Assembly: GCA_964406285.1 (NCBI GenBank) | Contig: CAYORA010000004.1 | Coordinates: forward strand, 1-36,736 | Length of the DNA: 36,736 nt | Direction of reading: 5' to 3' | DNA from: an uncultured Gammaproteobacteria bacterium | GTDB taxonomy: Bacteria; Patescibacteriota; Microgenomatia; Levybacterales; UBA12049 | In this document: positions 1 through 36,736 of the stretch, in pieces | Position numbering within the stretch: the first letter of the stretch is position 1 | Layout of the letters: each line of letters starts with the position of its first letter | Made by a program: the position numbers and the translations under genes | Notes under the pieces: model-generated | The model's database searches: none | Seen by the model: only the letters and a program-made list of their open reading frames with translations | Told to the model about the DNA's origin: nothing

Positions 1-1998
1 CTTCTGGTATGGCGTGATTTCATCATTCCAATTTTTACGACAACTCTAACAACTGTTTGGGCATTTATTCCGCTTTTACTTTCATCTGGAATTATCGGAG
101 AATTCATAAAACCAATTCCTATTGTAGTGTCAGCAACACTTCTCGCTTCGTTCTTTGTAGCTATGTTTATTACCCTTCCGGTCATAGCTTACCTATTAAG
201 GCCAAAATTACCCAAGAGGGTAACAGTTTTACTCGGAATTTTGATTGTGATTGGTTTGGCTGGTTTTCTAATCGCTATTTCTGGAAGAACACCATTATTA
301 CTCTTTGAGTTTATAGTTTTTGGTATTTTTCTTTTTCTGCTTTATAAGCTTAGGGAAATCGCATTTAGAGGATATGAAAATAGAATTTCAAAACCTTCAA
401 GAAAATATAGAAAATATTTTGACCAGGGATTAATAAGTTTTGAGATTTTATCAATAAGATATCAAGCGCTAATCACAAAAATTCTCTCTTCGGGAAGATG
501 GCTAAGGGTAACAGTAATATTGGTCGTAATATTTTCAATCTTTTCATATTTACTTGTGCCGTTTGGATTCGTAAAAAATGAATTTTTTCCTAAGACTGAC
601 TCTGACCAGTTAAGTGTCTCAATAGAGCTTCCACCAGGAACAAATGTAGAAACTTCTAAAAAAGAAGCATTGTCTATTTTTTCAAAACTACAAAAACAGG
701 AAGATGTTGAGACCGTATCTCTTAATTTAGGACAAGCTCCTGATGAATTCGGTGGAGCTGGTGGGGCAGAAGCAAATAATTTCTTGTTTACCTTGGTATT
801 TGAAGAAGATAAGAAGAAAAGTTCATTTGAAATTGCTCAAGACATTAGAGATGAATTTTCAAACTATTCAAAAGGAAAATTTTCGGTGAATGAATCAAGC
901 GGTGGTCCTCCAGCTGGAGCAGATGTGCAAATAAAGTTATTAGGAAATGATTTAGCTCTTTTAGATAAGTATGCTGATGAAATTGTGAAATATTTGGAAT
1001 CTGAACCAGGGGCTAATAATGTAAATAAATCCATAAAACCGGGAACAAGTAAAATCACATTTATTCCTGACAGGCAAAAGCTTGCAGAAAACTCAGTTTC
1101 TACAGAGCAAATAGGTCTTACGCTTCGCACTTATGCAAGTGGATTTGAATTATCCAGTGTAAAATTTGATACTGAATCAACGGATGAGGAAGATATATCT
1201 TTAAGATTCTCAGAAGGAACGCAATTTGTTGAGAACATTGACGAGCTTCTAATTATAAATCCTGTAACTTTTGAGCAAATACCATTAACCTCTTTAGGAC
1301 GACTGGAGTTGGCAACGAGTCCTACTCTAATAACCCGAGAAGATGCTAAGAGATCGATCTCAATTACAGCTTCTGTTAAAAATGGTTACTCAATTCAAGA
1401 TGTGAACAAAGAACTTGAACAATACGCAAATACACTTGATCTTCCGTCAGGATATTCATGGAAAACAGGAGGAGTTAATGAAGAAAACCAGGAATCAGTA
1501 AATTCCATATTTACCGCAATGATCCTTTCATTCCTGTTGATTTTAGTAACCATGGTTTTACAGTTCTCATCCTTCAGAAAAGCTTTAATAGTTCTTTTAG
1601 TTATTCCGCTTTCAATTTCCGGAGTATTTATAATCTTTGCACTAACCAATACTCCACTTTCGTTCCCAGCGCTCATTGGAGTATTAGCGTTATTTGGAAT
1701 TGTTGTAAAGAATTCAATTTTAATTGTAGATAAGATTCAGGCGAACGAAAAAACAAAAATGAGTTTTATTGAGGGAATTGCAGAGGGAGCGGCAAGCAGG
1801 CTTGAGGCGATTGCATTAACTTCATTAACTGCGATTTTAGGATTAACTCCAATTACTCTTTCAGATCCTTTATGGAGAGGTCTCGGAGGAGCAATAATCG
1901 CAGGTCTTACTTTTTCTGGGACTATAATGCTTTTCTTTATACCAGTGGTTTATTATCTAACTTTTAGATCTAGCCAAAAAAGGAAAAAACTTTCTTAA
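1..1998 (+). CDS. RND (AcrB/HAE-type) transporter, 5'-truncated by the window edge
   Basis: Frame 1 is open from base 1 (LLVWRDFIIPIFTTTLTTVWAFIPLL...), so track ORF 127..1998 (GTG) is only part of a gene that begins upstream. RND-type TM motifs are present: PLSISGVFIIFALTN...GVLALFGIVVKNSILIVD and GAASRLEAIALTSLTAILGLTPITL. Stop TAA 1996-1998. Confidence 0.85.
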   Translation, partial: LLVWRDFIIPIFTTTLTTVWAFIPLLLSSGIIGEFIKPIPIVVSATLLASFFVAMFITLPVIAYLLRPKLPKRVTVLLGILIVIGLAGFLIAISGRTPLLLFEFIVFGIFLFLLYKLREIAFRGYENRISKPSRKYRKYFDQGLISFEILSIRYQALITKILSSGRWLRVTVILVVIFSIFSYLLVPFGFVKNEFFPKTDSDQLSVSIELPPGTNVETSKKEALSIFSKLQKQEDVETVSLNLGQAPDEFGGAGGAEANNFLFTLVFEEDKKKSSFEIAQDIRDEFSNYSKGKFSVNESSGGPPAGADVQIKLLGNDLALLDKYADEIVKYLESEPGANNVNKSIKPGTSKITFIPDRQKLAENSVSTEQIGLTLRTYASGFELSSVKFDTESTDEEDISLRFSEGTQFVENIDELLIINPVTFEQIPLTSLGRLELATSPTLITREDAKRSISITASVKNGYSIQDVNKELEQYANTLDLPSGYSWKTGGVNEENQESVNSIFTAMILSFLLILVTMVLQFSSFRKALIVLLVIPLSISGVFIIFALTNTPLSFPALIGVLALFGIVVKNSILIVDKIQANEKTKMSFIEGIAEGAASRLEAIALTSLTAILGLTPITLSDPLWRGLGGAIIAGLTFSGTIMLFFIPVVYYLTFRSSQKRKKLS

Positions 1999-2398
1999 TT
2001 AAATCTTCGATTTCTTTAATTAAGCTTTTTTCTTCTCCTACAAATTCAATTGATTTTTCCAAATTATCATTTATATTATCGTTATCCCTATCTTCATTAA
2101 TCGTAGGGGTAGGTGTTCCGGAAGTAGTTGGATTTGATGATCCTGTGATTTGAATGACCTGACCATTCACTTTTATAGTATGCTCGTCATTAACTGCGTC
2201 TACTTCAATACTTCCAGGTGTGTCAGATGTGTAATTTGTTTTCTTTCCGTTAGTTTCAACTGTGATATCGGTATGGGATTTTAAATCGTCATTAGAAGAA
2301 TTAGTATCACTATTAACATTCACATTAACCCTGCTCTCTGCATAAGCGGGTGTAGCAATTAGCAGGAGTAGCAGGCCTAAAAGAGCAGTTTTAATCAT
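1970..2398 (-). CDS. small secreted protein of unknown function (Asn/Asp/Thr-rich, S/T/P tract)
   Basis: ATG at 2398 gives a classic signal peptide, MIKTALLGLLLLLIATPAYA|ESR. The GTG at 2419 in the ORF track lies inside a TGtTATAAT box, so 2398 is preferred. I recognise no family. The gene overlaps the RND 3' end by 29 nt, convergently. Confidence 0.6.
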   Translation of the reverse strand: MIKTALLGLLLLLIATPAYAESRVNVNVNSDTNSSNDDLKSHTDITVETNGKKTNYTSDTPGSIEVDAVNDEHTIKVNGQVIQITGSSNPTTSGTPTPTINEDRDNDNINDNLEKSIEFVGEEKSLIKEIEDLIKKVFSFFG

Positions 2399-2407
2399 CG
2401 GAAAACC

Positions 2408-2416
2408 ATTATAACA
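2408..2416 (-). promoter_or_regulatory. extended -10 box TGtTATAAT, 9 nt upstream of ATG 2398 (leaderless configuration)
   Basis: The minus strand reads gtgTGTTATAATggttttccgATG. Confidence 0.5.
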
Positions 2417-2438
2417 CACTATGCAAATAGAGATTTTT

Positions 2439-2447
2439 TGCTATAAT
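2439..2447 (+). promoter_or_regulatory. extended -10 box TGcTATAAT, 8 nt upstream of ATG 2456 (leaderless configuration)
   Basis: tttTGCTATAATttctttttATG. Confidence 0.5.
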
Positions 2448-2455
2448 TTCTTTTT

Positions 2456-3037
2456 ATGAATTATCTAAACGGACGAATTATTTTATTTGGAATTGTCTGT
2501 TTTTTAATTATCGGAGGTGTGATAGTATACACAAAGAACAATATAACACCGAGCAAAGAAGAGAGTGAAAAACAACAGCTTTCAAATTTTGGGAATCCTC
2601 AAGCGGTTATTTCTCAAAGCGAAAGCCCAATTGAAATGCAGTCAGGACGAGCAACAGCTGTTCCGACTCAAGCTAGCACTCAAATTCAAGCTCAAACACA
2701 AACTATGCAAAATGTAACTGAATTAAAAATTGAAGATATTAAAGTTGGAACTGGCGATGAGGTAAAAAGCGGAGACACAGTCGAGGTAAATTATCTTGGA
2801 ACATTTTTAGATGGAAGAAAATTTGATAGCTCGTATGATAGGAACCAGACTTTTAGCTTTAGCGTAGGAGCTGGAGAAGTAATACAGGGTTGGGATCAAG
2901 GGTTATTGGGAATGAAAGTGGGAGGAAAAAGAAAGCTTCTTATTCCTTCGGATTTAGCATATGGAGAAAGAGGCGCTGGTTCTATTCCTCCAAATACTCC
3001 TCTAGCTTTTGAAGTAGAGCTAGTAAAAATCAATTAA
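2456..3037 (+). CDS. membrane-anchored FKBP-type peptidyl-prolyl cis-trans isomerase
   Basis: N-terminal TM helix (IILFGIVCFLIIGGVIVY), a Q/T/S-rich linker, then an FKBP domain: VEVNYLGTFLDGRKFDSSYDRNQTFSFSVGAGEVIQGWDQGLLGMKVGGKRKLLIPSDLAYGERG...LAFEVELVKI. Confidence 0.9.
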   Translation: MNYLNGRIILFGIVCFLIIGGVIVYTKNNITPSKEESEKQQLSNFGNPQAVISQSESPIEMQSGRATAVPTQASTQIQAQTQTMQNVTELKIEDIKVGTGDEVKSGDTVEVNYLGTFLDGRKFDSSYDRNQTFSFSVGAGEVIQGWDQGLLGMKVGGKRKLLIPSDLAYGERGAGSIPPNTPLAFEVELVKIN

Positions 3038-3059
3038 GCTTTTTTAAAAACCTCTTTTT

Positions 3060-3068
3060 TGATACGAT
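3060..3068 (+). promoter_or_regulatory. extended -10-like box TGaTACGAT, 6 nt upstream of GTG 3075
   Basis: ttTGATACGATtaaataGTG. Confidence 0.35.
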
Positions 3069-3074
3069 TAAATA

Positions 3075-3524
3075 GTGAAAAGATTGTTCTTGCTGTCCTT
3101 CATTTTCCTGTTCGCATTCATGACATTTGTTACTCCGGTTAAGGCGCAGATAATAACCTCTGAAAAACTGATTACAATTGACACTTCTAAACAAATGCTT
3201 TACGTATGGGATGGTGGCCGGTTAATAAATCAAAGTCCCGTGAGTACAGGCATGTACTATACGCCGACGGTTAAAGGGGATTTTCGAATTTATAAAAAAT
3301 ATGAAAAACAAAATATGAGTGGAAGCTATCCACCATACCCGCCATATTTTTTAAAAGATGTTCCATATGTAATGTATTTTCATAAAGCTTATGCATTACA
3401 CGGCGCTTTTTGGCATAACAAATTTGGAACAAGAGTAAGTCATGGATGCGTCAATCAACCCGTCGCATTTTCCAAATGGTTATTTGAGTGGGCTCCAATG
3501 GGGACTAGAGTGATGGTTTTTTAA
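3075..3524 (+). CDS. L,D-transpeptidase (YkuD domain), secreted
   Basis: GTG start gives the signal peptide MKRLFLLSFIFLFAFMTFVTPVKA|Q. YkuD catalytic motif HG...SHGCVN is present (ALHGAFWHNKFGTRVSHGCVNQP). Confidence 0.85.
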   Translation: MKRLFLLSFIFLFAFMTFVTPVKAQIITSEKLITIDTSKQMLYVWDGGRLINQSPVSTGMYYTPTVKGDFRIYKKYEKQNMSGSYPPYPPYFLKDVPYVMYFHKAYALHGAFWHNKFGTRVSHGCVNQPVAFSKWLFEWAPMGTRVMVF

Positions 3525-3525
3525 T

Positions 3526-4131
3526 ATGAAGAAAATTCAATTAAATACTCCGTATCTCTCTAAATTTTTTATTTTATTTTTTCTATTTTTATTTCTCGTT
3601 TTTAATGCTAACAACAGTAATATTTCAAAAAGAATTTATTTAAGAGAAGACGGGTCAATTATTGAGAAAAATATTAAAGTCTATCCTACCCAGCCACCTT
3701 TTGACTGGTCGGTTGAGAAAGTTGATGAGCACATAACTAAAATTAATTTGCCACCAGATCCTCGAATGTCTACGCCAGAAGAGCTAAATACTGCCATGAA
3801 TGACTATAGGAAAGCGCATAATGTACAACAGGTCACAAAGAATGATTTACTTTGTGATATTGCTCAAAAAAGGGCAGAGGAGCAGCTCGCAAACGGAGGG
3901 CTTGATGGTCATGCTGGCTTTAACAAATATGGAGAAAATCAAGACGAATTTTTTAGGATGGGTGAGGTTTTATTCGGAGGAGTACAACCGCAGTACGGCG
4001 TACATATCGTAGAGTATGGGTGGGATAGATCGCTAACAGGACATAAAGAAGCAATTCAAAATCCTTCATGGAATCATGGCTGCGGTGGGATAGCAGGCTA
4101 TTACGCAGTATTCATTTTTGGTACAAGATAG
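3526..4131 (+). CDS. CAP/SCP (YkwD-like) domain protein with N-terminal membrane anchor
   Basis: N-terminal hydrophobic anchor. The C-terminal region resembles CAP domains (NDYRKAHNV...LCDIAQKRAEEQL...GHAGF...GHKEAIQNPSWNHGCGG). ATG lies 1 nt after the upstream stop. The family call is tentative. Confidence 0.55.
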   Translation: MKKIQLNTPYLSKFFILFFLFLFLVFNANNSNISKRIYLREDGSIIEKNIKVYPTQPPFDWSVEKVDEHITKINLPPDPRMSTPEELNTAMNDYRKAHNVQQVTKNDLLCDIAQKRAEEQLANGGLDGHAGFNKYGENQDEFFRMGEVLFGGVQPQYGVHIVEYGWDRSLTGHKEAIQNPSWNHGCGGIAGYYAVFIFGTR

Positions 4132-4135
4132 GTTG

Positions 4136-7042
4136 ATGCAGAGGCTGAATTCAGGTACAATTAGCTTTATGTTTAAGCCTGTAACGCCAAGTGTAAATTT
4201 TCCAGAAATTGAGGAAGAAATTCTTAAATTTTGGAAAGACAACAATATATTTGAAAAGTCTGTCGAGAAAGACGCGCCTAATGGCGACTGGACATTTCTA
4301 GATGGTCCTCCTTTTGTAACTGGAATGCCTCATTACGGACATTTACTTGGAAGTATTCACAAGGATGTGTTTGGGCGTTTCTACACTATGAAAGGTTATA
4401 GAGTGCGTCGTGTTTGGGGATGGGATGGACACGGATTACCAGTTGAGAATAAAGTTGAGAATCAGCTTGAGATAAAAAGAAAAAAGGATATCGAAGATGT
4501 GGTTGGGGTTAAAAAATTTATTGAAGAATGTAAAAAATATGTAGAGCAAATTTCTGGAGAATGGGAGTGGTATGTTGATCATATTGGCCGCTGGGTTGAC
4601 TTTAAAAACGCATATAAGACTTGGGACACTCCTTATATGGAATCTGTTATGTGGGTATTTAAACAGATGTATGCTAGAAAACACATATATAAAGGTCTTA
4701 AGGTTACACTTTTTTGCCCTCATTGTTCAACTCCAATTTCTAATTTTGAAGTTGCGATGGATGCAGATAATTATAAAGATACAAAAGACCAGGGAACCAC
4801 ATATAAATACGAATTAAAAGATGAACCGGGAACATTTATTTTAGCCTGGTCTACAACTCCATGGAATAAGATCGTGACTCCAGCGCTCGCTGTAAATCCA
4901 AAACTTACTTACGTAAAGGTAGAACAAAATGGAGAAAAATATATTCTTGCAAAAACCACAGTTAAGATTTTGAGCGACGCAAATACATATAAAATAGTTG
5001 ATGAATTTAAAGGAAATAAATTGGTTGGTTTGAAATTCACGCCACATTACGACTATTACAAAGACAAGATTGCAGAAGGGGAAAAAGCTTTCGAAATAAT
5101 CGGTGGAGAATTTGTAACCGCAGAAGAGGGAACTGGAGTAGTAACAATTGCTGCTTACGGAGAAGAAGATTTGAAGGCAATGAATGAAAACAAAGTCCAT
5201 ATAGAAATTCATTTGGATGAAGAAGGAAATGTAAAAGAGAATGTGCCTTTGTTTGGTGGTATGTATTATCTTAAGGCAAATAAAGCAGTTAATGAAGACC
5301 TATCAAGTCGTGGTTTAATTTATAAAGACGAAGAAATCACTCACTCAGTGCCTCTTTGCTGGAGATGTCACACACGACTCTACTATGCGCCGATTAACGC
5401 ATGGTATGTAAATGTTCAAAATATTAAAGAACAGCTTATAAAAACTAACGAAGAAATTAATTGGTTCCCAAAGCATTTTAAGCATGGAAGATTTTTGAAA
5501 AGTCTTGAAAATGCACCTGACTGGAATATTTCAAGGAATAGATATTGGGGAAGCCCAGTTCCTGTTTGGGAATGCGAATGCGGGGAGAGATTTGTTCCTG
5601 GTTCTATTGAAGAATTAGAAAAAGAAAGTTCTCAAAAAGTTACAAATTTACATAAGCCGGATATTGATGAAATAGAAATTGATTGTAAAAAATGCGGCAA
5701 GAAAGTTAAAAGAGTTCCAGAAGTTTTGGATAGCTGGATAGAGGCGGGATCAGCTTCCTTTGCAGAGCGTCATTATCCGTTTGAGAATAACCAAAAATTA
5801 GAAGATTTTTTTCCACCAGATTTTATCGCAGAATATACAGGACAAATTAGAGCTTGGTTTTATGTTCTTCATGTAATTGGAGTTGCTTTATATAAATCGA
5901 AAGCATTTAAAAATGTAGGTGTTGAGGGGGTAATCCTTGGAACGGATGGGAGGAAGATGAGTAAAAACCTTGGAAACTATCCAGATCCAAAGGAACTTTT
6001 AAATAAATATGGGGGAGACGCGCTAAGATTTTATTTAATGTCCTCGCCAATTATGAACGGGGAAGATATCATAATTTCTGAAGAACAATATCGTCAACAA
6101 GTTAAAGGTTTGCTCCTAATCCTTTGGAATACTTATAACTTTTTTGTAAGTTATGCAAATGTGGATGAATGGAAAGTTGAAAATAAAAAGTTAGATTCTG
6201 AAAACGTTTTAGATAAATGGATTCTTTCGCTTTTAAACAAGTTGATAGGAGAAGTCACTAGAGATCTAGACAATTTTGATACAGTTTCTACGATTACAAA
6301 TATTGGTAAATTCATTAACGATTTTTCAACTTGGTACATAAGAAGAAGCAGGAATAGAGCAGGTGCTTCAGCCCTTGATGAAAAAGACAAAAACAATTTT
6401 TATTCAACGACTCATGAAGTTTTAGTTACCATTTGTAAAATTTTAGCTCCTATTGCACCGTTTATAGTTGAAGAGATGTATAAAAATCTAACAGAAGAGG
6501 ACTCTGTGCATTTAACTAATTGGCCTAAAGAGGGGGATTATGATTCAAGTCTAATTTATGACATGGAATTTGTTCGTTCAATTGTAGAGCGAATTCACGC
6601 AATTAGAAAAGAAAAAGGAATAAAAGTAAGACAGCCACTTTCTAGAATTGGTTTTTTTGGTGAACCAATTAAGGAAAAAGAAAATCTTAAGTTATATGAA
6701 AAAATTATTCAAGATGAATTAAATATTAAAAGCATCGATTACATGAATTATTCTGATATGCCAAAAGGTGAAGGGATAGTTGATGCAACAGAAAATGATG
6801 ACTATAAAAAACGAATAGGATTATTTTTAGACACACATATTACTGATGAATTAAGAGTAGAAGGGGAAGCAAGGGACATCGTAAGAATGATTCAAGAGGA
6901 GAGAAAAAAGATAGGAACAAGTCTAAGTGAAAAAGTTGATGTGAGTTTGCCTGACTGGCCTAATGAGTTTGAGAATGAAATAAAAAGAAAAGCTTTAATA
7001 AATAATTTGACAAAGGGCGAATTTAAAGTTACAAAAGTGTAA
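4136..7042 (+). CDS. ileS: isoleucyl-tRNA synthetase (looks like the type 2, eukaryote-like form)
   Basis: HIGH motif PHYGHLL in FLDGPPFVTGMPHYGHLLGSIHKD, GWDGHGLPVE, KMSKS motif KMSKNLGNYPDP followed by YGGDALRFYLMSSP, and CxxC pairs in the editing/CP region. First ATG is 4136 (the track TTG at 4118 overlaps the upstream gene); ATG 4169 is an alternative start. Confidence 0.93.
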   Translation: MQRLNSGTISFMFKPVTPSVNFPEIEEEILKFWKDNNIFEKSVEKDAPNGDWTFLDGPPFVTGMPHYGHLLGSIHKDVFGRFYTMKGYRVRRVWGWDGHGLPVENKVENQLEIKRKKDIEDVVGVKKFIEECKKYVEQISGEWEWYVDHIGRWVDFKNAYKTWDTPYMESVMWVFKQMYARKHIYKGLKVTLFCPHCSTPISNFEVAMDADNYKDTKDQGTTYKYELKDEPGTFILAWSTTPWNKIVTPALAVNPKLTYVKVEQNGEKYILAKTTVKILSDANTYKIVDEFKGNKLVGLKFTPHYDYYKDKIAEGEKAFEIIGGEFVTAEEGTGVVTIAAYGEEDLKAMNENKVHIEIHLDEEGNVKENVPLFGGMYYLKANKAVNEDLSSRGLIYKDEEITHSVPLCWRCHTRLYYAPINAWYVNVQNIKEQLIKTNEEINWFPKHFKHGRFLKSLENAPDWNISRNRYWGSPVPVWECECGERFVPGSIEELEKESSQKVTNLHKPDIDEIEIDCKKCGKKVKRVPEVLDSWIEAGSASFAERHYPFENNQKLEDFFPPDFIAEYTGQIRAWFYVLHVIGVALYKSKAFKNVGVEGVILGTDGRKMSKNLGNYPDPKELLNKYGGDALRFYLMSSPIMNGEDIIISEEQYRQQVKGLLLILWNTYNFFVSYANVDEWKVENKKLDSENVLDKWILSLLNKLIGEVTRDLDNFDTVSTITNIGKFINDFSTWYIRRSRNRAGASALDEKDKNNFYSTTHEVLVTICKILAPIAPFIVEEMYKNLTEEDSVHLTNWPKEGDYDSSLIYDMEFVRSIVERIHAIRKEKGIKVRQPLSRIGFFGEPIKEKENLKLYEKIIQDELNIKSIDYMNYSDMPKGEGIVDATENDDYKKRIGLFLDTHITDELRVEGEARDIVRMIQEERKKIGTSLSEKVDVSLPDWPNEFENEIKRKALINNLTKGEFKVTKV

Positions 7043-8121
7043 TGAAGTTTTTCTCACTGTCCTCAATTGACTGGCTCCTCTTGATCGCTGTTGGAGTTCT
7101 TGTAACATTTAGTCTTGTTTCTCTATTTTCAGTCGACTTTGCAATTTTTAAAAGTCAATTAATTTTTACAATTCTTTCTGTAGTAGTGTTTTTTATTTTC
7201 TCCCAGCTAAATCCCTCAATATTTAAAAACTACGCGATTCCAATTTATATTGGATCAATTATTCTTTTGACAGCGGTATTATTTTTAGGAGTTGAAAGCA
7301 GGGGGAGCGTTAGATGGTTTACAATTTTTGGAGTAGGAATTCAGTTCTCGGAACTTTTAAAACCATTCTTAGCGATTTCCATAGCGTCATATCTTTCAAA
7401 TCTTAAATCTTACTCTTTTAAATCATTTCTTGCGTCTCTTGGGTTTATGTTCCCAATTGCTCTTCTAATTTTCTTTCAACCTGACTTGGGAAATGCGCTT
7501 ATTTATGTTTTCGTGACCATGGGGCTTTTATTGATCTACGGTTATCCGTTTAAATGGTTTTTTGCGGGATTTCTAATGTGGCTTGCAAGTCTTCCTTTTC
7601 TTTGGGTATTACTGCATGAATACCAGAGGCAGCGTGTATTAACTTTCTTAAATCCATCCAGAGATCCTCTTGGGACAAGCTATAATGCGATTCAAGCTGT
7701 GATTGCTGTGGGCTCGGGAATGTTTATAGGACGTGGGCTTGGTCAGGGAACACAGGTTGAATTACGATTTTTACCTGAAAGACATACTGACTTTATCTTT
7801 GCGACAATTTCAGAAGAACTGGGATTTATAGGCTCAATAATAATTATTTTGGCATTTGCATTTATATTTTTTAGACTTTTTATAATAATCAAAAATGCAG
7901 AAGATAAGTTTTCTAAAATGTTTGCTGTAACAGCATTCTTTTTAATATTTGTACACTTTTTTGTAAACGTTGGAATGAACATAGGAATCGTTCCCATTGT
8001 GGGAGTTACTCTTCCATTTGTCTCGTATGGAGGTAGTTCGCTTTTATCTAACTTTATTCTGCTTGGGCTCTTGTTTGCGCTTAATAAAGGAAAAAGGCGA
8101 GAAGTATTGGAAATACGCTAG
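7042..8121 (+). CDS. SEDS-family peptidoglycan glycosyltransferase (RodA/FtsW)
   Basis: Polytopic protein with SEDS motifs: QPDLGNALIY, RVLTFLNPSRDPLGTSYNAIQAVIAVGSG...GRGLGQG, LPERHTDFIFATISEELGFIG, LPFVSYGGSS. ATG shares one base with the ileS stop (TAATG). Confidence 0.88.
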   Translation: MKFFSLSSIDWLLLIAVGVLVTFSLVSLFSVDFAIFKSQLIFTILSVVVFFIFSQLNPSIFKNYAIPIYIGSIILLTAVLFLGVESRGSVRWFTIFGVGIQFSELLKPFLAISIASYLSNLKSYSFKSFLASLGFMFPIALLIFFQPDLGNALIYVFVTMGLLLIYGYPFKWFFAGFLMWLASLPFLWVLLHEYQRQRVLTFLNPSRDPLGTSYNAIQAVIAVGSGMFIGRGLGQGTQVELRFLPERHTDFIFATISEELGFIGSIIIILAFAFIFFRLFIIIKNAEDKFSKMFAVTAFFLIFVHFFVNVGMNIGIVPIVGVTLPFVSYGGSSLLSNFILLGLLFALNKGKRREVLEIR

Positions 8122-8135
8122 GTTTTTGGTATAAT
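8107..8135 (+). promoter_or_regulatory. promoter TTGGAA-N17-(TGg)TATAAT, 8 nt upstream of rplU ATG 8144 (leaderless configuration)
   Basis: -35 at 8107-8112, 17-nt spacer ending in TGg, -10 at 8130-8135. The promoter lies in the 3' end of the SEDS gene. Confidence 0.55.
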
Positions 8136-8143
8136 TTATAGCT

Positions 8144-8524
8144 ATGCAATACGCGGTAATCAAATCAGGAGGAAAACAATATAAAGTAAGCGCTGGAGAT
8201 ACTCTTACAGTCGATAAGATTGATCTGGCAGGCAAAAAGAATTTTGCATTCGAAGAAGTACTTTTATTTGTTAATGATGGTAAAGTAACCTTAGGAAAGC
8301 CAAGCATTAAAGGTGCAGTTGTAACTGCAGCTTTAGTCGATCAAGTAAAGGGAGACAAGGTTAGAGTTGCAAAATTTAAAGCTAAATCTAGATACAGAAA
8401 AGTTATGGGCTTTAGACCACAGCACACAGTTTTGAAAATAGAAAAAATTGAAGTTGGAGGCACAAAAGTTACTGAAAAAGCCGAGAAAACAAGTAAAACT
8501 GCCCCAACTGAACCAAAAAAGTAG
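8144..8524 (+). CDS. rplU: 50S ribosomal protein L21 with Lys-rich C-terminal tail
   Basis: MQYAVIKSGGKQYKV...KFKAKSRYRKVMGFRPQHTVLKIEKI is a canonical L21 core. About 25 extra residues follow at the C-terminus (GGTKVTEKAEKTSKTAPTEPKK). Confidence 0.93.
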   Translation: MQYAVIKSGGKQYKVSAGDTLTVDKIDLAGKKNFAFEEVLLFVNDGKVTLGKPSIKGAVVTAALVDQVKGDKVRVAKFKAKSRYRKVMGFRPQHTVLKIEKIEVGGTKVTEKAEKTSKTAPTEPKK

Positions 8525-8545
8525 AGAAAGATCTACTTTGACTTA

Positions 8546-8574
8546 TTGACCTTTGTGAAAATTAAAGATAAAAT
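8546..8574 (+). promoter_or_regulatory. promoter TTGACC-N17-TAAAAT upstream of rpmA
   Basis: -35 at 8546-8551, -10 at 8569-8574, ATG at 8606. Confidence 0.5.
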
Positions 8575-8593
8575 CTTATAAGTTTTCACAAGA
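8551..8593. repeat. imperfect inverted repeat (TGTGAAAA ... TTTTCACA, with inner AAGAT/ATCTT) spanning the rpmA promoter -10
   Basis: 8554-8561 tgtgaaaa pairs with 8583-8590 ttttcaca. The inner aagat/atctt pair flanks an aaa loop. Flanking ctt/aag extend the repeat with one bulge. Confidence 0.45.
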
Positions 8594-8605
8594 CTATAAA
8601 CCTAT

Positions 8606-8857
8606 ATGGCACATACAAAAGCACAAGGATCGGTTAAAGGAAATAGAGACTCGAAGTCAAAGCGCTTAGGCGTAAAATTATTTGCTGGCCAAAAAGCTAC
8701 ACCAGGAAATATTATCGTAAGACAGCGCGGATCAAAGGTATTTCCAGGAGTTGGAGTTTCTATGGGAAAAGACTATACACTTTTCGCAGTAGCAAACGGA
8801 ACTATTGAATTTATAACTAAAAGAGGAAAAAAATTAGTTCAAGTCGTTACAAAATAG
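8606..8857 (+). CDS. rpmA: 50S ribosomal protein L27
   Basis: [29 protein letters not shown]...[13 protein letters not shown] is canonical L27. There is no Firmicute-type cleavable N-terminal extension. Confidence 0.95.
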
Positions 8858-8860
8858 TAA

Positions 8861-9679
8861 ATGGATACAACGCAAGACGCAGTAATTACAGAACTTGAAG
8901 TAGGAATGCTTCAAAGTAACCCGCTCCAACCAAGAGGAATTATTTCTCCCGATTCACTAACAGAACTAGCAGACTCCATTAGAGAACAGGGTGTTCTTGA
9001 GCCAATAGTTGTCGCAAGTACCCCAGCAGGGTACCAGATTATTGCAGGAGAGAGGCGCTGGAGAGCTTCTAAGCTAGTTGGGCTTGCAAAAGTACCAGTC
9101 GTTATAAAAAAGACCTCGCCTCAGCAAATGCTTGAAATGGCAATCGTGGAAAACGTTCAGAGAGAAGATCTTAACCCAATCGAAAGAGCACAGGCTTATA
9201 AAAGATTAATTGACGAATTCGGATTAGGAACAAATGAAGTCGCTAGAAAAGTTGGAAAGAGTGCCCCTACGGTTTCTAACACTATCCGTTTACTTTCCCT
9301 TCCAGATGCTATTAAAGACGCACTTGTTGCTGGCGTTATTACTGAGGGGCACGTTAGACCCCTAATTTCAGTAGGGGACAGCAAGATGATGCTTGAGCTT
9401 TTTAAGAAAATTCTTAAAGATAATAGCACGGTAAGACAGACCGAGGATATGGCGCGTCAAGTTAAAGGTGAAGTTGAACAAAGAGCTCCTAAAAAAACCG
9501 ATAAGCTTTGGGTGCCTGAATTAGATGAGATGGCAAAAAATATTAAAGAAAAAAGATCAGTGGATAAGGTTTCAATATTCCAGTCCCGATCTAAAGCTAG
9601 AGTAGTAATTGAAATAGGTGGAGATGTAGAAATTACTGGGCCAAAAGTACAAGAGATAGTTTCTCTTCTTACTGCTTAA
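8861..9679 (+). CDS. parB: ParB/Spo0J chromosome-partitioning protein
   Basis: ParB box motifs LQPRG...LADSIREQGVLEPIVV and GERRWRASKLVGL, plus an HTH (NEVARKVGKSAPTVSNTIRLLSLP). No parA gene is adjacent. Confidence 0.9.
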   Translation: MDTTQDAVITELEVGMLQSNPLQPRGIISPDSLTELADSIREQGVLEPIVVASTPAGYQIIAGERRWRASKLVGLAKVPVVIKKTSPQQMLEMAIVENVQREDLNPIERAQAYKRLIDEFGLGTNEVARKVGKSAPTVSNTIRLLSLPDAIKDALVAGVITEGHVRPLISVGDSKMMLELFKKILKDNSTVRQTEDMARQVKGEVEQRAPKKTDKLWVPELDEMAKNIKEKRSVDKVSIFQSRSKARVVIEIGGDVEITGPKVQEIVSLLTA

Positions 9680-10251
9680 TACGGATTAGTAATTAACCCC
9701 GCATCAGATACAGGCCAATAGATTAATTTTGATATTCCAATAATATTTTTCTTCGGAACAAATCCCCATTCTCTAGAGTCTGAGCTGTAAGAACGGTTAT
9801 CGCCAAGTACAAAGAAATAACCTTCAGGAACTGTAACAGCTTGTCCTTCCTTAAGAAACGAACCTCCATAAGTTTTTACTGATGAATCCAGGTATTTACT
9901 CTCATCGAGTAATTTTCCGTTTAAATAAACTCTTCCATCCTGAACTGATACCTGGTCACCCTTCACACCAATTATACGTTTAATGAAGTCTTTATCTGGT
10001 TCATTTGGTGCTTTAAATACAACTACTTCACCTAGTTTTGGATCTCCCAGTTTAAGGCTTATAATGTCTGTAATTAAGTATTGATGGTTGTGAAGATTTG
10101 GATACATGCTTTCGCCATTTACCTCAAATGGTCGAAACAAAAACATGTATACAACTACAAACGCAGCTGCTGCTAGGATTAGGGTTTGGAGTATGTCTAA
10201 AAGGAAAAAATAGGCCTTTCTGAGGGCTTCCATATCAATTAATTCTCCCAT
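9676..10251 (-). CDS. lepB: signal peptidase I
   Basis: N-terminal TM helix, catalytic Ser box GESMYPNL, Lys box KRIIGVKGD, and VLGDNRSYSSDSREWGFV. Its stop codon and the parB stop share the tetranucleotide TTAA (9676-9679). Confidence 0.92.
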   Translation of the reverse strand: MGELIDMEALRKAYFFLLDILQTLILAAAAFVVVYMFLFRPFEVNGESMYPNLHNHQYLITDIISLKLGDPKLGEVVVFKAPNEPDKDFIKRIIGVKGDQVSVQDGRVYLNGKLLDESKYLDSSVKTYGGSFLKEGQAVTVPEGYFFVLGDNRSYSSDSREWGFVPKKNIIGISKLIYWPVSDAGLITNPY

Positions 10252-10263
10252 TCTAGCCTTGCT

Positions 10264-10292
10264 TTGTCAAATAGAAAAAGGTATTCTATTTA
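10264..10292 (+). promoter_or_regulatory. promoter TTGTCA-N17-TATTTA, 6 nt upstream of ATG 10299 (leaderless configuration)
   Basis: -35 at 10264-10269, -10 at 10287-10292, then gcaaacATG. Confidence 0.45.
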
Positions 10293-10298
10293 GCAAAC

Positions 10299-11654
10299 AT
10301 GCCTCGTTTTTTTGAGAAAAATAAGTACTGGATTATATTTCATTCTCTGATTACTTTTATTCTTCTTCTTGTATTTTTTCTTGAGTTTAAAGTCGTAGGC
10401 CAAAGTGTTTATGGTGATGCCAGGTATTATATAGGATTTACCCGTTCAATTTATTTCTCTCAGAATATTGATATAACGGATGAAATCGCTCATTATTGGA
10501 GCCCGGAAAGTAATAATAAACCAGCAAGTTTTGATTCAGTTCCAGAACTAAAAAATGTGATTAAAGTAACAACGCACAACTTTTCTTTAGGAATTTCAGT
10601 GATTTGGCTACCGATTTATTTTATTGCAGACATTTTAGTAATTTTAGCTTCTAAGTTTAATCCCACAATAGTTAGGAATGGATACAGCGATATATATCAA
10701 ATAATTTTAGGGATGGGAAATATCTTGTTTGTGGTTAGCGGATTAATAATTATCTCGAAAATTTTGTCAAACTTTTATTCAAGGTTTGTTAGTAGCATGG
10801 CGATTATTTCAATTCTATTTACTACTAACCTTTTTTATTATTCAGCAATTGATGTAGTAAATACCCATCCATTTTCTTTTTTAGGAACATCATCCCTTTT
10901 ATATTTGTTTTTTAAACATAAGGAGAAGAAAAATATTAAATTATTATTTATCCAAGGAATAATTTTAGGATTGTTAACTGCAAATAGAATGCAGGATGGA
11001 ATTCTTATTTTGATTCCGTTATTTACAGTTTTTAGTAATTTAAAAATAAAAAAAATCAAACTTAAGTCAGTTGCAGTAAGTTTAATAATTACAGGAGCTG
11101 GTGGATTAGTTGGATATCTACCGCAATTAATTTTATTATTCTTGGGTCAGGGTAAATTCTTATTAATTCCTCATTTGGTAAAAGCTGAAAATGATTTTTC
11201 ATTATTATCGCATTTATCAGATATTTTTGTTGACCAAAAACTAGGAATACTATTCTACATGCCTTCCTTAATTTTTTCATTCGTAGGATTGTATCTTTTG
11301 AGAAATAAAAAGAAAATCGGAGCATCATTATATTTAACAATTTTATTTTTAGTTATAGCTCTTATTTCAAGTTATGACGGATGGAATGTCGCTGGGTATA
11401 CCGCTAGATATTTTATAAGTATATTTCCAATTCTTGTATTTGGATTTGCAGAAGTAATAAATATTATTAATAAAAAATATTCAAAAATATTTTTGTATTT
11501 TGTAATTTTAATTTTTATTTTTCATCAAGGAATAAGCATTCTCTCGTTTAAATTATTCTGGCAAGACCCAACATATGTCGGTTCAGAATTATCACAGTCC
11601 GGGAAGATCAAGATGAAAGTTTTAGAAACGGTTACAAGGCATCTTTCAATGTAA
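10299..11654 (+). CDS. polytopic membrane protein, GT-C-like glycosyltransferase (ArnT/PMT-like)
   Basis: At least 10 hydrophobic segments. The first loop after TM1 carries an acidic/aromatic motif, YGDARYY, like the catalytic first external loop of GT-C enzymes. The fold assignment is inferred. Confidence 0.6.
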   Translation: MPRFFEKNKYWIIFHSLITFILLLVFFLEFKVVGQSVYGDARYYIGFTRSIYFSQNIDITDEIAHYWSPESNNKPASFDSVPELKNVIKVTTHNFSLGISVIWLPIYFIADILVILASKFNPTIVRNGYSDIYQIILGMGNILFVVSGLIIISKILSNFYSRFVSSMAIISILFTTNLFYYSAIDVVNTHPFSFLGTSSLLYLFFKHKEKKNIKLLFIQGIILGLLTANRMQDGILILIPLFTVFSNLKIKKIKLKSVAVSLIITGAGGLVGYLPQLILLFLGQGKFLLIPHLVKAENDFSLLSHLSDIFVDQKLGILFYMPSLIFSFVGLYLLRNKKKIGASLYLTILFLVIALISSYDGWNVAGYTARYFISIFPILVFGFAEVINIINKKYSKIFLYFVILIFIFHQGISILSFKLFWQDPTYVGSELSQSGKIKMKVLETVTRHLSM

Positions 11655-11660
11655 ATATTA

Positions 11661-11669
11661 TGATAGAAT
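11661..11669 (+). promoter_or_regulatory. extended -10 box TGaTAGAAT, 9 nt upstream of ATG 11679 (leaderless configuration)
   Basis: taTGATAGAATtattgactaATG. Confidence 0.45.
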
Positions 11670-11678
11670 TATTGACTA

Positions 11679-12509
11679 ATGAGAGAAGTTGATATATCTA
11701 TAATATTTGTTTATTACAATACTCCAAGAGAAATCTTAAATGCTGTTAAGTCTGTAAAGAAAGCATGCGAAAAATATAATTACGAAGTAATAATCGTTGA
11801 TAACGATTCTAAAGAAAAAATACCTCCTGAAATTCATAAGTTTGAAAAGGTAAAATATATAAGAAATAAAAATATCGGGTATGGTTTGGGATTAAACAAA
11901 GGCGCTGAAAATGCAAAAGGAAAATATCTTCTTTTTTCAAATTCAGATCTGTTATTCACGCCAGGGTCTATTGAGAAGATGATTGATAAGCTTGAATCAG
12001 ATTTAGCGATCGGAATAATTGGCCCTGCATTTTTAGACAAAAATAAAAAGATTAGAAAAGTTGGAAATAGTATGCCCTTTTTCCCTCAGGTTATTTTTGC
12101 ACTTTCATCGTTGAATAAGCTTTTTCCTAGTAATTATTTTTCAAATAAATATTTTCTTAAAGAATTTGATAGAAAAAGCGAAAGGGAGATTCCAGTTATT
12201 TGTGGAGCATGTATGATGATTAGGAAAAACATCTTTAAAGAGATCGGAAAATTTGATAAAAGATTTTTTATGTATTTTGAAGAAGCTGATATTTGCTATC
12301 GAGTGTCTAAGAAAGGATTAAGAGTGTTATATTATCCAAGTTCAAAAGTGATTCATTATGTTGGCAGGAGTTCTGCTAATTTGAAATGGATCGAGAAAAC
12401 ATTTGAAAAAAGTAGATTTGAATTTTTAAAAAAATATTACGGAGTATATTTAGGAACATTTTTTGAAGTAATTATAAGAACCATAAATCTGCCCGCTAGC
12501 TTTATATGA
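11679..12509 (+). CDS. GT2-family glycosyltransferase (rhamnosyltransferase-like)
   Basis: ISIIFVYYNTP...VIIVDNDSKE, FSNSDLLF (DxD-like), CGACMMIRK, FFMYFEEADICYR. This is the typical soluble GT-A/GT2 layout. Confidence 0.85.
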   Translation: MREVDISIIFVYYNTPREILNAVKSVKKACEKYNYEVIIVDNDSKEKIPPEIHKFEKVKYIRNKNIGYGLGLNKGAENAKGKYLLFSNSDLLFTPGSIEKMIDKLESDLAIGIIGPAFLDKNKKIRKVGNSMPFFPQVIFALSSLNKLFPSNYFSNKYFLKEFDRKSEREIPVICGACMMIRKNIFKEIGKFDKRFFMYFEEADICYRVSKKGLRVLYYPSSKVIHYVGRSSANLKWIEKTFEKSRFEFLKKYYGVYLGTFFEVIIRTINLPASFI

Positions 12510-13510
12510 AAATAGTTTTCTTAACTAGAAGATTCTGGCCGGACAGAGGTGGGGTGGAGAAGCATGTTCATGAAATTTCCAAAATCCTAATCAAAAAAGG
12601 ACATATTGTAACTGTTGTTACGGAGTCTGAGGGTAATTCTTTGGAAATCGATAAGATAAAAGTTGTAAGAATACCTGATCTCCCAACAGGTAAAAAAAGA
12701 AAATTTTATATTTGGTTATGGATAATAAAAAACCGAGAAATATTTCAGACTGCAGATGTCATTCATGCGCATGATGTGTATTATCAGTATTTTCCGCTTA
12801 AACTTACCTTTCTGAGTAAAAAAAGTTTTATAACTTTTCATGGGTACGAAACTTATCCAATAACAAAAAAGGCAATACTAATTAGAAAAATCTCTGAGAA
12901 ATTAGCCACAGGAAATATAATAGTTGGGAGTTTTATGAAGAAGTGGTATGGGGTAAAACCCACTTTCATAATTTATGGAGGAGTTAAGCTTCCTAAGAAA
13001 AATACAAAATCCAGGAAATTAAATTCTGCAATATTTATTGGTAGACTTGATGAGCATACTGGAATTATGGAGTATGCTAAAGCTGTCGAGAAAATAAAGA
13101 AAACAAATCCAAATTTTAGCCTAAAGATTCTTGGAGATGGTCCTTATCTTAAGCGTTTAAGTAAGTTTAGGCCAATAGGATTTAAAGAAAATTCCAGTGA
13201 TTATTTACCAAAATATAACTTTGCATTTGTAAGTCGTTATCTTGCGATTCTGGAAGCACTTTCCTGCAAAAGATTAGTATTTGCTTTATATGATAATCCT
13301 GTTAAGAAAGATTATTTAGAAATGACACCTTTCATAAATTTTATAATTACAGCGGACTCTTCTGAAAAATTGGTAAGGAAAATAAGATATTTCCAGAAAA
13401 ATCCAAAACAAGCAAATAAATTTATAAATGCAGGATATAAGTGGGTTAAAGATCAAACATGGGAAAACGTAACTGACACATATTTAAAACTTTGGAGAAA
13501 GCGAAGATAA
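12506..13510 (+). CDS. GT-B fold glycosyltransferase (GT4-like)
   Basis: MKIVFLTRRFWPDRGGVEKHVHEISK is a GT4-type N-terminus, and the C-terminal half has FIGRLDEHTG...ILEALSCKRLVFA. ATGA overlap with the upstream GT2 stop. Confidence 0.7.
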   Translation: MKIVFLTRRFWPDRGGVEKHVHEISKILIKKGHIVTVVTESEGNSLEIDKIKVVRIPDLPTGKKRKFYIWLWIIKNREIFQTADVIHAHDVYYQYFPLKLTFLSKKSFITFHGYETYPITKKAILIRKISEKLATGNIIVGSFMKKWYGVKPTFIIYGGVKLPKKNTKSRKLNSAIFIGRLDEHTGIMEYAKAVEKIKKTNPNFSLKILGDGPYLKRLSKFRPIGFKENSSDYLPKYNFAFVSRYLAILEALSCKRLVFALYDNPVKKDYLEMTPFINFIITADSSEKLVRKIRYFQKNPKQANKFINAGYKWVKDQTWENVTDTYLKLWRKRR

Positions 13511-13525
13511 TTATTTTTTCTTCGC
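13501..13525. terminator. hairpin GCGAAGA-N11-TCTTCGC enclosing both stop codons of a convergent gene pair (possible bidirectional terminator)
   Basis: 7-bp stem (13501-13507 and 13519-13525). The loop taattattttt contains TAA (+) and TTA (= TAA on the minus strand). T-rich sequence follows on the minus strand. Weak by canonical standards. Confidence 0.25.
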
Positions 13526-14935
13526 GATTATCACGACGTAAGTAAATAAATCTCTTGGACCAAAGCTAAATTTTTCTAGTTCAAATCCTGATTTTAGTAG
13601 AAGATTTTTAATTTGCTTTTTAGATTTTACCTTTGTTATTTCTTCGGGATGAAGTCTAATTTTTTTACCTAAAATATCATTTAGAATGAAATGCATCGAG
13701 TTTAGAAATAATACACTTATTCCAAACGCAGGAGGCCAGAAGAGGACAATTTTTCCTTCTTTTTTTAGAACTCTTTTAAATTCCTTTAAGATGCTTAAAA
13801 TTTCTTTTTCTGTAAAATGTTCCATAACTCCTAAGTTGTAAATACCGTCAAAACTTTCTTTTTTTGCTGGTATTCTAAAGATGCTTCCGTGGATGATTTC
13901 ACACCTGTCTTTGTACAGGCGTTTATAGAGATTAAGAGCACCTGTTGAGATATCAAGTGCTGTAACATTTATATATTTAATAATGTCAGCATCCACCTGG
14001 CCACCACCAGAACCTGCATGGAGAACATTAGAGCCTTTCTTAAAAGTATTTTTTATATGACGGTTTAAATTCTGCCTAATGATATATTTACGATAAAAAA
14101 TTGCCACTGTATCATAAAGAATTTTTCTATTTCTTTTATCAAACTTCCAATATTCATCCCATTCATCTTCAACGCTTGATCTAAATTTACCTGGGGTTAG
14201 TAATTGTGGAGTATAAAGGAACAGATCTTGATACGTATTAAATAAGTAAAATGTTTTTAATAATAAAATCAGGCTTGTGTAAATATCCTTAAAAGTCATT
14301 TTGGAGTTTCCATAAGTTCGCGCTGGTAATTCAATAGAGATTTCTGAGATTTTAAATTTATTAACATGTAGAAAGAACATGCTTTCAAAAAAGAAAGAAT
14401 AACTATTAGATTCAATCTTCGAAAATATATCTTTAGGAATTTGTTCTAAATTATAAAGTCTGAATGCGCTTGTAGCGTCGTATGGTATTTTTAAGAGCTT
14501 TTTTGTTAAAAAGTGTGCAGTTAGTGTTAAAGATTTTCTAACTACATTCCATTCAGATAGACTATTTTTAGAAATATATCTGGATCCTACTATCACGTCA
14601 CCAGTATTTTTTTTAATTAAAAATCTTTTTATGTCTTCAGGTTTGTGAGTGAAATCTGAATCCATCGTAATTAGATTTTTATATTTATTTAAATACGCAA
14701 AGCTAATTGCGTCTTTATGAGCGCTTCCTATTCCTAGTTTTCTTTTTCTAAATAATAAAAAAACAGAAGAGTCTTTCTTTATTAAATCTTTAATAATTTT
14801 AGTAGTGCCATCTTTTGAGTTATCATCTATAAACAAAATATCTGAAGTAATTTTTGTTTTTTTTATTCGGGTGTAAATTGTTAAGATATTATTCTTTTCG
14901 TTATAGGTGGGGATTGCTATAAGAACTTTTTTCAT
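13511..14935 (-). CDS. fusion protein: DPM1-like polyprenyl-phosphate glycosyltransferase (GT2) plus class I SAM methyltransferase
   Basis: N-terminal half: IAIPTYNEKNNI, FIDDNSKDGT, MDSDFTHKPEDI, GSRY, DATSAFRLY, RTYGNSKM (dolichyl/polyprenyl-phosphate sugar synthase pattern). C-terminal half: VLHAGSGGGQVD (SAM motif I), ALDIS, FDGIYNLGVMEHF, LKKEGKIVLFWPP. An SD-like AAGGAAA lies 7 nt upstream of the ATG. Confidence 0.8.
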   Translation of the reverse strand: MKKVLIAIPTYNEKNNILTIYTRIKKTKITSDILFIDDNSKDGTTKIIKDLIKKDSSVFLLFRKRKLGIGSAHKDAISFAYLNKYKNLITMDSDFTHKPEDIKRFLIKKNTGDVIVGSRYISKNSLSEWNVVRKSLTLTAHFLTKKLLKIPYDATSAFRLYNLEQIPKDIFSKIESNSYSFFFESMFFLHVNKFKISEISIELPARTYGNSKMTFKDIYTSLILLLKTFYLFNTYQDLFLYTPQLLTPGKFRSSVEDEWDEYWKFDKRNRKILYDTVAIFYRKYIIRQNLNRHIKNTFKKGSNVLHAGSGGGQVDADIIKYINVTALDISTGALNLYKRLYKDRCEIIHGSIFRIPAKKESFDGIYNLGVMEHFTEKEILSILKEFKRVLKKEGKIVLFWPPAFGISVLFLNSMHFILNDILGKKIRLHPEEITKVKSKKQIKNLLLKSGFELEKFSFGPRDLFTYVVIIAKKK

Positions 14936-14960
14936 CTATATTTCCTTTTATCAATAGTTG

Positions 14961-14969
14961 ATTCTAGCA
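14961..14969 (-). promoter_or_regulatory. extended -10 box TGcTAGAAT, 25 nt upstream of ATG 14935 (leadered, with an AAGGAAA SD)
   Basis: The minus strand reads cTGCTAGAATcaactattgataaaaggaaatatagATG. Confidence 0.45.
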
Positions 14970-15033
14970 GAACCAATTTGATAATTCTATGTAGATTTAA
15001 TTGAAACAGCAAGCTTTATGATATTTTAAAATT

Positions 15034-15921
15034 ATGAAAACAGAAAAAATAATTTGTCCAGTTTGTAATTCGAATGAAATAAAAATACTAAGACCAAGCG
15101 AAGTAAATCCAAAAAAAATCTCATTTACGTACAAATTTACAAAGGAAACTAAAAAAACCTTTCAAGTAAACAGATGTTCGAATTGTTCACATATTTTTTG
15201 TTACCCACTTCCTAAAAACATATATAAAAATTATAAAGATGTTGTAGATCAGGTTTATTTAAAATATTCTGAATCCAGAAAGCAATCTGCAGAAGAAATC
15301 TTAAAAAAATTAAATATGTATAAAAGCCATGGACGCATTCTTGATATAGGATGTGCTACGGGTGATTTTCTTCTTGTAGCGAAAGAAGCAGGTTATGAGG
15401 TTGAAGGATTAGAGCTTTCAAAATGGTCATCAAAAATCGCAGAAAAAAAAGGATTAAAAGTTTACAGAGATACAATGAAAGTTCTGTCAAAAAAATATCC
15501 ACGTCGTTATGATCTGATTACAATGTGGGGTGTAATTGAGCATTTCGAATATCCCTCTGAGGAAATGATTTATATTAACAAACTTCTTAAAAAAAATGGC
15601 ATACTTGCTCTTTGGACTGGAGATGTTGATAGTATTACCAGTAAATTATTAGGGAAGAATTGGTGGTATTGGCAAGGCCAACACATACAGTATTTTACTG
15701 GGAAAAGTATGGATATCCTAACAAAGAAGTCAGGTATTAAGCATTTGAAAACTTATTTATATCCTCAAGCAATGAATCTTAATCAACTAAATGATTCATT
15801 AAGAAGATATGCACATAGAAATTTAATTTTAGTTTTTATAAAGCCATTTTTTCTAATAAAACATATTTGGTATTTAAGAATTCCAGGGGAGATGTTATGG
15901 ATTGGAAGGAAAATTAAATAA
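15034..15921 (+). CDS. SAM-dependent methyltransferase with N-terminal 4-Cys zinc ribbon
   Basis: CPVCNS...CSNCSH, then SAM motif I ILDIGCATGDFL, YDLITMWGVIEHF, and LKKNGILALWTGD. Confidence 0.8.
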   Translation: MKTEKIICPVCNSNEIKILRPSEVNPKKISFTYKFTKETKKTFQVNRCSNCSHIFCYPLPKNIYKNYKDVVDQVYLKYSESRKQSAEEILKKLNMYKSHGRILDIGCATGDFLLVAKEAGYEVEGLELSKWSSKIAEKKGLKVYRDTMKVLSKKYPRRYDLITMWGVIEHFEYPSEEMIYINKLLKKNGILALWTGDVDSITSKLLGKNWWYWQGQHIQYFTGKSMDILTKKSGIKHLKTYLYPQAMNLNQLNDSLRRYAHRNLILVFIKPFFLIKHIWYLRIPGEMLWIGRKIK

Positions 15922-17664
15922 TTATTTTCTTTTAACAAATGCACGAAATAAAAATAGAAATAGAGCCGCAAAAACTCCAATACTTAAATATTTAAATTGT
16001 TTGTAAATACTTATGTCAGAATATTTTAGTTCAATTTTCTGCAGTCCTCTAGGAAGTTTCGCATTTATTACACCTCTTTCTCCCGGATAAATATTTACCT
16101 TTTTACCATTTGATCTCAGTTCCCATCCTGGATAAAAAAGTGTGTTTTCTTTTATTATTAAAGGAGTTTTTGCATCTATAATATAAATGTGCCTCGTGGA
16201 GTTTCTAGAAATTTCTTCTATGTCCGCTTGACCTTGCAGGATTTCTAAATGTGATTTTGGTAGCTCGGAAAACCAAAAATTATCATGATCTGCCCATTTA
16301 TTGTTTAAGAAATAAGCAACTCTTCCCTCGTCCTTTGTGCTCTCCCAAACATAATCTCGTAAATTTGCATCCGTAATTGTAGAAATTACTGTTCTATGAC
16401 CCCAGTTTAATATTGTATAGAGAACAGTGATAATTAAAAGCGCGTAAATTATTCTTTTTGTTTTAGCGTTATAGAAATTAAGTATAAAGAAGCCTGCAAG
16501 AACAGAAGTTGTAAATGCAATTGGTAAAAGGAGTCTTCCGGTTGGGGGGAACATCCAAAAGAGCGGAAATAATTTCCATATAAAAAATGATCCTGGGTGC
16601 ATTAGAAAAAGAAAAATAAAAAATAATACTAACCAAAAAATAAAATCCTTTTTGAATATTGGTTTTATTTTCTTCCTAAATAGCGCAATTATACTTATAA
16701 AAATAATTAATAATTGCGTGTATCCTATTATAAGAGCAAGCTCACCGTAATGACCTTGAAAAAGAAAACCTAATTTCCAGGGAGAGTAAAACAACTGATG
16801 AAATGGATAAAAATAAAGTTCACTACTTGGATATGGATAAATGTAAGGCGCATAAATAATGAATGAAGACCATAAGTAAATTGATGAAAGGCATCCAAGA
16901 ATAAGCATTGCTAAAATATTCATAAATTTTCTCTTACCTTTTCTAAGGCAATAAAAAACAGAGTATAAAAACATAATTCCTACAATTGTTAAAGCCATTA
17001 AGGGATGTGCCTGGAAAAGAATTGCAGTAAAAATTCCAAGTAGAATTAAATGAATTATTTGTTTTGAGTTAAAATACTTAATTAAGAAATAAAATGTAAG
17101 AGGGGCAAGTGTAAAAATGGTAGATTCGCCAAGGGTTGCGCGAAAATGGACATCAATAAGATGATAAGGATTAAAAATATAAAAAATTCCAGAAGAAAAT
17201 GCTGCAAGCCTATTATTAGTTAGGTCTTTTATAAATAAATACATAAAAATTCCTGAAAAAAATAAGCTTAAGCCCAAGTAAATTTTCATACTCAGAATAA
17301 AGCTGAAACCTAAAAAATGAAAAAAGGAAACCAAATAATATGGAAGGGAATAGTTAAAAATAAAGAGTGGATTTCCGTATGTTGCGTTTAATTCTCCCGC
17401 CCAAGAGGGAATTAGATTGCCCTCACGAAGAGAATCATAAAAAGCCATAATTCTATAAATGTGAACATTAAAATCTCCACTTTCATAATCACCTGGCCTC
17501 AAAAGGCTTAATAGCGGAAGAATCGAAACCAGAATCAAGATCTTGAAGAGACTTATTTCTTTTTTAGGATAAATATATTTATAAATTAAAAGTCCAACAG
17601 TTAATAATAAAATCCCAGTTATACTTAAGAGGACAGTTCTGTATGGATCAGAGAACATGAGCAT
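15922..17664 (-). CDS. large polytopic membrane protein, GT-C-like (YfhO/PTPS-related-like)
   Basis: About 14 hydrophobic segments followed by a C-terminal extracytoplasmic domain. The first loop has GDYESGDFNVHIYRIMAFYDSLREGNLIPSW...GNPLFIFNYSLPYY. Alternative start ATG 17658 lies 6 nt downstream of a TATAAT box. Confidence 0.55.
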   Translation of the reverse strand: MLMFSDPYRTVLLSITGILLLTVGLLIYKYIYPKKEISLFKILILVSILPLLSLLRPGDYESGDFNVHIYRIMAFYDSLREGNLIPSWAGELNATYGNPLFIFNYSLPYYLVSFFHFLGFSFILSMKIYLGLSLFFSGIFMYLFIKDLTNNRLAAFSSGIFYIFNPYHLIDVHFRATLGESTIFTLAPLTFYFLIKYFNSKQIIHLILLGIFTAILFQAHPLMALTIVGIMFLYSVFYCLRKGKRKFMNILAMLILGCLSSIYLWSSFIIYAPYIYPYPSSELYFYPFHQLFYSPWKLGFLFQGHYGELALIIGYTQLLIIFISIIALFRKKIKPIFKKDFIFWLVLFFIFLFLMHPGSFFIWKLFPLFWMFPPTGRLLLPIAFTTSVLAGFFILNFYNAKTKRIIYALLIITVLYTILNWGHRTVISTITDANLRDYVWESTKDEGRVAYFLNNKWADHDNFWFSELPKSHLEILQGQADIEEISRNSTRHIYIIDAKTPLIIKENTLFYPGWELRSNGKKVNIYPGERGVINAKLPRGLQKIELKYSDISIYKQFKYLSIGVFAALFLFLFRAFVKRK

Positions 17665-17670
17665 ATTATA
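17665..17670 (-). promoter_or_regulatory. TATAAT box abutting ATG 17664 and 6 nt upstream of ATG 17658
   Basis: The minus strand reads tcgTATAATATGctcATG. Confidence 0.35.
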
Positions 17671-17681
17671 CGAGATTTATT

Positions 17682-18935
17682 TTAAATTACTTCTACTTTT
17701 GGAAGAGGAAATATAAAATGGCCGCCTTTTTTAAGATAATTCTTTTCTCTTATTAAAAATTCTTCTCTAAAAAACCAAGGTAAAACGATCATGTAGTCAG
17801 GTTGGTTAATTCTAGCTTGTTCTTCGGAAATGATCGGAATTCCGACTGATGCGATGACTTTCCCATGTTTTTCAGTATTTCTTTCAACGGCGAATTTAAT
17901 AAGTGAATTATCAATTTCGAAATATTGAAGAAGAGTATTTCCTCGAGTAGATGCGCCATAAAGATATATCGTTTTTTTATCTTTTTGTAATTTTTGAATT
18001 AGGTTTAATAGTTCTTTTTTGTTAGCTTCAATTCTTTTTGCAAAATCCTTGTAGGTTTTTTTATTCTCCAGTTTTAACTCTTTTTCATTGTCTCTAACTT
18101 TTTGAACATTTTTCGAAATTTCTCTTTTCCCTTTTAAAGCGATATAAGTTCTAAAACTTCCACCGTTTAAAGCTCTCATTTCTACATCAAAAATTTCCAG
18201 CCCATGTCTGTCAAGAAGATTTGTTAACGATAAGAGCGAGTAATACTCGAGGTGCTCATGAACTATATTATCGAATGCGTTTAATTTAAGCATGCCTACT
18301 AAATAATTTTGCTGTATTACGAATATACCGTCTTCATTCATTATTTTTTTAACGTCTGAGACAAATTTATTTGGATCTTCCATGTCATAAAAACATGAAA
18401 TTGCTGTGACGATATCCATTTTTTTATTTTTTATTTTTTTTGAAAATGCTTCAAAACTAAAGAAGTCATTAATTACTTTATTAGAATATTTCTTACTTTC
18501 TATTGCAAATTTTTCAATTGGTTCTACTGCGATTCTATAAACATTTTTTGGATAATTGCTCAAAAGCGTACCGTCATTCGCACCGATGTCTACTACAGAA
18601 ATTTCTTTCAGTGGTTTCTTTATTTTTTTAAGTGATTCTTTAACGATTCCATTTAATTCATCTTTCATAGTTTTGTTAATTCCTGATTTATATCCATACC
18701 TTTCCGTGTATAGGGAGGACTTAGGGGTAGTATGTTTGAGTTGAAGCAAAAAGCATTTTTTGCATAGAACAAGAGTTAAGGGAAATGCTTTAGGTTTTCT
18801 TTTTGTTTTTAAGAAGTCTGAAAGATGAAGATTCCCAAGAGAAATAATTTCAACTAAATCCTTTGAGTTACAAGACCTGCATTTTTTAATCGAAAGAGAT
18901 TTGGGGGTGCTTTTTTTGTTTCGATTTTTTTGCAT
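17682..18935 (-). CDS. NDP-hexose C-methyltransferase (TylCIII/TcaB9-like three-domain architecture), paralog 1
   Basis: N-terminal Zn ribbon CRSCNS...LCKKCFLLQL, SAM motif VVDIGANDGTLL, conserved FDNIVHEHLEYYS, and a C-terminal Rossmann-like domain IYLYGASTRGNTLLQY...DYMIVLPWFF. Confidence 0.8.
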   Translation of the reverse strand: MQKNRNKKSTPKSLSIKKCRSCNSKDLVEIISLGNLHLSDFLKTKRKPKAFPLTLVLCKKCFLLQLKHTTPKSSLYTERYGYKSGINKTMKDELNGIVKESLKKIKKPLKEISVVDIGANDGTLLSNYPKNVYRIAVEPIEKFAIESKKYSNKVINDFFSFEAFSKKIKNKKMDIVTAISCFYDMEDPNKFVSDVKKIMNEDGIFVIQQNYLVGMLKLNAFDNIVHEHLEYYSLLSLTNLLDRHGLEIFDVEMRALNGGSFRTYIALKGKREISKNVQKVRDNEKELKLENKKTYKDFAKRIEANKKELLNLIQKLQKDKKTIYLYGASTRGNTLLQYFEIDNSLIKFAVERNTEKHGKVIASVGIPIISEEQARINQPDYMIVLPWFFREEFLIREKNYLKKGGHFIFPLPKVEVI

Positions 18936-18941
18936 GCAGAC

Positions 18942-18951
18942 ATAATATACA
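18942..18951 (-). promoter_or_regulatory. -10 region TGTATATTAT, 6-8 nt upstream of ATG 18935 (leaderless configuration)
   Basis: The minus strand reads ttTGTATATTATgtctgcATG. Confidence 0.4.
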
Positions 18952-19021
18952 AACCTAAATTAAATGACAAGATCGAATTCATATTTTATTTTAAGAAGTG
19001 TTAGACTATGCGTAAATAGTT

Positions 19022-19030
19022 TGCTAATAT
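19022..19030 (+). promoter_or_regulatory. extended -10 box TGcTAATAT, 12 nt upstream of rfbC ATG 19043
   Basis: tTGCTAATATacgaatcgttctATG. Confidence 0.45.
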
Positions 19031-19042
19031 ACGAATCGTTCT

Positions 19043-19567
19043 ATGAAATTTACTAAAACTAAGTTTAATGAATTACTGATAGTTGAAACAGATCAGTTTG
19101 ATGACGAAAGAGGATATTTGGCTAAATATTATGATGAAGATTTTTATAAAAAAAATAATATTAAATTTAAATTAACCCAAGTAAAATTTGTTTCCACCAA
19201 AACAAAAGCAACTATAAGAGGTCTTCACATGCAGTCAAAACCATATGAGGAGGCAAAAATTGTCAGATGTGTAAAAGGAAAAATATTTGAAGTTGCATTG
19301 GATTTAAGAAAAAACTCTAAAACTTATGGCAAGTGGTTTGGTCAGGAGTTTTCCGAAGATGATAAAAAATGTCTTTATATTCCTAAGGGTTTTGCGCATG
19401 GATACCAAACTCTTGTAAATAACACTGATGTCCTATATTTAATGTCAGGAGAATTTTCATTGCTACATAATATTGGCTATAGATGGAATGATCCCGCTTT
19501 TGGTATTTCCTGGCCCCTAAAACCAACTGTAATGGCCCAGAAAGATAAAAATTGGCCACTGGTATGA
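19043..19567 (+). CDS. rfbC: dTDP-4-dehydrorhamnose 3,5-epimerase
   Basis: DERGYL, RGLHMQ, KIVRCVKGKIFEVALDLRKNSKTYGKW, LYIPKGFAHGYQTL, and YRWNDPAFGISWP are canonical RmlC cupin motifs. Confidence 0.93.
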   Translation: MKFTKTKFNELLIVETDQFDDERGYLAKYYDEDFYKKNNIKFKLTQVKFVSTKTKATIRGLHMQSKPYEEAKIVRCVKGKIFEVALDLRKNSKTYGKWFGQEFSEDDKKCLYIPKGFAHGYQTLVNNTDVLYLMSGEFSLLHNIGYRWNDPAFGISWPLKPTVMAQKDKNWPLV

Positions 19568-20430
19568 CTGACTACTTAATTATTGGAAAAAATGGACAGC
19601 TTGGAAATGCTCTATTTGAAAATTTAACAAAACGTAATCAAAGTTTTGTGGCATATTCAAGGAAAGAATTAGATATAACTGATAAAAAATCACTAGTAAG
19701 AATATTGAAAAAAACCAAACCGAAAGCAATCATTAACACCTCTGCCTATCATGTAATTGGAGAGTGCGAAGAAAATCCACTTGAAGCGTTTAGAATTAAC
19801 TGCGTTAGTGTTGCAAATTTGGCAAGATTGTCAAAGGAGATTGGCTCTATTTTTGTTACATATAGCACTAATTATGTTTTTGATGGAGCAAAAAATTCTC
19901 TTTATCGGGAAGATGATAAAGCATATCCTTTGCAAATGTACGGGTTAAGTAAATATGCAGGGGAAATAAATGCTCTTAATGAATACAGTAAGGGAACTTA
20001 TGTCATAAGAACGTGTGGGATTTATGGAAATGGTAAGAAGGGTAGTAGGAGTAAAAAGGGGAACTTTATTTTAAAAATTTTAAATGAGTCAAAAAAAAGT
20101 GGGGAAATAAAAGTGAGTAAAAAACAAATAGTTAACCCGACATACGCATACGATTTAGCGAGCTCTACAGTTGATTTAATTAATCTAAAACCTGCTTCTG
20201 GAATTTATCATCTGGTAAATGAAGGAATTTGCAGTTGGTATGACTTTACTAAAATGATATTAAAATACAAAAAAATAAATGCCAAAGTAATAGCGCTGGG
20301 TAGTAAAGAGGAGAATACGGGATTTAAAAGGCCAACTTACTCTGCCATAGGAAACTATAAAGCGAAAAAACTTGGAGTGGTGCTTCCTCAAATTAATTCA
20401 GGACTGGAAAGATATCTAGATGAAATATAA
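19564..20430 (+). CDS. rfbD: dTDP-4-dehydrorhamnose reductase
   Basis: YLIIGKNGQLGNAL (Rossmann), INTSAYHVIGECEENPLEAFRINCVSVANLA, and YGLSKYAGE (catalytic YxxxK). ATG 19564 overlaps the rfbC stop as ATGA, so it is preferred over the track TTG at 19552. Confidence 0.9.
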   Translation: MTDYLIIGKNGQLGNALFENLTKRNQSFVAYSRKELDITDKKSLVRILKKTKPKAIINTSAYHVIGECEENPLEAFRINCVSVANLARLSKEIGSIFVTYSTNYVFDGAKNSLYREDDKAYPLQMYGLSKYAGEINALNEYSKGTYVIRTCGIYGNGKKGSRSKKGNFILKILNESKKSGEIKVSKKQIVNPTYAYDLASSTVDLINLKPASGIYHLVNEGICSWYDFTKMILKYKKINAKVIALGSKEENTGFKRPTYSAIGNYKAKKLGVVLPQINSGLERYLDEI

Positions 20431-20662
20431 AAATATATTTTTACTTACAGGGGTTTTTTATGTCTTATTTCTTTTAGTTTTTTTATATTCATTTAGATAC
20501 TTAAGAACTTTTTTTCCACCTGCGGAAATTTCGGATTATAAGATAATTGGCTATTCACATTATTATGGGTATCCGTTTTATTTTGATACGCTAGCATTCT
20601 TTATTATTGTCACCTTCCCTAGTCTAATATTTATTTTTTTATGGAGATTAAGAAAAAAATAA
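20420..20662 (+). CDS. small two-TM membrane protein, possibly the N-terminal part of the following gene
   Basis: 80-aa ORF with two hydrophobic helices. It overlaps rfbD by 11 nt and ends in A AAA AAA TAA, inside the start of the next ORF. Confidence 0.45.
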   Translation: MKYKNIFLLTGVFYVLFLLVFLYSFRYLRTFFPPAEISDYKIIGYSHYYGYPFYFDTLAFFIIVTFPSLIFIFLWRLRKK

Positions 20663-22614
20663 TTAGGAAAAATTATAAAGAAATTGGAATAATTTTAATA
20701 TTAAATCTTCTTGCAATTACGGTTAATGTTATTTCCCATTGTTCAGGTTATTTAAAATTTGCAAACTTTGATTATCAAGCATTTTTAGCTTGGAACTATG
20801 CTGCATTTACAGATTTAGTTCCCTATAGAGATTTGTATTATCCCTATGGACTTCTTTCCTACTATAAAGATAGTAATATTTTCTTTTTATTGCTTTATAT
20901 CTTCTTATCATTAATAACCATAAATTTACTGATTTTCACACTTATCCAAATATTTAGAAATAAATTTATAGCTTATTTTACGATAATTATGTTTTTCGCA
21001 TTCACTATTTTAATTTCAAATTTCAGTACTTTAAATAGATATGGAATTTCCACAGTATTTGCTTTAACTATATCCTACATATTTTACAAAGGAGTTAATA
21101 GTCGAAAATTTTATTTTGTTTCTGGCTTAATGCTCTCATCTATTTTTTGGTTAGTACACGATCAGGGAATTTTTGGATTAATAATTTTTGTCTTTTTTTA
21201 TTTATTTAGAAAGGTTAGTGAATACAAAAATAAAGAAAAGACAAATCTTTTAAAATCAGTACTAAATGACTCATTATATTTTTTAACAGGTTTTTTGGTG
21301 GGTCTTATTCCATTTATTATTTATCTAACAAAAAACAGCGCATTAACAGATTTCTGGTATTTTTTAACAGTAAGCCTCCCGGAATTTCCCGTTATGTCAA
21401 AGACTCCATTCTTTAATTTGTTTTTTTCGGTAAATAATATTTTTACTGTTGGAGTTTTATCTCTATCAATTCTTTTTTTAGTTTATAAATTATTAAATAA
21501 AGAAAAGATTGCGCTCTTTACCTACACGGAGATTTCATTAACGTTAACCTTACTCCTTTTAGAACAAAAGAACATTGTCAGATTAATGGAGCATGCAATT
21601 ACTTTTGTTGCGTTTATTCTTTTTGCAATTATATTATGGGAAGTTTTAAAGTTAAAAATAATAACTGAAAAAACAAAGAAAAAAATTTACCTAATGACGT
21701 TATTTTTAATTTTGATATTTTTTTACTTTCCATATGGAAATCGTTCAGGGATCAACTCCGCTTCAGATTTAAAAATTAAACCATTAAATTGCTACGCATC
21801 TAATATTAATAAAGCAAAAAACCTCGATGAATATCAAAGAGTTGTTGAAGGTTTAAGCAAATATAAAAACTTTAATAATAAAATATTTAGTTTTCCAGGG
21901 GATCCAATTTTCTATATTCTTTTAAATCAAAAACTTCCTTTTTACCCTAGTGTTTATGAAGCATCTTCTGAAAAGTCACAGTTCCAGGTAATTAAATATT
22001 TGAAAAACGAGGATATTAAATATGTCGTAATTAACAGTGAGAATAAGTCAATTCAAGACGAAGTGCCAAATTATATTAGGGCTACTTATGAATTGAGATA
22101 CATTCTTAATAATTATGTCTTTAGGGATAAGATCGGCAAATTTTTAATACTAGAAAAGAAAGAAAATACTGATTTTTTTACAAAGCTAAATGATCCTTTA
22201 GTTGCTGAGTATCAAAAATTTCTTCTTAATATAAATTTGGAATCGGTCCCTTATTCAGAAGGTTTACATAAGAATAAAATTATTACAGATAAAAAGAATA
22301 AATTTTTAACGGAAGATTTAAGTCAAGCAAAGACAAACGAATATCTTAAAAATAATAAAACTAATTCGAGCAATCTTTTCCTACTTATTAAAAATAAAAG
22401 CTCTAATGATTATTATTCGTTAAAATTTAGGACAGTTGATGGTTTTGAGACAAATGTAAAAATGAAATCGTGCAAAGAAAACTACTGTATAGTTAACTTA
22501 TCAAGGTTACCTTTATTTTATAAAATGCGAGAAATTCAAAGCATCAGATCAAAAGACGAAATTTTAGTAAGCATTTTAATGCCATCAAATGATAATATTA
22601 CGAAGCTATGGTAA
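20641..22614 (+). CDS. polytopic membrane protein with large C-terminal extracytoplasmic domain (GT-C-like or polymerase-like, family unknown)
   Basis: About 12 hydrophobic segments in the first ~370 aa. The first loop is aromatic/acidic: FDYQAFLAWNYAAFTDLVPYRDLYYPYG. About 280 hydrophilic residues follow. I recognise no specific family. Confidence 0.55.
   Translation: MEIKKKIIRKNYKEIGIILILNLLAITVNVISHCSGYLKFANFDYQAFLAWNYAAFTDLVPYRDLYYPYGLLSYYKDSNIFFLLLYIFLSLITINLLIFTLIQIFRNKFIAYFTIIMFFAFTILISNFSTLNRYGISTVFALTISYIFYKGVNSRKFYFVSGLMLSSIFWLVHDQGIFGLIIFVFFYLFRKVSEYKNKEKTNLLKSVLNDSLYFLTGFLVGLIPFIIYLTKNSALTDFWYFLTVSLPEFPVMSKTPFFNLFFSVNNIFTVGVLSLSILFLVYKLLNKEKIALFTYTEISLTLTLLLLEQKNIVRLMEHAITFVAFILFAIILWEVLKLKIITEKTKKKIYLMTLFLILIFFYFPYGNRSGINSASDLKIKPLNCYASNINKAKNLDEYQRVVEGLSKYKNFNNKIFSFPGDPIFYILLNQKLPFYPSVYEASSEKSQFQVIKYLKNEDIKYVVINSENKSIQDEVPNYIRATYELRYILNNYVFRDKIGKFLILEKKENTDFFTKLNDPLVAEYQKFLLNINLESVPYSEGLHKNKIITDKKNKFLTEDLSQAKTNEYLKNNKTNSSNLFLLIKNKSSNDYYSLKFRTVDGFETNVKMKSCKENYCIVNLSRLPLFYKMREIQSIRSKDEILVSILMPSNDNITKLW
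20653..20662 (+). other. A AAA AAA heptamer in X XXY YYZ register immediately followed by TAA (candidate -1 frameshift or homopolymer-error site)
   Basis: ORF 20420 reads aga aaa aaa taa. The -1 frame is exactly the frame of ORF 20641 (aaa aaa ata att). Confidence 0.35.
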
Positions 22615-23345
22615 AGGCAAAAAATATTTGTTTAGTAATTCCTGCTTATAATGAGTCAAAGAACATTCCGTTGGTTGTTAAAGGAATTAGGAAAGAATTT
22701 CCAAATTCCAGAATTATTGTCGTTGATGATTCACTTGAGCCTGAAAGTAACAAAACTAGAGGTGCATTAAAAGGATTTAGGAATCTTGACGTTATTTCAA
22801 GGAAGAAAAAACTTGGGAGAGGGAGTGCAGTGTTAGAAGGTTTTAAATACGGATTAAAATATAAAAACGCTAAATATTTCTATGAAATAGATGCTGATTT
22901 TTCACATGACACAACACACCTGATTAGATTTATGAAGAAAATGAATGAAGAAAAAGTAGGGATGGTTATTGGTTCGCGATATACGAAAGGAGGAAAATCT
23001 TTAAATGTGACTTTGAAGAGAAAATTACTTAGCAAGATGATAAATAAATTTCTATTCGTAATGCTCGATGTAAGATTGTCTGATTACACATCTGGATACA
23101 GACTATATGAAAGAAAAGCAGTTGAATATTTAGCAAAAGCGAAAATGAAATCTTCAGGGTTTATAACGCTTTCAGAAATAACATACAAGTTAAATAAAAA
23201 AGGTTTTAAAATAGGTGAGGTTCCTGTTACTATTTCTACAAGAAAATACGGTAAATCAACAATGGGTCTTCATGAGTTGACTACATCTCTTTTGTTTATT
23301 CTAAAAATGAAAATTGAAGAAGAGTATTTGACTAAATTAAAATAA
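22608..23345 (+). CDS. DPM1-like polyprenyl-phosphate glycosyltransferase (GT2)
   Basis: LVIPAYNESKNI, IIVVDDS, EIDADFSHDTTHL, GSRYTKGG, DYTSGYRLYE, TRKYGKSTM. Overlaps the upstream membrane-protein gene by 7 nt. Confidence 0.88.
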   Translation: MVKAKNICLVIPAYNESKNIPLVVKGIRKEFPNSRIIVVDDSLEPESNKTRGALKGFRNLDVISRKKKLGRGSAVLEGFKYGLKYKNAKYFYEIDADFSHDTTHLIRFMKKMNEEKVGMVIGSRYTKGGKSLNVTLKRKLLSKMINKFLFVMLDVRLSDYTSGYRLYERKAVEYLAKAKMKSSGFITLSEITYKLNKKGFKIGEVPVTISTRKYGKSTMGLHELTTSLLFILKMKIEEEYLTKLK

Positions 23346-23347
23346 AC

Positions 23348-24586
23348 TCAAACTATTTGAGGGGTCGGGATTGCTAAAATAAATTTTCCTCCATTTTTTC
23401 GAAAAGTGTGTTCTCTTTGAAGTATTGCGTGACTATAGTTCCATACTAATAATAAATAATAATCTGGTCTTTTTTTCTCTGTACCGGTAACTGGTATATG
23501 GGTACCGGGAGTGTAGAGGCCAAATTTATATTCAGTTCTGTCTAAAATATAATCCAGATAATTTGTGTTTATACCGCAGTAATTAAGCAGCGTATTTGAT
23601 TTCGCAGAAGCACCATATCCAGCAATAGAGTACCCTTCTTTTTTTAAATTTTCTAGAATATTCACAAGCTTATTTTTAATGTAATTCACACGGCTCGGCA
23701 TTCCTTTATAGGTGTTTAGTTCTTGAAGTCCAATTTCTTTTTCATTTCTTAGCATTTGGTTAACACTTTTTTTCACTTTTCTGTTATTTGATGAATGAGT
23801 AATATAAAATCTTATCGATCCTCCTTGCGTGTCGTGTTCCTCCACATCAATAATTTTAAGTCCAATTTTTTTTACTAACATATTTAATGGAGAAAGAGAA
23901 AAGAAGGAGCGATGTTCATGATAAACATTGTCAAATTGATTATTAAATAATAAAAACGGAAAATACTGACATTCAATTACTGCAATACCATTTTTTGAGA
24001 GCATTATTTTTATTCCATTTATAAAATCCTTAGGATCTGTTACGTGAGCTATAACATTATTTGCGATTATTATCCCAGCTTTTCCTTTTTCTTCAGAAAT
24101 TTTTTTTGCTGTGCTGCTATTAAAAAAATATGGGAGAGTTTCTATCTTTTGGCTATTTGCATAATCAACTACGTTTTTAGCGGGATCAATTCCTAGAATT
24201 TTACATCCTGCTTTTTGAAAATGTTTAAGTAATGTACCATCATTGCTTGCAACTTCTAAAGTGAAATTTTTCGCTTCTTTTGGAAATCTTTCGAGAACGT
24301 CCATTGCATATTTTTTGAAATATGGAATTGACGATGGGGAGCCACCTGTATAAAAAGCATAATTATTTCCAAATAAGAGTTCATCATTTACATCATGTTT
24401 TAGTTGAACTAAAAAGCACGATTTACAAACTACTACTATTAATGGGAATTTTTTTTCTTTTACATCGGGAGATTTTATAAATAAATCTGCAAGTGGCATT
24501 TTGCCTAAATCTAAAACCTGAAGGAGCCTTTTACTTCCACAAATCCTACACTCATTTCTTTCCTTTACAAGTTTATTAAGTTTCAT
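23348..24586 (-). CDS. NDP-hexose C-methyltransferase (TylCIII/TcaB9-like), paralog 2
   Basis: Zn ribbon CRICGSKRLLQVLDLGKMPLADLF...VCKSCFLVQL, SAM motif LEVASNDGTLL, FDNVYHEHRSFFS, and C-terminal IAGYGASAKSNTLLNY...DYYLLLVWNY. Confidence 0.85.
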   Translation of the reverse strand: MKLNKLVKERNECRICGSKRLLQVLDLGKMPLADLFIKSPDVKEKKFPLIVVVCKSCFLVQLKHDVNDELLFGNNYAFYTGGSPSSIPYFKKYAMDVLERFPKEAKNFTLEVASNDGTLLKHFQKAGCKILGIDPAKNVVDYANSQKIETLPYFFNSSTAKKISEEKGKAGIIIANNVIAHVTDPKDFINGIKIMLSKNGIAVIECQYFPFLLFNNQFDNVYHEHRSFFSLSPLNMLVKKIGLKIIDVEEHDTQGGSIRFYITHSSNNRKVKKSVNQMLRNEKEIGLQELNTYKGMPSRVNYIKNKLVNILENLKKEGYSIAGYGASAKSNTLLNYCGINTNYLDYILDRTEYKFGLYTPGTHIPVTGTEKKRPDYYLLLVWNYSHAILQREHTFRKNGGKFILAIPTPQIV

Positions 24587-24611
24587 TATGCTTATTTTTC
24601 ATTTTTTGAAT

Positions 24612-24639
24612 ATTCTAACAAAAAATACTTTTTAATCAA
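24612..24639 (-). promoter_or_regulatory. promoter TTGATT-N16-(TGt)TAGAAT for the minus-strand C-methyltransferase gene
   Basis: The minus strand reads cTTGATTaaaaagtatttttTGTTAGAAT. ATG 24586 is 25 nt downstream. Confidence 0.5.
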
Positions 24640-24641
24640 GC

Positions 24642-24669
24642 TTGATTAGGCAAAATACTAATGTATAAT
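24642..24669 (+). promoter_or_regulatory. promoter TTGATT-N16-(TG)TATAAT for GT2 gene 24685
   Basis: -35 at 24642-24647 and -10 at 24664-24669. ATG is 15 nt downstream. Confidence 0.55.
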
Positions 24670-24684
24670 CTTGGTTTATAGGCA

Positions 24685-25554
24685 ATGAAAAATAAACCTC
24701 TCGTTACAATAATTACACCCACCTATAACAGGGCCCCATTTTTAAAAGAAACTATCCTAAGTGTTCTAAATCAGAATTACAAAAATATTGAATATATTAT
24801 TCTTGATGGAGACTCATCAGATAACACTAGAGAAGTTGTTGGGGAATTTGGTAAAAAAGTTATCTTTGACTCGCATAAAAACAAGGGAGAGCAATATGCC
24901 GTTAATAAAGGATTGAAAATGGCAAAAGGAGAAATAATTGGCATAATTAATTCAGATGATCCAATGCTTCCTGGAGCAGTTAGTGAAGTAGTAAAAGTAA
25001 TGACGGAAAACCCAAAACTGGTGGGTGTTTATTCAGACTGGATAAAAATTGATGAAAAAGGTAAAAAAATCGATAAAGTAATTCTTCCCGAATATAGCCT
25101 TTCATATATGCTAAAAAATTATAATATGACACCTGGTCCAATTACTTTTTATCGAAAAGAGGTAATTAAGAAATTAAAAAAGAGAGATGAAAAGTTTAAA
25201 TATGTAAGCGATTTTGATTTTGTGCTTAGAGCTGCTTTGATTGGAGACTTTAAGCGCATTCCTAAGTTCCTGGGAGCTTTTAGGATTCATAAAGGCGCTG
25301 CTACGCTAAGGCACAGAGGGCTAGAAATGGCCATGGGGCATTTTAGGCTTTTGAATAAGATATATTCACTGCCTAATATTCCCGATGAGGCAATTAGAGT
25401 AAAAAAACAAGCTTATTTTAAGGCAGGGGAGGCAGCAAGAATATCCCGAGGAGAAAATCCTATTACCAAAATTATTGTTTCTTTGGTTTGTCTGTATTAT
25501 TCGCCTGTGCTTTACCTAAAGCTCTTTATTTCCCATAGATTAAAAGGCATTTAG
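24685..25554 (+). CDS. GT2-family glycosyltransferase
   Basis: VTIITPTYNRAPFLKETILSVLNQNY, ILDGDSSDNT, and INSDD (DxD) are typical of GT2. Confidence 0.85.
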   Translation: MKNKPLVTIITPTYNRAPFLKETILSVLNQNYKNIEYIILDGDSSDNTREVVGEFGKKVIFDSHKNKGEQYAVNKGLKMAKGEIIGIINSDDPMLPGAVSEVVKVMTENPKLVGVYSDWIKIDEKGKKIDKVILPEYSLSYMLKNYNMTPGPITFYRKEVIKKLKKRDEKFKYVSDFDFVLRAALIGDFKRIPKFLGAFRIHKGAATLRHRGLEMAMGHFRLLNKIYSLPNIPDEAIRVKKQAYFKAGEAARISRGENPITKIIVSLVCLYYSPVLYLKLFISHRLKGI

Positions 25555-25606
25555 ATTATATTGTTAAGGTTAAATCCATGTGTTAATATAATTCACGTTA
25601 AGTTAG

Positions 25607-26572
25607 ATGAAAAAAAAGGAAAAAGTATTAGTAACTGGCGGAGGAGGATTTATTGGTCATCATCTGGCAAGATTTTTAAAAAAAAACGGCTACTATGTGC
25701 GTGCCGCAGATATTGTTTATCCACAATTTTCTGATCTCTCAGATTTTGATGATTTTAGGATTTTAGATTTAAGAGATTTCAGGAATGCAATTGAAGCGAC
25801 TGAAGGAATCACTCATGTATACGCACTTGCAGCGCAAAATGGGAGCATTGAGTACACGATTACAAATAAAGCAGATTTACTTAGAGATAATGCATTAATT
25901 AACCTGAATACCGCAGAAGCATCAATTAGAAATGGCGTTAAGCGATTGTTTTTTTCATCTTCAGCATGTGTTTATCCGGAGAATAAGCAAACAGAAGTAG
26001 ACTCGACACCACTTAAAGAAAACGACGTATATCCTGCAAATCCTGACAGCGAATATGGTTGGGAAAAATTATTTTCTGAAAGAATGTATAAATCTTACGA
26101 GGTGGATCATGGTCTTGAGGTAAGAATAGCAAGATTTTTTAATATTTATGGAGCTGAGTGCCTAATTGATACACTAAGATCGAAAGCTCCAATGGCTCTA
26201 ACTCGAAAAGTGATCGAGGCAGGAAATGGTGGAACAGTTAAGATTTGGGGGGATGGTAAGCAGGTCAGGTCATTCTGCTATATAGATGATTGCGTAGAGG
26301 CAATATATAAACTAATGCACTCTAACATTAAAGACCCCGTTAATATTGGAACTGCTGATCATGTTAGTATAAATGAGTTGGTTGACATTATTTGTAAGAT
26401 TGAAGGGATAAAAGTTAAGAAGGTTCATCAATTGAATAAGATTCAAGGGGTAAGAGGAAGGCTCTGTGATTTTTCTAAAGCACAAAAGGAACTAAGGTGG
26501 AAAGCAAAAGTAACCCCGGTTGAGGGAATGACTGTTATTAATAAATTTGTACATAAACAGCTCGGAAAATAA
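25607..26572 (+). CDS. NDP-sugar epimerase of the extended SDR family, GDP-mannose 3,5-epimerase-like
   Basis: VLVTGGGGFIGHHL, SSSACVYPENKQ, YPANPDSEYGWEKLFSERMYKSY (YxxxK), RIARFFNIYG, KIWGDGKQVRSFCYIDDCVEA, and IQGVRGR. This string of motifs closely follows plant/bacterial GME as I recall it. Confidence 0.7.
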   Translation: MKKKEKVLVTGGGGFIGHHLARFLKKNGYYVRAADIVYPQFSDLSDFDDFRILDLRDFRNAIEATEGITHVYALAAQNGSIEYTITNKADLLRDNALINLNTAEASIRNGVKRLFFSSSACVYPENKQTEVDSTPLKENDVYPANPDSEYGWEKLFSERMYKSYEVDHGLEVRIARFFNIYGAECLIDTLRSKAPMALTRKVIEAGNGGTVKIWGDGKQVRSFCYIDDCVEAIYKLMHSNIKDPVNIGTADHVSINELVDIICKIEGIKVKKVHQLNKIQGVRGRLCDFSKAQKELRWKAKVTPVEGMTVINKFVHKQLGK

Positions 26573-26593
26573 TTCTGCCTCTTTCATCGCGAA

Positions 26594-29134
26594 ATGAAGA
26601 CAACTTTAATCACAACTGTTTTTAACGAAGAAAAAAATATTGAAAAATTTTTTAAGTCACTTTTTGCCCAAACAAAGCTTCCAGATGAGGTAATTATTGT
26701 AGATGGGGGGAGTAGAGATAAAACTGTTGAAAAACTAAACGAAGTTATAAAAAAGAAAAAAAATAAGTCCCAAGTAAAAATTCTACAAAAAAAAGGAAAT
26801 AGATCTAAGGGAAGGAACTTTGCAATCGAAAATTCCTCTAACGAAATAATTTTAGCTACAGACTTTGGCTGTGTTCTTGATAAGAATTGGGTTAAGTTTG
26901 TTTCAGCGCCTTTTAAGGATAAACAAATTGATGTCGTGTCTGGTTATTATAAGCCATTTGCAGATTCTATTTTCAAAAAGTGTCTAGCGACATATACATG
27001 TGTTATGCCGGATAAAATTAAAGAAAATAATTTTCTTCCATCTTCGCGTTCCATTGCTTTTAGGAAAAAAGTTTGGCAAAGAATTAAATATCCAGAATGG
27101 TTAGATACTTGTGAGGATTTGGTATTCGCAAAAAAACTTAAGGAAAAAAAATATAATTTTGAATTTGTTCGCGAAGCGGTTGTTTTTTGGGAACAGAAAA
27201 ATAATTTTAAAGAAGCTTTTTTTCAATTCTTAAATTATGCAAAAGGGGATGGTAGGGCATTCTACATCAGGCCTCAAGTTCCGTTAATTTATCTCAGATA
27301 TTTTCTAGGAATTTATTTTTTATTTCTCAGTTTTCTTGAAAGATCGGTAACTGGATTATTAATGATTCCGGTGTTTATGTTTATGTATTTTTTGTGGAGT
27401 ATAAAGAAAAACTATAAATACATAAAAAAAAGAAAAGCTTTCTTGATTCTTCCCGCATTGCAAATTCTTTCTGATTTTGCTGTTTTAATCGGGACTACTT
27501 TTGGGCTATTAAAAAGAGTAAATCTAAAAAGAATATTCTCAATTATTAAAAATAATAAATTCATAGTTTTTATAAATTTTATTTATTTAATTCTAATGCT
27601 TCTAACCATAGATTATGGAATTCCAAATAAATTTCACCCATTCCCATATCATATGGATGAGTGGCATCAGCTCCAAGCGGTTAGATCTACTTTTGCATAT
27701 GGAACTCCAAACGTAGAAGGGTCAGCTAATGGAACTATGCTTCATTTCTTGATTTCTGGATTTTATTTAATTCCTTTTACATTGCTTGGCATAATAAATC
27801 CATTTGAGCTGAAAATTGATAATTTTATAAACCGTGAGAATATATTTCTTATATTAAGATTTAACACTATTATATGGGGAATTTTATCGATAACGTTAAT
27901 TTATAAAATAGCTGAAAGTTTAAAGATTTCTAAAAGACTAACAGCAGTTCTTTTTACATTTAATCCTATATGGTTAATGTTGAGTGGTCATTTTAAATAC
28001 GATATTTCACTGATGTTTTTTATATTGCTAAGTATATTTTTTATGTTGAGATATTCTAAAAATCCAACAATCACTAACTTCATAGCTGCAGGTGTTGCGG
28101 TCGGTTTAGCGCTGGCAGTAAAAATAAGTGTTTTACCCTTAATTCCGATTTATTTTTTATCCTTCTTAATATTTCATGAAAATAAAATAAAAAATACAAA
28201 AGTTTTGTTTGTAGGTTTTCTAGCTCTTGTAGCAACAGCCCTTCTGTTTGGTTTTCCTGATACGTTATTTGGTACAGGAAATATTTATAGATATTTATAT
28301 GAGAATTTAATTATATTTCCTTCAGCATCCAGTAATTTCAGATCTGATGGAAATGCTCTTTTATATGTTTTCTTAAAACACTACTCGATAATTTTTGGAT
28401 ATGGATTATTTACTCTTTTTATCTTTTCATTGCCGATTTTGGTTTTAAATATCTTAAAAGGTGGCGGGAGATATATTATTAAGAATAAAACTGAAGCTTT
28501 TTTTATCGCTTCTTTTCTATTGTTTTTATCAAGTCTTGTTACTCTTAAAGCGTATAGTGGAGGAAATAGGGCATTGGTTTTGTTGCCTTTTATAGCTATT
28601 TTAGTTTCCTATGTATGGAGTAATCTGTCAAAAAGAAATTATGGCTGGTTTGTAGGTCTTTTTGTATTTGCAATGGTGATAGTTCAAGTCTATTTTTCAT
28701 TAACATGGACGGATATACGAAACACTAAGAGTATTCAAGCTGAATCTTCAGAATGGATTGAGAAATATGTTCCTGATAATTCTTTAATTGGCCTAGAAAA
28801 CATTCCAATCTATCAAAATATTCCGGACATTTTACAAAAAGAATTCTATTTTCATGAGTATAATGTGGGCTCTAAGAATCGATATGAGTATCAGATTGTT
28901 GATAGTGATAGCTCTAAGTTCCCAAAAGTAATCGTTATAACTAATAGCGATGTCGAAAGAGAAATTTTATATAAATCCCAGAAAACAGAGCTTATTGATA
29001 GGTTGAAGAAGGAAGGATATAGGGAAGTTAAGGTCTTTAAACAAAATACAGAAAAATTATATCTTTCAGATAAAGACTATGTTGTTGCTGGATTAATTTC
29101 CTCTCCTCTAACTATAGCCATTTATAAACGCTAA
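26594..29134 (+). CDS. fusion protein: N-terminal GT2 domain plus TM linker plus C-terminal GT-C (ArnT/PMT-like) domain
   Basis: aa 1-225: LITTVFNEEKNI, VIIVDGGSRDKT, and ATDFGC (GT2). aa ~225-310: hydrophobic hairpins. aa ~310-846: at least 10 TM segments with the first-loop motif PYHMDEWHQLQAVRS, then a C-terminal soluble domain. The ORF is uninterrupted. Confidence 0.75.
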   Translation: MKTTLITTVFNEEKNIEKFFKSLFAQTKLPDEVIIVDGGSRDKTVEKLNEVIKKKKNKSQVKILQKKGNRSKGRNFAIENSSNEIILATDFGCVLDKNWVKFVSAPFKDKQIDVVSGYYKPFADSIFKKCLATYTCVMPDKIKENNFLPSSRSIAFRKKVWQRIKYPEWLDTCEDLVFAKKLKEKKYNFEFVREAVVFWEQKNNFKEAFFQFLNYAKGDGRAFYIRPQVPLIYLRYFLGIYFLFLSFLERSVTGLLMIPVFMFMYFLWSIKKNYKYIKKRKAFLILPALQILSDFAVLIGTTFGLLKRVNLKRIFSIIKNNKFIVFINFIYLILMLLTIDYGIPNKFHPFPYHMDEWHQLQAVRSTFAYGTPNVEGSANGTMLHFLISGFYLIPFTLLGIINPFELKIDNFINRENIFLILRFNTIIWGILSITLIYKIAESLKISKRLTAVLFTFNPIWLMLSGHFKYDISLMFFILLSIFFMLRYSKNPTITNFIAAGVAVGLALAVKISVLPLIPIYFLSFLIFHENKIKNTKVLFVGFLALVATALLFGFPDTLFGTGNIYRYLYENLIIFPSASSNFRSDGNALLYVFLKHYSIIFGYGLFTLFIFSLPILVLNILKGGGRYIIKNKTEAFFIASFLLFLSSLVTLKAYSGGNRALVLLPFIAILVSYVWSNLSKRNYGWFVGLFVFAMVIVQVYFSLTWTDIRNTKSIQAESSEWIEKYVPDNSLIGLENIPIYQNIPDILQKEFYFHEYNVGSKNRYEYQIVDSDSSKFPKVIVITNSDVEREILYKSQKTELIDRLKKEGYREVKVFKQNTEKLYLSDKDYVVAGLISSPLTIAIYKR

Positions 29135-29139
29135 TTGCC

Positions 29140-29148
29140 TGTTATAAT
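29140..29148 (+). promoter_or_regulatory. extended -10 box TGtTATAAT, 6 nt upstream of wzx-like ATG 29155 (leaderless configuration)
   Basis: ccTGTTATAATtagtctATG. Confidence 0.5.
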
Positions 29149-29154
29149 TAGTCT

Positions 29155-30378
29155 ATGAGCTATTTAAAAACGACAATTGTAGGAGTTTCGTGGATAGGTG
29201 CTCTTAAATTTTTTTCCAGAGGATCTTCGATAATTAGAACTTTAGTAATAGCAAGAATTCTTTCTCCCTCACAGTTCGGTGTGTTTGGAATTGCAACCTT
29301 GATACTATCACTGGTTGAGACTTTAACGGAAACTGGTATAAATGTAGTTCTCATTCAAAAAAAAGAAAAAATCGAAGATTATATTAATACGGCCTGGATA
29401 ATCTCCATTCTTAGAGGTGCACTCATATTTTTAGTAATATTAATTTCTGCAGGATTCGTTTCAACTTTTTTTAAATCTGAGGAGTCAAGAAATCTACTAA
29501 TCCTAATATCTTTTGTTCCGCTGGTTAGGGGATTTATAAATCCAGCAGTAGCGAAATTTCAAAAAGAACTAAATTTTAAAAAAGAATTTTTCTATAGAAT
29601 AAGCATCGTAGCCGTAGAAACAGTTGTTTCAATTGTTTTAGTACTTTTAACAAGAGATCCAGTCTCACTAGTTTGGGCTTTAATTGGTGGAGCAGCTTTT
29701 GAAGTAATTATCTCATTTTTAATTGTTAAACCAAGACCACAATTAAACTTTGATAGAAATATTTTTAAAGACATTTTTTCCCACAGTAAATGGATTACAT
29801 CATCAGGTATTTTTAGTTACTTATTTGCAAATGGAGATAATATAGTGGTTGGTCGCACTCTTGGAACGTCATCTTTGGGAATCTATGATATGGCTTATAC
29901 AATCGCTCTTTTACCCACAACTGAACTTGCTGAAGTGGTTGCTAAGGTAACCTTTCCTGTATATGTGCAGTTTTCAGAGGATAAAAAAAGATTAAAGAAA
30001 GCATACCTAAAAACAACGCTAATAATTGCTGTTTTAACACTTCCATTGGTTTTAATATTTATATTTTTTCCTAGGGAGATTATCCAAATATTTTTAGGAG
30101 AAAAATGGATTGAGGCAGCTAAGATATTACAAATAATGTCTATTTTTGCTTTCATCTCTGCAGTATTTAGTCCAAGCGGTGCAATTTTTTATTCTGTAAA
30201 AAAACAAAAATATACTTTCATAGTAAGCTTTGTAGCATTTATTGTTATGATTAGTTTAATAAGTCCTTTTATAAATGTATATGGGCTTGCAGGAGCTGCA
30301 ATGGCTGCTACGATTGGGGTAATTTCTCCTGTACCTCTGGTTATTTATTTTCTATACAAAATATTTCGTAGTAAATAA
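29155..30378 (+). CDS. Wzx-type oligosaccharide flippase (MOP superfamily, polysaccharide biosynthesis protein)
   Basis: About 12 TM segments. The N-terminus GVSWIGALKFFSRGSSIIRTLVIARILSPSQFGVFGIA...ETGINVVLIQ is typical of the Polysacc_synt/Wzx family. Confidence 0.8.
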   Translation: MSYLKTTIVGVSWIGALKFFSRGSSIIRTLVIARILSPSQFGVFGIATLILSLVETLTETGINVVLIQKKEKIEDYINTAWIISILRGALIFLVILISAGFVSTFFKSEESRNLLILISFVPLVRGFINPAVAKFQKELNFKKEFFYRISIVAVETVVSIVLVLLTRDPVSLVWALIGGAAFEVIISFLIVKPRPQLNFDRNIFKDIFSHSKWITSSGIFSYLFANGDNIVVGRTLGTSSLGIYDMAYTIALLPTTELAEVVAKVTFPVYVQFSEDKKRLKKAYLKTTLIIAVLTLPLVLIFIFFPREIIQIFLGEKWIEAAKILQIMSIFAFISAVFSPSGAIFYSVKKQKYTFIVSFVAFIVMISLISPFINVYGLAGAAMAATIGVISPVPLVIYFLYKIFRSK

Positions 30379-30437
30379 AATATTAACTTTACAAAAGTTT
30401 TTCTAGTTGTTATCATGCCTAAGTTTTGAAACGTAAT

Positions 30438-31340
30438 ATGATCTATGACTGTTTCCCATTTTATAACGAGCTTGAAGTTTTAGATATTAGACTTCATGAA
30501 TTAGATAGCGTTGTAGATAAGTTTGTATTAGTTGAAAGTACTGTAACTCATACAAATAAACCAAAGCCGCTTTACTACAAAAACAATAAAGATAAGTTTA
30601 AAAAATTTAATAAAAAGATAATACATATTATTGTCGACGATGCTCCCGATATCGACATGACATGGGTTTTGGAAAGGTACTTTTTTACAGCAGTTGAACG
30701 CGGTTTAAAAAATGCAAAGCCCAACGATATAATTTTATATTCTTCTGCAGATGAAATACCCAAGGCAGAGAAAGTTGTTGAATGGATGAATAAACCAGGA
30801 TCAATCAAGGCATTTGATGAAAAATCATGTTATTACTTTCTAAACTTTATAGATGTAAAAAATGATAACAAAACTCCAATCACTGTAACTAGAATGTTTA
30901 GGTATAAGGAAGTTAAAAAGTTAAAGGATATTTATTATGCATATAGGGTAAAACCAGATGTAATAATTCCAGATGGAGGATGGCACTTTTCTTATATTGG
31001 TGGAGTGAAAAGGATTCAAGATAAAATTGCTTCTTTCGCACATCAAGAATTTAATAATGATAAATTTAATACTCCTGAAAGAATCAAAAAATCTATGCTG
31101 CTCGGAAAAGATCCTTTCGGTTATGGTCGAAAATTTAAAATAGTAAGTCCTGAGACTCTCCCGAAATATGTAATTGAAAATCAAGATAAATTTAAAGATT
31201 TAATACTTACAAAAAAGAATTTAAATGCGAATATTATAAGAATGCAAATTTTTTATTTAGATTTAAAACATTATTTAAGGATTTTAATTCTCAGAAGATT
31301 ACGCAAAAGCTTTGTTTCTACCAGATCTAAATTATCTTAA
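30438..31340 (+). CDS. glycosyltransferase family 17-like (GnT-III-like)
   Basis: MIYDCFPFYNELEVLDIRLHELDSVVDKFVLVES..TH..KPKPLYY, SSADEIP, and DGGWHFSYIGG...IASFAHQEF match the GT17 pattern. ATG 30438 is preferred; the track start TTG 30426 remains possible. Confidence 0.8.
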   Translation: MIYDCFPFYNELEVLDIRLHELDSVVDKFVLVESTVTHTNKPKPLYYKNNKDKFKKFNKKIIHIIVDDAPDIDMTWVLERYFFTAVERGLKNAKPNDIILYSSADEIPKAEKVVEWMNKPGSIKAFDEKSCYYFLNFIDVKNDNKTPITVTRMFRYKEVKKLKDIYYAYRVKPDVIIPDGGWHFSYIGGVKRIQDKIASFAHQEFNNDKFNTPERIKKSMLLGKDPFGYGRKFKIVSPETLPKYVIENQDKFKDLILTKKNLNANIIRMQIFYLDLKHYLRILILRRLRKSFVSTRSKLS

Positions 31341-32912
31341 GATTCTCTTTTGAACGGTAAATCCTTCAATTCCACTTGACAATTGTTTTGTATTTATTAT
31401 TCGGCCAAAATTGTTAAACTTAAGCATTCTTTGAGAGTAGCCTGAGGATATGGATTTATTGGGGATGATTATGTAATATGTCCCAGATTTTAGATTTCTG
31501 AATTGATCTTTTTCATTTATAAACACAGGAACTCCACCACCAGATGTATAAGCTCTGTCTTGATTAATTGGATAATGGGTACTACTTAAAAATTGAAAAA
31601 TATATTTATAATCTATTACTTTTTCTCCTCCTGTTAAATAAATTATGTTAAACGGTGTATTGTTTGAATCTTTATAAACATACTCTATAGGAGTTTTGAT
31701 CCGAATTTCATTTTTTAAATTTTTATATTCTTTATAAGTTTGTATTTGCTTATTTAAATTATCAATAAAAGAGTTAAAAGAAATTAAAATAATTAATATT
31801 ACGAAGAATTGCGCAAAAATATTTTTTTTAAAAAGATATGAAAGTAAAATAGCAGAAAAAAATATGTAGGTAATCGTGAGATACGTAATCCACCAGAATG
31901 ATGCACGCTCAACTGGAATAATTGTTATTAAAATAAATGTAAAAGGAATTATTAAGAGAAGATAGGAAATAAAGATTTTACTAAATATTTTTATTTTTTT
32001 ATCTTTAATATAAAAATAGAATCCGATTAGTAGAATTAAAAAAATAAAAACTAATAGTTTATAATCGAAAATTGGGAAAACTGTCGATAGATCTGTTTTA
32101 AAAAGATGTAGTCTATCAGCCAAAACTAAAATGTACGGAAATCTTTCTTCGCCAGTGCTTTTAAATAAAACACTAATTAACCCTTTTAAATTGTAAAAAT
32201 TATTAGTTAGGTCATATATAAGATGTGGGATGAATGAGATAGAAAATATTAACACTGATTTTAAAAATGTAGTTTTGTTTATGATTCTCTTATAAAGAAA
32301 ATAAATAAAAAGAGTAATAAAGCTGGGTAGTAGAAGTCCTAATGAGGCAATTTCAAATTGAGAAATTAACGAAAGAGAGAATACGGAAATATATAGGTAT
32401 TTATTTTCTTTTCTAGGAAAAAATAAATAGAGAAAACATAAATGAAAAACCATTAAAAGTGGAACGATAAAAGGTGGCCATGCTAAGTTAACCCATTTTA
32501 TTAGATATGGTGAAGTGCCTAATAGAAAGGCAGCTAAGAAGCCTTCCGTTTTCCCAAAATATTTATAGGCAAAAACTGAAGTAAAAAGAAATATTAAAAA
32601 ACTTATAATTACCATAAATAATTTTCCTCCAACTGGATCCCCGTTAAAAATCATAAAGAAAGGAATAAGTAGGTAGCTCCATAAAGGTCCTTGTGCAAAA
32701 CCACCGATTTCTCCAACTACGTGCCCTAATAGAGGAAAGTGAAAATTATTAACTATGTCGTTTGTCTGAAAATAATAAAATGCAAAATCTCCATTGAAAT
32801 AATCAGATTTAGTAAAAAAAGAAATAAGTCTTGGAATCGAAAATATAGTTAGGAAAATAATGAAATAGAAATTACGTTTGATTAATTTAGAAATAGTAAT
32901 TTTTGAACTCAC
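31332..32912 (-). CDS. polytopic GT-C-like glycosyltransferase (ArnT/GT39-like)
   Basis: About 14 hydrophobic segments. First loop: NGDFAFYYFQTNDIVNNFHFPLLGHVVGEIGGFAQGPLWSY, clearly related to the loop of ORF 34096. GTG start with no nearby in-frame ATG. Overlaps the GT17 gene by 9 nt, convergently. Confidence 0.6.
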   Translation of the reverse strand: MSSKITISKLIKRNFYFIIFLTIFSIPRLISFFTKSDYFNGDFAFYYFQTNDIVNNFHFPLLGHVVGEIGGFAQGPLWSYLLIPFFMIFNGDPVGGKLFMVIISFLIFLFTSVFAYKYFGKTEGFLAAFLLGTSPYLIKWVNLAWPPFIVPLLMVFHLCFLYLFFPRKENKYLYISVFSLSLISQFEIASLGLLLPSFITLFIYFLYKRIINKTTFLKSVLIFSISFIPHLIYDLTNNFYNLKGLISVLFKSTGEERFPYILVLADRLHLFKTDLSTVFPIFDYKLLVFIFLILLIGFYFYIKDKKIKIFSKIFISYLLLIIPFTFILITIIPVERASFWWITYLTITYIFFSAILLSYLFKKNIFAQFFVILIILISFNSFIDNLNKQIQTYKEYKNLKNEIRIKTPIEYVYKDSNNTPFNIIYLTGGEKVIDYKYIFQFLSSTHYPINQDRAYTSGGGVPVFINEKDQFRNLKSGTYYIIIPNKSISSGYSQRMLKFNNFGRIINTKQLSSGIEGFTVQKRILR

Positions 32913-32964
32913 CTCGCTAGTATATTATTTTTTCTTATCTTCTAAAAGTATGGCTTTAAAATTA

Positions 32965-32993
32965 TTGACCGAAATTAAGCTATCTTGTATAGT
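32965..32993 (+). promoter_or_regulatory. promoter TTGACC-N17-TATAGT, 12 nt upstream of ATG 33006
   Basis: -35 at 32965-32970, spacer ending in TG, -10 at 32988-32993. Confidence 0.5.
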
Positions 32994-33005
32994 TCATTCA
33001 TAAAT

Positions 33006-34103
33006 ATGAGGATAGCAGTTTTTCATGAACTTCCAGAAGGAGGGGCATTAAAAGTAGTTAACGAAATGTCTAAAGGTCTTAAAAATGAACATGTGGTTGA
33101 CCTATATACTACAACAGAAAAATTTAATCATAAAGAATATTACGCAAATACATTTATATATAAATTTAAACCAAAAGTATGGATTGGTGGAAATTTTAAA
33201 ACAAGGATTTATAAAGATTCAATAGAACTTATAAAACTTTTTTTATTGCATAAAAAAATCGCAAAAGATATTAGAGAAAAAAAATACGATATTCTTTTTG
33301 TAAATGGTTCCAAATATATTGAGGCACCATTTATACTTTTATTTAAAAACAAAAATAAAGTTCTTTTTTGTCATAACACAAACTATAGATTTATTTACGA
33401 GCCAATTCTTAACAATACTAATGATTTAGACGTTATTAGAAAATCTTACGAAAAATTAAATAGAACAATTAGAAAATATTTAGACATTATAAATATTAAA
33501 TCTGCAGATAAAATATTAACTGGATCAAAATATGAAAAGCAGATGATTAAAAAAACTTATGGACTTGAAAGTAAAAATATTTCCTATGGAGTTAACTTCG
33601 ATTTTTTCAAACCAAAAAATACAAAGAAAAAATACGACGTTTTGTTTATTGGTACCTCACACTTACTAGAGGGATATCCCACCTTAGAAGAGGTGGAAAA
33701 GCTACTGCCTAAAAGTTTTAAGGTAAAAAAAATCTTAGGAGATATTAAATGGGTAACTGACGTTTATGAATTAAGAGATTTATACCAAAGTTCTAGAATT
33801 ACTTTATGTCTTGGTCATAATGAGCCTTTTGGTTTAACTCCGTTAGATTCTATGAGCTGTGAAGTTCCCGTAATTGCTGTTAATGAAGGGGGTTATAGGG
33901 AAACTGTAATTGACGGAGTTACGGGTTACCTAGTCCCAAGAAATCCAGAGATAATTGCAAAAAAAATTACTTATCTTTTAAAAAATGAAAGAAAGAGAAA
34001 AAGAATGGGAGAAAAGGGAAGGGAAGAAATGATTAGAAATTATAATTGGGATAAAAATATTACTGAGGTTGAAAGGATATTTCGGTTAATGGCAAATGTT
34101 TAA
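33006..34103 (+). CDS. GT-B fold glycosyltransferase (GT4)
   Basis: MRIAVFHELPEGG at the N-terminus. The C-terminal motif EPFGLTPLDSMSCEVPVIAVNEGGYRETVIDGVTGYLV is the GT4 EX7E region. ATG 33006 is preferred over the track TTG at 32985, which lies inside the predicted promoter. Confidence 0.88.
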   Translation: MRIAVFHELPEGGALKVVNEMSKGLKNEHVVDLYTTTEKFNHKEYYANTFIYKFKPKVWIGGNFKTRIYKDSIELIKLFLLHKKIAKDIREKKYDILFVNGSKYIEAPFILLFKNKNKVLFCHNTNYRFIYEPILNNTNDLDVIRKSYEKLNRTIRKYLDIINIKSADKILTGSKYEKQMIKKTYGLESKNISYGVNFDFFKPKNTKKKYDVLFIGTSHLLEGYPTLEEVEKLLPKSFKVKKILGDIKWVTDVYELRDLYQSSRITLCLGHNEPFGLTPLDSMSCEVPVIAVNEGGYRETVIDGVTGYLVPRNPEIIAKKITYLLKNERKRKRMGEKGREEMIRNYNWDKNITEVERIFRLMANV

Positions 34104-35550
34104 ATTTTTATATAAAAAAGAAGTCGTATTTCTCATTTTTATTTTATTATTTGGTTTGGAAATTAGATTATATGCGCTTTCATCCCAAATGCATATGATT
34201 TCTGATCAGGGGTGGTTTTTTCTTTCTGCGAAAGAAATTTTCGAAACCGGAAAAATTCCGTTAATTGGAATTACCTCATCTCATACATGGTTAAATCAGG
34301 GGCCAATCTGGACATATATACTTGCCATAATTTTATGGTTAGGTAAGTTCAATCCGATAGCAGCAGGATATTTTTCAGTCCTTCTTGATGTAGCTACAAT
34401 TCTAGTGCTCTATAAAGTTTCTAAAGAATTATTTTCAAAAAATATTGGACAAATTGCTTCAATTCTTTATGCAACATCACCTTTGATAATTATCCATTCA
34501 CGAATGCCTTATCACACTTCCCCTATTCCTATTCTTTCTATTCTTTTTGTTTATTTTCTTTATCGTTTTGTAAAAGGGAATGTGATTTATTTTCCATTAG
34601 CGCTTCTTATCTGTATGCTTTTATATAATTTCGAGCTCGCTACGGTTTTATTCCCAGGAGTTCTATTTGTCTTTCTTTTTTATGGAATTTGGAAAAAGAA
34701 AAAATGGGCAAAAATATTTAATAAAAAAATTATCTTTCTTAGTTTACTTTCATTAATTCCAATGATTCCAATTATTATTTATGATTTTAAAAATGGTTTT
34801 TTCCAAACTGTAAAATTTGCAGGATGGTTATTTTTTCAGGCACTTGGAAGCATAGGAATAGAAATAATTCCCCAAGATCCACATCCATCATGGCAGAGCT
34901 TTTTTACATTTTTCTCATACGAATTTAGAAGAATTATTTTTTACAGAAGTGAAGAATTTTCAATATTAATTTTATTTAGTGTTATTCTTTTAAATTTAGC
35001 ATTGATTCATAAGCTTTATAAGAAGAAATTATTTAAAACTAATTATATTGTTTTTTATTTGACATCAATTATTTTATTTTCTGGATTTATATCGCAGCGA
35101 GAAAGCAGTAGTGCTTATCTTACAATGCTTTTTCCATACATAATTTTATTAATTGCCTTGTCAGCGAATGCATTAACTAAAAAGAAAAAAGTAATCGCAT
35201 ATTTATTTCTTATCTTAGTTGTTCCTCTTTCTAATTCTTATTATTTATTTAAAGAATATCGAACAAGTGATGGCGGAGGATTAAACAAGCTTATCAGGGC
35301 ATCAGAATTTATAGTTGATGACTCCGAAGGGAAAAATATAAATTTGGAAAGAAAAAATTTTAAGTCGAATATAGGAATATATCAATATAAATATTTAGTT
35401 TGGTGGAAAGGTGGAAGTTTGAAAGGCGAGCCGGAGATAGAATATGGAATTTATAATGCTTCAGAAGGAGTTCCGCAAGACTACATTTACTCTGATGGAA
35501 ATATTTATATAACAAAAACAGAAAAATATTTCATTGTTTTGGTAAAATAA
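34096..35550 (+). CDS. polytopic GT-C-like glycosyltransferase (ArnT/GT39-like)
   Basis: About 12 hydrophobic segments. First loop: ISDQGWFFLSAKEIFETGKIPLIGITSSHTWLNQGPIWTY. Small C-terminal soluble domain. Overlaps the GT4 gene by 8 nt. Confidence 0.62.
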   Translation: MFKFLYKKEVVFLIFILLFGLEIRLYALSSQMHMISDQGWFFLSAKEIFETGKIPLIGITSSHTWLNQGPIWTYILAIILWLGKFNPIAAGYFSVLLDVATILVLYKVSKELFSKNIGQIASILYATSPLIIIHSRMPYHTSPIPILSILFVYFLYRFVKGNVIYFPLALLICMLLYNFELATVLFPGVLFVFLFYGIWKKKKWAKIFNKKIIFLSLLSLIPMIPIIIYDFKNGFFQTVKFAGWLFFQALGSIGIEIIPQDPHPSWQSFFTFFSYEFRRIIFYRSEEFSILILFSVILLNLALIHKLYKKKLFKTNYIVFYLTSIILFSGFISQRESSSAYLTMLFPYIILLIALSANALTKKKKVIAYLFLILVVPLSNSYYLFKEYRTSDGGGLNKLIRASEFIVDDSEGKNINLERKNFKSNIGIYQYKYLVWWKGGSLKGEPEIEYGIYNASEGVPQDYIYSDGNIYITKTEKYFIVLVK

Positions 35551-35554
35551 AATC

Positions 35555-36316
35555 ATGAGCTATCAAATATCTGCTGTAGTCCTCACAAAGAACGAAGAAA
35601 AAAATATTATTGATTGTCTAGAGGCATTAAAATTTGCTGAAGAAATAATTATAGTTGATGATAATTCGACTGACAGAACAAGAGATCTAATTGAAGTTTT
35701 TGAAAAAACACATCCGAAAGTTAAGCTTTTTAAGAGAAGTCTTGATGGAGATTTTTCTCTTCAAAGGAAATTTGGAGTAGAGAAAACACGAAATGATTGG
35801 GTCATGTTTGTAGATGCTGATGAAAGAATTTCCCAAGAACTTTCAACAGAGATAAAAGAGAGAATTTCTGAAGAGTATTCGGGGTTTTTGATCCCTAGGC
35901 GAGATTTTATGTGGGGAAAGGAGCTTATGCACGGGGAAACAGGAAGAACAAAGTTATTGAGACTTTTTAATAAAAATAAAGGTAGTTTGAAGGGAAAAGT
36001 TCACGAGACATGGGAAACAAAAAGTGAAGTAGGAATATTGATAAATCCAATTAAGCACTATCCGCATCCGACAATTTCAGAGTTTTTAAGAGAAATAAAT
36101 TTCTATACAGATCTTCGTGCGGAGGAGCTTAAAGAAAAAGGAATAAAAGCGAATGCTCTATCGATAATTCTTTATCCTAAAGCAAAATTTGTCACAAATT
36201 ATTTTCTAAAACTTGGAATTTTAGATGGCACTGCGGGTTTAGTCCATGCGATACTTATGAGCTTTCATTCATTTCTTGTCCGAGGAAAGCTTTGGCTTTT
36301 ATGGCAAAAAAGTTAA
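35555..36316 (+). CDS. GT2-family glycosyltransferase (KdtX/WaaE-like)
   Basis: ISAVVLTKNEEKNIIDCLEALKFAEEIIIVDDNSTDRT and FVDADERIS (DxD), plus a C-terminal GILDGTAGLVHAILMSF typical of this GT2 subgroup. Confidence 0.85.
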   Translation: MSYQISAVVLTKNEEKNIIDCLEALKFAEEIIIVDDNSTDRTRDLIEVFEKTHPKVKLFKRSLDGDFSLQRKFGVEKTRNDWVMFVDADERISQELSTEIKERISEEYSGFLIPRRDFMWGKELMHGETGRTKLLRLFNKNKGSLKGKVHETWETKSEVGILINPIKHYPHPTISEFLREINFYTDLRAEELKEKGIKANALSIILYPKAKFVTNYFLKLGILDGTAGLVHAILMSFHSFLVRGKLWLLWQKS

Positions 36317-36389
36317 ACTCCATTTTTCTTATTTGGTCAGTCTTAATTCTTCTTTATTATTTAATAATTCTTTTATGTAGGGGAGGAAT

Positions 36390-36736
36390 ATGTTTGCGCT
36401 AGCTTTTTTAGTAGGAATTTATAGTTATGTAATTTTCAGCCTGGGAATTCTCGGAGCATTAACTCGGGGACCTGTTATTTTTTCTACAGTTTTATTGCTT
36501 GCAGGATCATATTTATACTTCAGGAAACATAAAGAAGATTTTCCAAGAATAAATTTTAAAAATAAAAAAATCAGGCCATATCTAGTTTTATTTGGAATTT
36601 TAGCCATTGTAAATTTAATTGGGGCACTAGGACCAGAGCTCTCATTTGATGCTCTTTGGTACCACCTAACAATTCCTAAGATTTTTATTCAAGAACAGAG
36701 AATTTTCTATATAGAAGGCGGTTTATTTTATTACTC
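36390..36736 (+). CDS. polytopic GT-C-like membrane protein, 3'-truncated by the window edge (absent from the ORF track)
   Basis: ATG 36390 is preceded by GGGAGG (36381-36386). The frame stays open to the last base: MFALAFLVGIYSYVIFSLGILGAL...LGPELSFDALWYHLTIPKIFIQEQRIFYIEGG. It has two TM helices, then an acidic/aromatic first loop. Confidence 0.6.
   Translation, partial: MFALAFLVGIYSYVIFSLGILGALTRGPVIFSTVLLLAGSYLYFRKHKEDFPRINFKNKKIRPYLVLFGILAIVNLIGALGPELSFDALWYHLTIPKIFIQEQRIFYIEGGLFYY

What the first reader, a model, noticed from the sequence alone, without database searches (positions are those of the whole stretch)
10299..36736. 26-kb envelope-glycan locus built from repeated 'cytoplasmic GT2 plus polytopic GT-C-like' modules
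From 10.3 kb to the window edge every gene is glycan-related. There are seven polytopic proteins (10299, 15922, 20641, the C-terminal part of 26594, 31332, 34096, 36390). Each carries an acidic/aromatic motif in the loop after an early TM helix: YGDARYY, GDFNVHIYR, FDYQAF..YRDLYYPYG, HMDEWHQ, GDFAFYY, SDQGWFF, SFDALWYH. That is where GT-C enzymes (ArnT, PMT, PglB, Emb/Aft) place their catalytic acidic residues. They are interleaved with six GT2 domains, two of them clearly DPM1-like polyprenyl-phosphate sugar synthases (13511, 22608). GT-C-like and GT2 genes are often translationally coupled: 20641/22608 overlap by 7 nt and 34096/35555 are 4 nt apart. The architecture suggests stepwise extracytoplasmic assembly from lipid-phosphate monosaccharide donors, as in mycobacterial arabinogalactan/LAM or YfhO/GtrC-type decoration, rather than a classical Wzy O-antigen pathway. 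This window has no priming phosphoglycosyltransferase (WecA/WbaP type), no recognisable Wzy/Wzz and no small GtrA-type flippase. A small, compact genome giving this much space to GT-C paralogs suggests an uncharacterised and probably essential surface-glycan or protein-glycosylation system.
Basis: partly seen in the sequence, partly recalled or inferred. Interest (0 to 1): 0.75.

Follow-up and report, generated by a model that had tools for sequence, protein, structure and literature searches.

The report
Surface-sugar gene island rich in membrane glycosyltransferases
A tiny-genome (candidate phyla radiation) bacterium devotes about 29 kb to a fast-evolving surface-glycan gene island that pairs an ordinary flip-and-polymerise pathway with seven membrane enzymes predicted to add sugars outside the cell, one of them from a family with no Pfam or NCBIfam match.

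Summary
From 10299 to the window edge all 22 genes are glycan-related. All seven named polytopic proteins are GT-C or GT-C-like. Three reach Pfam's PMT_2 cutoff, one of them through its full-length copy outside the window. Two are sub-threshold PMT_2. One belongs to the PTPS_related family and has a GT-C fold model. One (20641) has no Pfam hit, and only its model resembles AglB, ALG12 and Pmt4. There are six GT2 domains, and two carry the DPM1/GtrB/ArnC signature. The early-loop Asp is invariant in two deep alignments, about 90% conserved in a third, and predicted to face outward.

A contig 99.7% identical to the window shows a Wzy_C protein about 1.2 kb beyond the edge. So this is a hybrid. 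A Wzx/Wzy_C backbone sits beside several GT2-plus-GT-C extracytoplasmic glycosylation modules, most like Gram-positive rhamnose-rich cell-wall polysaccharide loci.

The lineage is Patescibacteria (Levybacteria-like). The locus keeps its gene order but diverges fast: GT-C proteins are 45-70% identical where ParB is 98%. I rate it a new variant of a known kind, of moderate interest.

The parts
10299..11654 (+). GT-C 'a', a PMT_2-like polytopic protein of 451 aa. The loop-1 motif is YGDARYY.
   Evidence: Pfam PMT_2 E 6.6e-4, below the gathering score. NCBIfam LA_3751/3752 putative glycosyltransferase family E 1.8e-12, below cutoff. Only 21 homologs were found, and one is named Levybacteria. D40 and Y44 are invariant in 20/20 sequences, including members at 18-28% identity.
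11679..12509 (+). Cytoplasmic GT2 with a weak rhamnosyltransferase-like match.
   Evidence: PF00535 E 5.9e-29. TIGR01556 rhamnosyltransferase E 2.9e-13, below cutoff. Its 3' end overlaps the GT4 gene by 4 nt.
12506..13510 (+). Cytoplasmic GT4.
   Evidence: Glyco_transf_4 E 6e-14 and Glycos_transf_1 E 9e-13.
13511..14935 (-). DPM1-like GT2 (residues about 1-225) fused to a SAM methyltransferase (about 295-400).
   Evidence: Best PDB matches are P. furiosus DPMS 5mlz (1.1e-14), ArnC and GtrB. NCBIfam top hits are PgfS, PpgS and ArnC, all below cutoff. Methyltransf_11 E 8e-15. It is 31% identical to 22608. The fusion is kept in L002 at 78% identity.
15034..15921 (+). SAM methyltransferase with an N-terminal Cys-rich segment.
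   Evidence: Methyltransf_23 E 1.9e-24. There is no ortholog at this position in L002.
15922..17664 (-). GT-C 'b' of the PTPS_related family, 580 aa. The motif GDYESGDFNVHIYR lies in the outward loop. A C-terminal beta-sandwich is followed by a terminal TM helix.
   Evidence: Most of the 120 listed homologs (483 found) carry PF10131, and some also carry PMT_2. PF10131 belongs to Pfam clan GT-C (PMC7801869). The AF2 model has pLDDT 86 and pTM 0.89. The top 26 Foldseek PDB hits are all GT-C enzymes: STT3, PglB, AglB, ALG12, AftD, ArnT, EmbA/B and Pmt1/2, with TMq 0.29-0.46. The D of GDF, plus H and R, are invariant in 35/35.
17682..18935 (-). NDP-hexose C-methyltransferase 1.
   Evidence: Methyltransf_14 E 2.8e-49 and the Methyltransf_13 zinc domain.
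19043..19567 (+). dTDP-4-dehydrorhamnose 3,5-epimerase (RmlC).
   Evidence: PF00908 E 2.5e-53.
19552..20430 (+). dTDP-4-dehydrorhamnose reductase (RmlD). The start is probably at 19564.
   Evidence: PF04321 E 2.6e-71. The gene call on the near-identical contig is 288 aa.
20641..22614 (+). Polytopic protein 'c', 657 aa, with no Pfam or NCBIfam family. It is predicted GT-C-like, with about 11 TM helices and a 290-aa C-terminal domain predicted to lie outside.
   Evidence: No Pfam or NCBIfam hit for this protein. No consistent Pfam hit for 38 homologs scanned at E<=1, and none for 10 longer relatives scanned at E<=0.01. The family profile finds 1056 cluster representatives. The AF2 model has pLDDT 87. 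Foldseek top hits are AglB 7e9s (E 2e-5), 3waj, ALG12 and Pmt4, with TM only 0.30-0.40. hhalign to the 10299 family gives probability 74%, E 2.9e-5. D44 is 34/39, D64 is 34/39 plus 2 E, D174 is 39/39, E308 is 38/39, and Q309, K310 and R314 are 39/39.
22608..23345 (+). DPM1-like polyprenyl-phosphate sugar synthase, 245 aa, with no TM helix. It overlaps 20641 by 7 nt.
   Evidence: PDB best hit is 5mlz DPMS at 1.1e-15, then ArnC and GtrB. The alignment keeps DAD-x-x-H, IGSRY-KGG, D-x-x-SG and R-x-x-G-x-S. NCBIfam PpgS E 7.6e-24 and AglJ E 3.7e-18, both below cutoff. No hydrophobic segment was found.
23348..24586 (-). NDP-hexose C-methyltransferase 2.
   Evidence: Methyltransf_14 E 4e-54 and Methyltransf_13 E 1.4e-19. 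It is 32% identical to 17682.
24685..25554 (+). Cytoplasmic GT2.
   Evidence: PF00535 E 2.4e-29. There is no ortholog in L002.
25607..26572 (+). NAD-dependent sugar epimerase/reductase, GDP-fucose-synthase-like.
   Evidence: Epimerase E 5e-46. NCBIfam Fcl E 2.8e-37, below cutoff.
26594..29134 (+). Fusion protein of 846 aa. A membrane-anchored GT2 module (residues 1 to about 309) is joined to GT-C 'd' (PMT_2). The motif HMDEWHQ lies in the first loop of the GT-C part.
   Evidence: PF00535 E 8e-19 and PMT_2 E 3.2e-12, above the gathering score. The GT2 module exists as a separate 314-aa gene in L008 at 44% identity over its full length. The fusion is kept in L002, L004 and L009. The GT2 part is nearest to TarS and TarP, with DPMS and GtrB only at about 1e-4.
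29155..30378 (+). MOP/Wzx-family flippase, 407 aa.
   Evidence: Polysacc_synt_3 E 5.2e-75. NCBIfam MOP flippase E 7.7e-55 and TuaB E 2.7e-46, below cutoff. In L004, L007 and L009 it directly follows the GT2-PMT_2 fusion, and in L008 it follows the free GT2 module.
30426..31340 (+). GT17-like glycosyltransferase.
   Evidence: PF04724 E 1.6e-29, above the gathering score.
31332..32912 (-). GT-C 'e', PMT_2-like, 526 aa. The loop-1 motif is GDFAFYY.
   Evidence: PMT_2 E 6.9e-5, 23.5 bits against a cutoff of 26.1. BLASTP to 34096 gives E 2e-12. The D of the motif is lost or shifted in the 45%-identical ortholog, and the ortholog in L004 is split into two ORFs.
32985..34103 (+). Cytoplasmic GT4. It overlaps 34096 by 8 nt.
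   Evidence: Glycos_transf_1 E 2e-25.
34096..35550 (+). GT-C 'f', PMT_2, 484 aa. The loop-1 motif is SDQGWFF.
   Evidence: PMT_2 E 3e-10, above the gathering score. The motif is identical in 5/5 orthologs at 69-75% identity.
35555..36316 (+). Cytoplasmic GT2, 4 nt after 34096.
   Evidence: PF00535 E 6e-21.
36390..36736 (+). 5' part of GT-C 'g' (PMT_2), which is 520 aa in full. The motif is SFDALWYH. Outside the window it is followed by a 389-aa Wzy_C gene.
   Evidence: L007, 99.7% identical to the window, gives a 520-aa PMT_2 protein followed by Wzy_C. The L005 ortholog scores PMT_2 E 1.4e-13. The motif is identical in 4/4.

Best explanation
This is the main cell-surface glycan biosynthesis island of a Patescibacteria (Levybacteria-like) bacterium. 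It spans about 28.8 kb, from window 10299 to roughly 2.4 kb beyond the window end. It most likely runs as a hybrid pathway in four steps.

1. Sugar supply (shown by domain content). RmlC, RmlD, an epimerase/reductase, two NDP-hexose C-methyltransferases and further methyltransferases provide modified 6-deoxyhexoses, probably C- and O-methylated.

2. Cytoplasmic assembly (inferred). Soluble GT2, GT4 and GT17-like enzymes build an oligosaccharide on a polyprenyl-phosphate carrier. No phosphoglycosyltransferase is in the locus. Either a DPM1-like GT2 starts the chain on the monophosphate carrier, as WpsA does in Lactococcus lactis, or the primer enzyme is encoded elsewhere.

3. Export and polymerisation or ligation (components shown, roles inferred). 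The MOP/Wzx protein flips the lipid-linked sugars. The Wzy_C protein at the distal end of the locus then polymerises or ligates them.

4. Extracytoplasmic glycosylation (fold, motifs and gene linkage shown; chemistry inferred). The two DPM1-like synthases, 13511 and 22608, make polyprenyl-P-monosaccharide donors. The membrane-anchored GT2 module fused in 26594 may do the same. The seven GT-C enzymes use these donors, or lipid-linked oligosaccharides, to extend or decorate the glycan outside the membrane. Their catalytic centre would be the conserved Asp in the first outward loop.

The GT-C genes diverge fastest, which fits a role in setting strain-specific surface structure.
For: Gene content.

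GT-C assignment:
- PMT_2 is above Pfam's cutoff for 26594 and 34096 and for the full-length 36390 gene.
- 10299 and 31332 have sub-threshold PMT_2 hits, backed by a BLASTP link and an NCBIfam hit.
- 15922 homologs carry PF10131, and all of the top 26 fold matches are GT-C enzymes. PF10131 and PMT_2 are in clan CL0111.
- The top fold matches of 20641 are AglB, ALG12 and Pmt4, and it has a weak profile link to the 10299 family.

Conserved acids.

Orientation: K/R-rich N-termini or preceding loops put the motif loops outside.

Donor synthases.

Coupling of GT2 and GT-C functions:
- A conserved 7-nt overlap joins 20641 and 22608.
- The GT2-GT-C fusion has a GT2 half that is a separate gene in L008, sitting between a 20641-family gene and the same Wzx.
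- The fusion-plus-Wzx pair is conserved in L004, L007 and L009.

Wzx and Wzy_C.

Precedent: PMC9574508 describes Wzx-type flippases in such systems and chains started on C55-P.

Divergence and composition:
- GT-C proteins are 45-70% identical to orthologs in the CAZAZU010000001.1 relative.
- Soluble enzymes with an ortholog in place are 58-85% identical.
- ParB is 98% identical, and RodA and signal peptidase are 92%.
- GC is 0.296 in the locus against 0.356 and 0.366 in the flanks.
Against: - No biochemical data exist. The donors, the acceptors and the glycan itself are all unknown.
- Fold similarity for 20641 is weak, with TM-score 0.30-0.40 and no sequence link to any solved GT-C.
- The GT2 module of 26594 is closer to TarS and TarP than to DPMS or GtrB. 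Its role as a lipid-P-sugar synthase rests on the fusion and on context only.
- Two, or at most three, donor synthases would have to serve seven GT-C enzymes.
- No phosphoglycosyltransferase, Wzz/PCP protein, LCP ligase or GtrA was found in any locus examined.
- Wzy_C also covers ligases and protein O-oligosaccharyltransferases, so polymerase is only one possible role (TIGR04370 hit E 3e-7, below cutoff).
- Topology comes from a crude hydropathy and positive-inside analysis, not from a trained predictor.
- The right-hand flank is only 80-85% identical, so the contrast between island and flank is sharp on the left side only.
Confidence: 0.6

Rival explanations
1. The glycan is assembled step by step outside the membrane from polyprenyl-P-monosaccharide donors by the GT-C enzymes, as in mycobacterial arabinan or mannan, with no Wzx/Wzy-type block assembly.
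For: There are seven GT-C genes and two DPM1-like synthases. No phosphoglycosyltransferase is in the locus.
Against: A MOP/Wzx flippase lies inside the interval, and a Wzy_C gene ends the locus in the same strain and in three relatives. Seven soluble GT2, GT4 or GT17-like genes imply substantial cytoplasmic assembly. No protein hit Emb, Aft, GT87 or Arabinose_trans models, and no decaprenyl-phosphoribose-type donor pathway was seen.
Confidence: 0.12
2. This is mainly a protein O-glycosylation system. The PMT_2-type GT-C enzymes act like protein O-mannosyltransferases, or like the streptococcal GtrB plus GT-C systems, on serine/threonine-rich surface proteins, pili or an S-layer. The Wzy_C protein acts as a PglL-like O-oligosaccharyltransferase.
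For: PMT_2 and TMEM260-like hits point to protein O-mannosyltransferase relatives. NCBIfam hits for the synthases include PgfS and AglJ, which are protein-glycosylation enzymes. The Wzx protein has a weak hit to an 'O-glycosylation flippase' model. A surface protein with Glucodextran_B and Ig-like domains lies next to Wzy_C in L004, L005 and L007, and tblastn finds an 83%-identical match next to Wzy_C in L003.
Against: PMT_2 also covers ArnT-like lipid and glycan glycosyltransferases, so the name says nothing about the acceptor. All the family-specific hits are far below their curated cutoffs. No acceptor protein has been identified. This reading is compatible with the main explanation rather than exclusive of it.
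Confidence: 0.2
3. This is an ordinary Wzx/Wzy capsule or O-antigen-like locus. The polytopic proteins are not catalytic glycosyltransferases. They would be membrane anchors or activators for the TM-less GT2 enzymes (like Ppm2 or GacJ), or polymerase/ligase paralogs.
For: 22608 has no TM helix and is translationally coupled to 20641. 20641 has no sequence link to any characterised GT-C.
Against: A protein of 450-850 aa, with invariant acidic and basic residues in loops predicted to face out and conserved extracytoplasmic domains, is far more than an anchor needs. Five of the seven hit PMT_2, and one has a clear GT-C fold.
Confidence: 0.08

Closest known systems
Multi-component transmembrane glycosylation systems of Gram-positive rhamnose-rich cell-wall polysaccharides: S. 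pyogenes GacI/J/K/L and L. lactis WpsA/B, WpsG, WpsI and WpsJ with the Csd systems (PMC9574508; PMC8035078).
   Same: Both combine rml genes, cytoplasmic GT2 and GT4 enzymes, a DPM1-like GT2 acting on C55-P, and a Wzx-family rather than GtrA-family flippase. Both have polytopic GT-C enzymes that share no sequence similarity with one another and act outside the membrane. Both are low-GC and strain-variable.
   Different: This locus has seven GT-C genes in one place. There are no RgpA-F-type rhamnan genes and no ABC transporter. No GacJ/WpsB-type small activator was recognised. One GT2 is fused to its GT-C partner, and one synthase is fused to a methyltransferase. The two sugar C-methyltransferases, the Wzy_C protein and the CPR host are also different. 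None of the proteins reaches the curated cutoff of a characterised family.
Three-component GtrA/GtrB/GtrC-type systems: O-antigen glucosylation, CsbB/GtcA/YfhO, ArnC/ArnEF/ArnT, and the pentofuranose systems of PMC11127046.
   Same: The logic is the same: a GT2 polyprenyl-P-sugar synthase paired with a GT-C transferase. 22608 and 13511 share the DAD-x-x-H and R-x-x-G-x-S signature with DPMS, and ArnC and GtrB are their next-best solved relatives.
   Different: No GtrA-family flippase is present. The synthases lack the C-terminal TM hairpin of GtrB and ArnC. The modules are embedded in a complete polysaccharide locus instead of acting as add-on decoration cassettes.
Wzx/Wzy-dependent heteropolysaccharide loci (O-antigen, capsule).
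   Same: A MOP/Wzx flippase, a Wzy_C-family protein, nucleotide-sugar genes and soluble glycosyltransferases are present. GC is low and divergence between strains is high.
   Different: No initiating phosphoglycosyltransferase and no Wzz/PCP protein is in the locus. The seven extra GT-C genes are atypical.
Mycobacterial arabinogalactan/LAM assembly (Emb, Aft and Mpt enzymes, with Ppm1 and PpgS/Rv3779).
   Same: Many GT-C enzymes are fed by a few polyprenyl-P-sugar synthases. A TM-less DPM1-like synthase is coupled to a membrane partner, and PpgS is the best NCBIfam hit of 22608.
   Different: There are no sequence hits to Emb, Aft or GT87 families, and no decaprenyl-phosphoribose pathway. The resemblance is in logic only.

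Membership tests
GT-C superfamily (Pfam clan CL0111) | Match to a clan member HMM above the curated cutoff. | tested here: met
   Met for three of the seven. 26594 C-terminal part: PMT_2 47.4 bits. 34096: 41.0 bits, against a cutoff of 26.1. Full-length 36390 gene: PMT_2 on the same-strain contig L007, and its L005 ortholog scores 51.8 bits. 15922 is below cutoff itself, but most homologs carry PF10131. 10299 (20.4 bits) and 31332 (23.5 bits) fall below the cutoff. 20641 has no hit at all.
GT-C superfamily (Pfam clan CL0111) | GT-C fold: a polytopic protein whose structure superposes on solved GT-C enzymes. | tested here: met
   For 15922, the top 26 PDB Foldseek hits are all GT-C enzymes, with probability 0.84-1.00 and TMq 0.29-0.46. 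For 20641 the result is weaker. AglB scores E 2e-5, and ALG12 and Pmt4 follow, but TM is 0.30-0.40, so I treat it as inconclusive to supportive. The other five were not modelled.
GT-C superfamily (Pfam clan CL0111) | A conserved acidic residue in the first extracytoplasmic loop. | tested here: met
   Invariant D in the 10299 family (20/20) and the 15922 family (35/35). In the 20641 family D44 is 34/39 and D64 is 34/39 plus 2 E. The motifs of 26594, 34096 and 36390 are identical in close orthologs only. In 31332 the D is not conserved in one ortholog. The outward orientation comes from the positive-inside rule only.
GT-C superfamily (Pfam clan CL0111) | Use of a lipid-phosphate-linked sugar donor. 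| not testable with these tools
   This needs enzymology. Only linkage to DPM1-like GT2 genes supports it.
Polyprenyl-phosphate sugar synthases (DPM1/DPMS, GtrB, ArnC, PpgS class of GT2) | Closest solved or curated relatives belong to this class, and the class signature motifs are present. | tested here: met
   22608 and 13511 both have best PDB hits 5mlz DPMS (1e-15 and 1e-14), then ArnC and GtrB. The alignment keeps DAD-x-x-H, IGSRY-KGG and R-x-x-G-x-S. The other four GT2 domains do not show this pattern.
Polyprenyl-phosphate sugar synthases (DPM1/DPMS, GtrB, ArnC, PpgS class of GT2) | Score above the curated cutoff of a specific equivalog (PpgS, ArnC, PgfS, AglJ). | tested here: not met
   The best score is 22608 against PpgS, at 84 bits against a cutoff of 370. 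All others are lower. Sugar specificity therefore cannot be assigned.
Three-component GtrABC-type glycosylation system | A GtrA-family small flippase with four TM helices. | tested here: not met
   No such ORF exists. All ORFs of 100 aa or more are accounted for, and the intergenic gaps are at most 210 nt. A Wzx-family flippase is present instead, as in the four-component GacIJKL system.
Wzx/Wzy-dependent pathway | A MOP/Wzx flippase. | tested here: met
   29155-30378 scores Polysacc_synt_3 at 252.8 bits against a cutoff of 23.
Wzx/Wzy-dependent pathway | A Wzy polymerase. | tested here: inconclusive
   A Wzy_C (PF04932) protein lies just beyond the window in the 99.7%-identical contig and in relatives. 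Its L005 ortholog scores 65.9 bits against a cutoff of 31.7. The family also includes ligases and O-oligosaccharyltransferases. The repeat-unit polymerase model TIGR04370 scores 29.7 bits against a cutoff of 40.
Wzx/Wzy-dependent pathway | An initiating phosphoglycosyltransferase (WecA/MraY-type or WbaP-type) and a Wzz/PCP protein. | tested here: not met
   None is in the window. None appeared among the called genes of L002, L007, L008 and L009 or among the L004 and L005 ORFs that I scanned. The rest of the genome was not searched.
Mycobacterial Emb/Aft-type arabinosyltransferases | Match to the Arabinose_trans, AftA_N or GT87 models. | tested here: not met
   No protein in the window hit these models at E<=0.01. 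EmbA/B and AftD appear only as fold-level matches of 15922.

The most novel reading that the evidence does not exclude
Levybacteria-like CPR bacteria build their surface glycan wholly on polyprenyl monophosphate carriers, with no phosphoglycosyltransferase. They would use an unusually large set of extracytoplasmic GT-C enzymes. That set includes a previously unrecognised GT-C family, the 20641 family. This family has about 1000 clusters at 50% identity and no Pfam or NCBIfam model. It is often adjacent to a GT2, a Wzx gene and sugar C-methyltransferases. It would transfer a C-methyl-branched deoxyhexose. Rapid turnover of the GT-C genes would set strain-specific recognition between host and epibiont, or by phages.
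Probability: 0.25. Interest if true: 0.7.

Novelty: new variant of a known kind. Interest (0 to 1): 0.5.

Why it matters
CPR/Patescibacteria are thought to live mostly attached to host cells (general knowledge; PMC13622651 abstract), so their surface is the working interface. Their envelope glycans are essentially uncharacterised. Six of my literature searches linking Patescibacteria or CPR names to glycosyltransferase terms returned nothing on point.

This locus is about 29 kb. That would be roughly 3-4% of the genome if the 785-kb contig of a close relative is near genome size, which is an inference. It gives a concrete parts list with testable residues. It shows that the multi-component GT2 plus GT-C logic known from Gram-positive cell-wall polysaccharides is expanded in a reduced genome. 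It also flags a sizeable unannotated family of probable GT-C enzymes and a natural GT2-GT-C fusion, which could help in assigning donor and transferase pairs. The steep divergence of the GT-C genes marks them as likely determinants of strain-specific surface structure.

Tried and rejected
- Single-sequence and profile searches of 10299, 15922 and 20641 against PDB sequences gave nothing meaningful.
- hhalign of the 20641 family against the 15922 family found no relation.
- Scanning 39 members of the 20641 family in Pfam at E<=1 gave only scattered single-member noise.
- I tested whether the longer 20641-family proteins (770-905 aa) are GT2 fusions. They are not. They have no Pfam hit, and in the two I read (P0315, P0239) the extension is made of extra TM helices.
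- I tested whether the GT2 module of 26594 is DPM1-like. A five-sequence profile puts TarS and TarP first, with DPMS and GtrB only at about 1e-4 over the N-terminal half. I therefore do not call it DPM1-like. The QxxRW motif of processive synthases is not conserved.
- Exact-sequence look-ups of the 35555, 34096, 31332 and 30438 proteins failed because the strains differ by a few residues. The Logan variant of the Wzx protein worked.
- Rfam, the tRNA scan and the promoter/terminator scan added nothing. Promoter-like sites were no more frequent than in shuffled sequence.
- The record titles 'uncultured Gammaproteobacteria' on L003-L006 look like automatic mislabels. Every named homolog is from Patescibacteria or Levybacteria.
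- Cluster look-ups returned no source names.

Full report
**1. The observation**

Upstream of 10299 the genes are housekeeping: an RND-type transporter, an FKBP isomerase, an L,D-transpeptidase, IleRS, RodA/FtsW, L21, ParB and signal peptidase. From 10299 to the window end all 22 genes are glycan-related:
- six GT2 domains, all above Pfam's cutoff
- two GT4 genes and one GT17-like gene
- RmlC, RmlD and an NAD-dependent epimerase/reductase
- two NDP-hexose C-methyltransferases and two further SAM methyltransferase domains
- a MOP/Wzx flippase

The spacing claims are exact. The 7-nt overlap of 20641 and 22608 recurs in a relative whose two proteins are only 51% and 76% identical. GC falls from 0.356 upstream to 0.296 inside the locus.

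**2. Are the seven polytopic proteins GT-C?**

Pfam PMT_2 is above its gathering score for the C-terminal part of 26594 and for 34096. The truncated gene at 36390 is a 520-aa PMT_2 protein in a contig that is 99.7% identical and colinear with the window. Its ortholog in L005 scores E 1.4e-13.

31332 is just below cutoff (23.5 bits against 26.1) but is related to 34096 by BLASTP, E 2e-12. 10299 has a sub-threshold PMT_2 hit and an E 1.8e-12 hit to the NCBIfam LA_3751/3752 putative glycosyltransferase family.

15922 has only faint hits itself. Most of its listed homologs carry PF10131 (PTPS_related), and some also carry PMT_2. Both families belong to Pfam clan GT-C (PMC7801869). An AlphaFold model built from 35 homologs (pLDDT 86, pTM 0.89) gives STT3, PglB, AglB, ALG12, AftD, ArnT, EmbA/B and Pmt1/2 as its top 26 PDB matches.

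20641 is the outlier. It has no Pfam or NCBIfam hit. Its homologs gave only scattered single-member Pfam noise (38 scanned at E<=1, 10 longer relatives at E<=0.01), and the family profile found nothing among PDB sequences. Its model is confident (pLDDT 87). The best PDB matches are AglB (E 2e-5), ALG12 and Pmt4, but TM-scores are only 0.30-0.40. A profile-profile comparison links residues 93-230 to the PMT_2-like core of the 10299 family at 74% probability, E 2.9e-5. I call it GT-C-like with moderate confidence.

Apart from 31332 and 34096, the seven are mutually undetectable by BLASTP. They are distinct lineages, not recent duplicates.

**3. The loop motifs**

In the 10299 family, D40 and Y44 of YGDARYY are invariant in all 20 sequences, including members at 18-28% identity. 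In the 15922 family, the D of GDF together with H and R are invariant in 35/35.

In the 20641 family, D44 is kept in 34/39 and D64 in 34/39 with 2 E. The strictly invariant residues are D174, Q309, K310 and R314, and E308 is 38/39. By helix counting and loop charge these also fall on the outer face, which is an inference.

For 26594, 34096 and 36390 I had only close orthologs, and the motifs are identical in all of them. In 31332 the D is lost or shifted in a 45%-identical ortholog.

A hydropathy and positive-inside analysis puts every motif loop outside the membrane. In 15922 and 36390 the motif follows the second or third hydrophobic segment.

**4. The GT2 enzymes**

13511 and 22608 are 31% identical to each other. 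Their best solved relatives are P. furiosus Dol-P-Man synthase, ArnC and GtrB. The alignment to DPMS keeps the DAD-x-x-H, IGSRY-KGG and R-x-x-G-x-S motifs. The top NCBIfam hits are PpgS, AglJ, ArnC and PgfS, all far below the equivalog cutoffs. The enzyme class is therefore supported, but sugar specificity is not. Both lack the C-terminal TM hairpin of GtrB. 13511 is fused to a SAM methyltransferase.

The other four GT2 domains are generic. The GT2 module of 26594 (residues 1 to about 309, including hydrophobic segments) is closest to TarS and TarP. It occurs as a free-standing 314-aa gene in a distant CPR locus, L008, at 44% identity. There it sits between a 20641-family gene and a Wzx that is 44% identical to 29155. 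The pair of GT2-PMT_2 fusion followed by Wzx is conserved in L004, L007 and L009. This fusion-and-fission pattern is the strongest genomic argument that GT2, GT-C and Wzx work together.

**5.

29155-30378 is a MOP/Wzx flippase, E 5e-75. In the same strain (L007), the 36390 gene is followed by a 389-aa Wzy_C protein that overlaps it by 13 nt. Next comes a convergent surface protein with Glucodextran_B and Ig-like domains, and then YcaO. Wzy_C is conserved in L003, L004 and L005.

The locus therefore ends about 2.4 kb beyond the window and measures about 28.8 kb. No phosphoglycosyltransferase, Wzz, GtrA or LCP gene was seen in any locus.

**6. Comparative genomics**

Named homologs come from Patescibacteria and Candidatus Levybacteria. 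A relative on a 785-kb contig keeps the gene order from signal peptidase to Wzy_C. It swaps sugar-modifying genes, carrying a DegT aminotransferase, extra epimerases and methyltransferases, and a UDP-Glc dehydrogenase. It lacks orthologs of 15034, 24685 and 25607 at the corresponding positions.

Identity to this relative by gene class:

| Gene class | Identity |
|---|---|
| ParB | 98% |
| RodA, signal peptidase | 92% |
| Soluble locus enzymes with an ortholog in place | 58-85% |
| GT-C proteins (full length) | 45, 48, 51, 63, 64, 65 and 70% |
| Right-hand flank | 80-85% |

In L004 the 31332 ortholog is split into two ORFs. The island therefore keeps its gene order but evolves fast, most of all in the GT-C genes.

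**7. Mechanism and comparison with known systems**

The best fit is a hybrid of two known schemes. One is a Wzx/Wzy_C backbone pathway. The other is a set of extracytoplasmic GT2 plus GT-C glycosylation modules. This is the logic described for Gram-positive rhamnose-rich cell-wall polysaccharides (PMC9574508). There, a Wzx-family flippase (GacK, WpsG) replaces GtrA, a DPM1-like GT2 (WpsA) can start a C55-P-linked oligosaccharide, and mutually dissimilar GT-C enzymes polymerise and transfer the product.

The acceptor is not determined and could be a wall polysaccharide, a lipid or a surface protein. Protein O-glycosylation remains a live and compatible alternative. The mycobacterial analogy is one of logic only.

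**8. Verdict**

The feature is real and correctly delimited on the left, and it extends about 2.4 kb to the right of the window. It is a new variant of a known kind. Its unusual points are:
- the density of GT-C genes
- the GT2-GT-C fusion and the synthase-methyltransferase fusion
- a family of about 1000 clusters without a Pfam model
- the recurring sugar C-methyltransferases
- the CPR host.

Six literature searches on glycosyltransferases in this lineage found nothing relevant. I score interest at 0.5.

Noticed in passing
window 17682-18935 (-) and 23348-24586 (-); L008 and L009: There are two NDP-hexose C-methyltransferases (Methyltransf_13/14), 32% identical to each other. Such genes recur next to 20641-family genes in distant CPR loci, with three full-length copies in L008 and two in L009. 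This suggests a C-methyl-branched deoxyhexose in the glycan.
   Followed up: partly
window 13511-14935 (-): A DPM1-like GT2 is fused to a SAM methyltransferase (474 aa). The fusion is conserved at 78% identity in L002. It hints at methylation coupled to synthesis of the lipid-linked sugar.
   Followed up: partly
L004 7506-8807 (-): The ortholog of 31332 (GT-C 'e') is split into two ORFs of 115 and 280 aa. It is probably a pseudogene in that genome, which argues that this GT-C is dispensable.
   Followed up: no
L007 19930-20730 (-); L005 15734-16729 (-); L004 15002-15805 (-): A protein with Glucodextran_B, cadherin-like and bacterial Ig domains lies convergent to, and slightly overlapping, the Wzy_C gene in L004, L005 and L007. 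A tblastn match at 83% identity lies next to Wzy_C in L003. It is a candidate surface glycoprotein acceptor.
   Followed up: no
window 127-1998 (+): This 623-aa ORF matches only the C-terminal half of the AcrB/RND model (positions 498-1019 of 1021), yet the ORF starts inside the window. It may be a split or half-size RND transporter.
   Followed up: no
window 20641-22614, residues about 580-650 of the model: The C-terminal beta-sandwich of the 20641 model weakly resembles the carbohydrate-binding module of AlgX (7ula, 4knc; probability 0.98 over about 90 residues, E 0.4-0.7).
   Followed up: no
L003-L006 record titles: The GTDB representative contigs that carry this locus are titled 'uncultured Gammaproteobacteria bacterium'. 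All named protein homologs are from Patescibacteria or Levybacteria, so the titles are probably automatic mislabels.
   Followed up: partly
L008 5610-6011 and L009 5589-6017: Small genes encoding hydrophobic proteins of 133 and 142 aa overlap the 5' end of the 20641-family genes in distant relatives. No such gene is in the window. They could be GacJ/WpsB-like activators or small flippases.
   Followed up: no

What the first reader, a model, noticed from the sequence alone, without database searches (positions are those of the whole stretch)
13511..15921. DPM1-like lipid-phosphate sugar synthase fused to a SAM methyltransferase, divergent from a zinc-ribbon methyltransferase
ORF 13511..14935 (minus strand) joins a textbook polyprenyl-phosphate glycosyltransferase (MDSDFTHKPEDI, GSRY, DATSAFRLY, RTYGNSKM) to a class I methyltransferase (VLHAGSGGGQVD...GVMEHF...KIVLFWPP). 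Across a 98-bp divergent promoter region lies a second methyltransferase (15034) with a 4-Cys ribbon. The fusion suggests that the lipid-linked sugar, or its product, is methylated at the membrane. That would yield methylated monosaccharide donors for the adjacent GT-C-like protein (15922). I do not know of a characterised enzyme with this architecture.
Basis: partly seen in the sequence, partly recalled or inferred. Interest (0 to 1): 0.6.

Follow-up and report, generated by a model that had tools for sequence, protein, structure and literature searches.

The report
Lipid-sugar synthase fused to methyltransferase
This is a real, widely conserved but never studied enzyme that most likely loads a rare methyl-branched deoxysugar onto a membrane lipid carrier and methylates it there, so that a membrane transferase next door can add it to the cell surface.

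Summary
ORF 13511..14935 (-) encodes 474 aa. It has an N-terminal GT2 domain of the DPMS/ArnC/GtrB class, which glycosylates polyprenyl phosphate, and a C-terminal class I SAM methyltransferase. It lies 98 bp from a divergent four-Cys methyltransferase, beside a confirmed GT-C-fold protein. The fusion is not an artefact: full-length relatives occur in 209 species genomes across many phyla.

New here:
- In 48 of 53 loci with enough flank, the fusion lies within 10 kb of a sugar 3-C-methyltransferase. The usual order is C-methyltransferase, SDR reductase, fusion.
- The carried sugar is therefore probably a 3-C-methyl-6-deoxyhexose, not mannose. In this window it would come from the dTDP-rhamnose route, via rmlC and rmlD next door.
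- The methyltransferase domain also exists as a stand-alone 228-aa family encoded beside GT-C genes. This favours action on the lipid-linked sugar.

The substrate and the order of the steps are inferred, not shown. I found no characterised enzyme with this architecture. The scan had already noted this fusion on other genomes, with similar readings.

Verdict: a new variant of the three-component extracytoplasmic glycosylation scheme, of moderate interest.

The parts
14231..14935 (-). Fusion protein residues 1-235. This is a GT-A fold GT2 domain of the polyprenyl-phosphate glycosyltransferase class, ending in a hydrophobic helix (215-234) equivalent to interface helix 2 of PfDPMS.
   Evidence: Pfam PF00535, E 1.7e-20. 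Best PDB sequence hits are PfDPMS 5mlz (E 1.1e-14), ArnC and GtrB. Those three enzymes also fill the top 14 Foldseek hits. The PfDPMS residues E12, D39, D89, D91, H94, R117, R131, S135, F177, R202 and K208 correspond to E13, D38, D92, D94, H97, R119, R133, T137, F181, R206 and K212.
14177..14230 (-). Linker, residues 236-253.
   Evidence: This stretch has lower pLDDT (61-80) and no secondary structure in the AF2 model. It is variable in alignment A1.
13514..14176 (-). Fusion protein residues 254-474. This is a class I SAM methyltransferase domain with a conserved aromatic N-terminal cap (W259, Y262, W263, Y274, Y281, R282) and a hydrophobic insert (helix 406-421).
   Evidence: Pfam PF08241, E 7.9e-15. 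Invariant residues are L305-H306-A307-G308, G310, G312, D328, N367, G369, E372, H373, W400 and P401. The fold matches small-molecule methyltransferases such as MitM, ChlM and AtmM. Stand-alone relatives are 55-63% identical.
14936..15033 (.). 98-bp intergenic region between the divergent genes.
   Evidence: Coordinates, sequence. Promoter-like matches are not above chance.
15034..15921 (+). Accessory methyltransferase (Methyltransf_23) with an N-terminal four-Cys zinc ribbon.
   Evidence: Pfam E 1.9e-24. The four Cys are invariant in 13 relatives. Relatives lie within 10 kb of the fusion in 16 of 80 loci, and sit immediately next to it in 8 of the 13 placed by gene order. One 774-aa relative carries this protein fused to the C-terminus of the fusion (41% identity, E 2e-80).
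15922..17664 (-). GT-C-fold polytopic glycosyltransferase of the PTPS_related family (PF10131), with a conserved YESGD motif in its first outer loop. It is the predicted user of the lipid-linked sugar.
   Evidence: AF2 model has pLDDT 94.6 and pTM 0.94. The top 32 Foldseek PDB hits are all GT-C enzymes, including STT3, PglB, AftD, ALG12, EmbC, Pmt4 and ArnT. 75 of 79 relatives match PF10131.
17682..18935 (-). NDP-hexose 3-C-methyltransferase (Zn-binding Methyltransf_13 + Methyltransf_23 + Methyltransf_14). It is the predicted maker of the methyl branch on the donor sugar.
   Evidence: Pfam. E 1.1e-56 to D-mycarose 3-C-methyltransferase 4rv9, and E 1e-37 to TcaB9 and KijD1. A member of this family lies within 10 kb of the fusion in 48 of 53 loci that have at least 5 kb on both sides.
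19043..19567 (+). RmlC, dTDP-4-dehydrorhamnose 3,5-epimerase.
   Evidence: TIGR01221 scores 164.7 bits, above its cut-off of 155.75.
19552..20430 (+). RmlD, dTDP-4-dehydrorhamnose reductase.
   Evidence: TIGR01214 scores 250.7 bits, above its cut-off of 224.05.
29155..30378 (+). Wzx-like flippase. It is the only flippase candidate in the window, and its link to this module is weak.
   Evidence: Pfam Polysacc_synt_3, E 5e-75. No GtrA-like gene is present in the window.

Best explanation
The gene encodes the cytoplasmic-face enzyme of a Gtr/Arn-type extracytoplasmic glycosylation module.
1. Neighbouring enzymes make a nucleotide-activated 3-C-methyl-6-deoxyhexose. These are RmlC, a TylC3/MtmC-type 3-C-methyltransferase and RmlD in the window, plus RmlA-like and RmlB enzymes elsewhere in the genome.
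2. The N-terminal GT2 domain is held at the membrane by hydrophobic interface helices, since it has no transmembrane helix. It transfers that sugar to polyprenyl (undecaprenyl) phosphate.
3. The fused C-terminal SAM methyltransferase then O-methylates the lipid-linked sugar at the membrane surface. In about a fifth of loci, including this one, the zinc-ribbon methyltransferase adds a further methyl group.
4. The lipid-linked sugar is flipped across the membrane.
5. The adjacent GT-C-fold protein transfers it to an unknown surface acceptor.

Shown here: the domain identities, conservation of the catalytic and phosphate-binding residues, conservation of the SAM motifs, the reality and spread of the fusion, the gene neighbourhood, and the GT-C fold.
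Inferred: the identity of the sugar, the lipid acceptor, O-methylation as the chemistry, methylation after rather than before transfer, and the acceptor.
For: GT2 domain:
- The best sequence and fold matches are the three solved polyprenyl-phosphate GT2 enzymes, PfDPMS, ArnC and GtrB.
- The best NCBIfam hits are PgfS, PpgS, ArnC and AglJ, all well below their cut-offs.
- The PfDPMS acceptor-phosphate residues R117, R131 and S135 and the A-loop residues R202 and K208 (PMC5526996) align to R119, R133, T137, R206 and K212, which are invariant or nearly so in 69 relatives.
- The genome has UppS.

Fusion: 209 species genomes carry it, and 76 of the 80 loci kept cover both domains almost end to end.

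Sugar:
- A 3-C-methyltransferase lies within 10 kb in 48 of 53 well-flanked loci. It is 1 or 2 genes upstream on the same strand in 33 loci, usually with an SDR reductase between it and the fusion. The reductase stop overlaps the fusion start in 3 of the 4 gene-called contexts of that layout.
- In the window, RmlC and RmlD pass their curated cut-offs.
- RmlB and an RmlA-like gene lie on contig C5.

Methyltransferase:
- Motif I and the beta-2 aspartate D328 are invariant.
- 58 of 60 sampled stand-alone relatives (55-63% identical) form one clade beside the Patescibacteria fused clade.
- In 3 contexts examined they sit directly beside GT-C-like genes, with no nucleotide-sugar genes nearby.

GT-C: fold confirmed. 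A polytopic protein lies within 3 genes of the fusion in 47 of 60 loci.

Precedent for tailoring a polyprenyl-P-monosaccharide before it is flipped: the epimerisation of lipid-linked pentofuranoses (PMC11127046), and ArnD (from my own knowledge).
Against: - No biochemical datum exists for any member of the family.
- Two PfDPMS residues are not conserved: the metal ligand Q93 is T96, and K178 is F182.
- The methyltransferase domain matches solved structures only over the Rossmann core, so homology says nothing about its substrate.
- Motif I has an invariant His where Asp or Glu is usual.
- Some sugar O-methyltransferases act on nucleotide sugars, so the order of steps is open.
- No dedicated small flippase lies in the module.
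- The polytopic neighbours in other phyla are heterogeneous, and 7 of 10 sampled have no Pfam match.
- I could not inspect the model's coordinates to see whether the two active sites face the same surface.
Confidence: 0.55

Rival explanations
1. Same module, reversed order. The methyltransferase domain O-methylates the nucleotide-activated sugar in the cytoplasm, and the GT2 domain then transfers the already methylated sugar to polyprenyl phosphate.
For: The fusion sits at the end of a nucleotide-sugar operon: dehydratase-like SDR, C-methyltransferase, reductase, fusion. From my own knowledge, a few sugar O-methyltransferases are reported to act at the NDP-sugar stage. The fold resembles soluble small-molecule methyltransferases.
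Against: Stand-alone relatives of the methyltransferase domain sit next to GT-C genes and away from nucleotide-sugar genes. The domain follows the GT2 domain in the polypeptide. It has a hydrophobic insert at residues 396-421, which is the most hydrophobic stretch of the protein in much of the family. From my own knowledge, most sugar O-methylations in natural-product pathways follow glycosyl transfer.
Confidence: 0.2
2. The GT2 domain is an ordinary glycan-elongating transferase acting on a lipid-PP-linked oligosaccharide, and the methyltransferase caps the added sugar. This would be a chain-modifying or chain-terminating enzyme like WsaE of Geobacillus stearothermophilus.
For: WsaE is a characterised methyltransferase + GT2 fusion that 2-O-methylates terminal rhamnose (PMC2943079). 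The Pfam GT2 model does not distinguish acceptor types.
Against: All the best sequence and structure matches are polyprenyl-phosphate transferases. The acceptor-phosphate triad and the R-x-x-G-x-S-K A-loop of DPMS are conserved. The domain order is the reverse of WsaE. GT-C genes, which need a lipid-P-sugar donor, are the constant neighbours.
Confidence: 0.1
3. The methyltransferase domain modifies something other than the sugar, for example a lipid, the carrier, or a protein partner. Alternatively it is a SAM-sensing regulatory domain.
For: Weak family hits include lipid- and quinone-directed methyltransferases: CMAS, UbiG/UbiE, ChlM and phosphoethanolamine N-methyltransferases. Homology gives no substrate information.
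Against: The domain is tightly and widely linked to sugar-tailoring genes and GT-C genes. Catalytic-site conservation is typical of an active enzyme. Those weak hits cover only the SAM-binding core.
Confidence: 0.1
4. The fusion is an assembly or frameshift artefact joining two neighbouring genes.
For: None found. The genome is a 69-contig draft.
Against: The same uninterrupted architecture occurs in 209 species genomes from many independent assemblies, at 40-82% identity.
Confidence: 0.01

Closest known systems
Polyprenyl/dolichyl-phosphate glycosyltransferases of family GT2: PfDPMS (5mlz), human/yeast DPM1, GtrB (5ekp), ArnC (9bhc), and GacI, CsbB, PgfS and PpgS
   Same: GT-A fold, DXD motif, acceptor-phosphate residues, R-x-x-G-x-S-K acceptor loop, hydrophobic interface helices, and a partnership with a GT-C enzyme.
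   Different: There is no transmembrane domain. A SAM methyltransferase occupies the C-terminal position where PfDPMS, GtrB and ArnC carry TM helices. Q93 and K178 of PfDPMS are replaced. The donor is probably a C-methyl-branched 6-deoxyhexose rather than mannose, glucose or Ara4FN. All NCBIfam equivalog scores are far below their cut-offs.
Three-component extracytoplasmic glycosylation systems (GtrA/GtrB/Gtr*, CsbB/GtcA/YfhO, ArnC/ArnD/ArnEF/ArnT, pentofuranose systems; PMC11127046)
   Same: The logic is the same: charge polyprenyl phosphate on the inside, optionally tailor the lipid-linked sugar, flip it, and transfer it by a GT-C enzyme on the outside.
   Different: The tailoring step would be methylation, and it is fused to the charging enzyme. 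No GtrA-type flippase lies in the module. The acceptor is unknown.
WsaE of Geobacillus stearothermophilus NRS 2004/3a (PMC2943079)
   Same: It is a characterised single polypeptide combining a sugar O-methyltransferase with GT2 domains acting on rhamnose.
   Different: In WsaE the methyltransferase is N-terminal. Its GT2 domains elongate a lipid-PP-linked rhamnan in an ABC-transporter pathway, and the enzyme is soluble and acts as a chain terminator.
AglP of Haloferax volcanii (PMC3871713; Magidovich et al. 2010)
   Same: It is a SAM-dependent methyltransferase in a lipid-linked glycosylation pathway. From my own knowledge, it acts on the dolichol-phosphate-bound glycan.
   Different: AglP is a stand-alone archaeal enzyme. 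It acts on a hexuronic acid within an oligosaccharide, not on a monosaccharide donor for a GT-C.
NDP-hexose 3-C-methyltransferases MtmC (4rv9), TcaB9 (3ndi), KijD1 (5t64) and TylC3 (for the neighbour 17682..18935)
   Same: Same three-domain architecture, with E 1e-56 to 1e-37.
   Different: The known members serve antibiotic deoxysugar pathways. Here the gene belongs to a cell-envelope glycan module.

Membership tests
Polyprenyl-phosphate glycosyltransferase (GT2; DPMS/GtrB/ArnC class) | GT-A fold with a DXD metal and diphosphate site | tested here: met
   D92-S-D94 aligns to D89-A-D91 of PfDPMS. D94 is invariant and D92 nearly so in 69 relatives. Foldseek E values are 8e-14 to 1e-11 to DPMS, ArnC and GtrB.
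Polyprenyl-phosphate glycosyltransferase (GT2; DPMS/GtrB/ArnC class) | Acceptor-phosphate binding residues (PfDPMS R117, R131, S135) | tested here: met
   These align to R119, R133 and T137. R133 is invariant and the other two are at least 90% conserved.
Polyprenyl-phosphate glycosyltransferase (GT2; DPMS/GtrB/ArnC class) | Acceptor loop R-x-x-G-x-S-K (PfDPMS R202, K208) | tested here: met
   R206-T-Y-G-N-S-K212. R206 and S211 are invariant.
Polyprenyl-phosphate glycosyltransferase (GT2; DPMS/GtrB/ArnC class) | Metal ligand Q93 and phosphoester contact K178 of PfDPMS | tested here: not met
   These positions are T96 and F182 in the fusion, and the substitutions are conserved across the fusion family. 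The residues are specific to mannose synthases and may reflect a different donor.
Polyprenyl-phosphate glycosyltransferase (GT2; DPMS/GtrB/ArnC class) | Membrane attachment through TM helices or a partner | tested here: not met
   The AF2 model has no TM helix. Its most hydrophobic stretch (from residue 396) is modelled as a core strand plus helix 406-421 of the methyltransferase domain. The helix after the GT-A domain (215-234) is hydrophobic but below the TM threshold. This feature is not strictly defining: PfDPMS lacking residues 230-352 is active and membrane-targeted.
Polyprenyl-phosphate glycosyltransferase (GT2; DPMS/GtrB/ArnC class) | Transfer of a sugar to polyprenyl phosphate | not testable with these tools
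   This needs an enzyme assay.
Class I SAM-dependent methyltransferase | Rossmann-like fold with the glycine-rich motif I | tested here: met
   PF08241 scores 55.7 bits against a cut-off of 21.2. L305, H306, A307, G308, G310 and G312 are invariant. The fold matches MitM, ChlM and AtmM.
Class I SAM-dependent methyltransferase | Acidic residue at the end of strand beta-2 that binds the ribose hydroxyls | tested here: met
   D328 (in A-L-D-I-S) is invariant in the fused and the stand-alone forms.
Class I SAM-dependent methyltransferase | Asp or Glu just before the glycines of motif I | tested here: not met
   His306 is invariant at this position. This is a family peculiarity and not a defining requirement.
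Three-component extracytoplasmic glycosylation system | A GT-C-fold transferase encoded with the lipid-P-sugar synthase | tested here: met
   ORF 15922..17664: the top 32 Foldseek hits are all GT-C, and 75 of 79 relatives match PF10131. In other genomes a polytopic neighbour lies within 3 genes in 47 of 60 loci, but only 3 of 10 sampled hit GT-C families.
Three-component extracytoplasmic glycosylation system | A dedicated flippase (GtrA, GtcA or ArnEF type) | tested here: inconclusive
   The only GtrA_DPMS_TM domain in the genome is part of a different DPM1-like paralog on contig C5. A Wzx-like gene lies 13 kb away in the window.
WsaE-type methyltransferase/glycosyltransferase chain terminator | N-terminal methyltransferase followed by glycan-elongating GT2 domains in an ABC-transporter pathway | tested here: not met
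   The domain order is reversed, there is a single GT2 domain of the lipid-phosphate class, and no wzm/wzt genes were seen in the window.

The most novel reading that the evidence does not exclude
A conserved, horizontally mobile cassette builds a multiply methylated branched-chain 6-deoxyhexose directly on polyprenyl phosphate. The sugar would carry one C-methyl and one or two O-methyl groups. The cassette comprises a sugar 3-C-methyltransferase, a reductase, the GT2-methyltransferase fusion and, in some loci, the zinc-ribbon methyltransferase. This would be the first case of methyl tailoring of a lipid-phosphate monosaccharide donor. It would give GT-C enzymes in at least a dozen phyla a hydrophobic capping sugar for the cell surface. 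The stand-alone 228-aa relatives would extend the same chemistry to other GT-C donors.
Probability: 0.4. Interest if true: 0.65.

Novelty: new variant of a known kind. Interest (0 to 1): 0.5.

Why it matters
Methylated and branched sugars on bacterial surfaces affect hydrophobicity, phage and predator recognition, and antigenicity. How they reach extracytoplasmic glycans is known in only a few cases. If the fused enzyme methylates a polyprenyl-phosphate sugar, it adds a new kind of tailoring step to the three-component glycosylation scheme. It would also explain a gene cassette found in about 200 species, from ultra-small Patescibacteria to Planctomycetota, Acidobacteriota and Bdellovibrionota. 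The question is directly testable, because at least one carrier is in culture: Oligoflexus tunisiensis Shr3 (locus L037). The finding also corrects the database name 'dolichol-phosphate mannosyltransferase' given to these proteins.

Tried and rejected
- Kuenenia lead. The S-layer O-glycan of Kuenenia stuttgartiensis carries an unidentified 174.09-Da unit, described as a 'putative dimethylated deoxyhexose' (PMC5088730). That mass equals a C-methyl plus O-methyl deoxyhexose, and one contig titled 'Candidatus Kuenenia sp.' carries the cassette (L088). However, the fusion was found in only 1 of 41 genomes sampled from that family, on a 9.8-kb contig. I do not attribute the Kuenenia sugar to this cassette.
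- Complex prediction of the fusion with the zinc-ribbon methyltransferase gave no verdict. It counts neither for nor against binding.
- Triple fusion. P0076 (774 aa) joins the fusion to the zinc-ribbon methyltransferase. It is a single Logan contig, the two genes overlap by 11 nt in another genome, and no other triple fusion was seen among 68 loci. I treat it as weak support only.
- The promoter scan of the 98-bp region was not above chance.
- A profile of the methyltransferase domain against the PDB matched only generic or uncharacterised methyltransferases over the SAM core.
- Seven literature searches found no paper on this architecture. The library is limited to open-access papers and preprints, so this is not proof that none exists.
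- In a sample of 300 other genomes of the window's phylum, the fusion was not found, and the stand-alone methyltransferase was found in only 2. Distribution is therefore sporadic.
Full report
**Observation.** Pfam places a Glycos_transf_2 domain at residues 6-146 (E 1.7e-20) and a Methyltransf_11 domain at residues 305-398 (E 7.9e-15). Both are far above the curated cut-offs. The next gene, 15034..15921 (+), starts 98 bp away on the other strand. It is a Methyltransf_23 protein (E 1.9e-24), and its four N-terminal cysteines are invariant in 13 relatives. Only the word 'promoter' is untested, since consensus promoter matches there are no more frequent than in shuffled sequence.

**The GT2 domain.**
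- Against all solved structures, the best sequence match is the dolichyl-phosphate mannose synthase of Pyrococcus furiosus (5mlz, E 1.1e-14, residues 3-222). ArnC and GtrB follow.
- An AlphaFold2 model built on 69 relatives is confident (mean pLDDT 87.4, pTM 0.78). Its best Foldseek matches are the same three enzymes (E 8e-14 to 1e-11). All three glycosylate a polyprenyl phosphate.
- The paper on PfDPMS (PMC5526996) assigns the acceptor phosphate to R117, R131 and S135, the metal and diphosphate to D91 and Q93, and the gating acceptor loop to R202 and K208.
- In the HMMER alignment these residues correspond to R119, R133, T137, D94, T96, R206 and K212. All but T96 keep the chemistry, and all are invariant or at least 90% conserved in the family. 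K178 is also replaced, by F182.
- The domain therefore passes the tests for the lipid-phosphate class. It differs at two positions tied to the mannose donor.
- It has no transmembrane helix. A hydrophobic helix (215-234) follows the GT-A fold, where PfDPMS has interface helix 2. PfDPMS truncated after that point is still membrane-targeted and fully active.
- The genome encodes UppS, so a polyprenyl phosphate acceptor is available.

**The methyltransferase domain.**
- Motif I (L-H-A-G-x-G-G-G), the beta-2 aspartate D328, the N-L-G-V-M-E-H segment and F-W-P-P are invariant or nearly so in 69 fused relatives. They are equally conserved in 40 mixed fused and stand-alone sequences.
- An invariant His replaces the usual acidic residue of motif I.
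- A cap of conserved aromatic residues (W259, Y262, W263, Y274, Y281) precedes the Rossmann core. A hydrophobic helix (406-421) with lower confidence is inserted late in the fold.
- Solved relatives match only the SAM-binding core and are generic. Homology therefore gives no substrate.

**The fusion is real and widespread.**
- The protein database returned more than 120 clusters covering 99-100% of the query, at 48-82% identity and with both Pfam domains.
- A scan of one genome per species found 209 genomes with a relative. 76 of the 80 loci kept cover both domains almost end to end.
- Record titles span Patescibacteria, Verrucomicrobiota, Planctomycetota, Acidobacteriota, Bdellovibrionota, Omnitrophota, Nitrospinota, Nitrospirota, Elusimicrobiota, Chloroflexota, Gemmatimonadota, Bacteroidota and several proteobacterial classes. 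They include the cultured Oligoflexus tunisiensis Shr3. Titles of metagenome bins can be wrong.
- Within the window's own phylum the gene is sporadic. It was not found in 300 other sampled genomes.
- The artefact explanation is excluded.

**Neighbourhood.** I called ORFs in the 80 loci and clustered them.
- A relative of the window's sugar C-methyltransferases lies within 10 kb of the fusion in 63 of 80 loci, and in 48 of 53 loci with at least 5 kb on both sides.
- It sits two genes upstream on the same strand in 25 loci and one gene upstream in 8. The usual order is C-methyltransferase, SDR reductase of about 315 aa, then the fusion.
- Among the gene-called contexts, four show that order, three of them preceded by a dehydratase-like SDR. 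In three of the four the reductase stop overlaps the fusion start.
- The window's copy (17682..18935) matches D-mycarose 3-C-methyltransferase at E 1.1e-56, and TcaB9 and KijD1 at about 1e-37.
- In the window, the genes beside that C-methyltransferase are rmlC and rmlD, both above the NCBIfam equivalog cut-offs. RmlB and an RmlA-like gene lie on another contig.
- The most economical reading is that the donor is a nucleotide-activated 3-C-methyl-6-deoxyhexose, here made through the dTDP-rhamnose route. The database name 'dolichol-phosphate mannosyltransferase' is misleading.

**Stand-alone relatives of the methyltransferase domain.**
- Residues 245-474 have hundreds of stand-alone relatives of about 228 aa, at 55-63% identity over nearly the whole domain. 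Many come from Patescibacteria.
- In a tree of 69 fused and 60 stand-alone domains, 58 stand-alone sequences form one clade next to the Patescibacteria fused clade. The tree needs only three changes of state. The rooting is uncertain, so I do not say which form came first.
- In three contexts examined, the stand-alone gene lies directly beside GT-C-like polytopic genes (PMT_2 or PTPS_related), with no nucleotide-sugar genes nearby. One of these contexts is syntenic with this window.
- SAM is cytoplasmic and GT-C enzymes act outside the membrane. A methyltransferase tied to GT-C genes most plausibly acts on their lipid-linked donor at the inner face. This is the main argument for placing methylation after transfer to the lipid, and it is an inference.

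**The GT-C partner.**
- ORF 15922..17664 has only weak direct Pfam hits, but 75 of 79 relatives match PF10131 PTPS_related.
- Its model is excellent (pLDDT 94.6, pTM 0.94). The top 32 PDB fold matches are all GT-C enzymes, including STT3, PglB, AftD, ALG12, EmbC, Pmt4 and ArnT.
- A Y-E-S-G-D motif in the first outer loop is conserved.
- Across the other loci, a polytopic protein of at least 400 aa lies within three genes of the fusion in 47 of 60 cases. These proteins belong to many families, and only 3 of 10 sampled hit a GT-C Pfam family.
- The Oligoflexus neighbour resembles ArnT-family and YfhO models in the ESM Atlas (TM 0.59-0.63).

**The zinc-ribbon methyltransferase.** Relatives lie within 10 kb of the fusion in 16 of 80 loci from several phyla. 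Of the 13 copies placed by gene order, 8 sit immediately next to the fusion. One 774-aa protein joins it to the C-terminus of the fusion (41% identity, E 2e-80), but this rests on a single contig. It is best read as an optional second tailoring enzyme.

**Mechanism and rivals.**
- Best model (confidence 0.55): nucleotide-sugar synthesis with a C-methyl branch, transfer to polyprenyl phosphate by the GT2 domain, O-methylation of the lipid-linked sugar by the fused domain and optionally by the zinc-ribbon enzyme, flipping, and transfer by the GT-C protein.
- Main rival (0.2): the same module with methylation at the nucleotide-sugar stage.
- A WsaE-like glycan-elongating and capping enzyme (0.1): this is disfavoured by the lipid-phosphate signature residues and by the domain order.
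- A non-sugar substrate or a regulatory role (0.1): this is not excluded by homology, but it fits the neighbourhood poorly.

**Comparison and novelty.**
- The system works like the Gtr, Csb/YfhO and Arn three-component systems. Tailoring of a lipid-phosphate monosaccharide before flipping has precedents (PMC11127046; ArnD from my own knowledge).
- What differs is the chemistry (methylation), its fusion to the charging enzyme in place of the usual TM domain, and the likely branched-chain deoxysugar.
- Seven searches of the open literature found no study of this architecture.
- The scan had already flagged this fusion on other genomes, with follow-ups reaching similar readings. I re-derived the main points independently.

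**Dead ends.** The Kuenenia S-layer 174-Da sugar lead, the complex prediction and the promoter scan are listed under Tried and rejected.

Noticed in passing
window 20641-24586: A second, parallel module. It comprises a 657-aa polytopic protein with no Pfam match, an unfused DPM1/PpgS-like GT2 of 245 aa (22608..23345, PpgS E 7.6e-24) and a second sugar C-methyltransferase (23348..24586, minus strand). The window may therefore load two different C-methyl sugars on lipid carriers, only one of them through a methyltransferase fusion.
   Followed up: partly
window 26594-29134: An 846-aa protein joins a GT2 domain to a PMT_2 (GT-C) domain, followed by a Wzx-like flippase gene (29155..30378). Syntenic relatives carry two such fusions (L097, 868 and 743 aa).
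   Followed up: no
G000:C5:20671-21786: A 399-aa paralog has the classical layout: a DPM1-like GT2 domain followed by the genome's only GtrA_DPMS_TM domain. It lies about 6 kb from the rmlA-like and rmlB genes (C5:13263-14980). It is a useful internal contrast to the TM-less methyltransferase fusion.
   Followed up: partly
G000:C51:1784-2347: A stand-alone 226-aa methyltransferase paralog is 31% identical to residues 283-473 of the fusion. It is more distant than the 55-63% identical stand-alone clade found in other Patescibacteria.
   Followed up: no
L094:7001-9404 and L096:7001-9420: In other Patescibacteria, the stand-alone 228-aa methyltransferase gene and a 576-578-aa polytopic gene converge with overlapping 3' ends. 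The 576-aa one gives a weak PMT_2 hit; the 578-aa one has no Pfam hit on record. The arrangement is a tight, conserved pair that deserves its own look.
   Followed up: partly
window 10299-36316: The window holds at least five GT-C-like or PMT_2-like polytopic proteins (10299, 15922, 26594, 31332, 34096) and several GT2, GT4 and GT17 genes. This is an unusually large share for a 0.93-Mb genome.
   Followed up: no
L004:8001-10325: A single 774-aa ORF joins the GT2 domain, the methyltransferase and the zinc-ribbon methyltransferase. It may be a genuine triple fusion or a one-base assembly error.
   Followed up: partly

What the first reader, a model, noticed from the sequence alone, without database searches (positions are those of the whole stretch)
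17682..24586. Two TylCIII/TcaB9-type sugar C-methyltransferase paralogs flanking rmlC-rmlD: a branched-chain 6-deoxyhexose in a surface glycan?
ORFs 17682..18935 and 23348..24586 both show the three-domain layout of NDP-hexose C-methyltransferases: a 4-Cys ribbon (CxxC...CxxC followed by LxQL), a SAM domain, the conserved FDN[IV]xHEH motif, and a C-terminal nucleotide-sugar-binding domain. They are only distantly related to each other, which suggests different substrates or positions. They bracket rmlC (3,5-epimerase) and rmlD (4-reductase). C-methylated deoxysugars are best known from actinomycete antibiotics (mycarose, noviose and similar) and a few unusual LPS sugars such as Coxiella virenose. 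Here they sit inside an envelope-glycan locus. rmlA and rmlB are not in the window, so the 4-keto-6-deoxy substrate must be supplied from elsewhere or by another route. With the two other methyltransferase domains (13511, 15034), the glycan is predicted to be heavily methylated.
Basis: partly seen in the sequence, partly recalled or inferred. Interest (0 to 1): 0.62.

Follow-up and report, generated by a model that had tools for sequence, protein, structure and literature searches.

The report
Two sugar C-methyltransferases, CPR glycan locus
An uncultured ultra-small bacterium (Levybacteria) has, in its cell-surface sugar gene cluster, two distantly related enzymes of the family that adds methyl branches to activated sugars; they probably work on two different sugar carriers, which is a sound annotation of a widespread family and not a surprise.

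Summary
ORFs 17682-18935 (MT1) and 23348-24586 (MT2) both have the Zn-ribbon, SAM and C-terminal domain layout of NDP-4-keto-hexose C-methyltransferases. Both match MtmC, TcaB9 and KijD1 over their full length and are 33% identical to each other. The window is a whole contig of a 0.93 Mb Levybacteria (CPR) genome. That genome supplies both 4-keto substrates from other contigs: rmlA-like and rmlB, and ManC-like, gmd and an Rmd-like reductase.

The refinement is that the two enzymes belong to different subfamilies with different partners. MT2 is canonical (His181/Tyr222), groups with the solved enzymes, and recurs elsewhere as an MT2-rmlD-rmlC-GT2 module. MT1 belongs to a large clade with Asp181 and a non-aromatic residue at 222. 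Outside Levybacteria this clade lies next to gmd or an Rmd-like gene, or is fused to a Gmd-family domain. MT1 therefore most likely methylates GDP-4-keto-6-deoxy-mannose, and its position beside rmlCD is specific to this lineage. Within Levybacteria MT1 travels with Wzx, a Dpm1-like GT2, a GT2-GT-C fusion and a GT-C-like protein.

Regiochemistry (C3 or C5), carrier and product are all untested. The family is very large (12,435 clusters at 50% identity), so these are new members of a known kind.

The parts
17682..18935 (-). MT1: Zn-ribbon/SAM/PF08484 sugar C-methyltransferase of the Asp181/Val222 (gmd-linked) subfamily. Predicted GDP-4-keto-6-deoxy-D-mannose C-methyltransferase.
   Evidence: Pfam layout. 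PDB MtmC 1.1e-56. The four Zn cysteines, Tyr76, Glu224 and His225 are kept, but His181 is Asp and Tyr222 is Val, invariant in 120/120 close homologues. Clade members lie beside gmd or are fused to Gmd-family domains.
23348..24586 (-). MT2: canonical TylCIII/MtmC/TcaB9-type NDP-4-keto-hexose C-methyltransferase. Predicted to act with RmlC/RmlD on a dTDP-4-keto-6-deoxyhexose.
   Evidence: Pfam layout. PDB MtmC 1.5e-90, KijD1 3e-73, TcaB9 6e-70. All five probed active-site residues are kept. The MT2 clade groups with the solved enzymes (support 0.907). Orthologues sit in an MT2-rmlD-rmlC-GT2 module.
19043..19567 (+). rmlC: dTDP-4-dehydrorhamnose 3,5-epimerase family cupin.
   Evidence: PF00908 2.5e-53. 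TIGR01221 164.7 bits, above the 155.75 cut-off. A second, lower-scoring copy is on contig C36.
19552..20430 (+). rmlD: dTDP-4-dehydrorhamnose reductase family.
   Evidence: PF04321 2.6e-71. TIGR01214 250.7 bits, above the 224.05 cut-off.
20641..22614 (+). 657-aa polytopic membrane protein with no Pfam match. Possibly a GT-C-like transferase or polymerase.
   Evidence: No Pfam or NCBIfam hit. About 8 hydrophobic segments. Orthologues recur in related loci.
22608..23345 (+). Dpm1/PpgS-like GT2: candidate polyprenyl-phosphate sugar synthase. It is a conserved neighbour of MT1-type genes in Levybacteria.
   Evidence: PF00535. Best NCBIfam hits are PpgS (84 bits), AglJ and ArnC-type models, all below cut-off. 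Adjacent to MT1 in 22 of 47 Levybacteria loci.
15922..17664 (-). 580-aa polytopic membrane protein, GT-C-like (weak PMT_2 hits in orthologues). Part of the conserved MT1 cassette.
   Evidence: About 11 hydrophobic segments. Orthologues carry weak PF13231 hits. It recurs with MT1 in most Levybacteria loci.
24685..25554 (+). GT2 glycosyltransferase, divergent from MT2.
   Evidence: PF00535 2.4e-29.
25607..26572 (+). GDP-mannose 3,5-epimerase (GME)-like SDR. Its presence suggests the locus draws on a GDP-mannose pool.
   Evidence: PDB 2c59 (Arabidopsis GME) 1.7e-72, 247.5 bits; the next non-GME family scores 112.6 bits.
26594..29134 (+). GT2 - GT-C (PMT_2) fusion protein. Conserved partner of MT1-type genes in Levybacteria.
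   Evidence: PF00535 plus PF13231. Within 4 kb of MT1 in 34 of 47 Levybacteria loci.
29155..30378 (+). Wzx/MOP-family flippase. Conserved partner of MT1-type genes in Levybacteria.
   Evidence: PF13440 5.2e-75. MOP flippase model 186.8 bits, below the 273 cut-off. Adjacent to MT1 in 30 of 47 loci.
13511..14935 (-). GT2 fused to a class I SAM methyltransferase domain.
   Evidence: PF00535 plus PF08241.
15034..15921 (+). Stand-alone class I SAM methyltransferase.
   Evidence: PF13489 1.9e-24.

Best explanation
The locus encodes two functional SAM-dependent C-methyltransferases. Each is predicted to methylate a carbon next to the 4-keto group of a nucleotide-activated 4-keto-6-deoxyhexose, in two separate pathways that feed one envelope-glycan locus of a Levybacteria (CPR) cell.

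(1) MT2 is a canonical TylCIII/MtmC-type enzyme. It would take dTDP-4-keto-6-deoxy-glucose, made by the rmlA-like and rmlB genes on contig C5. Together with the adjacent RmlC (epimerase) and RmlD (4-reductase) it would give a dTDP-C-methyl-6-deoxy-L-hexose of the 3-C-methyl-L-rhamnose type, or a 5-C-methyl noviose-type sugar.

(2) MT1 belongs to a separate subfamily with Asp181 and a non-aromatic residue at 222. It would take GDP-4-keto-6-deoxy-D-mannose, made by the ManC-like gene on C31 and gmd on C5. After 4-reduction, most plausibly by the Rmd-like SDR next to gmd, it would give a GDP-6-deoxy-C-methyl-D-hexose.

The methylated sugars are then used by the many glycosyltransferases of the locus. 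MT1's conserved neighbours are a Dpm1-like GT2, a Wzx flippase, a GT2-GT-C fusion and a GT-C-like membrane protein. This suggests delivery through a polyprenyl-phosphate carrier to transferases on the outer face of the membrane.

Shown here: family membership, the active-site residue pattern, the presence of supply genes in the genome, and the conserved gene neighbourhoods and fusions. Inferred: nucleotide carrier, regiochemistry (C3 or C5), order of steps, product and acceptor.
For: Architecture and full-length similarity to solved C3-methyltransferases. The Zn-Cys4 site, Tyr76, Glu224 and His225 are conserved in both proteins. MT2 keeps His181 and Tyr222. MT1 has Asp181 and Val222, invariant in 120/120 close homologues. 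PDB mutant sequences confirm that these are the positions crystallographers probed: 4e2w H181N, 4e2x Y222F, 4e30 H181N/E224Q.

In the tree the MT2 clade groups with MtmC, TcaB9 and KijD1 (0.907). The MT1 clade is separate (0.912 and 0.972), with gmd-adjacent archaeal, proteobacterial and Chloroflexota members branching basally. A gmd gene that keeps the catalytic S-S/T-E, YxxxK and FNHES motifs lies in the fetched locus of 16 Asp181-clade genes, and within 2.5 kb of 15 of them, out of about 29 Asp181-clade loci outside Levybacteria. Rmd-like genes lie beside three more, within 2.5 kb, and a fourth is about 4 kb away.

An unbiased HMMER search gave the same picture. Nearly all of the 150 nearest 50%-identity representatives have Asp at 181 and Cys, Val, Gly or Ser at 222. 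Of 40 long representatives, 22 carry a GDP_Man_Dehyd domain. All 10 tested match TIGR01472 gmd over its full length at 158-412 bits.

The genome holds the supply genes: rmlB at 486 bits (above cut-off), rmlA-like at 243 bits, gmd at 454.5 bits (above cut-off), an Rmd-like SDR (PDB 2pk3, 2.9e-75) and a ManC-like gene (TIGR01479, 222 bits). MT2 orthologues (66-75% identity) sit next to rmlD-rmlC-GT2 in three other lineages without MT1. The Levybacteria cassette Wzx-MT1-GT2(dpm)-GT2/GT-C-U580 is seen.
Against: There is no biochemical evidence for any member of either CPR clade. In this genome gmd and rmd are on a different contig from MT1, and the genes physically next to MT1 are rmlC and rmlD. 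In two other loci (L020, L026) an RmlC-like cupin also sits beside MT1. RmlC-type cupins can act on GDP-sugars, so adjacency does not settle the carrier.

The window's rmlC and rmlD are the best-scoring copies in the genome and may simply make dTDP-L-rhamnose. The MT2 clade carries Ala in place of the first Gly of SAM motif I (119/120), and the effect of that is unknown. One MT2 orthologue (L101) has a different SDR and no rmlC.

The 80 genome loci were found with peptide patterns that included FDNIVHEH, which biases position 222 in that set. The unbiased search corrects this but carries no context or taxonomy. The fused SDR domains are all below the gmd equivalog cut-off, and a few lack the catalytic Glu. 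Their step (dehydratase or reductase/oxidoreductase) is therefore unclear.
Confidence: 0.6

Rival explanations
1. Both methyltransferases act in a single dTDP pathway with the RmlC and RmlD encoded between them. One version is sequential methylation at C3 and C5 of one dTDP-4-keto-6-deoxyhexose. Another is two alternative dTDP products. This is the picture the first reader implied.
For: All four genes are adjacent in the window and in its three nearest relatives, L017, L019 and L021. rmlA-like and rmlB are present in the genome. Every biochemically studied family member I know of uses dTDP-sugars (own knowledge; the PDB entries).
Against: MT1-type genes occur without rmlC or rmlD in about 40 of 47 Levybacteria loci. 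Outside Levybacteria they are next to gmd or Rmd-like genes, or fused to Gmd-family domains. MT2 orthologues keep rmlD-rmlC without MT1. MT1's sugar-pocket residues differ from those of the dTDP enzymes.
Confidence: 0.15
2. rmlC-rmlD are simply the genome's dTDP-L-rhamnose genes and have no functional link to either methyltransferase. MT2 would then use another 4-keto sugar and another reductase.
For: The window's RmlC and RmlD are the only copies above the equivalog cut-offs. The other copies score 140.3 and 180 bits, below cut-off. A rhamnosyltransferase-like GT2 sits at 11679-12509. One MT2 orthologue (L101) is followed by a different SDR and has no rmlC.
Against: The MT2-rmlD-rmlC-GT2 arrangement recurs in L097, L100 and L102, in otherwise different surroundings. 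That is hard to explain without a functional link. The noviose and mycarose pathways use exactly this enzyme trio (own knowledge).
Confidence: 0.2
3. MT1, with Asp181 and Val222, is not a C-methyltransferase. It could be an O- or N-methyltransferase on a nucleotide sugar, or a non-catalytic paralogue.
For: Two of the five residues probed in TcaB9 are replaced. No member of this clade has been characterised, to my knowledge.
Against: The Glu224-His225 pair, Tyr76, the Zn site and SAM motif I (VDIGANDG) are invariant, and the clade is under strong purifying selection at 67-78% identity over more than 120 clusters. The tight linkage to gmd, which makes the 4-keto group that carbanion chemistry needs, fits C-methylation.
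Confidence: 0.07

Closest known systems
MtmC (mithramycin D-mycarose 3-C-methyltransferase, PDB 4rv9), TcaB9 (3ndi) and KijD1 (5t64); by extension TylCIII/EryBIII
   Same: The same three-domain architecture, Zn-Cys4 site and Glu-His catalytic pair, with full-length alignment. MT2 also keeps His181 and Tyr222 and groups with these enzymes in the tree.
   Different: Those enzymes act on dTDP-2,6-dideoxy or 3-amino-2,3,6-trideoxy-4-keto sugars in actinomycete antibiotic pathways. Here there is no 2,3-dehydratase or aminotransferase in the locus, and the setting is a surface glycan of a CPR bacterium. MT1 replaces His181 with Asp and Tyr222 with Val and is linked to GDP-mannose enzymes.
Proposed GDP-virenose pathway of Coxiella burnetii (gmd CBU_0689, C-methyltransferase CBU_0691, Fcl-like CBU_0688; PMC3539893)
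   Same: The logic is the same: Gmd makes GDP-4-keto-6-deoxy-mannose, a TylCIII-family enzyme C-methylates it, and an SDR reduces it for a surface polysaccharide.
   Different: The Coxiella pathway is itself only an in-silico proposal. CBU_0691 is reported as 44% identical to TylCIII (PMC3539893), so it probably belongs to the canonical group and not the Asp181 clade. I could not test this because no sequence was available. Here gmd and rmd are unlinked to MT1.
Noviose pathway NovW/NovU/NovS (RmlC-like 3-epimerase, C5-methyltransferase, RmlD-like reductase) of novobiocin (own knowledge)
   Same: The same gene trio as MT2, RmlC and RmlD, starting from dTDP-4-keto-6-deoxy-glucose without 2-deoxygenation.
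   Different: NovU methylates C5. Whether MT2 or MT1 resembles NovU could not be tested, because no NovU sequence was reachable with these tools.
Lipid-carrier glycosylation systems (GtrA/GtrB/Gtr, ArnC/ArnT, CsbB/YfhO)
   Same: MT1's conserved neighbours are a Dpm1-like GT2, a flippase and GT-C-type membrane proteins.
   Different: No component has been tested. The GT2 lacks predicted transmembrane helices. The acceptor is unknown.

Membership tests
NDP-4-keto-hexose C-methyltransferases (TylCIII/TcaB9/MtmC/KijD1; PF08421+SAM+PF08484) | Three-domain architecture: N-terminal Zn ribbon, class I SAM domain, PF08484 C-terminal nucleotide-sugar domain | tested here: met
   Both proteins hit PF08421, PF13489 and PF08484 above the gathering cut-offs.
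NDP-4-keto-hexose C-methyltransferases (TylCIII/TcaB9/MtmC/KijD1; PF08421+SAM+PF08484) | Full-length sequence similarity to structurally and biochemically characterised members | tested here: met
   MT1: 4rv9 at 1.1e-56, residues 15-416. MT2: 4rv9 at 1.5e-90, residues 11-412.
NDP-4-keto-hexose C-methyltransferases (TylCIII/TcaB9/MtmC/KijD1; PF08421+SAM+PF08484) | Four Zn-ligand cysteines | tested here: met
   All four are conserved in MT1, MT2 and both clades.
NDP-4-keto-hexose C-methyltransferases (TylCIII/TcaB9/MtmC/KijD1; PF08421+SAM+PF08484) | Glu224-His225 catalytic pair and Tyr76 (TcaB9 numbering; roles from my memory of Bruender & Holden 2012) | tested here: met
   Y, E and H are conserved in both proteins and in at least 119/120 of each clade.
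NDP-4-keto-hexose C-methyltransferases (TylCIII/TcaB9/MtmC/KijD1; PF08421+SAM+PF08484) | His181 and Tyr222 lining the sugar pocket | tested here: not met
   MT2 has His and Tyr. MT1 has Asp and Val, invariant in its clade. So MT1 belongs to the Pfam family but not to the canonical TylCIII/TcaB9 subgroup.
NDP-4-keto-hexose C-methyltransferases (TylCIII/TcaB9/MtmC/KijD1; PF08421+SAM+PF08484) | SAM motif I (E/D-I/V-G-x-N-x-G) | tested here: inconclusive
   MT1 has VDIGANDG, which is intact. MT2 has LEVASNDG, with Ala for the first Gly, a change found across its clade in 119/120.
NDP-4-keto-hexose C-methyltransferases (TylCIII/TcaB9/MtmC/KijD1; PF08421+SAM+PF08484) | SAM-dependent methyl transfer to C3 (or C5) of an NDP-4-keto sugar | not testable with these tools
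   This needs an enzyme assay with LC-MS and NMR.
Asp181, gmd-linked C-methyltransferase subfamily (defined here) | Asp at TcaB9 position 181 and a non-aromatic residue at 222 | tested here: met
   MT1 has D and V. Nearly all of the 150 nearest 50%-identity representatives have D181 with C, V, G or S at 222.
Asp181, gmd-linked C-methyltransferase subfamily (defined here) | Adjacent to or fused with a Gmd or Rmd-family SDR | tested here: not met
   In this genome gmd and the Rmd-like gene are on contig C5, not next to MT1. Linkage holds for other clade members. The genome does encode ManC-like, gmd and Rmd-like genes.
dTDP-L-rhamnose pathway enzymes RmlC and RmlD | Score above the NCBIfam equivalog cut-off | tested here: met
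   TIGR01221 164.7 bits against a cut-off of 155.75; TIGR01214 250.7 bits against 224.05.
NovU-type C5-methyltransferases | Closer relationship to NovU/CloU/CouU than to the C3 enzymes | not tested
   No NovU sequence was obtainable. The literature search found nothing usable.

The most novel reading that the evidence does not exclude
MT1-type enzymes (Asp181, with a small or aliphatic residue at 222) form a large, biochemically uncharacterised branch of the sugar C-methyltransferase family that is specific for GDP-sugars. The branch spans CPR bacteria, Chloroflexota, Proteobacteria and ammonia-oxidising Thaumarchaeota. On this reading the Levybacterium displays two different C-methyl-branched 6-deoxyhexoses, made on two different nucleotide carriers (GDP and dTDP). 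At least one would be delivered through a polyprenyl-phosphate carrier to GT-C transferases on the outer face of the membrane.
Probability: 0.35. Interest if true: 0.5.

Novelty: new member of a known kind. Interest (0 to 1): 0.33.

Why it matters
CPR/Patescibacteria envelopes are almost unstudied chemically. This locus predicts that Levybacteria decorate their surface with C-methyl-branched deoxysugars, a sugar class best known from antibiotics and a few O-antigens. The practical value is a cleaner annotation. The two 'class I SAM-dependent methyltransferases' are not redundant. One is a canonical dTDP-type enzyme tied to rmlC and rmlD. The other belongs to a distinct Asp181 clade tied to the GDP-mannose/Gmd route. 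That clade also occurs in ammonia-oxidising archaea and in a Pelagibacteraceae genome. This gives a simple, testable biochemical prediction and two residues to mutate. It does not change any general concept, because the family is very large and similar gmd-C-MT modules occur in many genomes.

Tried and rejected
(1) I tried to read the TcaB9 and KijD1 mechanism papers by DOI, but they are not held. Residue roles therefore rest on my memory, supported by the mutant PDB sequences.

(2) Literature searches for GDP-sugar C-methyltransferases and for NovU returned only the in-silico virenose paper and irrelevant hits.

(3) I tested whether the 159-aa ORF between rmlB and rmlD' on contig C5 is a hidden RmlC. 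It is a NUDIX protein.

(4) I followed a lead from earlier notes that the Gmd partner of such methyltransferases lacks the dehydratase Glu. That is not the case here. The genome's own gmd and all gmd genes next to Asp181-clade members keep S-S/T-E, YxxxK and FNHES. Only a few fused or distant partners lack the Glu (P0273, P0275, P0354, L093, L094), and P0294 has Asp at that position.

(5) I considered a natural-product (antibiotic) role and rejected it. The surroundings are glycosyltransferases, a flippase and GT-C proteins, with no PKS or NRPS.

(6) I did not run structure prediction. Full-length HMMER matches already settle the fold, and the tool returns no coordinates with which to inspect the pocket.

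Full report
**What is there.** The window is the whole of contig C4 of a 0.93 Mb, 69-contig genome that is about 90% complete. The closest loci in named genome records are Candidatus Levybacteria / Levyibacteriota MAGs, so the organism is a CPR/Patescibacteria bacterium. Positions 1-10 kb carry housekeeping genes: an AcrB-like gene, IleRS, FtsW, L21, ParB and signal peptidase. From about 10.3 kb to the contig end lies a lower-GC glycan locus (0.27-0.31 against 0.35-0.38). It is full of GT2, GT4, GT17 and PMT_2/GT-C-like genes and carries a Wzx flippase.

ORF 17682-18935 (MT1, 417 aa) and ORF 23348-24586 (MT2, 412 aa) each carry PF08421 (Zn ribbon), a class I SAM domain and PF08484. Both align over their whole length with the solved sugar 3-C-methyltransferases MtmC (4rv9), TcaB9 (3ndi) and KijD1 (5t64). 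The MtmC E-values are 1.1e-56 for MT1 and 1.5e-90 for MT2. The two proteins are 33% identical and are the only PF08484 genes in the genome. Between them lie four genes:
- rmlC (TIGR01221, 164.7 bits, above cut-off);
- rmlD (TIGR01214, 250.7 bits, above cut-off);
- a 657-aa membrane protein with about 8 transmembrane segments and no family match;
- a Dpm1/PpgS-like GT2.

**Substrate supply.**
- Contig C5 carries rmlA-like (243 bits, below cut-off), rmlB (486.7 bits, above cut-off), a NUDIX gene, a second rmlD-like gene, ugd, an SDR whose best PDB match is the GDP-6-deoxy-D-lyxo-4-hexulose reductase Rmd (2pk3, 2.9e-75), gmd (454.5 bits, above cut-off) and a UXS-like gene.
- A ManC-like guanylyltransferase is on C31 (TIGR01479, 222 bits over the transferase half).
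- The SDR at 25607-26572 in the window is a GDP-mannose 3,5-epimerase homologue (2c59, 247.5 bits; next non-GME family 112.6 bits).

Both dTDP-4-keto-6-deoxy-glucose and GDP-4-keto-6-deoxy-mannose can therefore be made.

**The two paralogs are different kinds.** I aligned both proteins, 240 close homologues and the three PDB enzymes. The four Zn cysteines, Tyr76, Glu224 and His225 (TcaB9 numbering) are conserved everywhere. His181 and Tyr222 are kept in MT2 and its clade (120/120). In MT1 and its clade they are replaced by Asp and Val (120/120). These are positions that the TcaB9 crystallographers mutated: the deposited mutant chains show H181N (4e2w), Y222F (4e2x) and H181N/E224Q (4e30). In a FastTree of 126 sequences the MT2 clade groups with MtmC, TcaB9 and KijD1 (support 0.907). 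MT1 falls in a separate Val222 group (0.912), and within it in an Asp181 clade (0.972). The MT1 clade is highly conserved, with more than 120 clusters (90% identity) at 67% identity or higher. Its pocket motifs AISCFYDMEDPN, VIQQNYL and NAFDNIVHEHLEYY are near-invariant.

**Context of the MT1 clade.** I fetched 80 genome loci and annotated them against this genome's own proteins.
- In Levybacteria the recurrent cassette is Wzx, MT1, Dpm1-like GT2, GT2-GT-C fusion and a 580-aa GT-C-like protein. Of 47 loci, Wzx is adjacent in 30, the GT2 in 22 and the fusion is nearby in 34.
- rmlC is near MT1 in 5 of these loci and rmlD in 3, all of them the window's nearest relatives or L020/L026.
- Outside Levybacteria, Asp181-clade members occur in Chloroflexota, Nealsonbacteria, Kofleriaceae, a gammaproteobacterial MAG, Pelagibacteraceae and many Nitrososphaera/Nitrosopumilus-type archaea.
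- Of about 29 such loci, 16 hold a gmd gene, and in 15 it lies within 2.5 kb of the methyltransferase gene. Three more (L067, L079, L091) have an Rmd-like SDR within 2.5 kb, and L065 has one about 4 kb away.
- Those gmd genes keep the catalytic S-S/T-E, YxxxK and FNHES motifs.

The locus search used peptide patterns that included FDNIVHEH, so I also ran an unbiased HMMER search of 1.84 billion representatives. It found 12,435 hits at E<=1e-3. Nearly all of the 150 nearest have Asp181, and position 222 is Cys, Gly, Ser or Val. Forty of the 150 are long proteins, and 22 of those carry a GDP_Man_Dehyd domain. All ten tested match the gmd model end to end at 158-412 bits, below the equivalog cut-off. 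Such fusions are classic evidence that two activities act in one pathway. MT1 is therefore best read as a GDP-4-keto-6-deoxy-mannose C-methyltransferase. Its position next to rmlC-rmlD is a rearrangement specific to this lineage.

**Context of MT2.** Orthologues at 66-75% identity in three other contigs (L097, L100, L102) show MT2 convergent with rmlD-rmlC, followed by a small GT2, with no MT1-type gene nearby. A fourth (L101) has a different SDR instead. This is the same enzyme trio as the noviose (NovU/W/S) and late mycarose steps (own knowledge). MT2 with RmlC and RmlD most likely converts dTDP-4-keto-6-deoxy-glucose into a C-methyl-6-deoxy-L-hexose. A caveat is that the MT2 clade has Ala for the first Gly of SAM motif I.

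**What remains inferred.** The nucleotide carrier, C3 or C5 regiochemistry, stereochemistry, the reductase used after MT1, and the acceptor are all unproven. I could not include NovU, TylCIII, EvaC or Coxiella CBU_0691 in a tree. The virenose paper reports CBU_0691 as 44% identical to TylCIII, which suggests it belongs to the canonical group (PMC3539893).

**How unusual.** About 10% of sampled genomes of the phylum (29/301) have a family member. The family is very large. Earlier notes of this scan describe similar gmd-C-MT(-rmd) modules and multi-paralog CPR loci in other genomes. I treated these notes as leads only. I tested the gmd link independently, and I also tested the 'Glu-less Gmd' idea, which does not apply to this genome. 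The finding is a sound annotation of new members of a known enzyme family. The useful refinement is two subfamilies on two carriers, and interest is modest.

Noticed in passing
window 25607-26572: The SDR is a clear homologue of plant-type GDP-mannose 3,5-epimerase (PDB 2c59, 247.5 bits; next non-GME family 112.6 bits). This predicts GDP-L-galactose or GDP-L-gulose as a further donor for the glycan.
   Followed up: partly
G000 contig C5:13200-20600 (L011:7213-14559): A nucleotide-sugar supply island: rmlA-like, rmlB, NUDIX, rmlD-like, ugd, Rmd-like reductase (PDB 2pk3, 2.9e-75), gmd and a UXS-like gene, followed by a GT2 and a PMT_2 protein.
   Followed up: partly
L096:720-2726, and representatives P0247, P0256, P0279, P0368 and others: Intein or LAGLIDADG insertions interrupt some of these sugar-pathway genes. 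A roughly 340-aa insert splits the FNHES|PRRG motif of a gmd in an Omnitrophota MAG. Five of 40 long MT1-subfamily representatives carry LAGLIDADG or intein domains that split the methyltransferase.
   Followed up: no
window 23348-24586 and its clade: The MT2 clade has Ala instead of the first glycine of SAM-binding motif I (E[IV]ASNDG, 119/120). This is unusual for class I methyltransferases.
   Followed up: no
L017-L019, L021, L024, L029, L030 and other loci (record titles): Many MAG records holding this Levybacteria-type locus are titled 'uncultured Gammaproteobacteria bacterium'. The gene content (small CPR-type genomes, the same synteny as named Levybacteria) suggests the titles are placeholder mislabels.
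   Followed up: no
L012:2038-3303 (= L021): The nearest complete relative has a third PF08484 paralog (421 aa, canonical His/Tyr type) next to another RmlD-like gene. L102 has three paralogs. Copy number is variable within the lineage.
   Followed up: partly
L099:1-12000: A Parcubacteria MT2-like gene sits in a cluster with a GHMP kinase, an NTP-transferase, SIS (GmhA-like) genes and a Gmd-family SDR. This suggests C-methylation of a GDP-heptose-derived 4-keto sugar.
   Followed up: no
window 20420-20662: A small 80-aa ORF with two hydrophobic segments overlaps the start of the 657-aa membrane protein gene and ends in an A-rich run (AGAAAAAAATAA). It may be a separate small membrane subunit or a mis-called start.
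   Followed up: no

What the first reader, a model, noticed from the sequence alone, without database searches (positions are those of the whole stretch)
26594..29134. Single 846-aa polypeptide fusing a GT2 domain to a GT-C domain (a possible make-and-use fusion)
The ORF is uninterrupted. It runs from a soluble GT2 domain (VIIVDGGSRDKT, ATDFGC), through hydrophobic hairpins like the C-terminal anchors of GtrB/ArnC-type enzymes, into a complete ArnT/PMT-like polytopic domain (HMDEWHQ first loop, at least 10 TM segments, C-terminal soluble domain). If the GT2 part makes a polyprenyl-phosphate sugar, the fusion physically links donor synthesis on the cytoplasmic face to donor use on the outer face. 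It also acts as a Rosetta-stone argument that the unfused neighbouring pairs (20641+22608, 34096+35555, 10299+11679) are functional partners. I cannot tell from memory whether this exact architecture has been characterised biochemically.
Basis: partly seen in the sequence, partly recalled or inferred. Interest (0 to 1): 0.68.

Follow-up and report, generated by a model that had tools for sequence, protein, structure and literature searches.

The report
Fused inner-face and outer-face glycosyltransferase

Summary
ORF 26594..29134 (+) is an uninterrupted 846-aa GT2 + PMT_2 (GT-C) protein. More than 120 sequence clusters of collinear 836-903-aa homologues rule out an assembly artefact.

By profile and fold comparison, the GT2 half is not a GtrB/ArnC/DPMS-type polyprenyl-phosphate glycosyltransferase. 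It is a small membrane-embedded GT2 of the PgaC / hyaluronan-synthase / PcManGT kind. The same tests do identify window ORF 22608 as a true DPMS/PpgS-type enzyme.

Both halves also occur as separate genes. The GT2 half is almost always followed by a Wzx-type MOP flippase (29155..30378 here) and is fused to that flippase in one related locus.

My best reading (about 0.4) is a make-flip-use module: the GT2 half loads a lipid-linked sugar inside, the flippase moves it, and the GT-C half uses it outside. The main rival (about 0.3) is that the GT-C half takes its donor from the DPMS-like enzyme and decorates the flipped product.

A textbook ArnC-like GT2 + PMT fusion sits directly downstream of the orthologous fusion in two sister loci.

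Verdict: uncharacterised variant of known multi-component transmembrane glycosylation systems; moderate interest.

The parts
26594..29134 (+). Whole 846-aa fusion ORF (stop codon included)
26594..27205 (+). GT-A (GT2) catalytic domain, aa 1-204. Invariant D37, D90-x-G92 (a degenerate DXD) and E174-D175 (general-base position, aligned with TarS E177-D178).
   Evidence: PMC12595478 for the role of the base
27206..27256 (+). Interface helix aa 205-221 (FKEAFFQFLNYAKGDGR), aligned with the PgaC QRLRWAQG motif. The aromatic residue and A-x-G are kept; Q, R and W are not.
27278..27424 (+). Transmembrane hairpin aa 229-277 (invariant R235, Y236, K272, N273, Y276), followed by a basic cytoplasmic loop KKRK
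27437..27514 (+). Hydrophobic 26-residue helix aa 282-307 with an invariant polar face (Q290, D294, G300, G304). Basic residues flank both ends, so it is inferred to be non-spanning or interfacial. Stand-alone N-half proteins end just after it.
27557..28723 (+). GT-C membrane domain aa 322-710 (about 13 helices). PMT_2 match at aa 421-549. Further invariant residues Y469-D470, K510, G553, D556, and L661-P665 (GNRxLVLLPF motif; N658 and R659 conserved in at least 90%).
27650..27670 (+). HMDEWHQ in the first outer loop after GT-C TM1; M354, D355, E356 and W357 are invariant in 45 sequences (PMT-like DE motif)
28733..29131 (+). C-terminal alpha/beta domain aa 714-846, inferred to lie outside the membrane; candidate acceptor-binding domain
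   Evidence: secondary structure; location is inferred from topology
29155..30378 (+). MOP (Wzx/TuaB-like) flippase, 20 nt downstream. An orthologue lies downstream of all 16 other fused loci and of most stand-alone N-half genes. It is fused to the N-half in L034.
25607..26572 (+). NAD-dependent sugar-nucleotide epimerase/reductase, 21 nt upstream on the same strand. Possible supplier of the GT2 donor. Its adjacency is not conserved in most related loci.
22608..23345 (+). Context: the true polyprenyl-phosphate GT2 of the window (DPMS 1e-15; PpgS 8e-24). It overlaps the end of membrane ORF 20641..22614. It is a possible alternative donor source for the GT-C half.

Best explanation
The protein is two of the three parts of a transmembrane glycosylation module, joined in one chain.

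The N-terminal half (aa 1-320) is an inverting GT2 with a minimal cellulose-synthase-like, PcManGT-like membrane anchor. At the cytoplasmic face it transfers a sugar from a nucleotide sugar onto a membrane-embedded carrier. That carrier is most likely polyprenyl phosphate or a polyprenyl-(pyro)phosphate-linked sugar. The MOP flippase encoded 20 nt downstream moves the product to the outer leaflet. The C-terminal half (aa 322-846) is a PMT_2/GT39-like GT-C with a DE motif in its first outer loop and an outer alpha/beta domain. It uses the flipped lipid-linked sugar as donor to glycosylate an extracytoplasmic acceptor, either a protein or a cell-wall glycan, which is not identified.

Shown by tool results: the domain identities, the topology logic, the conserved fusion, and the conserved linkage to the flippase. 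Inferred: the nature of the lipid acceptor, the donor-user relation between the two halves, and the final acceptor.

Probabilities: that the GT2 product, once flipped, is a substrate of the GT-C half in any role, about 0.6-0.7. That it is specifically the GT-C donor, about 0.4.
For: - The fusion is conserved full-length in more than 120 clusters and 16 species-representative genomes.
- Both halves exist as separate genes in sister lineages. They sit in the same locus in L021, L030 and L047. Fused and split forms interleave in rough NJ trees. This suggests repeated fusion or fission of partners.
- A flippase orthologue (over 200 bits) lies downstream on the same strand in all 16 other fused loci and most Patescibacteria N-half-only loci, often overlapping the N-half stop. 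In L034 the N-half is fused directly to the flippase.
- The N-half fold covers PcManGT almost end to end (324 columns, TMq and TMt both 0.55) and hyaluronan synthase (TMq 0.56-0.61), membrane helices included. From my own recollection of the PcManGT paper, which the library does not hold, it was reported as a dolichyl-phosphate-dependent mannosyltransferase.
- The membrane helices carry invariant basic and polar residues: R226, R235, K272, N273, Q290, D294.
- The C-half passes the Pfam PMT_2 cutoff and has an invariant D355-E356. The one GT-C entry in the top 50 fold matches is ALG12 (E 1.2e-8, 577 columns, TMt 0.57). From established knowledge, characterised PMT_2/GT39/GT83 enzymes use polyprenyl-phosphate monosaccharide donors.
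- There is precedent for a Wzx-type flippase in such a system: GacI/J-GacK-GacL (PMC8035078).
- By analogy, sister loci encode an ArnC-like GT2 fused to a PMT-like GT-C (L005, L007), or adjacent to it (L011). In these organisms a GT-C therefore tends to be joined to its own GT2 partner.
- No WecA- or WcaJ-type phosphoglycosyltransferase is found in the window or in any Patescibacteria locus.
Against: - The N-half is not in the clade that holds all well-characterised polyprenyl-phosphate sugar synthases.
- A bona fide DPMS/PpgS-like enzyme is present in the window (22608). Its orthologue lies immediately downstream of the fusion in L005, L007, L008, L010, L011 and L013, and could supply the GT-C donor instead.
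- An aromatic residue is retained at the QxxRW-equivalent position, which in synthases stacks on an acceptor sugar. This hints at a sugar rather than a bare phosphate acceptor.
- MOP flippases usually carry polyprenyl-diphosphate oligosaccharides. The best NCBIfam matches of this one are a generic MOP flippase family model (PRK10459) and TuaB.
- Many N-half genes have no C-half within 8 kb and are instead linked to Wzy_C-like or other GT-C genes.
- Two Anaerolineae homologues sit next to a WcaJ-type phosphoglycosyltransferase.
Confidence: 0.4

Rival explanations
1. Successive-steps fusion. The GT2 half performs a late or membrane-proximal cytoplasmic step on a lipid-linked glycan (polyprenyl-P- or PP-linked). 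The MOP flippase flips it. The GT-C half then decorates that same flipped glycan, or its transferred product, using a polyprenyl-phosphate sugar made by the separate DPMS/PpgS-like enzyme (22608 here). The GT2 product is the GT-C acceptor, not its donor. This is an assembly line like the one that builds eukaryotic lipid-linked oligosaccharides.
For: - DPMS-like orthologues (150 bits or more) are present in 8 of 16 fused loci plus the window, against 0 of 64 other loci. They lie immediately downstream of the fusion in six loci.
- The N-half resembles sugar-acceptor GT2s (TarS/TarP, PgaC, hyaluronan synthase) more than phosphate-acceptor ones.
- The flippase is TuaB/Wzx-like.
- The window holds GT4, GT2 and GT17 enzymes plus five or six GT-C-like proteins but only one clear DPMS-like enzyme.
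- ALG12 is the only GT-C among the top 50 fold matches.
- A WcaJ-type phosphoglycosyltransferase lies next to two Anaerolineae homologues.
Against: - The DPMS-like enzyme has its own dedicated GT-C, fused in L005/L007 and adjacent in L011.
- The fused loci all come from one lineage, so the co-occurrence statistic is not phylogenetically independent.
- No phosphoglycosyltransferase is seen in the Patescibacteria loci.
- Glycan-extending GT2s normally lack membrane helices, whereas this one has a conserved intramembrane polar face.
Confidence: 0.3
2. The GT2 half is a glycolipid synthase (GT21-like, acting on diacylglycerol or another membrane lipid) or a small processive synthase. The two halves share a membrane location or regulation, not a substrate chain.
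For: - PF13506 (Glyco_transf_21) and PF13632 matches occur in many family members.
- PgaC is the best NCBIfam and hhalign relative.
- Hyaluronan synthase is the top fold match.
Against: - There are only two spanning helices plus interface helices, so there is no channel-sized membrane domain.
- The Q, R and W of QxxRW are not conserved.
- The tight, repeated linkage and fusion with a MOP flippase and with GT-C proteins is hard to explain without a shared lipid-linked intermediate.
Confidence: 0.15
3. One reading: the GT2 half is a member of the GtrB/ArnC/DPMS family making a polyprenyl-phosphate monosaccharide.
For: - The topology is the same: a GT-A domain, interface helices and a two-span hairpin.
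- There are weak matches to GtrB (5e-4) and ArnC (1e-3) over the nucleotide-binding part.
Against: - The same tests cleanly identify ORF 22608 and the L007 760-aa protein as that family.
- They place this GT2 elsewhere: PgaC matches over 221 columns against 125 for ArnC and 87 for GtrB, probability 17.7 against 22608, and no GtrB, DPMS or ArnC in the top 50 fold matches.
Confidence: 0.1
4. Assembly or gene-calling artefact: two genes wrongly joined.
For: None found. Raw reads were not available.
Against: - More than 120 collinear full-length clusters come from independent sources and assemblies.
- There are invariant residues across the junction.
- The single-chain model is confident, pTM 0.87.
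Confidence: 0.01

Closest known systems
Multi-component transmembrane glycosylation systems (GtrA/GtrB/Gtr-type; CsbB/GtcA/YfhO; GacI-GacJ/GacK/GacL)
   Same: A cytoplasm-facing GT-A enzyme, a flippase and an outward-facing GT-C enzyme are encoded together. The GacK precedent shows a Wzx-type flippase in such a system (PMC8035078).
   Different: Here the GT-A and GT-C parts are one polypeptide. The GT-A part is not of the GtrB/CsbB/GacI (DPMS-like) lineage. The flippase is MOP-type rather than GtrA-type.
PcManGT (Pyrobaculum calidifontis, PDB 6YV7), the 'minimal cellulose-synthase-like' membrane GT2
   Same: It gives the best near-full-length fold match to the N-half (324 columns, TMq and TMt 0.55). 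Both have a GT-A domain, interface helices and a few membrane helices. The general-base Asp is conserved (PMC12595478).
   Different: Sequence identity is only about 16%. PcManGT is a stand-alone archaeal enzyme. Its dolichyl-phosphate dependence is recalled from the original paper, which could not be read here.
PgaC/IcaA, hyaluronan synthase and cellulose synthase (processive membrane GT2s)
   Same: These are the best profile relatives: PgaC probability 98.4 over 221 columns, including the ED and QxxRW-equivalent region. They are also the top fold hits.
   Different: The protein has no N-terminal membrane helices and only two spans, so no channel. QxxRW is degenerate. DXD reads D-x-G.
PMT / ArnT-type GT-C enzymes (Pfam PMT_2, CAZy GT39/GT83)
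   Same: PMT_2 matches above the cutoff. The DE motif sits in the first outer loop. There are about 13 membrane helices and a C-terminal outer domain.
   Different: No solved GT-C is detectable by sequence, even with a profile. The only GT-C among the top 50 fold matches is ALG12, not ArnT or PMT. Donor and acceptor are unknown.
ArnC/DPMS-like GT2 + PMT fusion proteins of Levybacteria (L005/L007, 760 aa; about 750-aa family)
   Same: They have the same overall GT2 + GT-C architecture, come from the same organisms, and are encoded directly downstream of the orthologous fusion.
   Different: Their GT2 is a true polyprenyl-phosphate type (ArnC 1e-7 over the whole catalytic domain). Their GT-C is a different PMT-like family.
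Haloferax volcanii AglD / AglR / AglS (from my own knowledge, not tested here)
   Same: A GT2 charges dolichyl phosphate with mannose, a Wzx-like MOP protein is needed for flipping, and an outward-facing membrane transferase uses it.
   Different: These are separate archaeal proteins. No homology test was run here beyond weak NCBIfam hits to Agl23, AglG and AglJ models.

Membership tests
GT2 (GT-A fold, inverting) | Pfam Glycos_transf_2 above the gathering score; Rossmann-like alpha/beta domain | tested here: met
   68.6 bits against a cutoff of 23.3. The model shows a GT-A domain, and fold matches to many GT2 structures have E about 1e-13.
GT2 (GT-A fold, inverting) | DXD metal/diphosphate-binding motif | tested here: inconclusive
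   The motif reads D90-x-G92, with G conserved in at least 90% of sequences. It aligns with the PgaC D-G-D; D96 is nearly invariant nearby.
GT2 (GT-A fold, inverting) | General-base Asp/Glu after the DXD region | tested here: met
   E174-D175 are invariant and align with TarS E177-D178 and the PgaC ED. The role of this residue is described in PMC12595478.
GtrB/ArnC/DPMS polyprenyl-phosphate glycosyltransferases | Closest sequence and profile relatives are DPMS, GtrB or ArnC over the whole catalytic domain | tested here: not met
   A profile search against the PDB gives TarS 3e-14, GtrB 5e-4, ArnC 1e-3, and DPMS is not listed. hhalign gives ArnC 125 columns, GtrB 87 columns, PgaC 221 columns, and probability 17.7 against ORF 22608. 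As a positive control, ORF 22608 matches DPMS at 1e-15 over aa 6-220.
GtrB/ArnC/DPMS polyprenyl-phosphate glycosyltransferases | Fold neighbours are GtrB (5EKP), DPMS (5MLZ) or ArnC | tested here: not met
   None of them is in the 50 matches shown for the N-half model. Hyaluronan synthase, PcManGT and TarP lead. Lower ranks were not visible.
GtrB/ArnC/DPMS polyprenyl-phosphate glycosyltransferases | Interface helices plus a C-terminal transmembrane hairpin with the C-terminus in the cytoplasm | tested here: met
   The model shows helices 205-221, 229-248 and 252-277. The positive-inside pattern fits. Fusion to GT-C TM1 and, in L034, to a MOP flippase N-terminus requires a cytoplasmic end.
GtrB/ArnC/DPMS polyprenyl-phosphate glycosyltransferases | Transfers a sugar to polyprenyl phosphate | not testable with these tools
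   Needs a biochemical assay.
Processive cellulose-synthase-like GT2 synthases | QxxRW motif in an interface helix | tested here: not met
   The aligned segment is FQFLNYAKG (family consensus MFFRFAxG). Only the aromatic residue and A-x-G are kept.
Processive cellulose-synthase-like GT2 synthases | Membrane channel of six or more helices | tested here: not met
   The N-half module has only two spanning helices plus one interfacial hydrophobic helix. Stand-alone forms are 307-381 aa.
GT-C (PMT_2 / GT39-GT83-like) | Pfam PMT_2 above the gathering score | tested here: met
   47.4 bits against a cutoff of 26.1. PF13231, with or without PF02366, is precomputed for most homologues.
GT-C (PMT_2 / GT39-GT83-like) | Conserved acidic motif in the first extracytoplasmic loop after TM1 | tested here: met
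   D355-E356 are invariant in 45 sequences, 16 residues after helix 322-337.
GT-C (PMT_2 / GT39-GT83-like) | Polytopic fold similar to solved GT-C structures | tested here: met
   The match to ALG12 (9s6t) has E 1.2e-8, 577 columns and TMt 0.57. This is superfamily level only. A ranking among GT-C classes was not obtainable, and there are no sequence-level hits to solved GT-Cs.
GT-C (PMT_2 / GT39-GT83-like) | Uses a polyprenyl-phosphate-linked sugar donor at the outer face | not testable with these tools
   Inferred from family membership only.
Three-component transmembrane glycosylation system | A GT-A, a flippase and a GT-C encoded together | tested here: met
   In the window the order is fusion, then MOP flippase 20 nt downstream. 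A flippase orthologue lies downstream in 16 of 16 other fused loci.

The most novel reading that the evidence does not exclude
The GT2 half is a polyprenyl-phosphate sugar synthase of a lineage separate from DPMS/GtrB/ArnC, namely the minimal cellulose-synthase-like, PcManGT-like lineage. It is covalently joined to the GT-C that consumes its product. Together with the co-transcribed MOP flippase (itself fused to the GT2 in L034), the protein would then be a self-contained machine that makes, flips and spends a lipid-linked sugar. MOP flippases would thereby be shown to serve monophosphate-linked monosaccharide carriers in Patescibacteria.
Probability: 0.3. Interest if true: 0.7.

Novelty: new variant of a known kind. 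Interest (0 to 1): 0.5.

Why it matters
Which cytoplasmic enzyme feeds which outward-facing GT-C enzyme, and which flippase connects them, is usually guessed from gene order alone. These Patescibacteria loci provide a network of natural fusions that link the three roles physically:
- this GT2 with a GT-C;
- the same GT2 with a MOP flippase;
- an ArnC-like GT2 with a PMT-like GT-C;
- a GT2 with GtrA or with YfhO.

If the GT2 half does charge a polyprenyl phosphate, it would be a second evolutionary solution to that reaction. It would also be a compact single-chain model for structural work on trans-bilayer glycosylation.

Patescibacteria have small genomes and depend on their surface for attachment to hosts. 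A large, conserved investment in envelope glycosylation is therefore biologically relevant. If instead the protein only joins two successive steps, it is an ordinary uncharacterised member of a known pathway type.

Tried and rejected
- **Solved structures for the GT-C half.** A sequence search found no hits with a single sequence or with a 45-sequence profile at E up to 1. Classification therefore rests on Pfam and one fold hit.
- **Literature.** Searches for GT2/GT-C fusions, GtrB + GT-C + fused, Patescibacteria + GT-C, and PMT_2 + Glycos_transf_2 found no paper describing this architecture. Two reviews or papers on three-component systems do not mention fusions.
- **Rosetta-stone transfer to ORF 20641.** hhalign of the family against 20641 found nothing. 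ORFs 20641 and 15922 have no Pfam or NCBIfam match, although a 15922 homologue hits PF10131.
- **Epimerase adjacency as a clue to the sugar.** The upstream epimerase is not conserved next to the fusion (4 of 16 loci, weak hits). NCBIfam gives only sub-threshold matches to Fcl and GalE.
- **Wzy_C replacement idea.** Wzy_C-like genes occur in 13 N-half-only loci and in none of the 17 fused loci. The sample is not phylogenetically independent and the flanks are limited to 8 kb, so I treat this as a hint only.
- **ED motif as a discriminator.** I dropped this because the general-base Asp is reported as conserved across inverting GT-A families (PMC12595478).
- **Phosphoglycosyltransferase search.** E. 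coli WecA and WcaJ queries found hits only in two Anaerolineae loci. E. coli queries may miss very divergent enzymes.


Full report
**1. The observation**

ORF 26594..29134 (+) is an uninterrupted 846-aa reading frame that starts with ATG. Pfam finds Glycos_transf_2 at aa 5-117 (8e-19) and PMT_2 at aa 421-549 (3.2e-12). Both are above their gathering scores.

A search of 5.8 billion proteins returned 383 relatives. The best 120 clusters are 836-903 aa and 42-100% identical; 119 cover 100% of the query and one 97%. Almost all carry PF00535 + PF13231, and many also carry PF02366, PF13506 or PF13632. The few source names read only 'glycosyltransferase' and point to Candidatus Levybacteria / Patescibacteria. 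An 846-aa member of the same 90% cluster lies on an independent 181.8-kb contig.

A scan of species-representative genomes found 16 further full-length collinear copies. The 45-sequence alignment has invariant residues on both sides of the junction and within it. GC content is even across the junction. The fusion is therefore real. Only read coverage remains unchecked.

**2. Anatomy**

The AlphaFold2 model built on the 45-sequence alignment is confident: pLDDT 90.1, pTM 0.87. It shows these parts in order:
- a GT-A domain (aa 1-204);
- an interface helix (205-221);
- a tight helical hairpin (229-248 and 252-277);
- a 26-residue hydrophobic helix (282-307) with an invariant polar face (Q290, D294, G300, G304);
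- a short basic amphipathic helix (311-320);
- about 13 membrane helices (322-710);
- an alpha/beta domain (714-846).

Basic residues cluster at 270-281 and 307-321. Helix 322-337 is followed, 16 residues later, by the invariant M-D-E-W (D355-E356). This is the position of the PMT-type DE motif in the first outer loop. Residue ~321 must therefore be cytoplasmic, and the GT2 module has an even number of spans: two, with helix 282-307 inferred to be interfacial or re-entrant.

Independent support comes from locus L034. There the same GT2 module is fused at the same point to a MOP flippase (Polysacc_synt at aa 324-636), and I take such flippases to begin in the cytoplasm.

**3. What kind of GT2 it is**

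A family profile searched against all solved structures gives TarS 3e-14, TarP 5.5e-11 and chondroitin synthase 5e-10. GtrB scores only 5e-4 and ArnC 1e-3, over the nucleotide-binding part alone, and DPMS is not listed.

hhalign of the N-half alignment gives:
- E. coli PgaC: probability 98.4, E 4.8e-15, 221 columns, running through the invariant E174-D175 and the helix equivalent to QRLRWAQG;
- E. coli ArnC: probability 96.8, 125 columns;
- E. coli GtrB homologue YfdH: probability 96.2, 87 columns;
- the window's own ORF 22608: probability 17.7.

A separate model of aa 1-345 (pLDDT 91.0) was searched against the PDB. It matches Chlorella virus hyaluronan synthase best (TMq 0.56-0.61), then PcManGT 6YV7 (324 columns, TMq and TMt 0.55), then TarP/TarS (about 0.46). 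No GtrB, DPMS or ArnC entry is among the 50 matches shown.

The same methods work as a positive control. ORF 22608 (245 aa) hits only DPMS (1e-15 over aa 6-220), ArnC and GtrB in the PDB. In NCBIfam it hits PpgS (7.6e-24) and AglJ.

The GT2 half is thus a small membrane-embedded GT2 of the cellulose-synthase-like / GT21-like group. It is not a channel-forming synthase, for three reasons. It has only two spans. The QxxRW equivalent is degenerate (FQFLNYAKG here, consensus MFFRFAxG). The DXD motif reads D90-x-G92.

The invariant D175 aligns with the TarS general base D178. That residue is reported as conserved in all inverting GT-A families (PMC12595478), so it does not reveal the acceptor.

**4. 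The GT-C half**

Several features place it in the GT-C superfamily near GT39/GT83:
- PMT_2 above the cutoff;
- the DE motif;
- further invariant residues Y469-D470, K510, D556 and L661-P665 of the GNRxLVLLPF motif, whose N658 and R659 are conserved in at least 90%;
- about 13 helices plus an outer C-terminal domain;
- a fold match to ALG12, E 1.2e-8, 577 columns, TMt 0.57.

No solved GT-C is detectable by sequence. The donor and acceptor cannot be read from the sequence.

**5. Context and related loci**

The window is a large glycosylation cluster from a low-GC (31%) Patescibacteria genome. Its genes are listed below.

| Role | Window ORFs |
|---|---|
| PMT_2-type GT-C proteins | 10299, 31332(-), 34096 |
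| Family-less polytopic proteins | 15922(-), 20641 |
| GT2 | 11679, 13511(-), 22608, 24685, 35555 |
| GT4 | 12506, 32985 |
| GT17 | 30426 |
| rmlC, rmlD | 19043, 19552 |
| Sugar C-methyltransferases | 17682(-), 23348(-) |
| Epimerase | 25607 |
| MOP flippase | 29155 |

No phosphoglycosyltransferase was found.

The fusion lies in a same-strand run: epimerase, a 21-nt gap, the fusion, a 20-nt gap, the flippase, a 47-nt gap, then the GT17 gene.

Among 80 related loci, both halves also exist as separate genes.
- The GT2 module is a widespread stand-alone protein of about 310-330 aa in Levy-, Woese- and Gottesmanbacteria, Saccharimonadales and Anaerolineae.
- The GT-C module is a stand-alone protein of about 540-550 aa in L018, L021, L030, L035 and L043. 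It is shorter in L057 and carries an N-terminal extension (667 aa) in L047.
- Both halves sit unfused in the same locus in L021, L030 and L047.

Rough NJ trees interleave fused and split forms. This suggests repeated fusion or fission.

The most constant partner of the GT2 module is the MOP flippase. An orthologue lies downstream on the same strand in all 16 other fused loci and in most Patescibacteria N-half-only loci, often overlapping the stop codon. The two are fused in L034.

Other fusions were found:
- a different GT2 with the same GT-C family (L055, 831 aa);
- another GT2 + PMT_2 protein (L030, 742 aa).

Neither of those GT2s is DPMS-like.

**6. The DPMS-like neighbour**

Orthologues of ORF 22608 (150 bits or more) occur in 8 of 16 fused loci and in none of 64 other loci. 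They lie immediately downstream of the fusion in L005, L007, L008, L010, L011 and L013.

In L005 and L007 that gene encodes a 760-aa protein. It is an ArnC-like GT2 (ArnC 1e-7 over aa 13-235) fused to a PMT/PMT_2 GT-C. In L011 the same two parts are adjacent genes. This second fusion family has at least 50 clusters of about 750 aa, which JGI names 'dolichol-phosphate mannosyltransferase'. The same search returned GT2+YfhO, GT2+GtrA, GT2+GtrA+epimerase and PAP2+GT2+PMT_2 proteins.

This cuts both ways. It shows that a conventional donor source for the GT-C half is at hand. It also shows that in these genomes a GT-C tends to be joined to its own GT2 partner.

**7. Mechanism**

I commit to a make-flip-use module. 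The GT2 half loads a sugar onto a polyprenyl-phosphate(-linked) carrier at the inner face. The adjacent MOP flippase moves it. The GT-C half spends it outside on a protein or wall glycan, which is probably bound by the C-terminal domain.

My probabilities are about 0.6-0.7 that the flipped GT2 product is a GT-C substrate in any role, and about 0.4 that it is the donor.

The main rival (0.3) is a successive-steps fusion. In that model the GT-C half decorates the flipped product with a sugar supplied by the DPMS-like enzyme. Supporting it are the co-occurrence in section 6, the sugar-acceptor-like relatives of the GT2, the TuaB/Wzx-like flippase, and the WcaJ-type phosphoglycosyltransferase beside two Anaerolineae homologues.

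Lesser rivals are a glycolipid or small polymer synthase with no shared substrate (0.15), true GtrB-family membership (0.1), and an artefact (0.01).

A Wzx-type flippase acting on a monophosphate-linked sugar has a proposed precedent in GacK (PMC8035078).

**8. The neighbouring pairs**

This fusion does not validate them, because its halves are not orthologous to those genes.
- 20641+22608 is plausible on its own evidence. ORF 22608 is PpgS/DPMS-like, and the pair recurs in L012.
- 34096+35555 recurs adjacent or overlapping in 11 loci, but 35555 resembles GmaR and SunS, not DPMS.
- 11679 resembles chondroitin synthase and ppGalNAcT.

**9. Novelty and score**

No paper in the searchable library describes this architecture. 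It is a conserved, uncharacterised variant of known multi-component transmembrane glycosylation systems. Two components are fused, the GT2 is of an unexpected lineage, and the flippase is MOP-type. Interest is 0.5. The most novel reading that survives is a non-DPMS polyprenyl-phosphate sugar synthase fused to its consumer, with probability about 0.3 and interest 0.7 if true.

Noticed in passing
L005:2600-4879 and L007:10555-12834 (immediately downstream of the orthologous fusion); L011:9905-10663 plus 10707-12266: A 760-aa ArnC/DPMS-type GT2 fused to a PMT/PMT_2 GT-C, which is the textbook make-and-use fusion. In L011 the two parts are adjacent genes. The family has at least 50 clusters of about 750 aa in Levybacteria/Patescibacteria; JGI names it 'dolichol-phosphate mannosyltransferase'.
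   Followed up: partly
L034:7995-10160: The same GT2 + hairpin module is fused directly to a MOP (Polysacc_synt) flippase in a 722-aa protein. This is a second Rosetta-stone link and fixes the cytoplasmic C-terminus of the module.
   Followed up: partly
window 22608-23345 and 20641-22614: ORF 22608 is the only clear polyprenyl-phosphate GT2 in the window (DPMS 1e-15; PpgS 7.6e-24). It overlaps the end of a 657-aa ORF (20641) that has no Pfam or NCBIfam match. The pair recurs in L012. It may be an Rv3631/Rv3779-like pair.
   Followed up: partly
window 34096-35550 and 35555-36316; 11 related loci, for example L003:14602-17609 and L040:11410-13586: A GT-C (PMT_2) gene is followed by an adjacent or overlapping 250-aa GT2 whose best solved relatives are GmaR and SunS (protein/peptide glycosyltransferases), not DPMS. 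The pairing is highly conserved but its logic is unexplained.
   Followed up: partly
L024, L026, L034, L037, L039, L041, L045, L050, L051, L056, L059, L068, L080: Wzy_C (O-antigen ligase/polymerase-like) genes occur in 13 loci where the GT2 module is stand-alone, and in none of the 17 loci with the fusion. The GT-C half may replace that role, or this may reflect lineage alone.
   Followed up: partly
window 26861-26869 (aa 90-92): The DXD motif of this GT2 family is D-x-G, with the glycine nearly invariant. It aligns with D-G-D of PgaC. This may point to unusual metal or diphosphate handling.
   Followed up: no
window 30426-31340: An ORF matches Pfam Glyco_transf_17 (1.6e-29), the family of the animal bisecting GlcNAc transferase. 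It lies right after the flippase and convergent with a GT-C gene (31332-32912, minus strand). It has no NCBIfam match.
   Followed up: no
window 13511-14935 (-), 17682-18935 (-), 23348-24586 (-), 19043-20430: The cluster holds a GT2 + methyltransferase fusion, two sugar C-methyltransferases (Methyltransf_14) and rmlC/rmlD, but no rmlA/rmlB in the window. It probably makes methylated 6-deoxy sugars.
   Followed up: no
P0218, P0222, P0224, P0225: Further natural fusions of DPMS-like GT2s were seen: with YfhO (979 aa), with GtrA (429 aa), with GtrA plus an epimerase (664 aa), and PAP2 + GT2 + PMT_2 in an Endomicrobia protein (922 aa).
   Followed up: no
L003, L005-L007, L014-L016 and many others: Many contigs carrying these Patescibacteria-type loci are titled 'uncultured Gammaproteobacteria bacterium' (TPA_asm MAGs). 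This is probably a taxonomic mislabel in the records.
   Followed up: no
L060:9941-11281, L061:10147-11670: WcaJ-type phosphoglycosyltransferase genes lie about 1 kb downstream of the stand-alone GT2-module homologues in two Anaerolineae MAGs. No such gene was found in any Patescibacteria locus or in the window.
   Followed up: partly
window 15922-17664 (-); L007:4267-6111 (-): A 580-aa protein (about 11 predicted membrane helices in its L019 homologue) with no family match in the window is conserved upstream on the opposite strand in 11 of 16 fused loci and 12 other loci. Its L007 homologue hits PF10131 (PTPS_related membrane protein).
   Followed up: no
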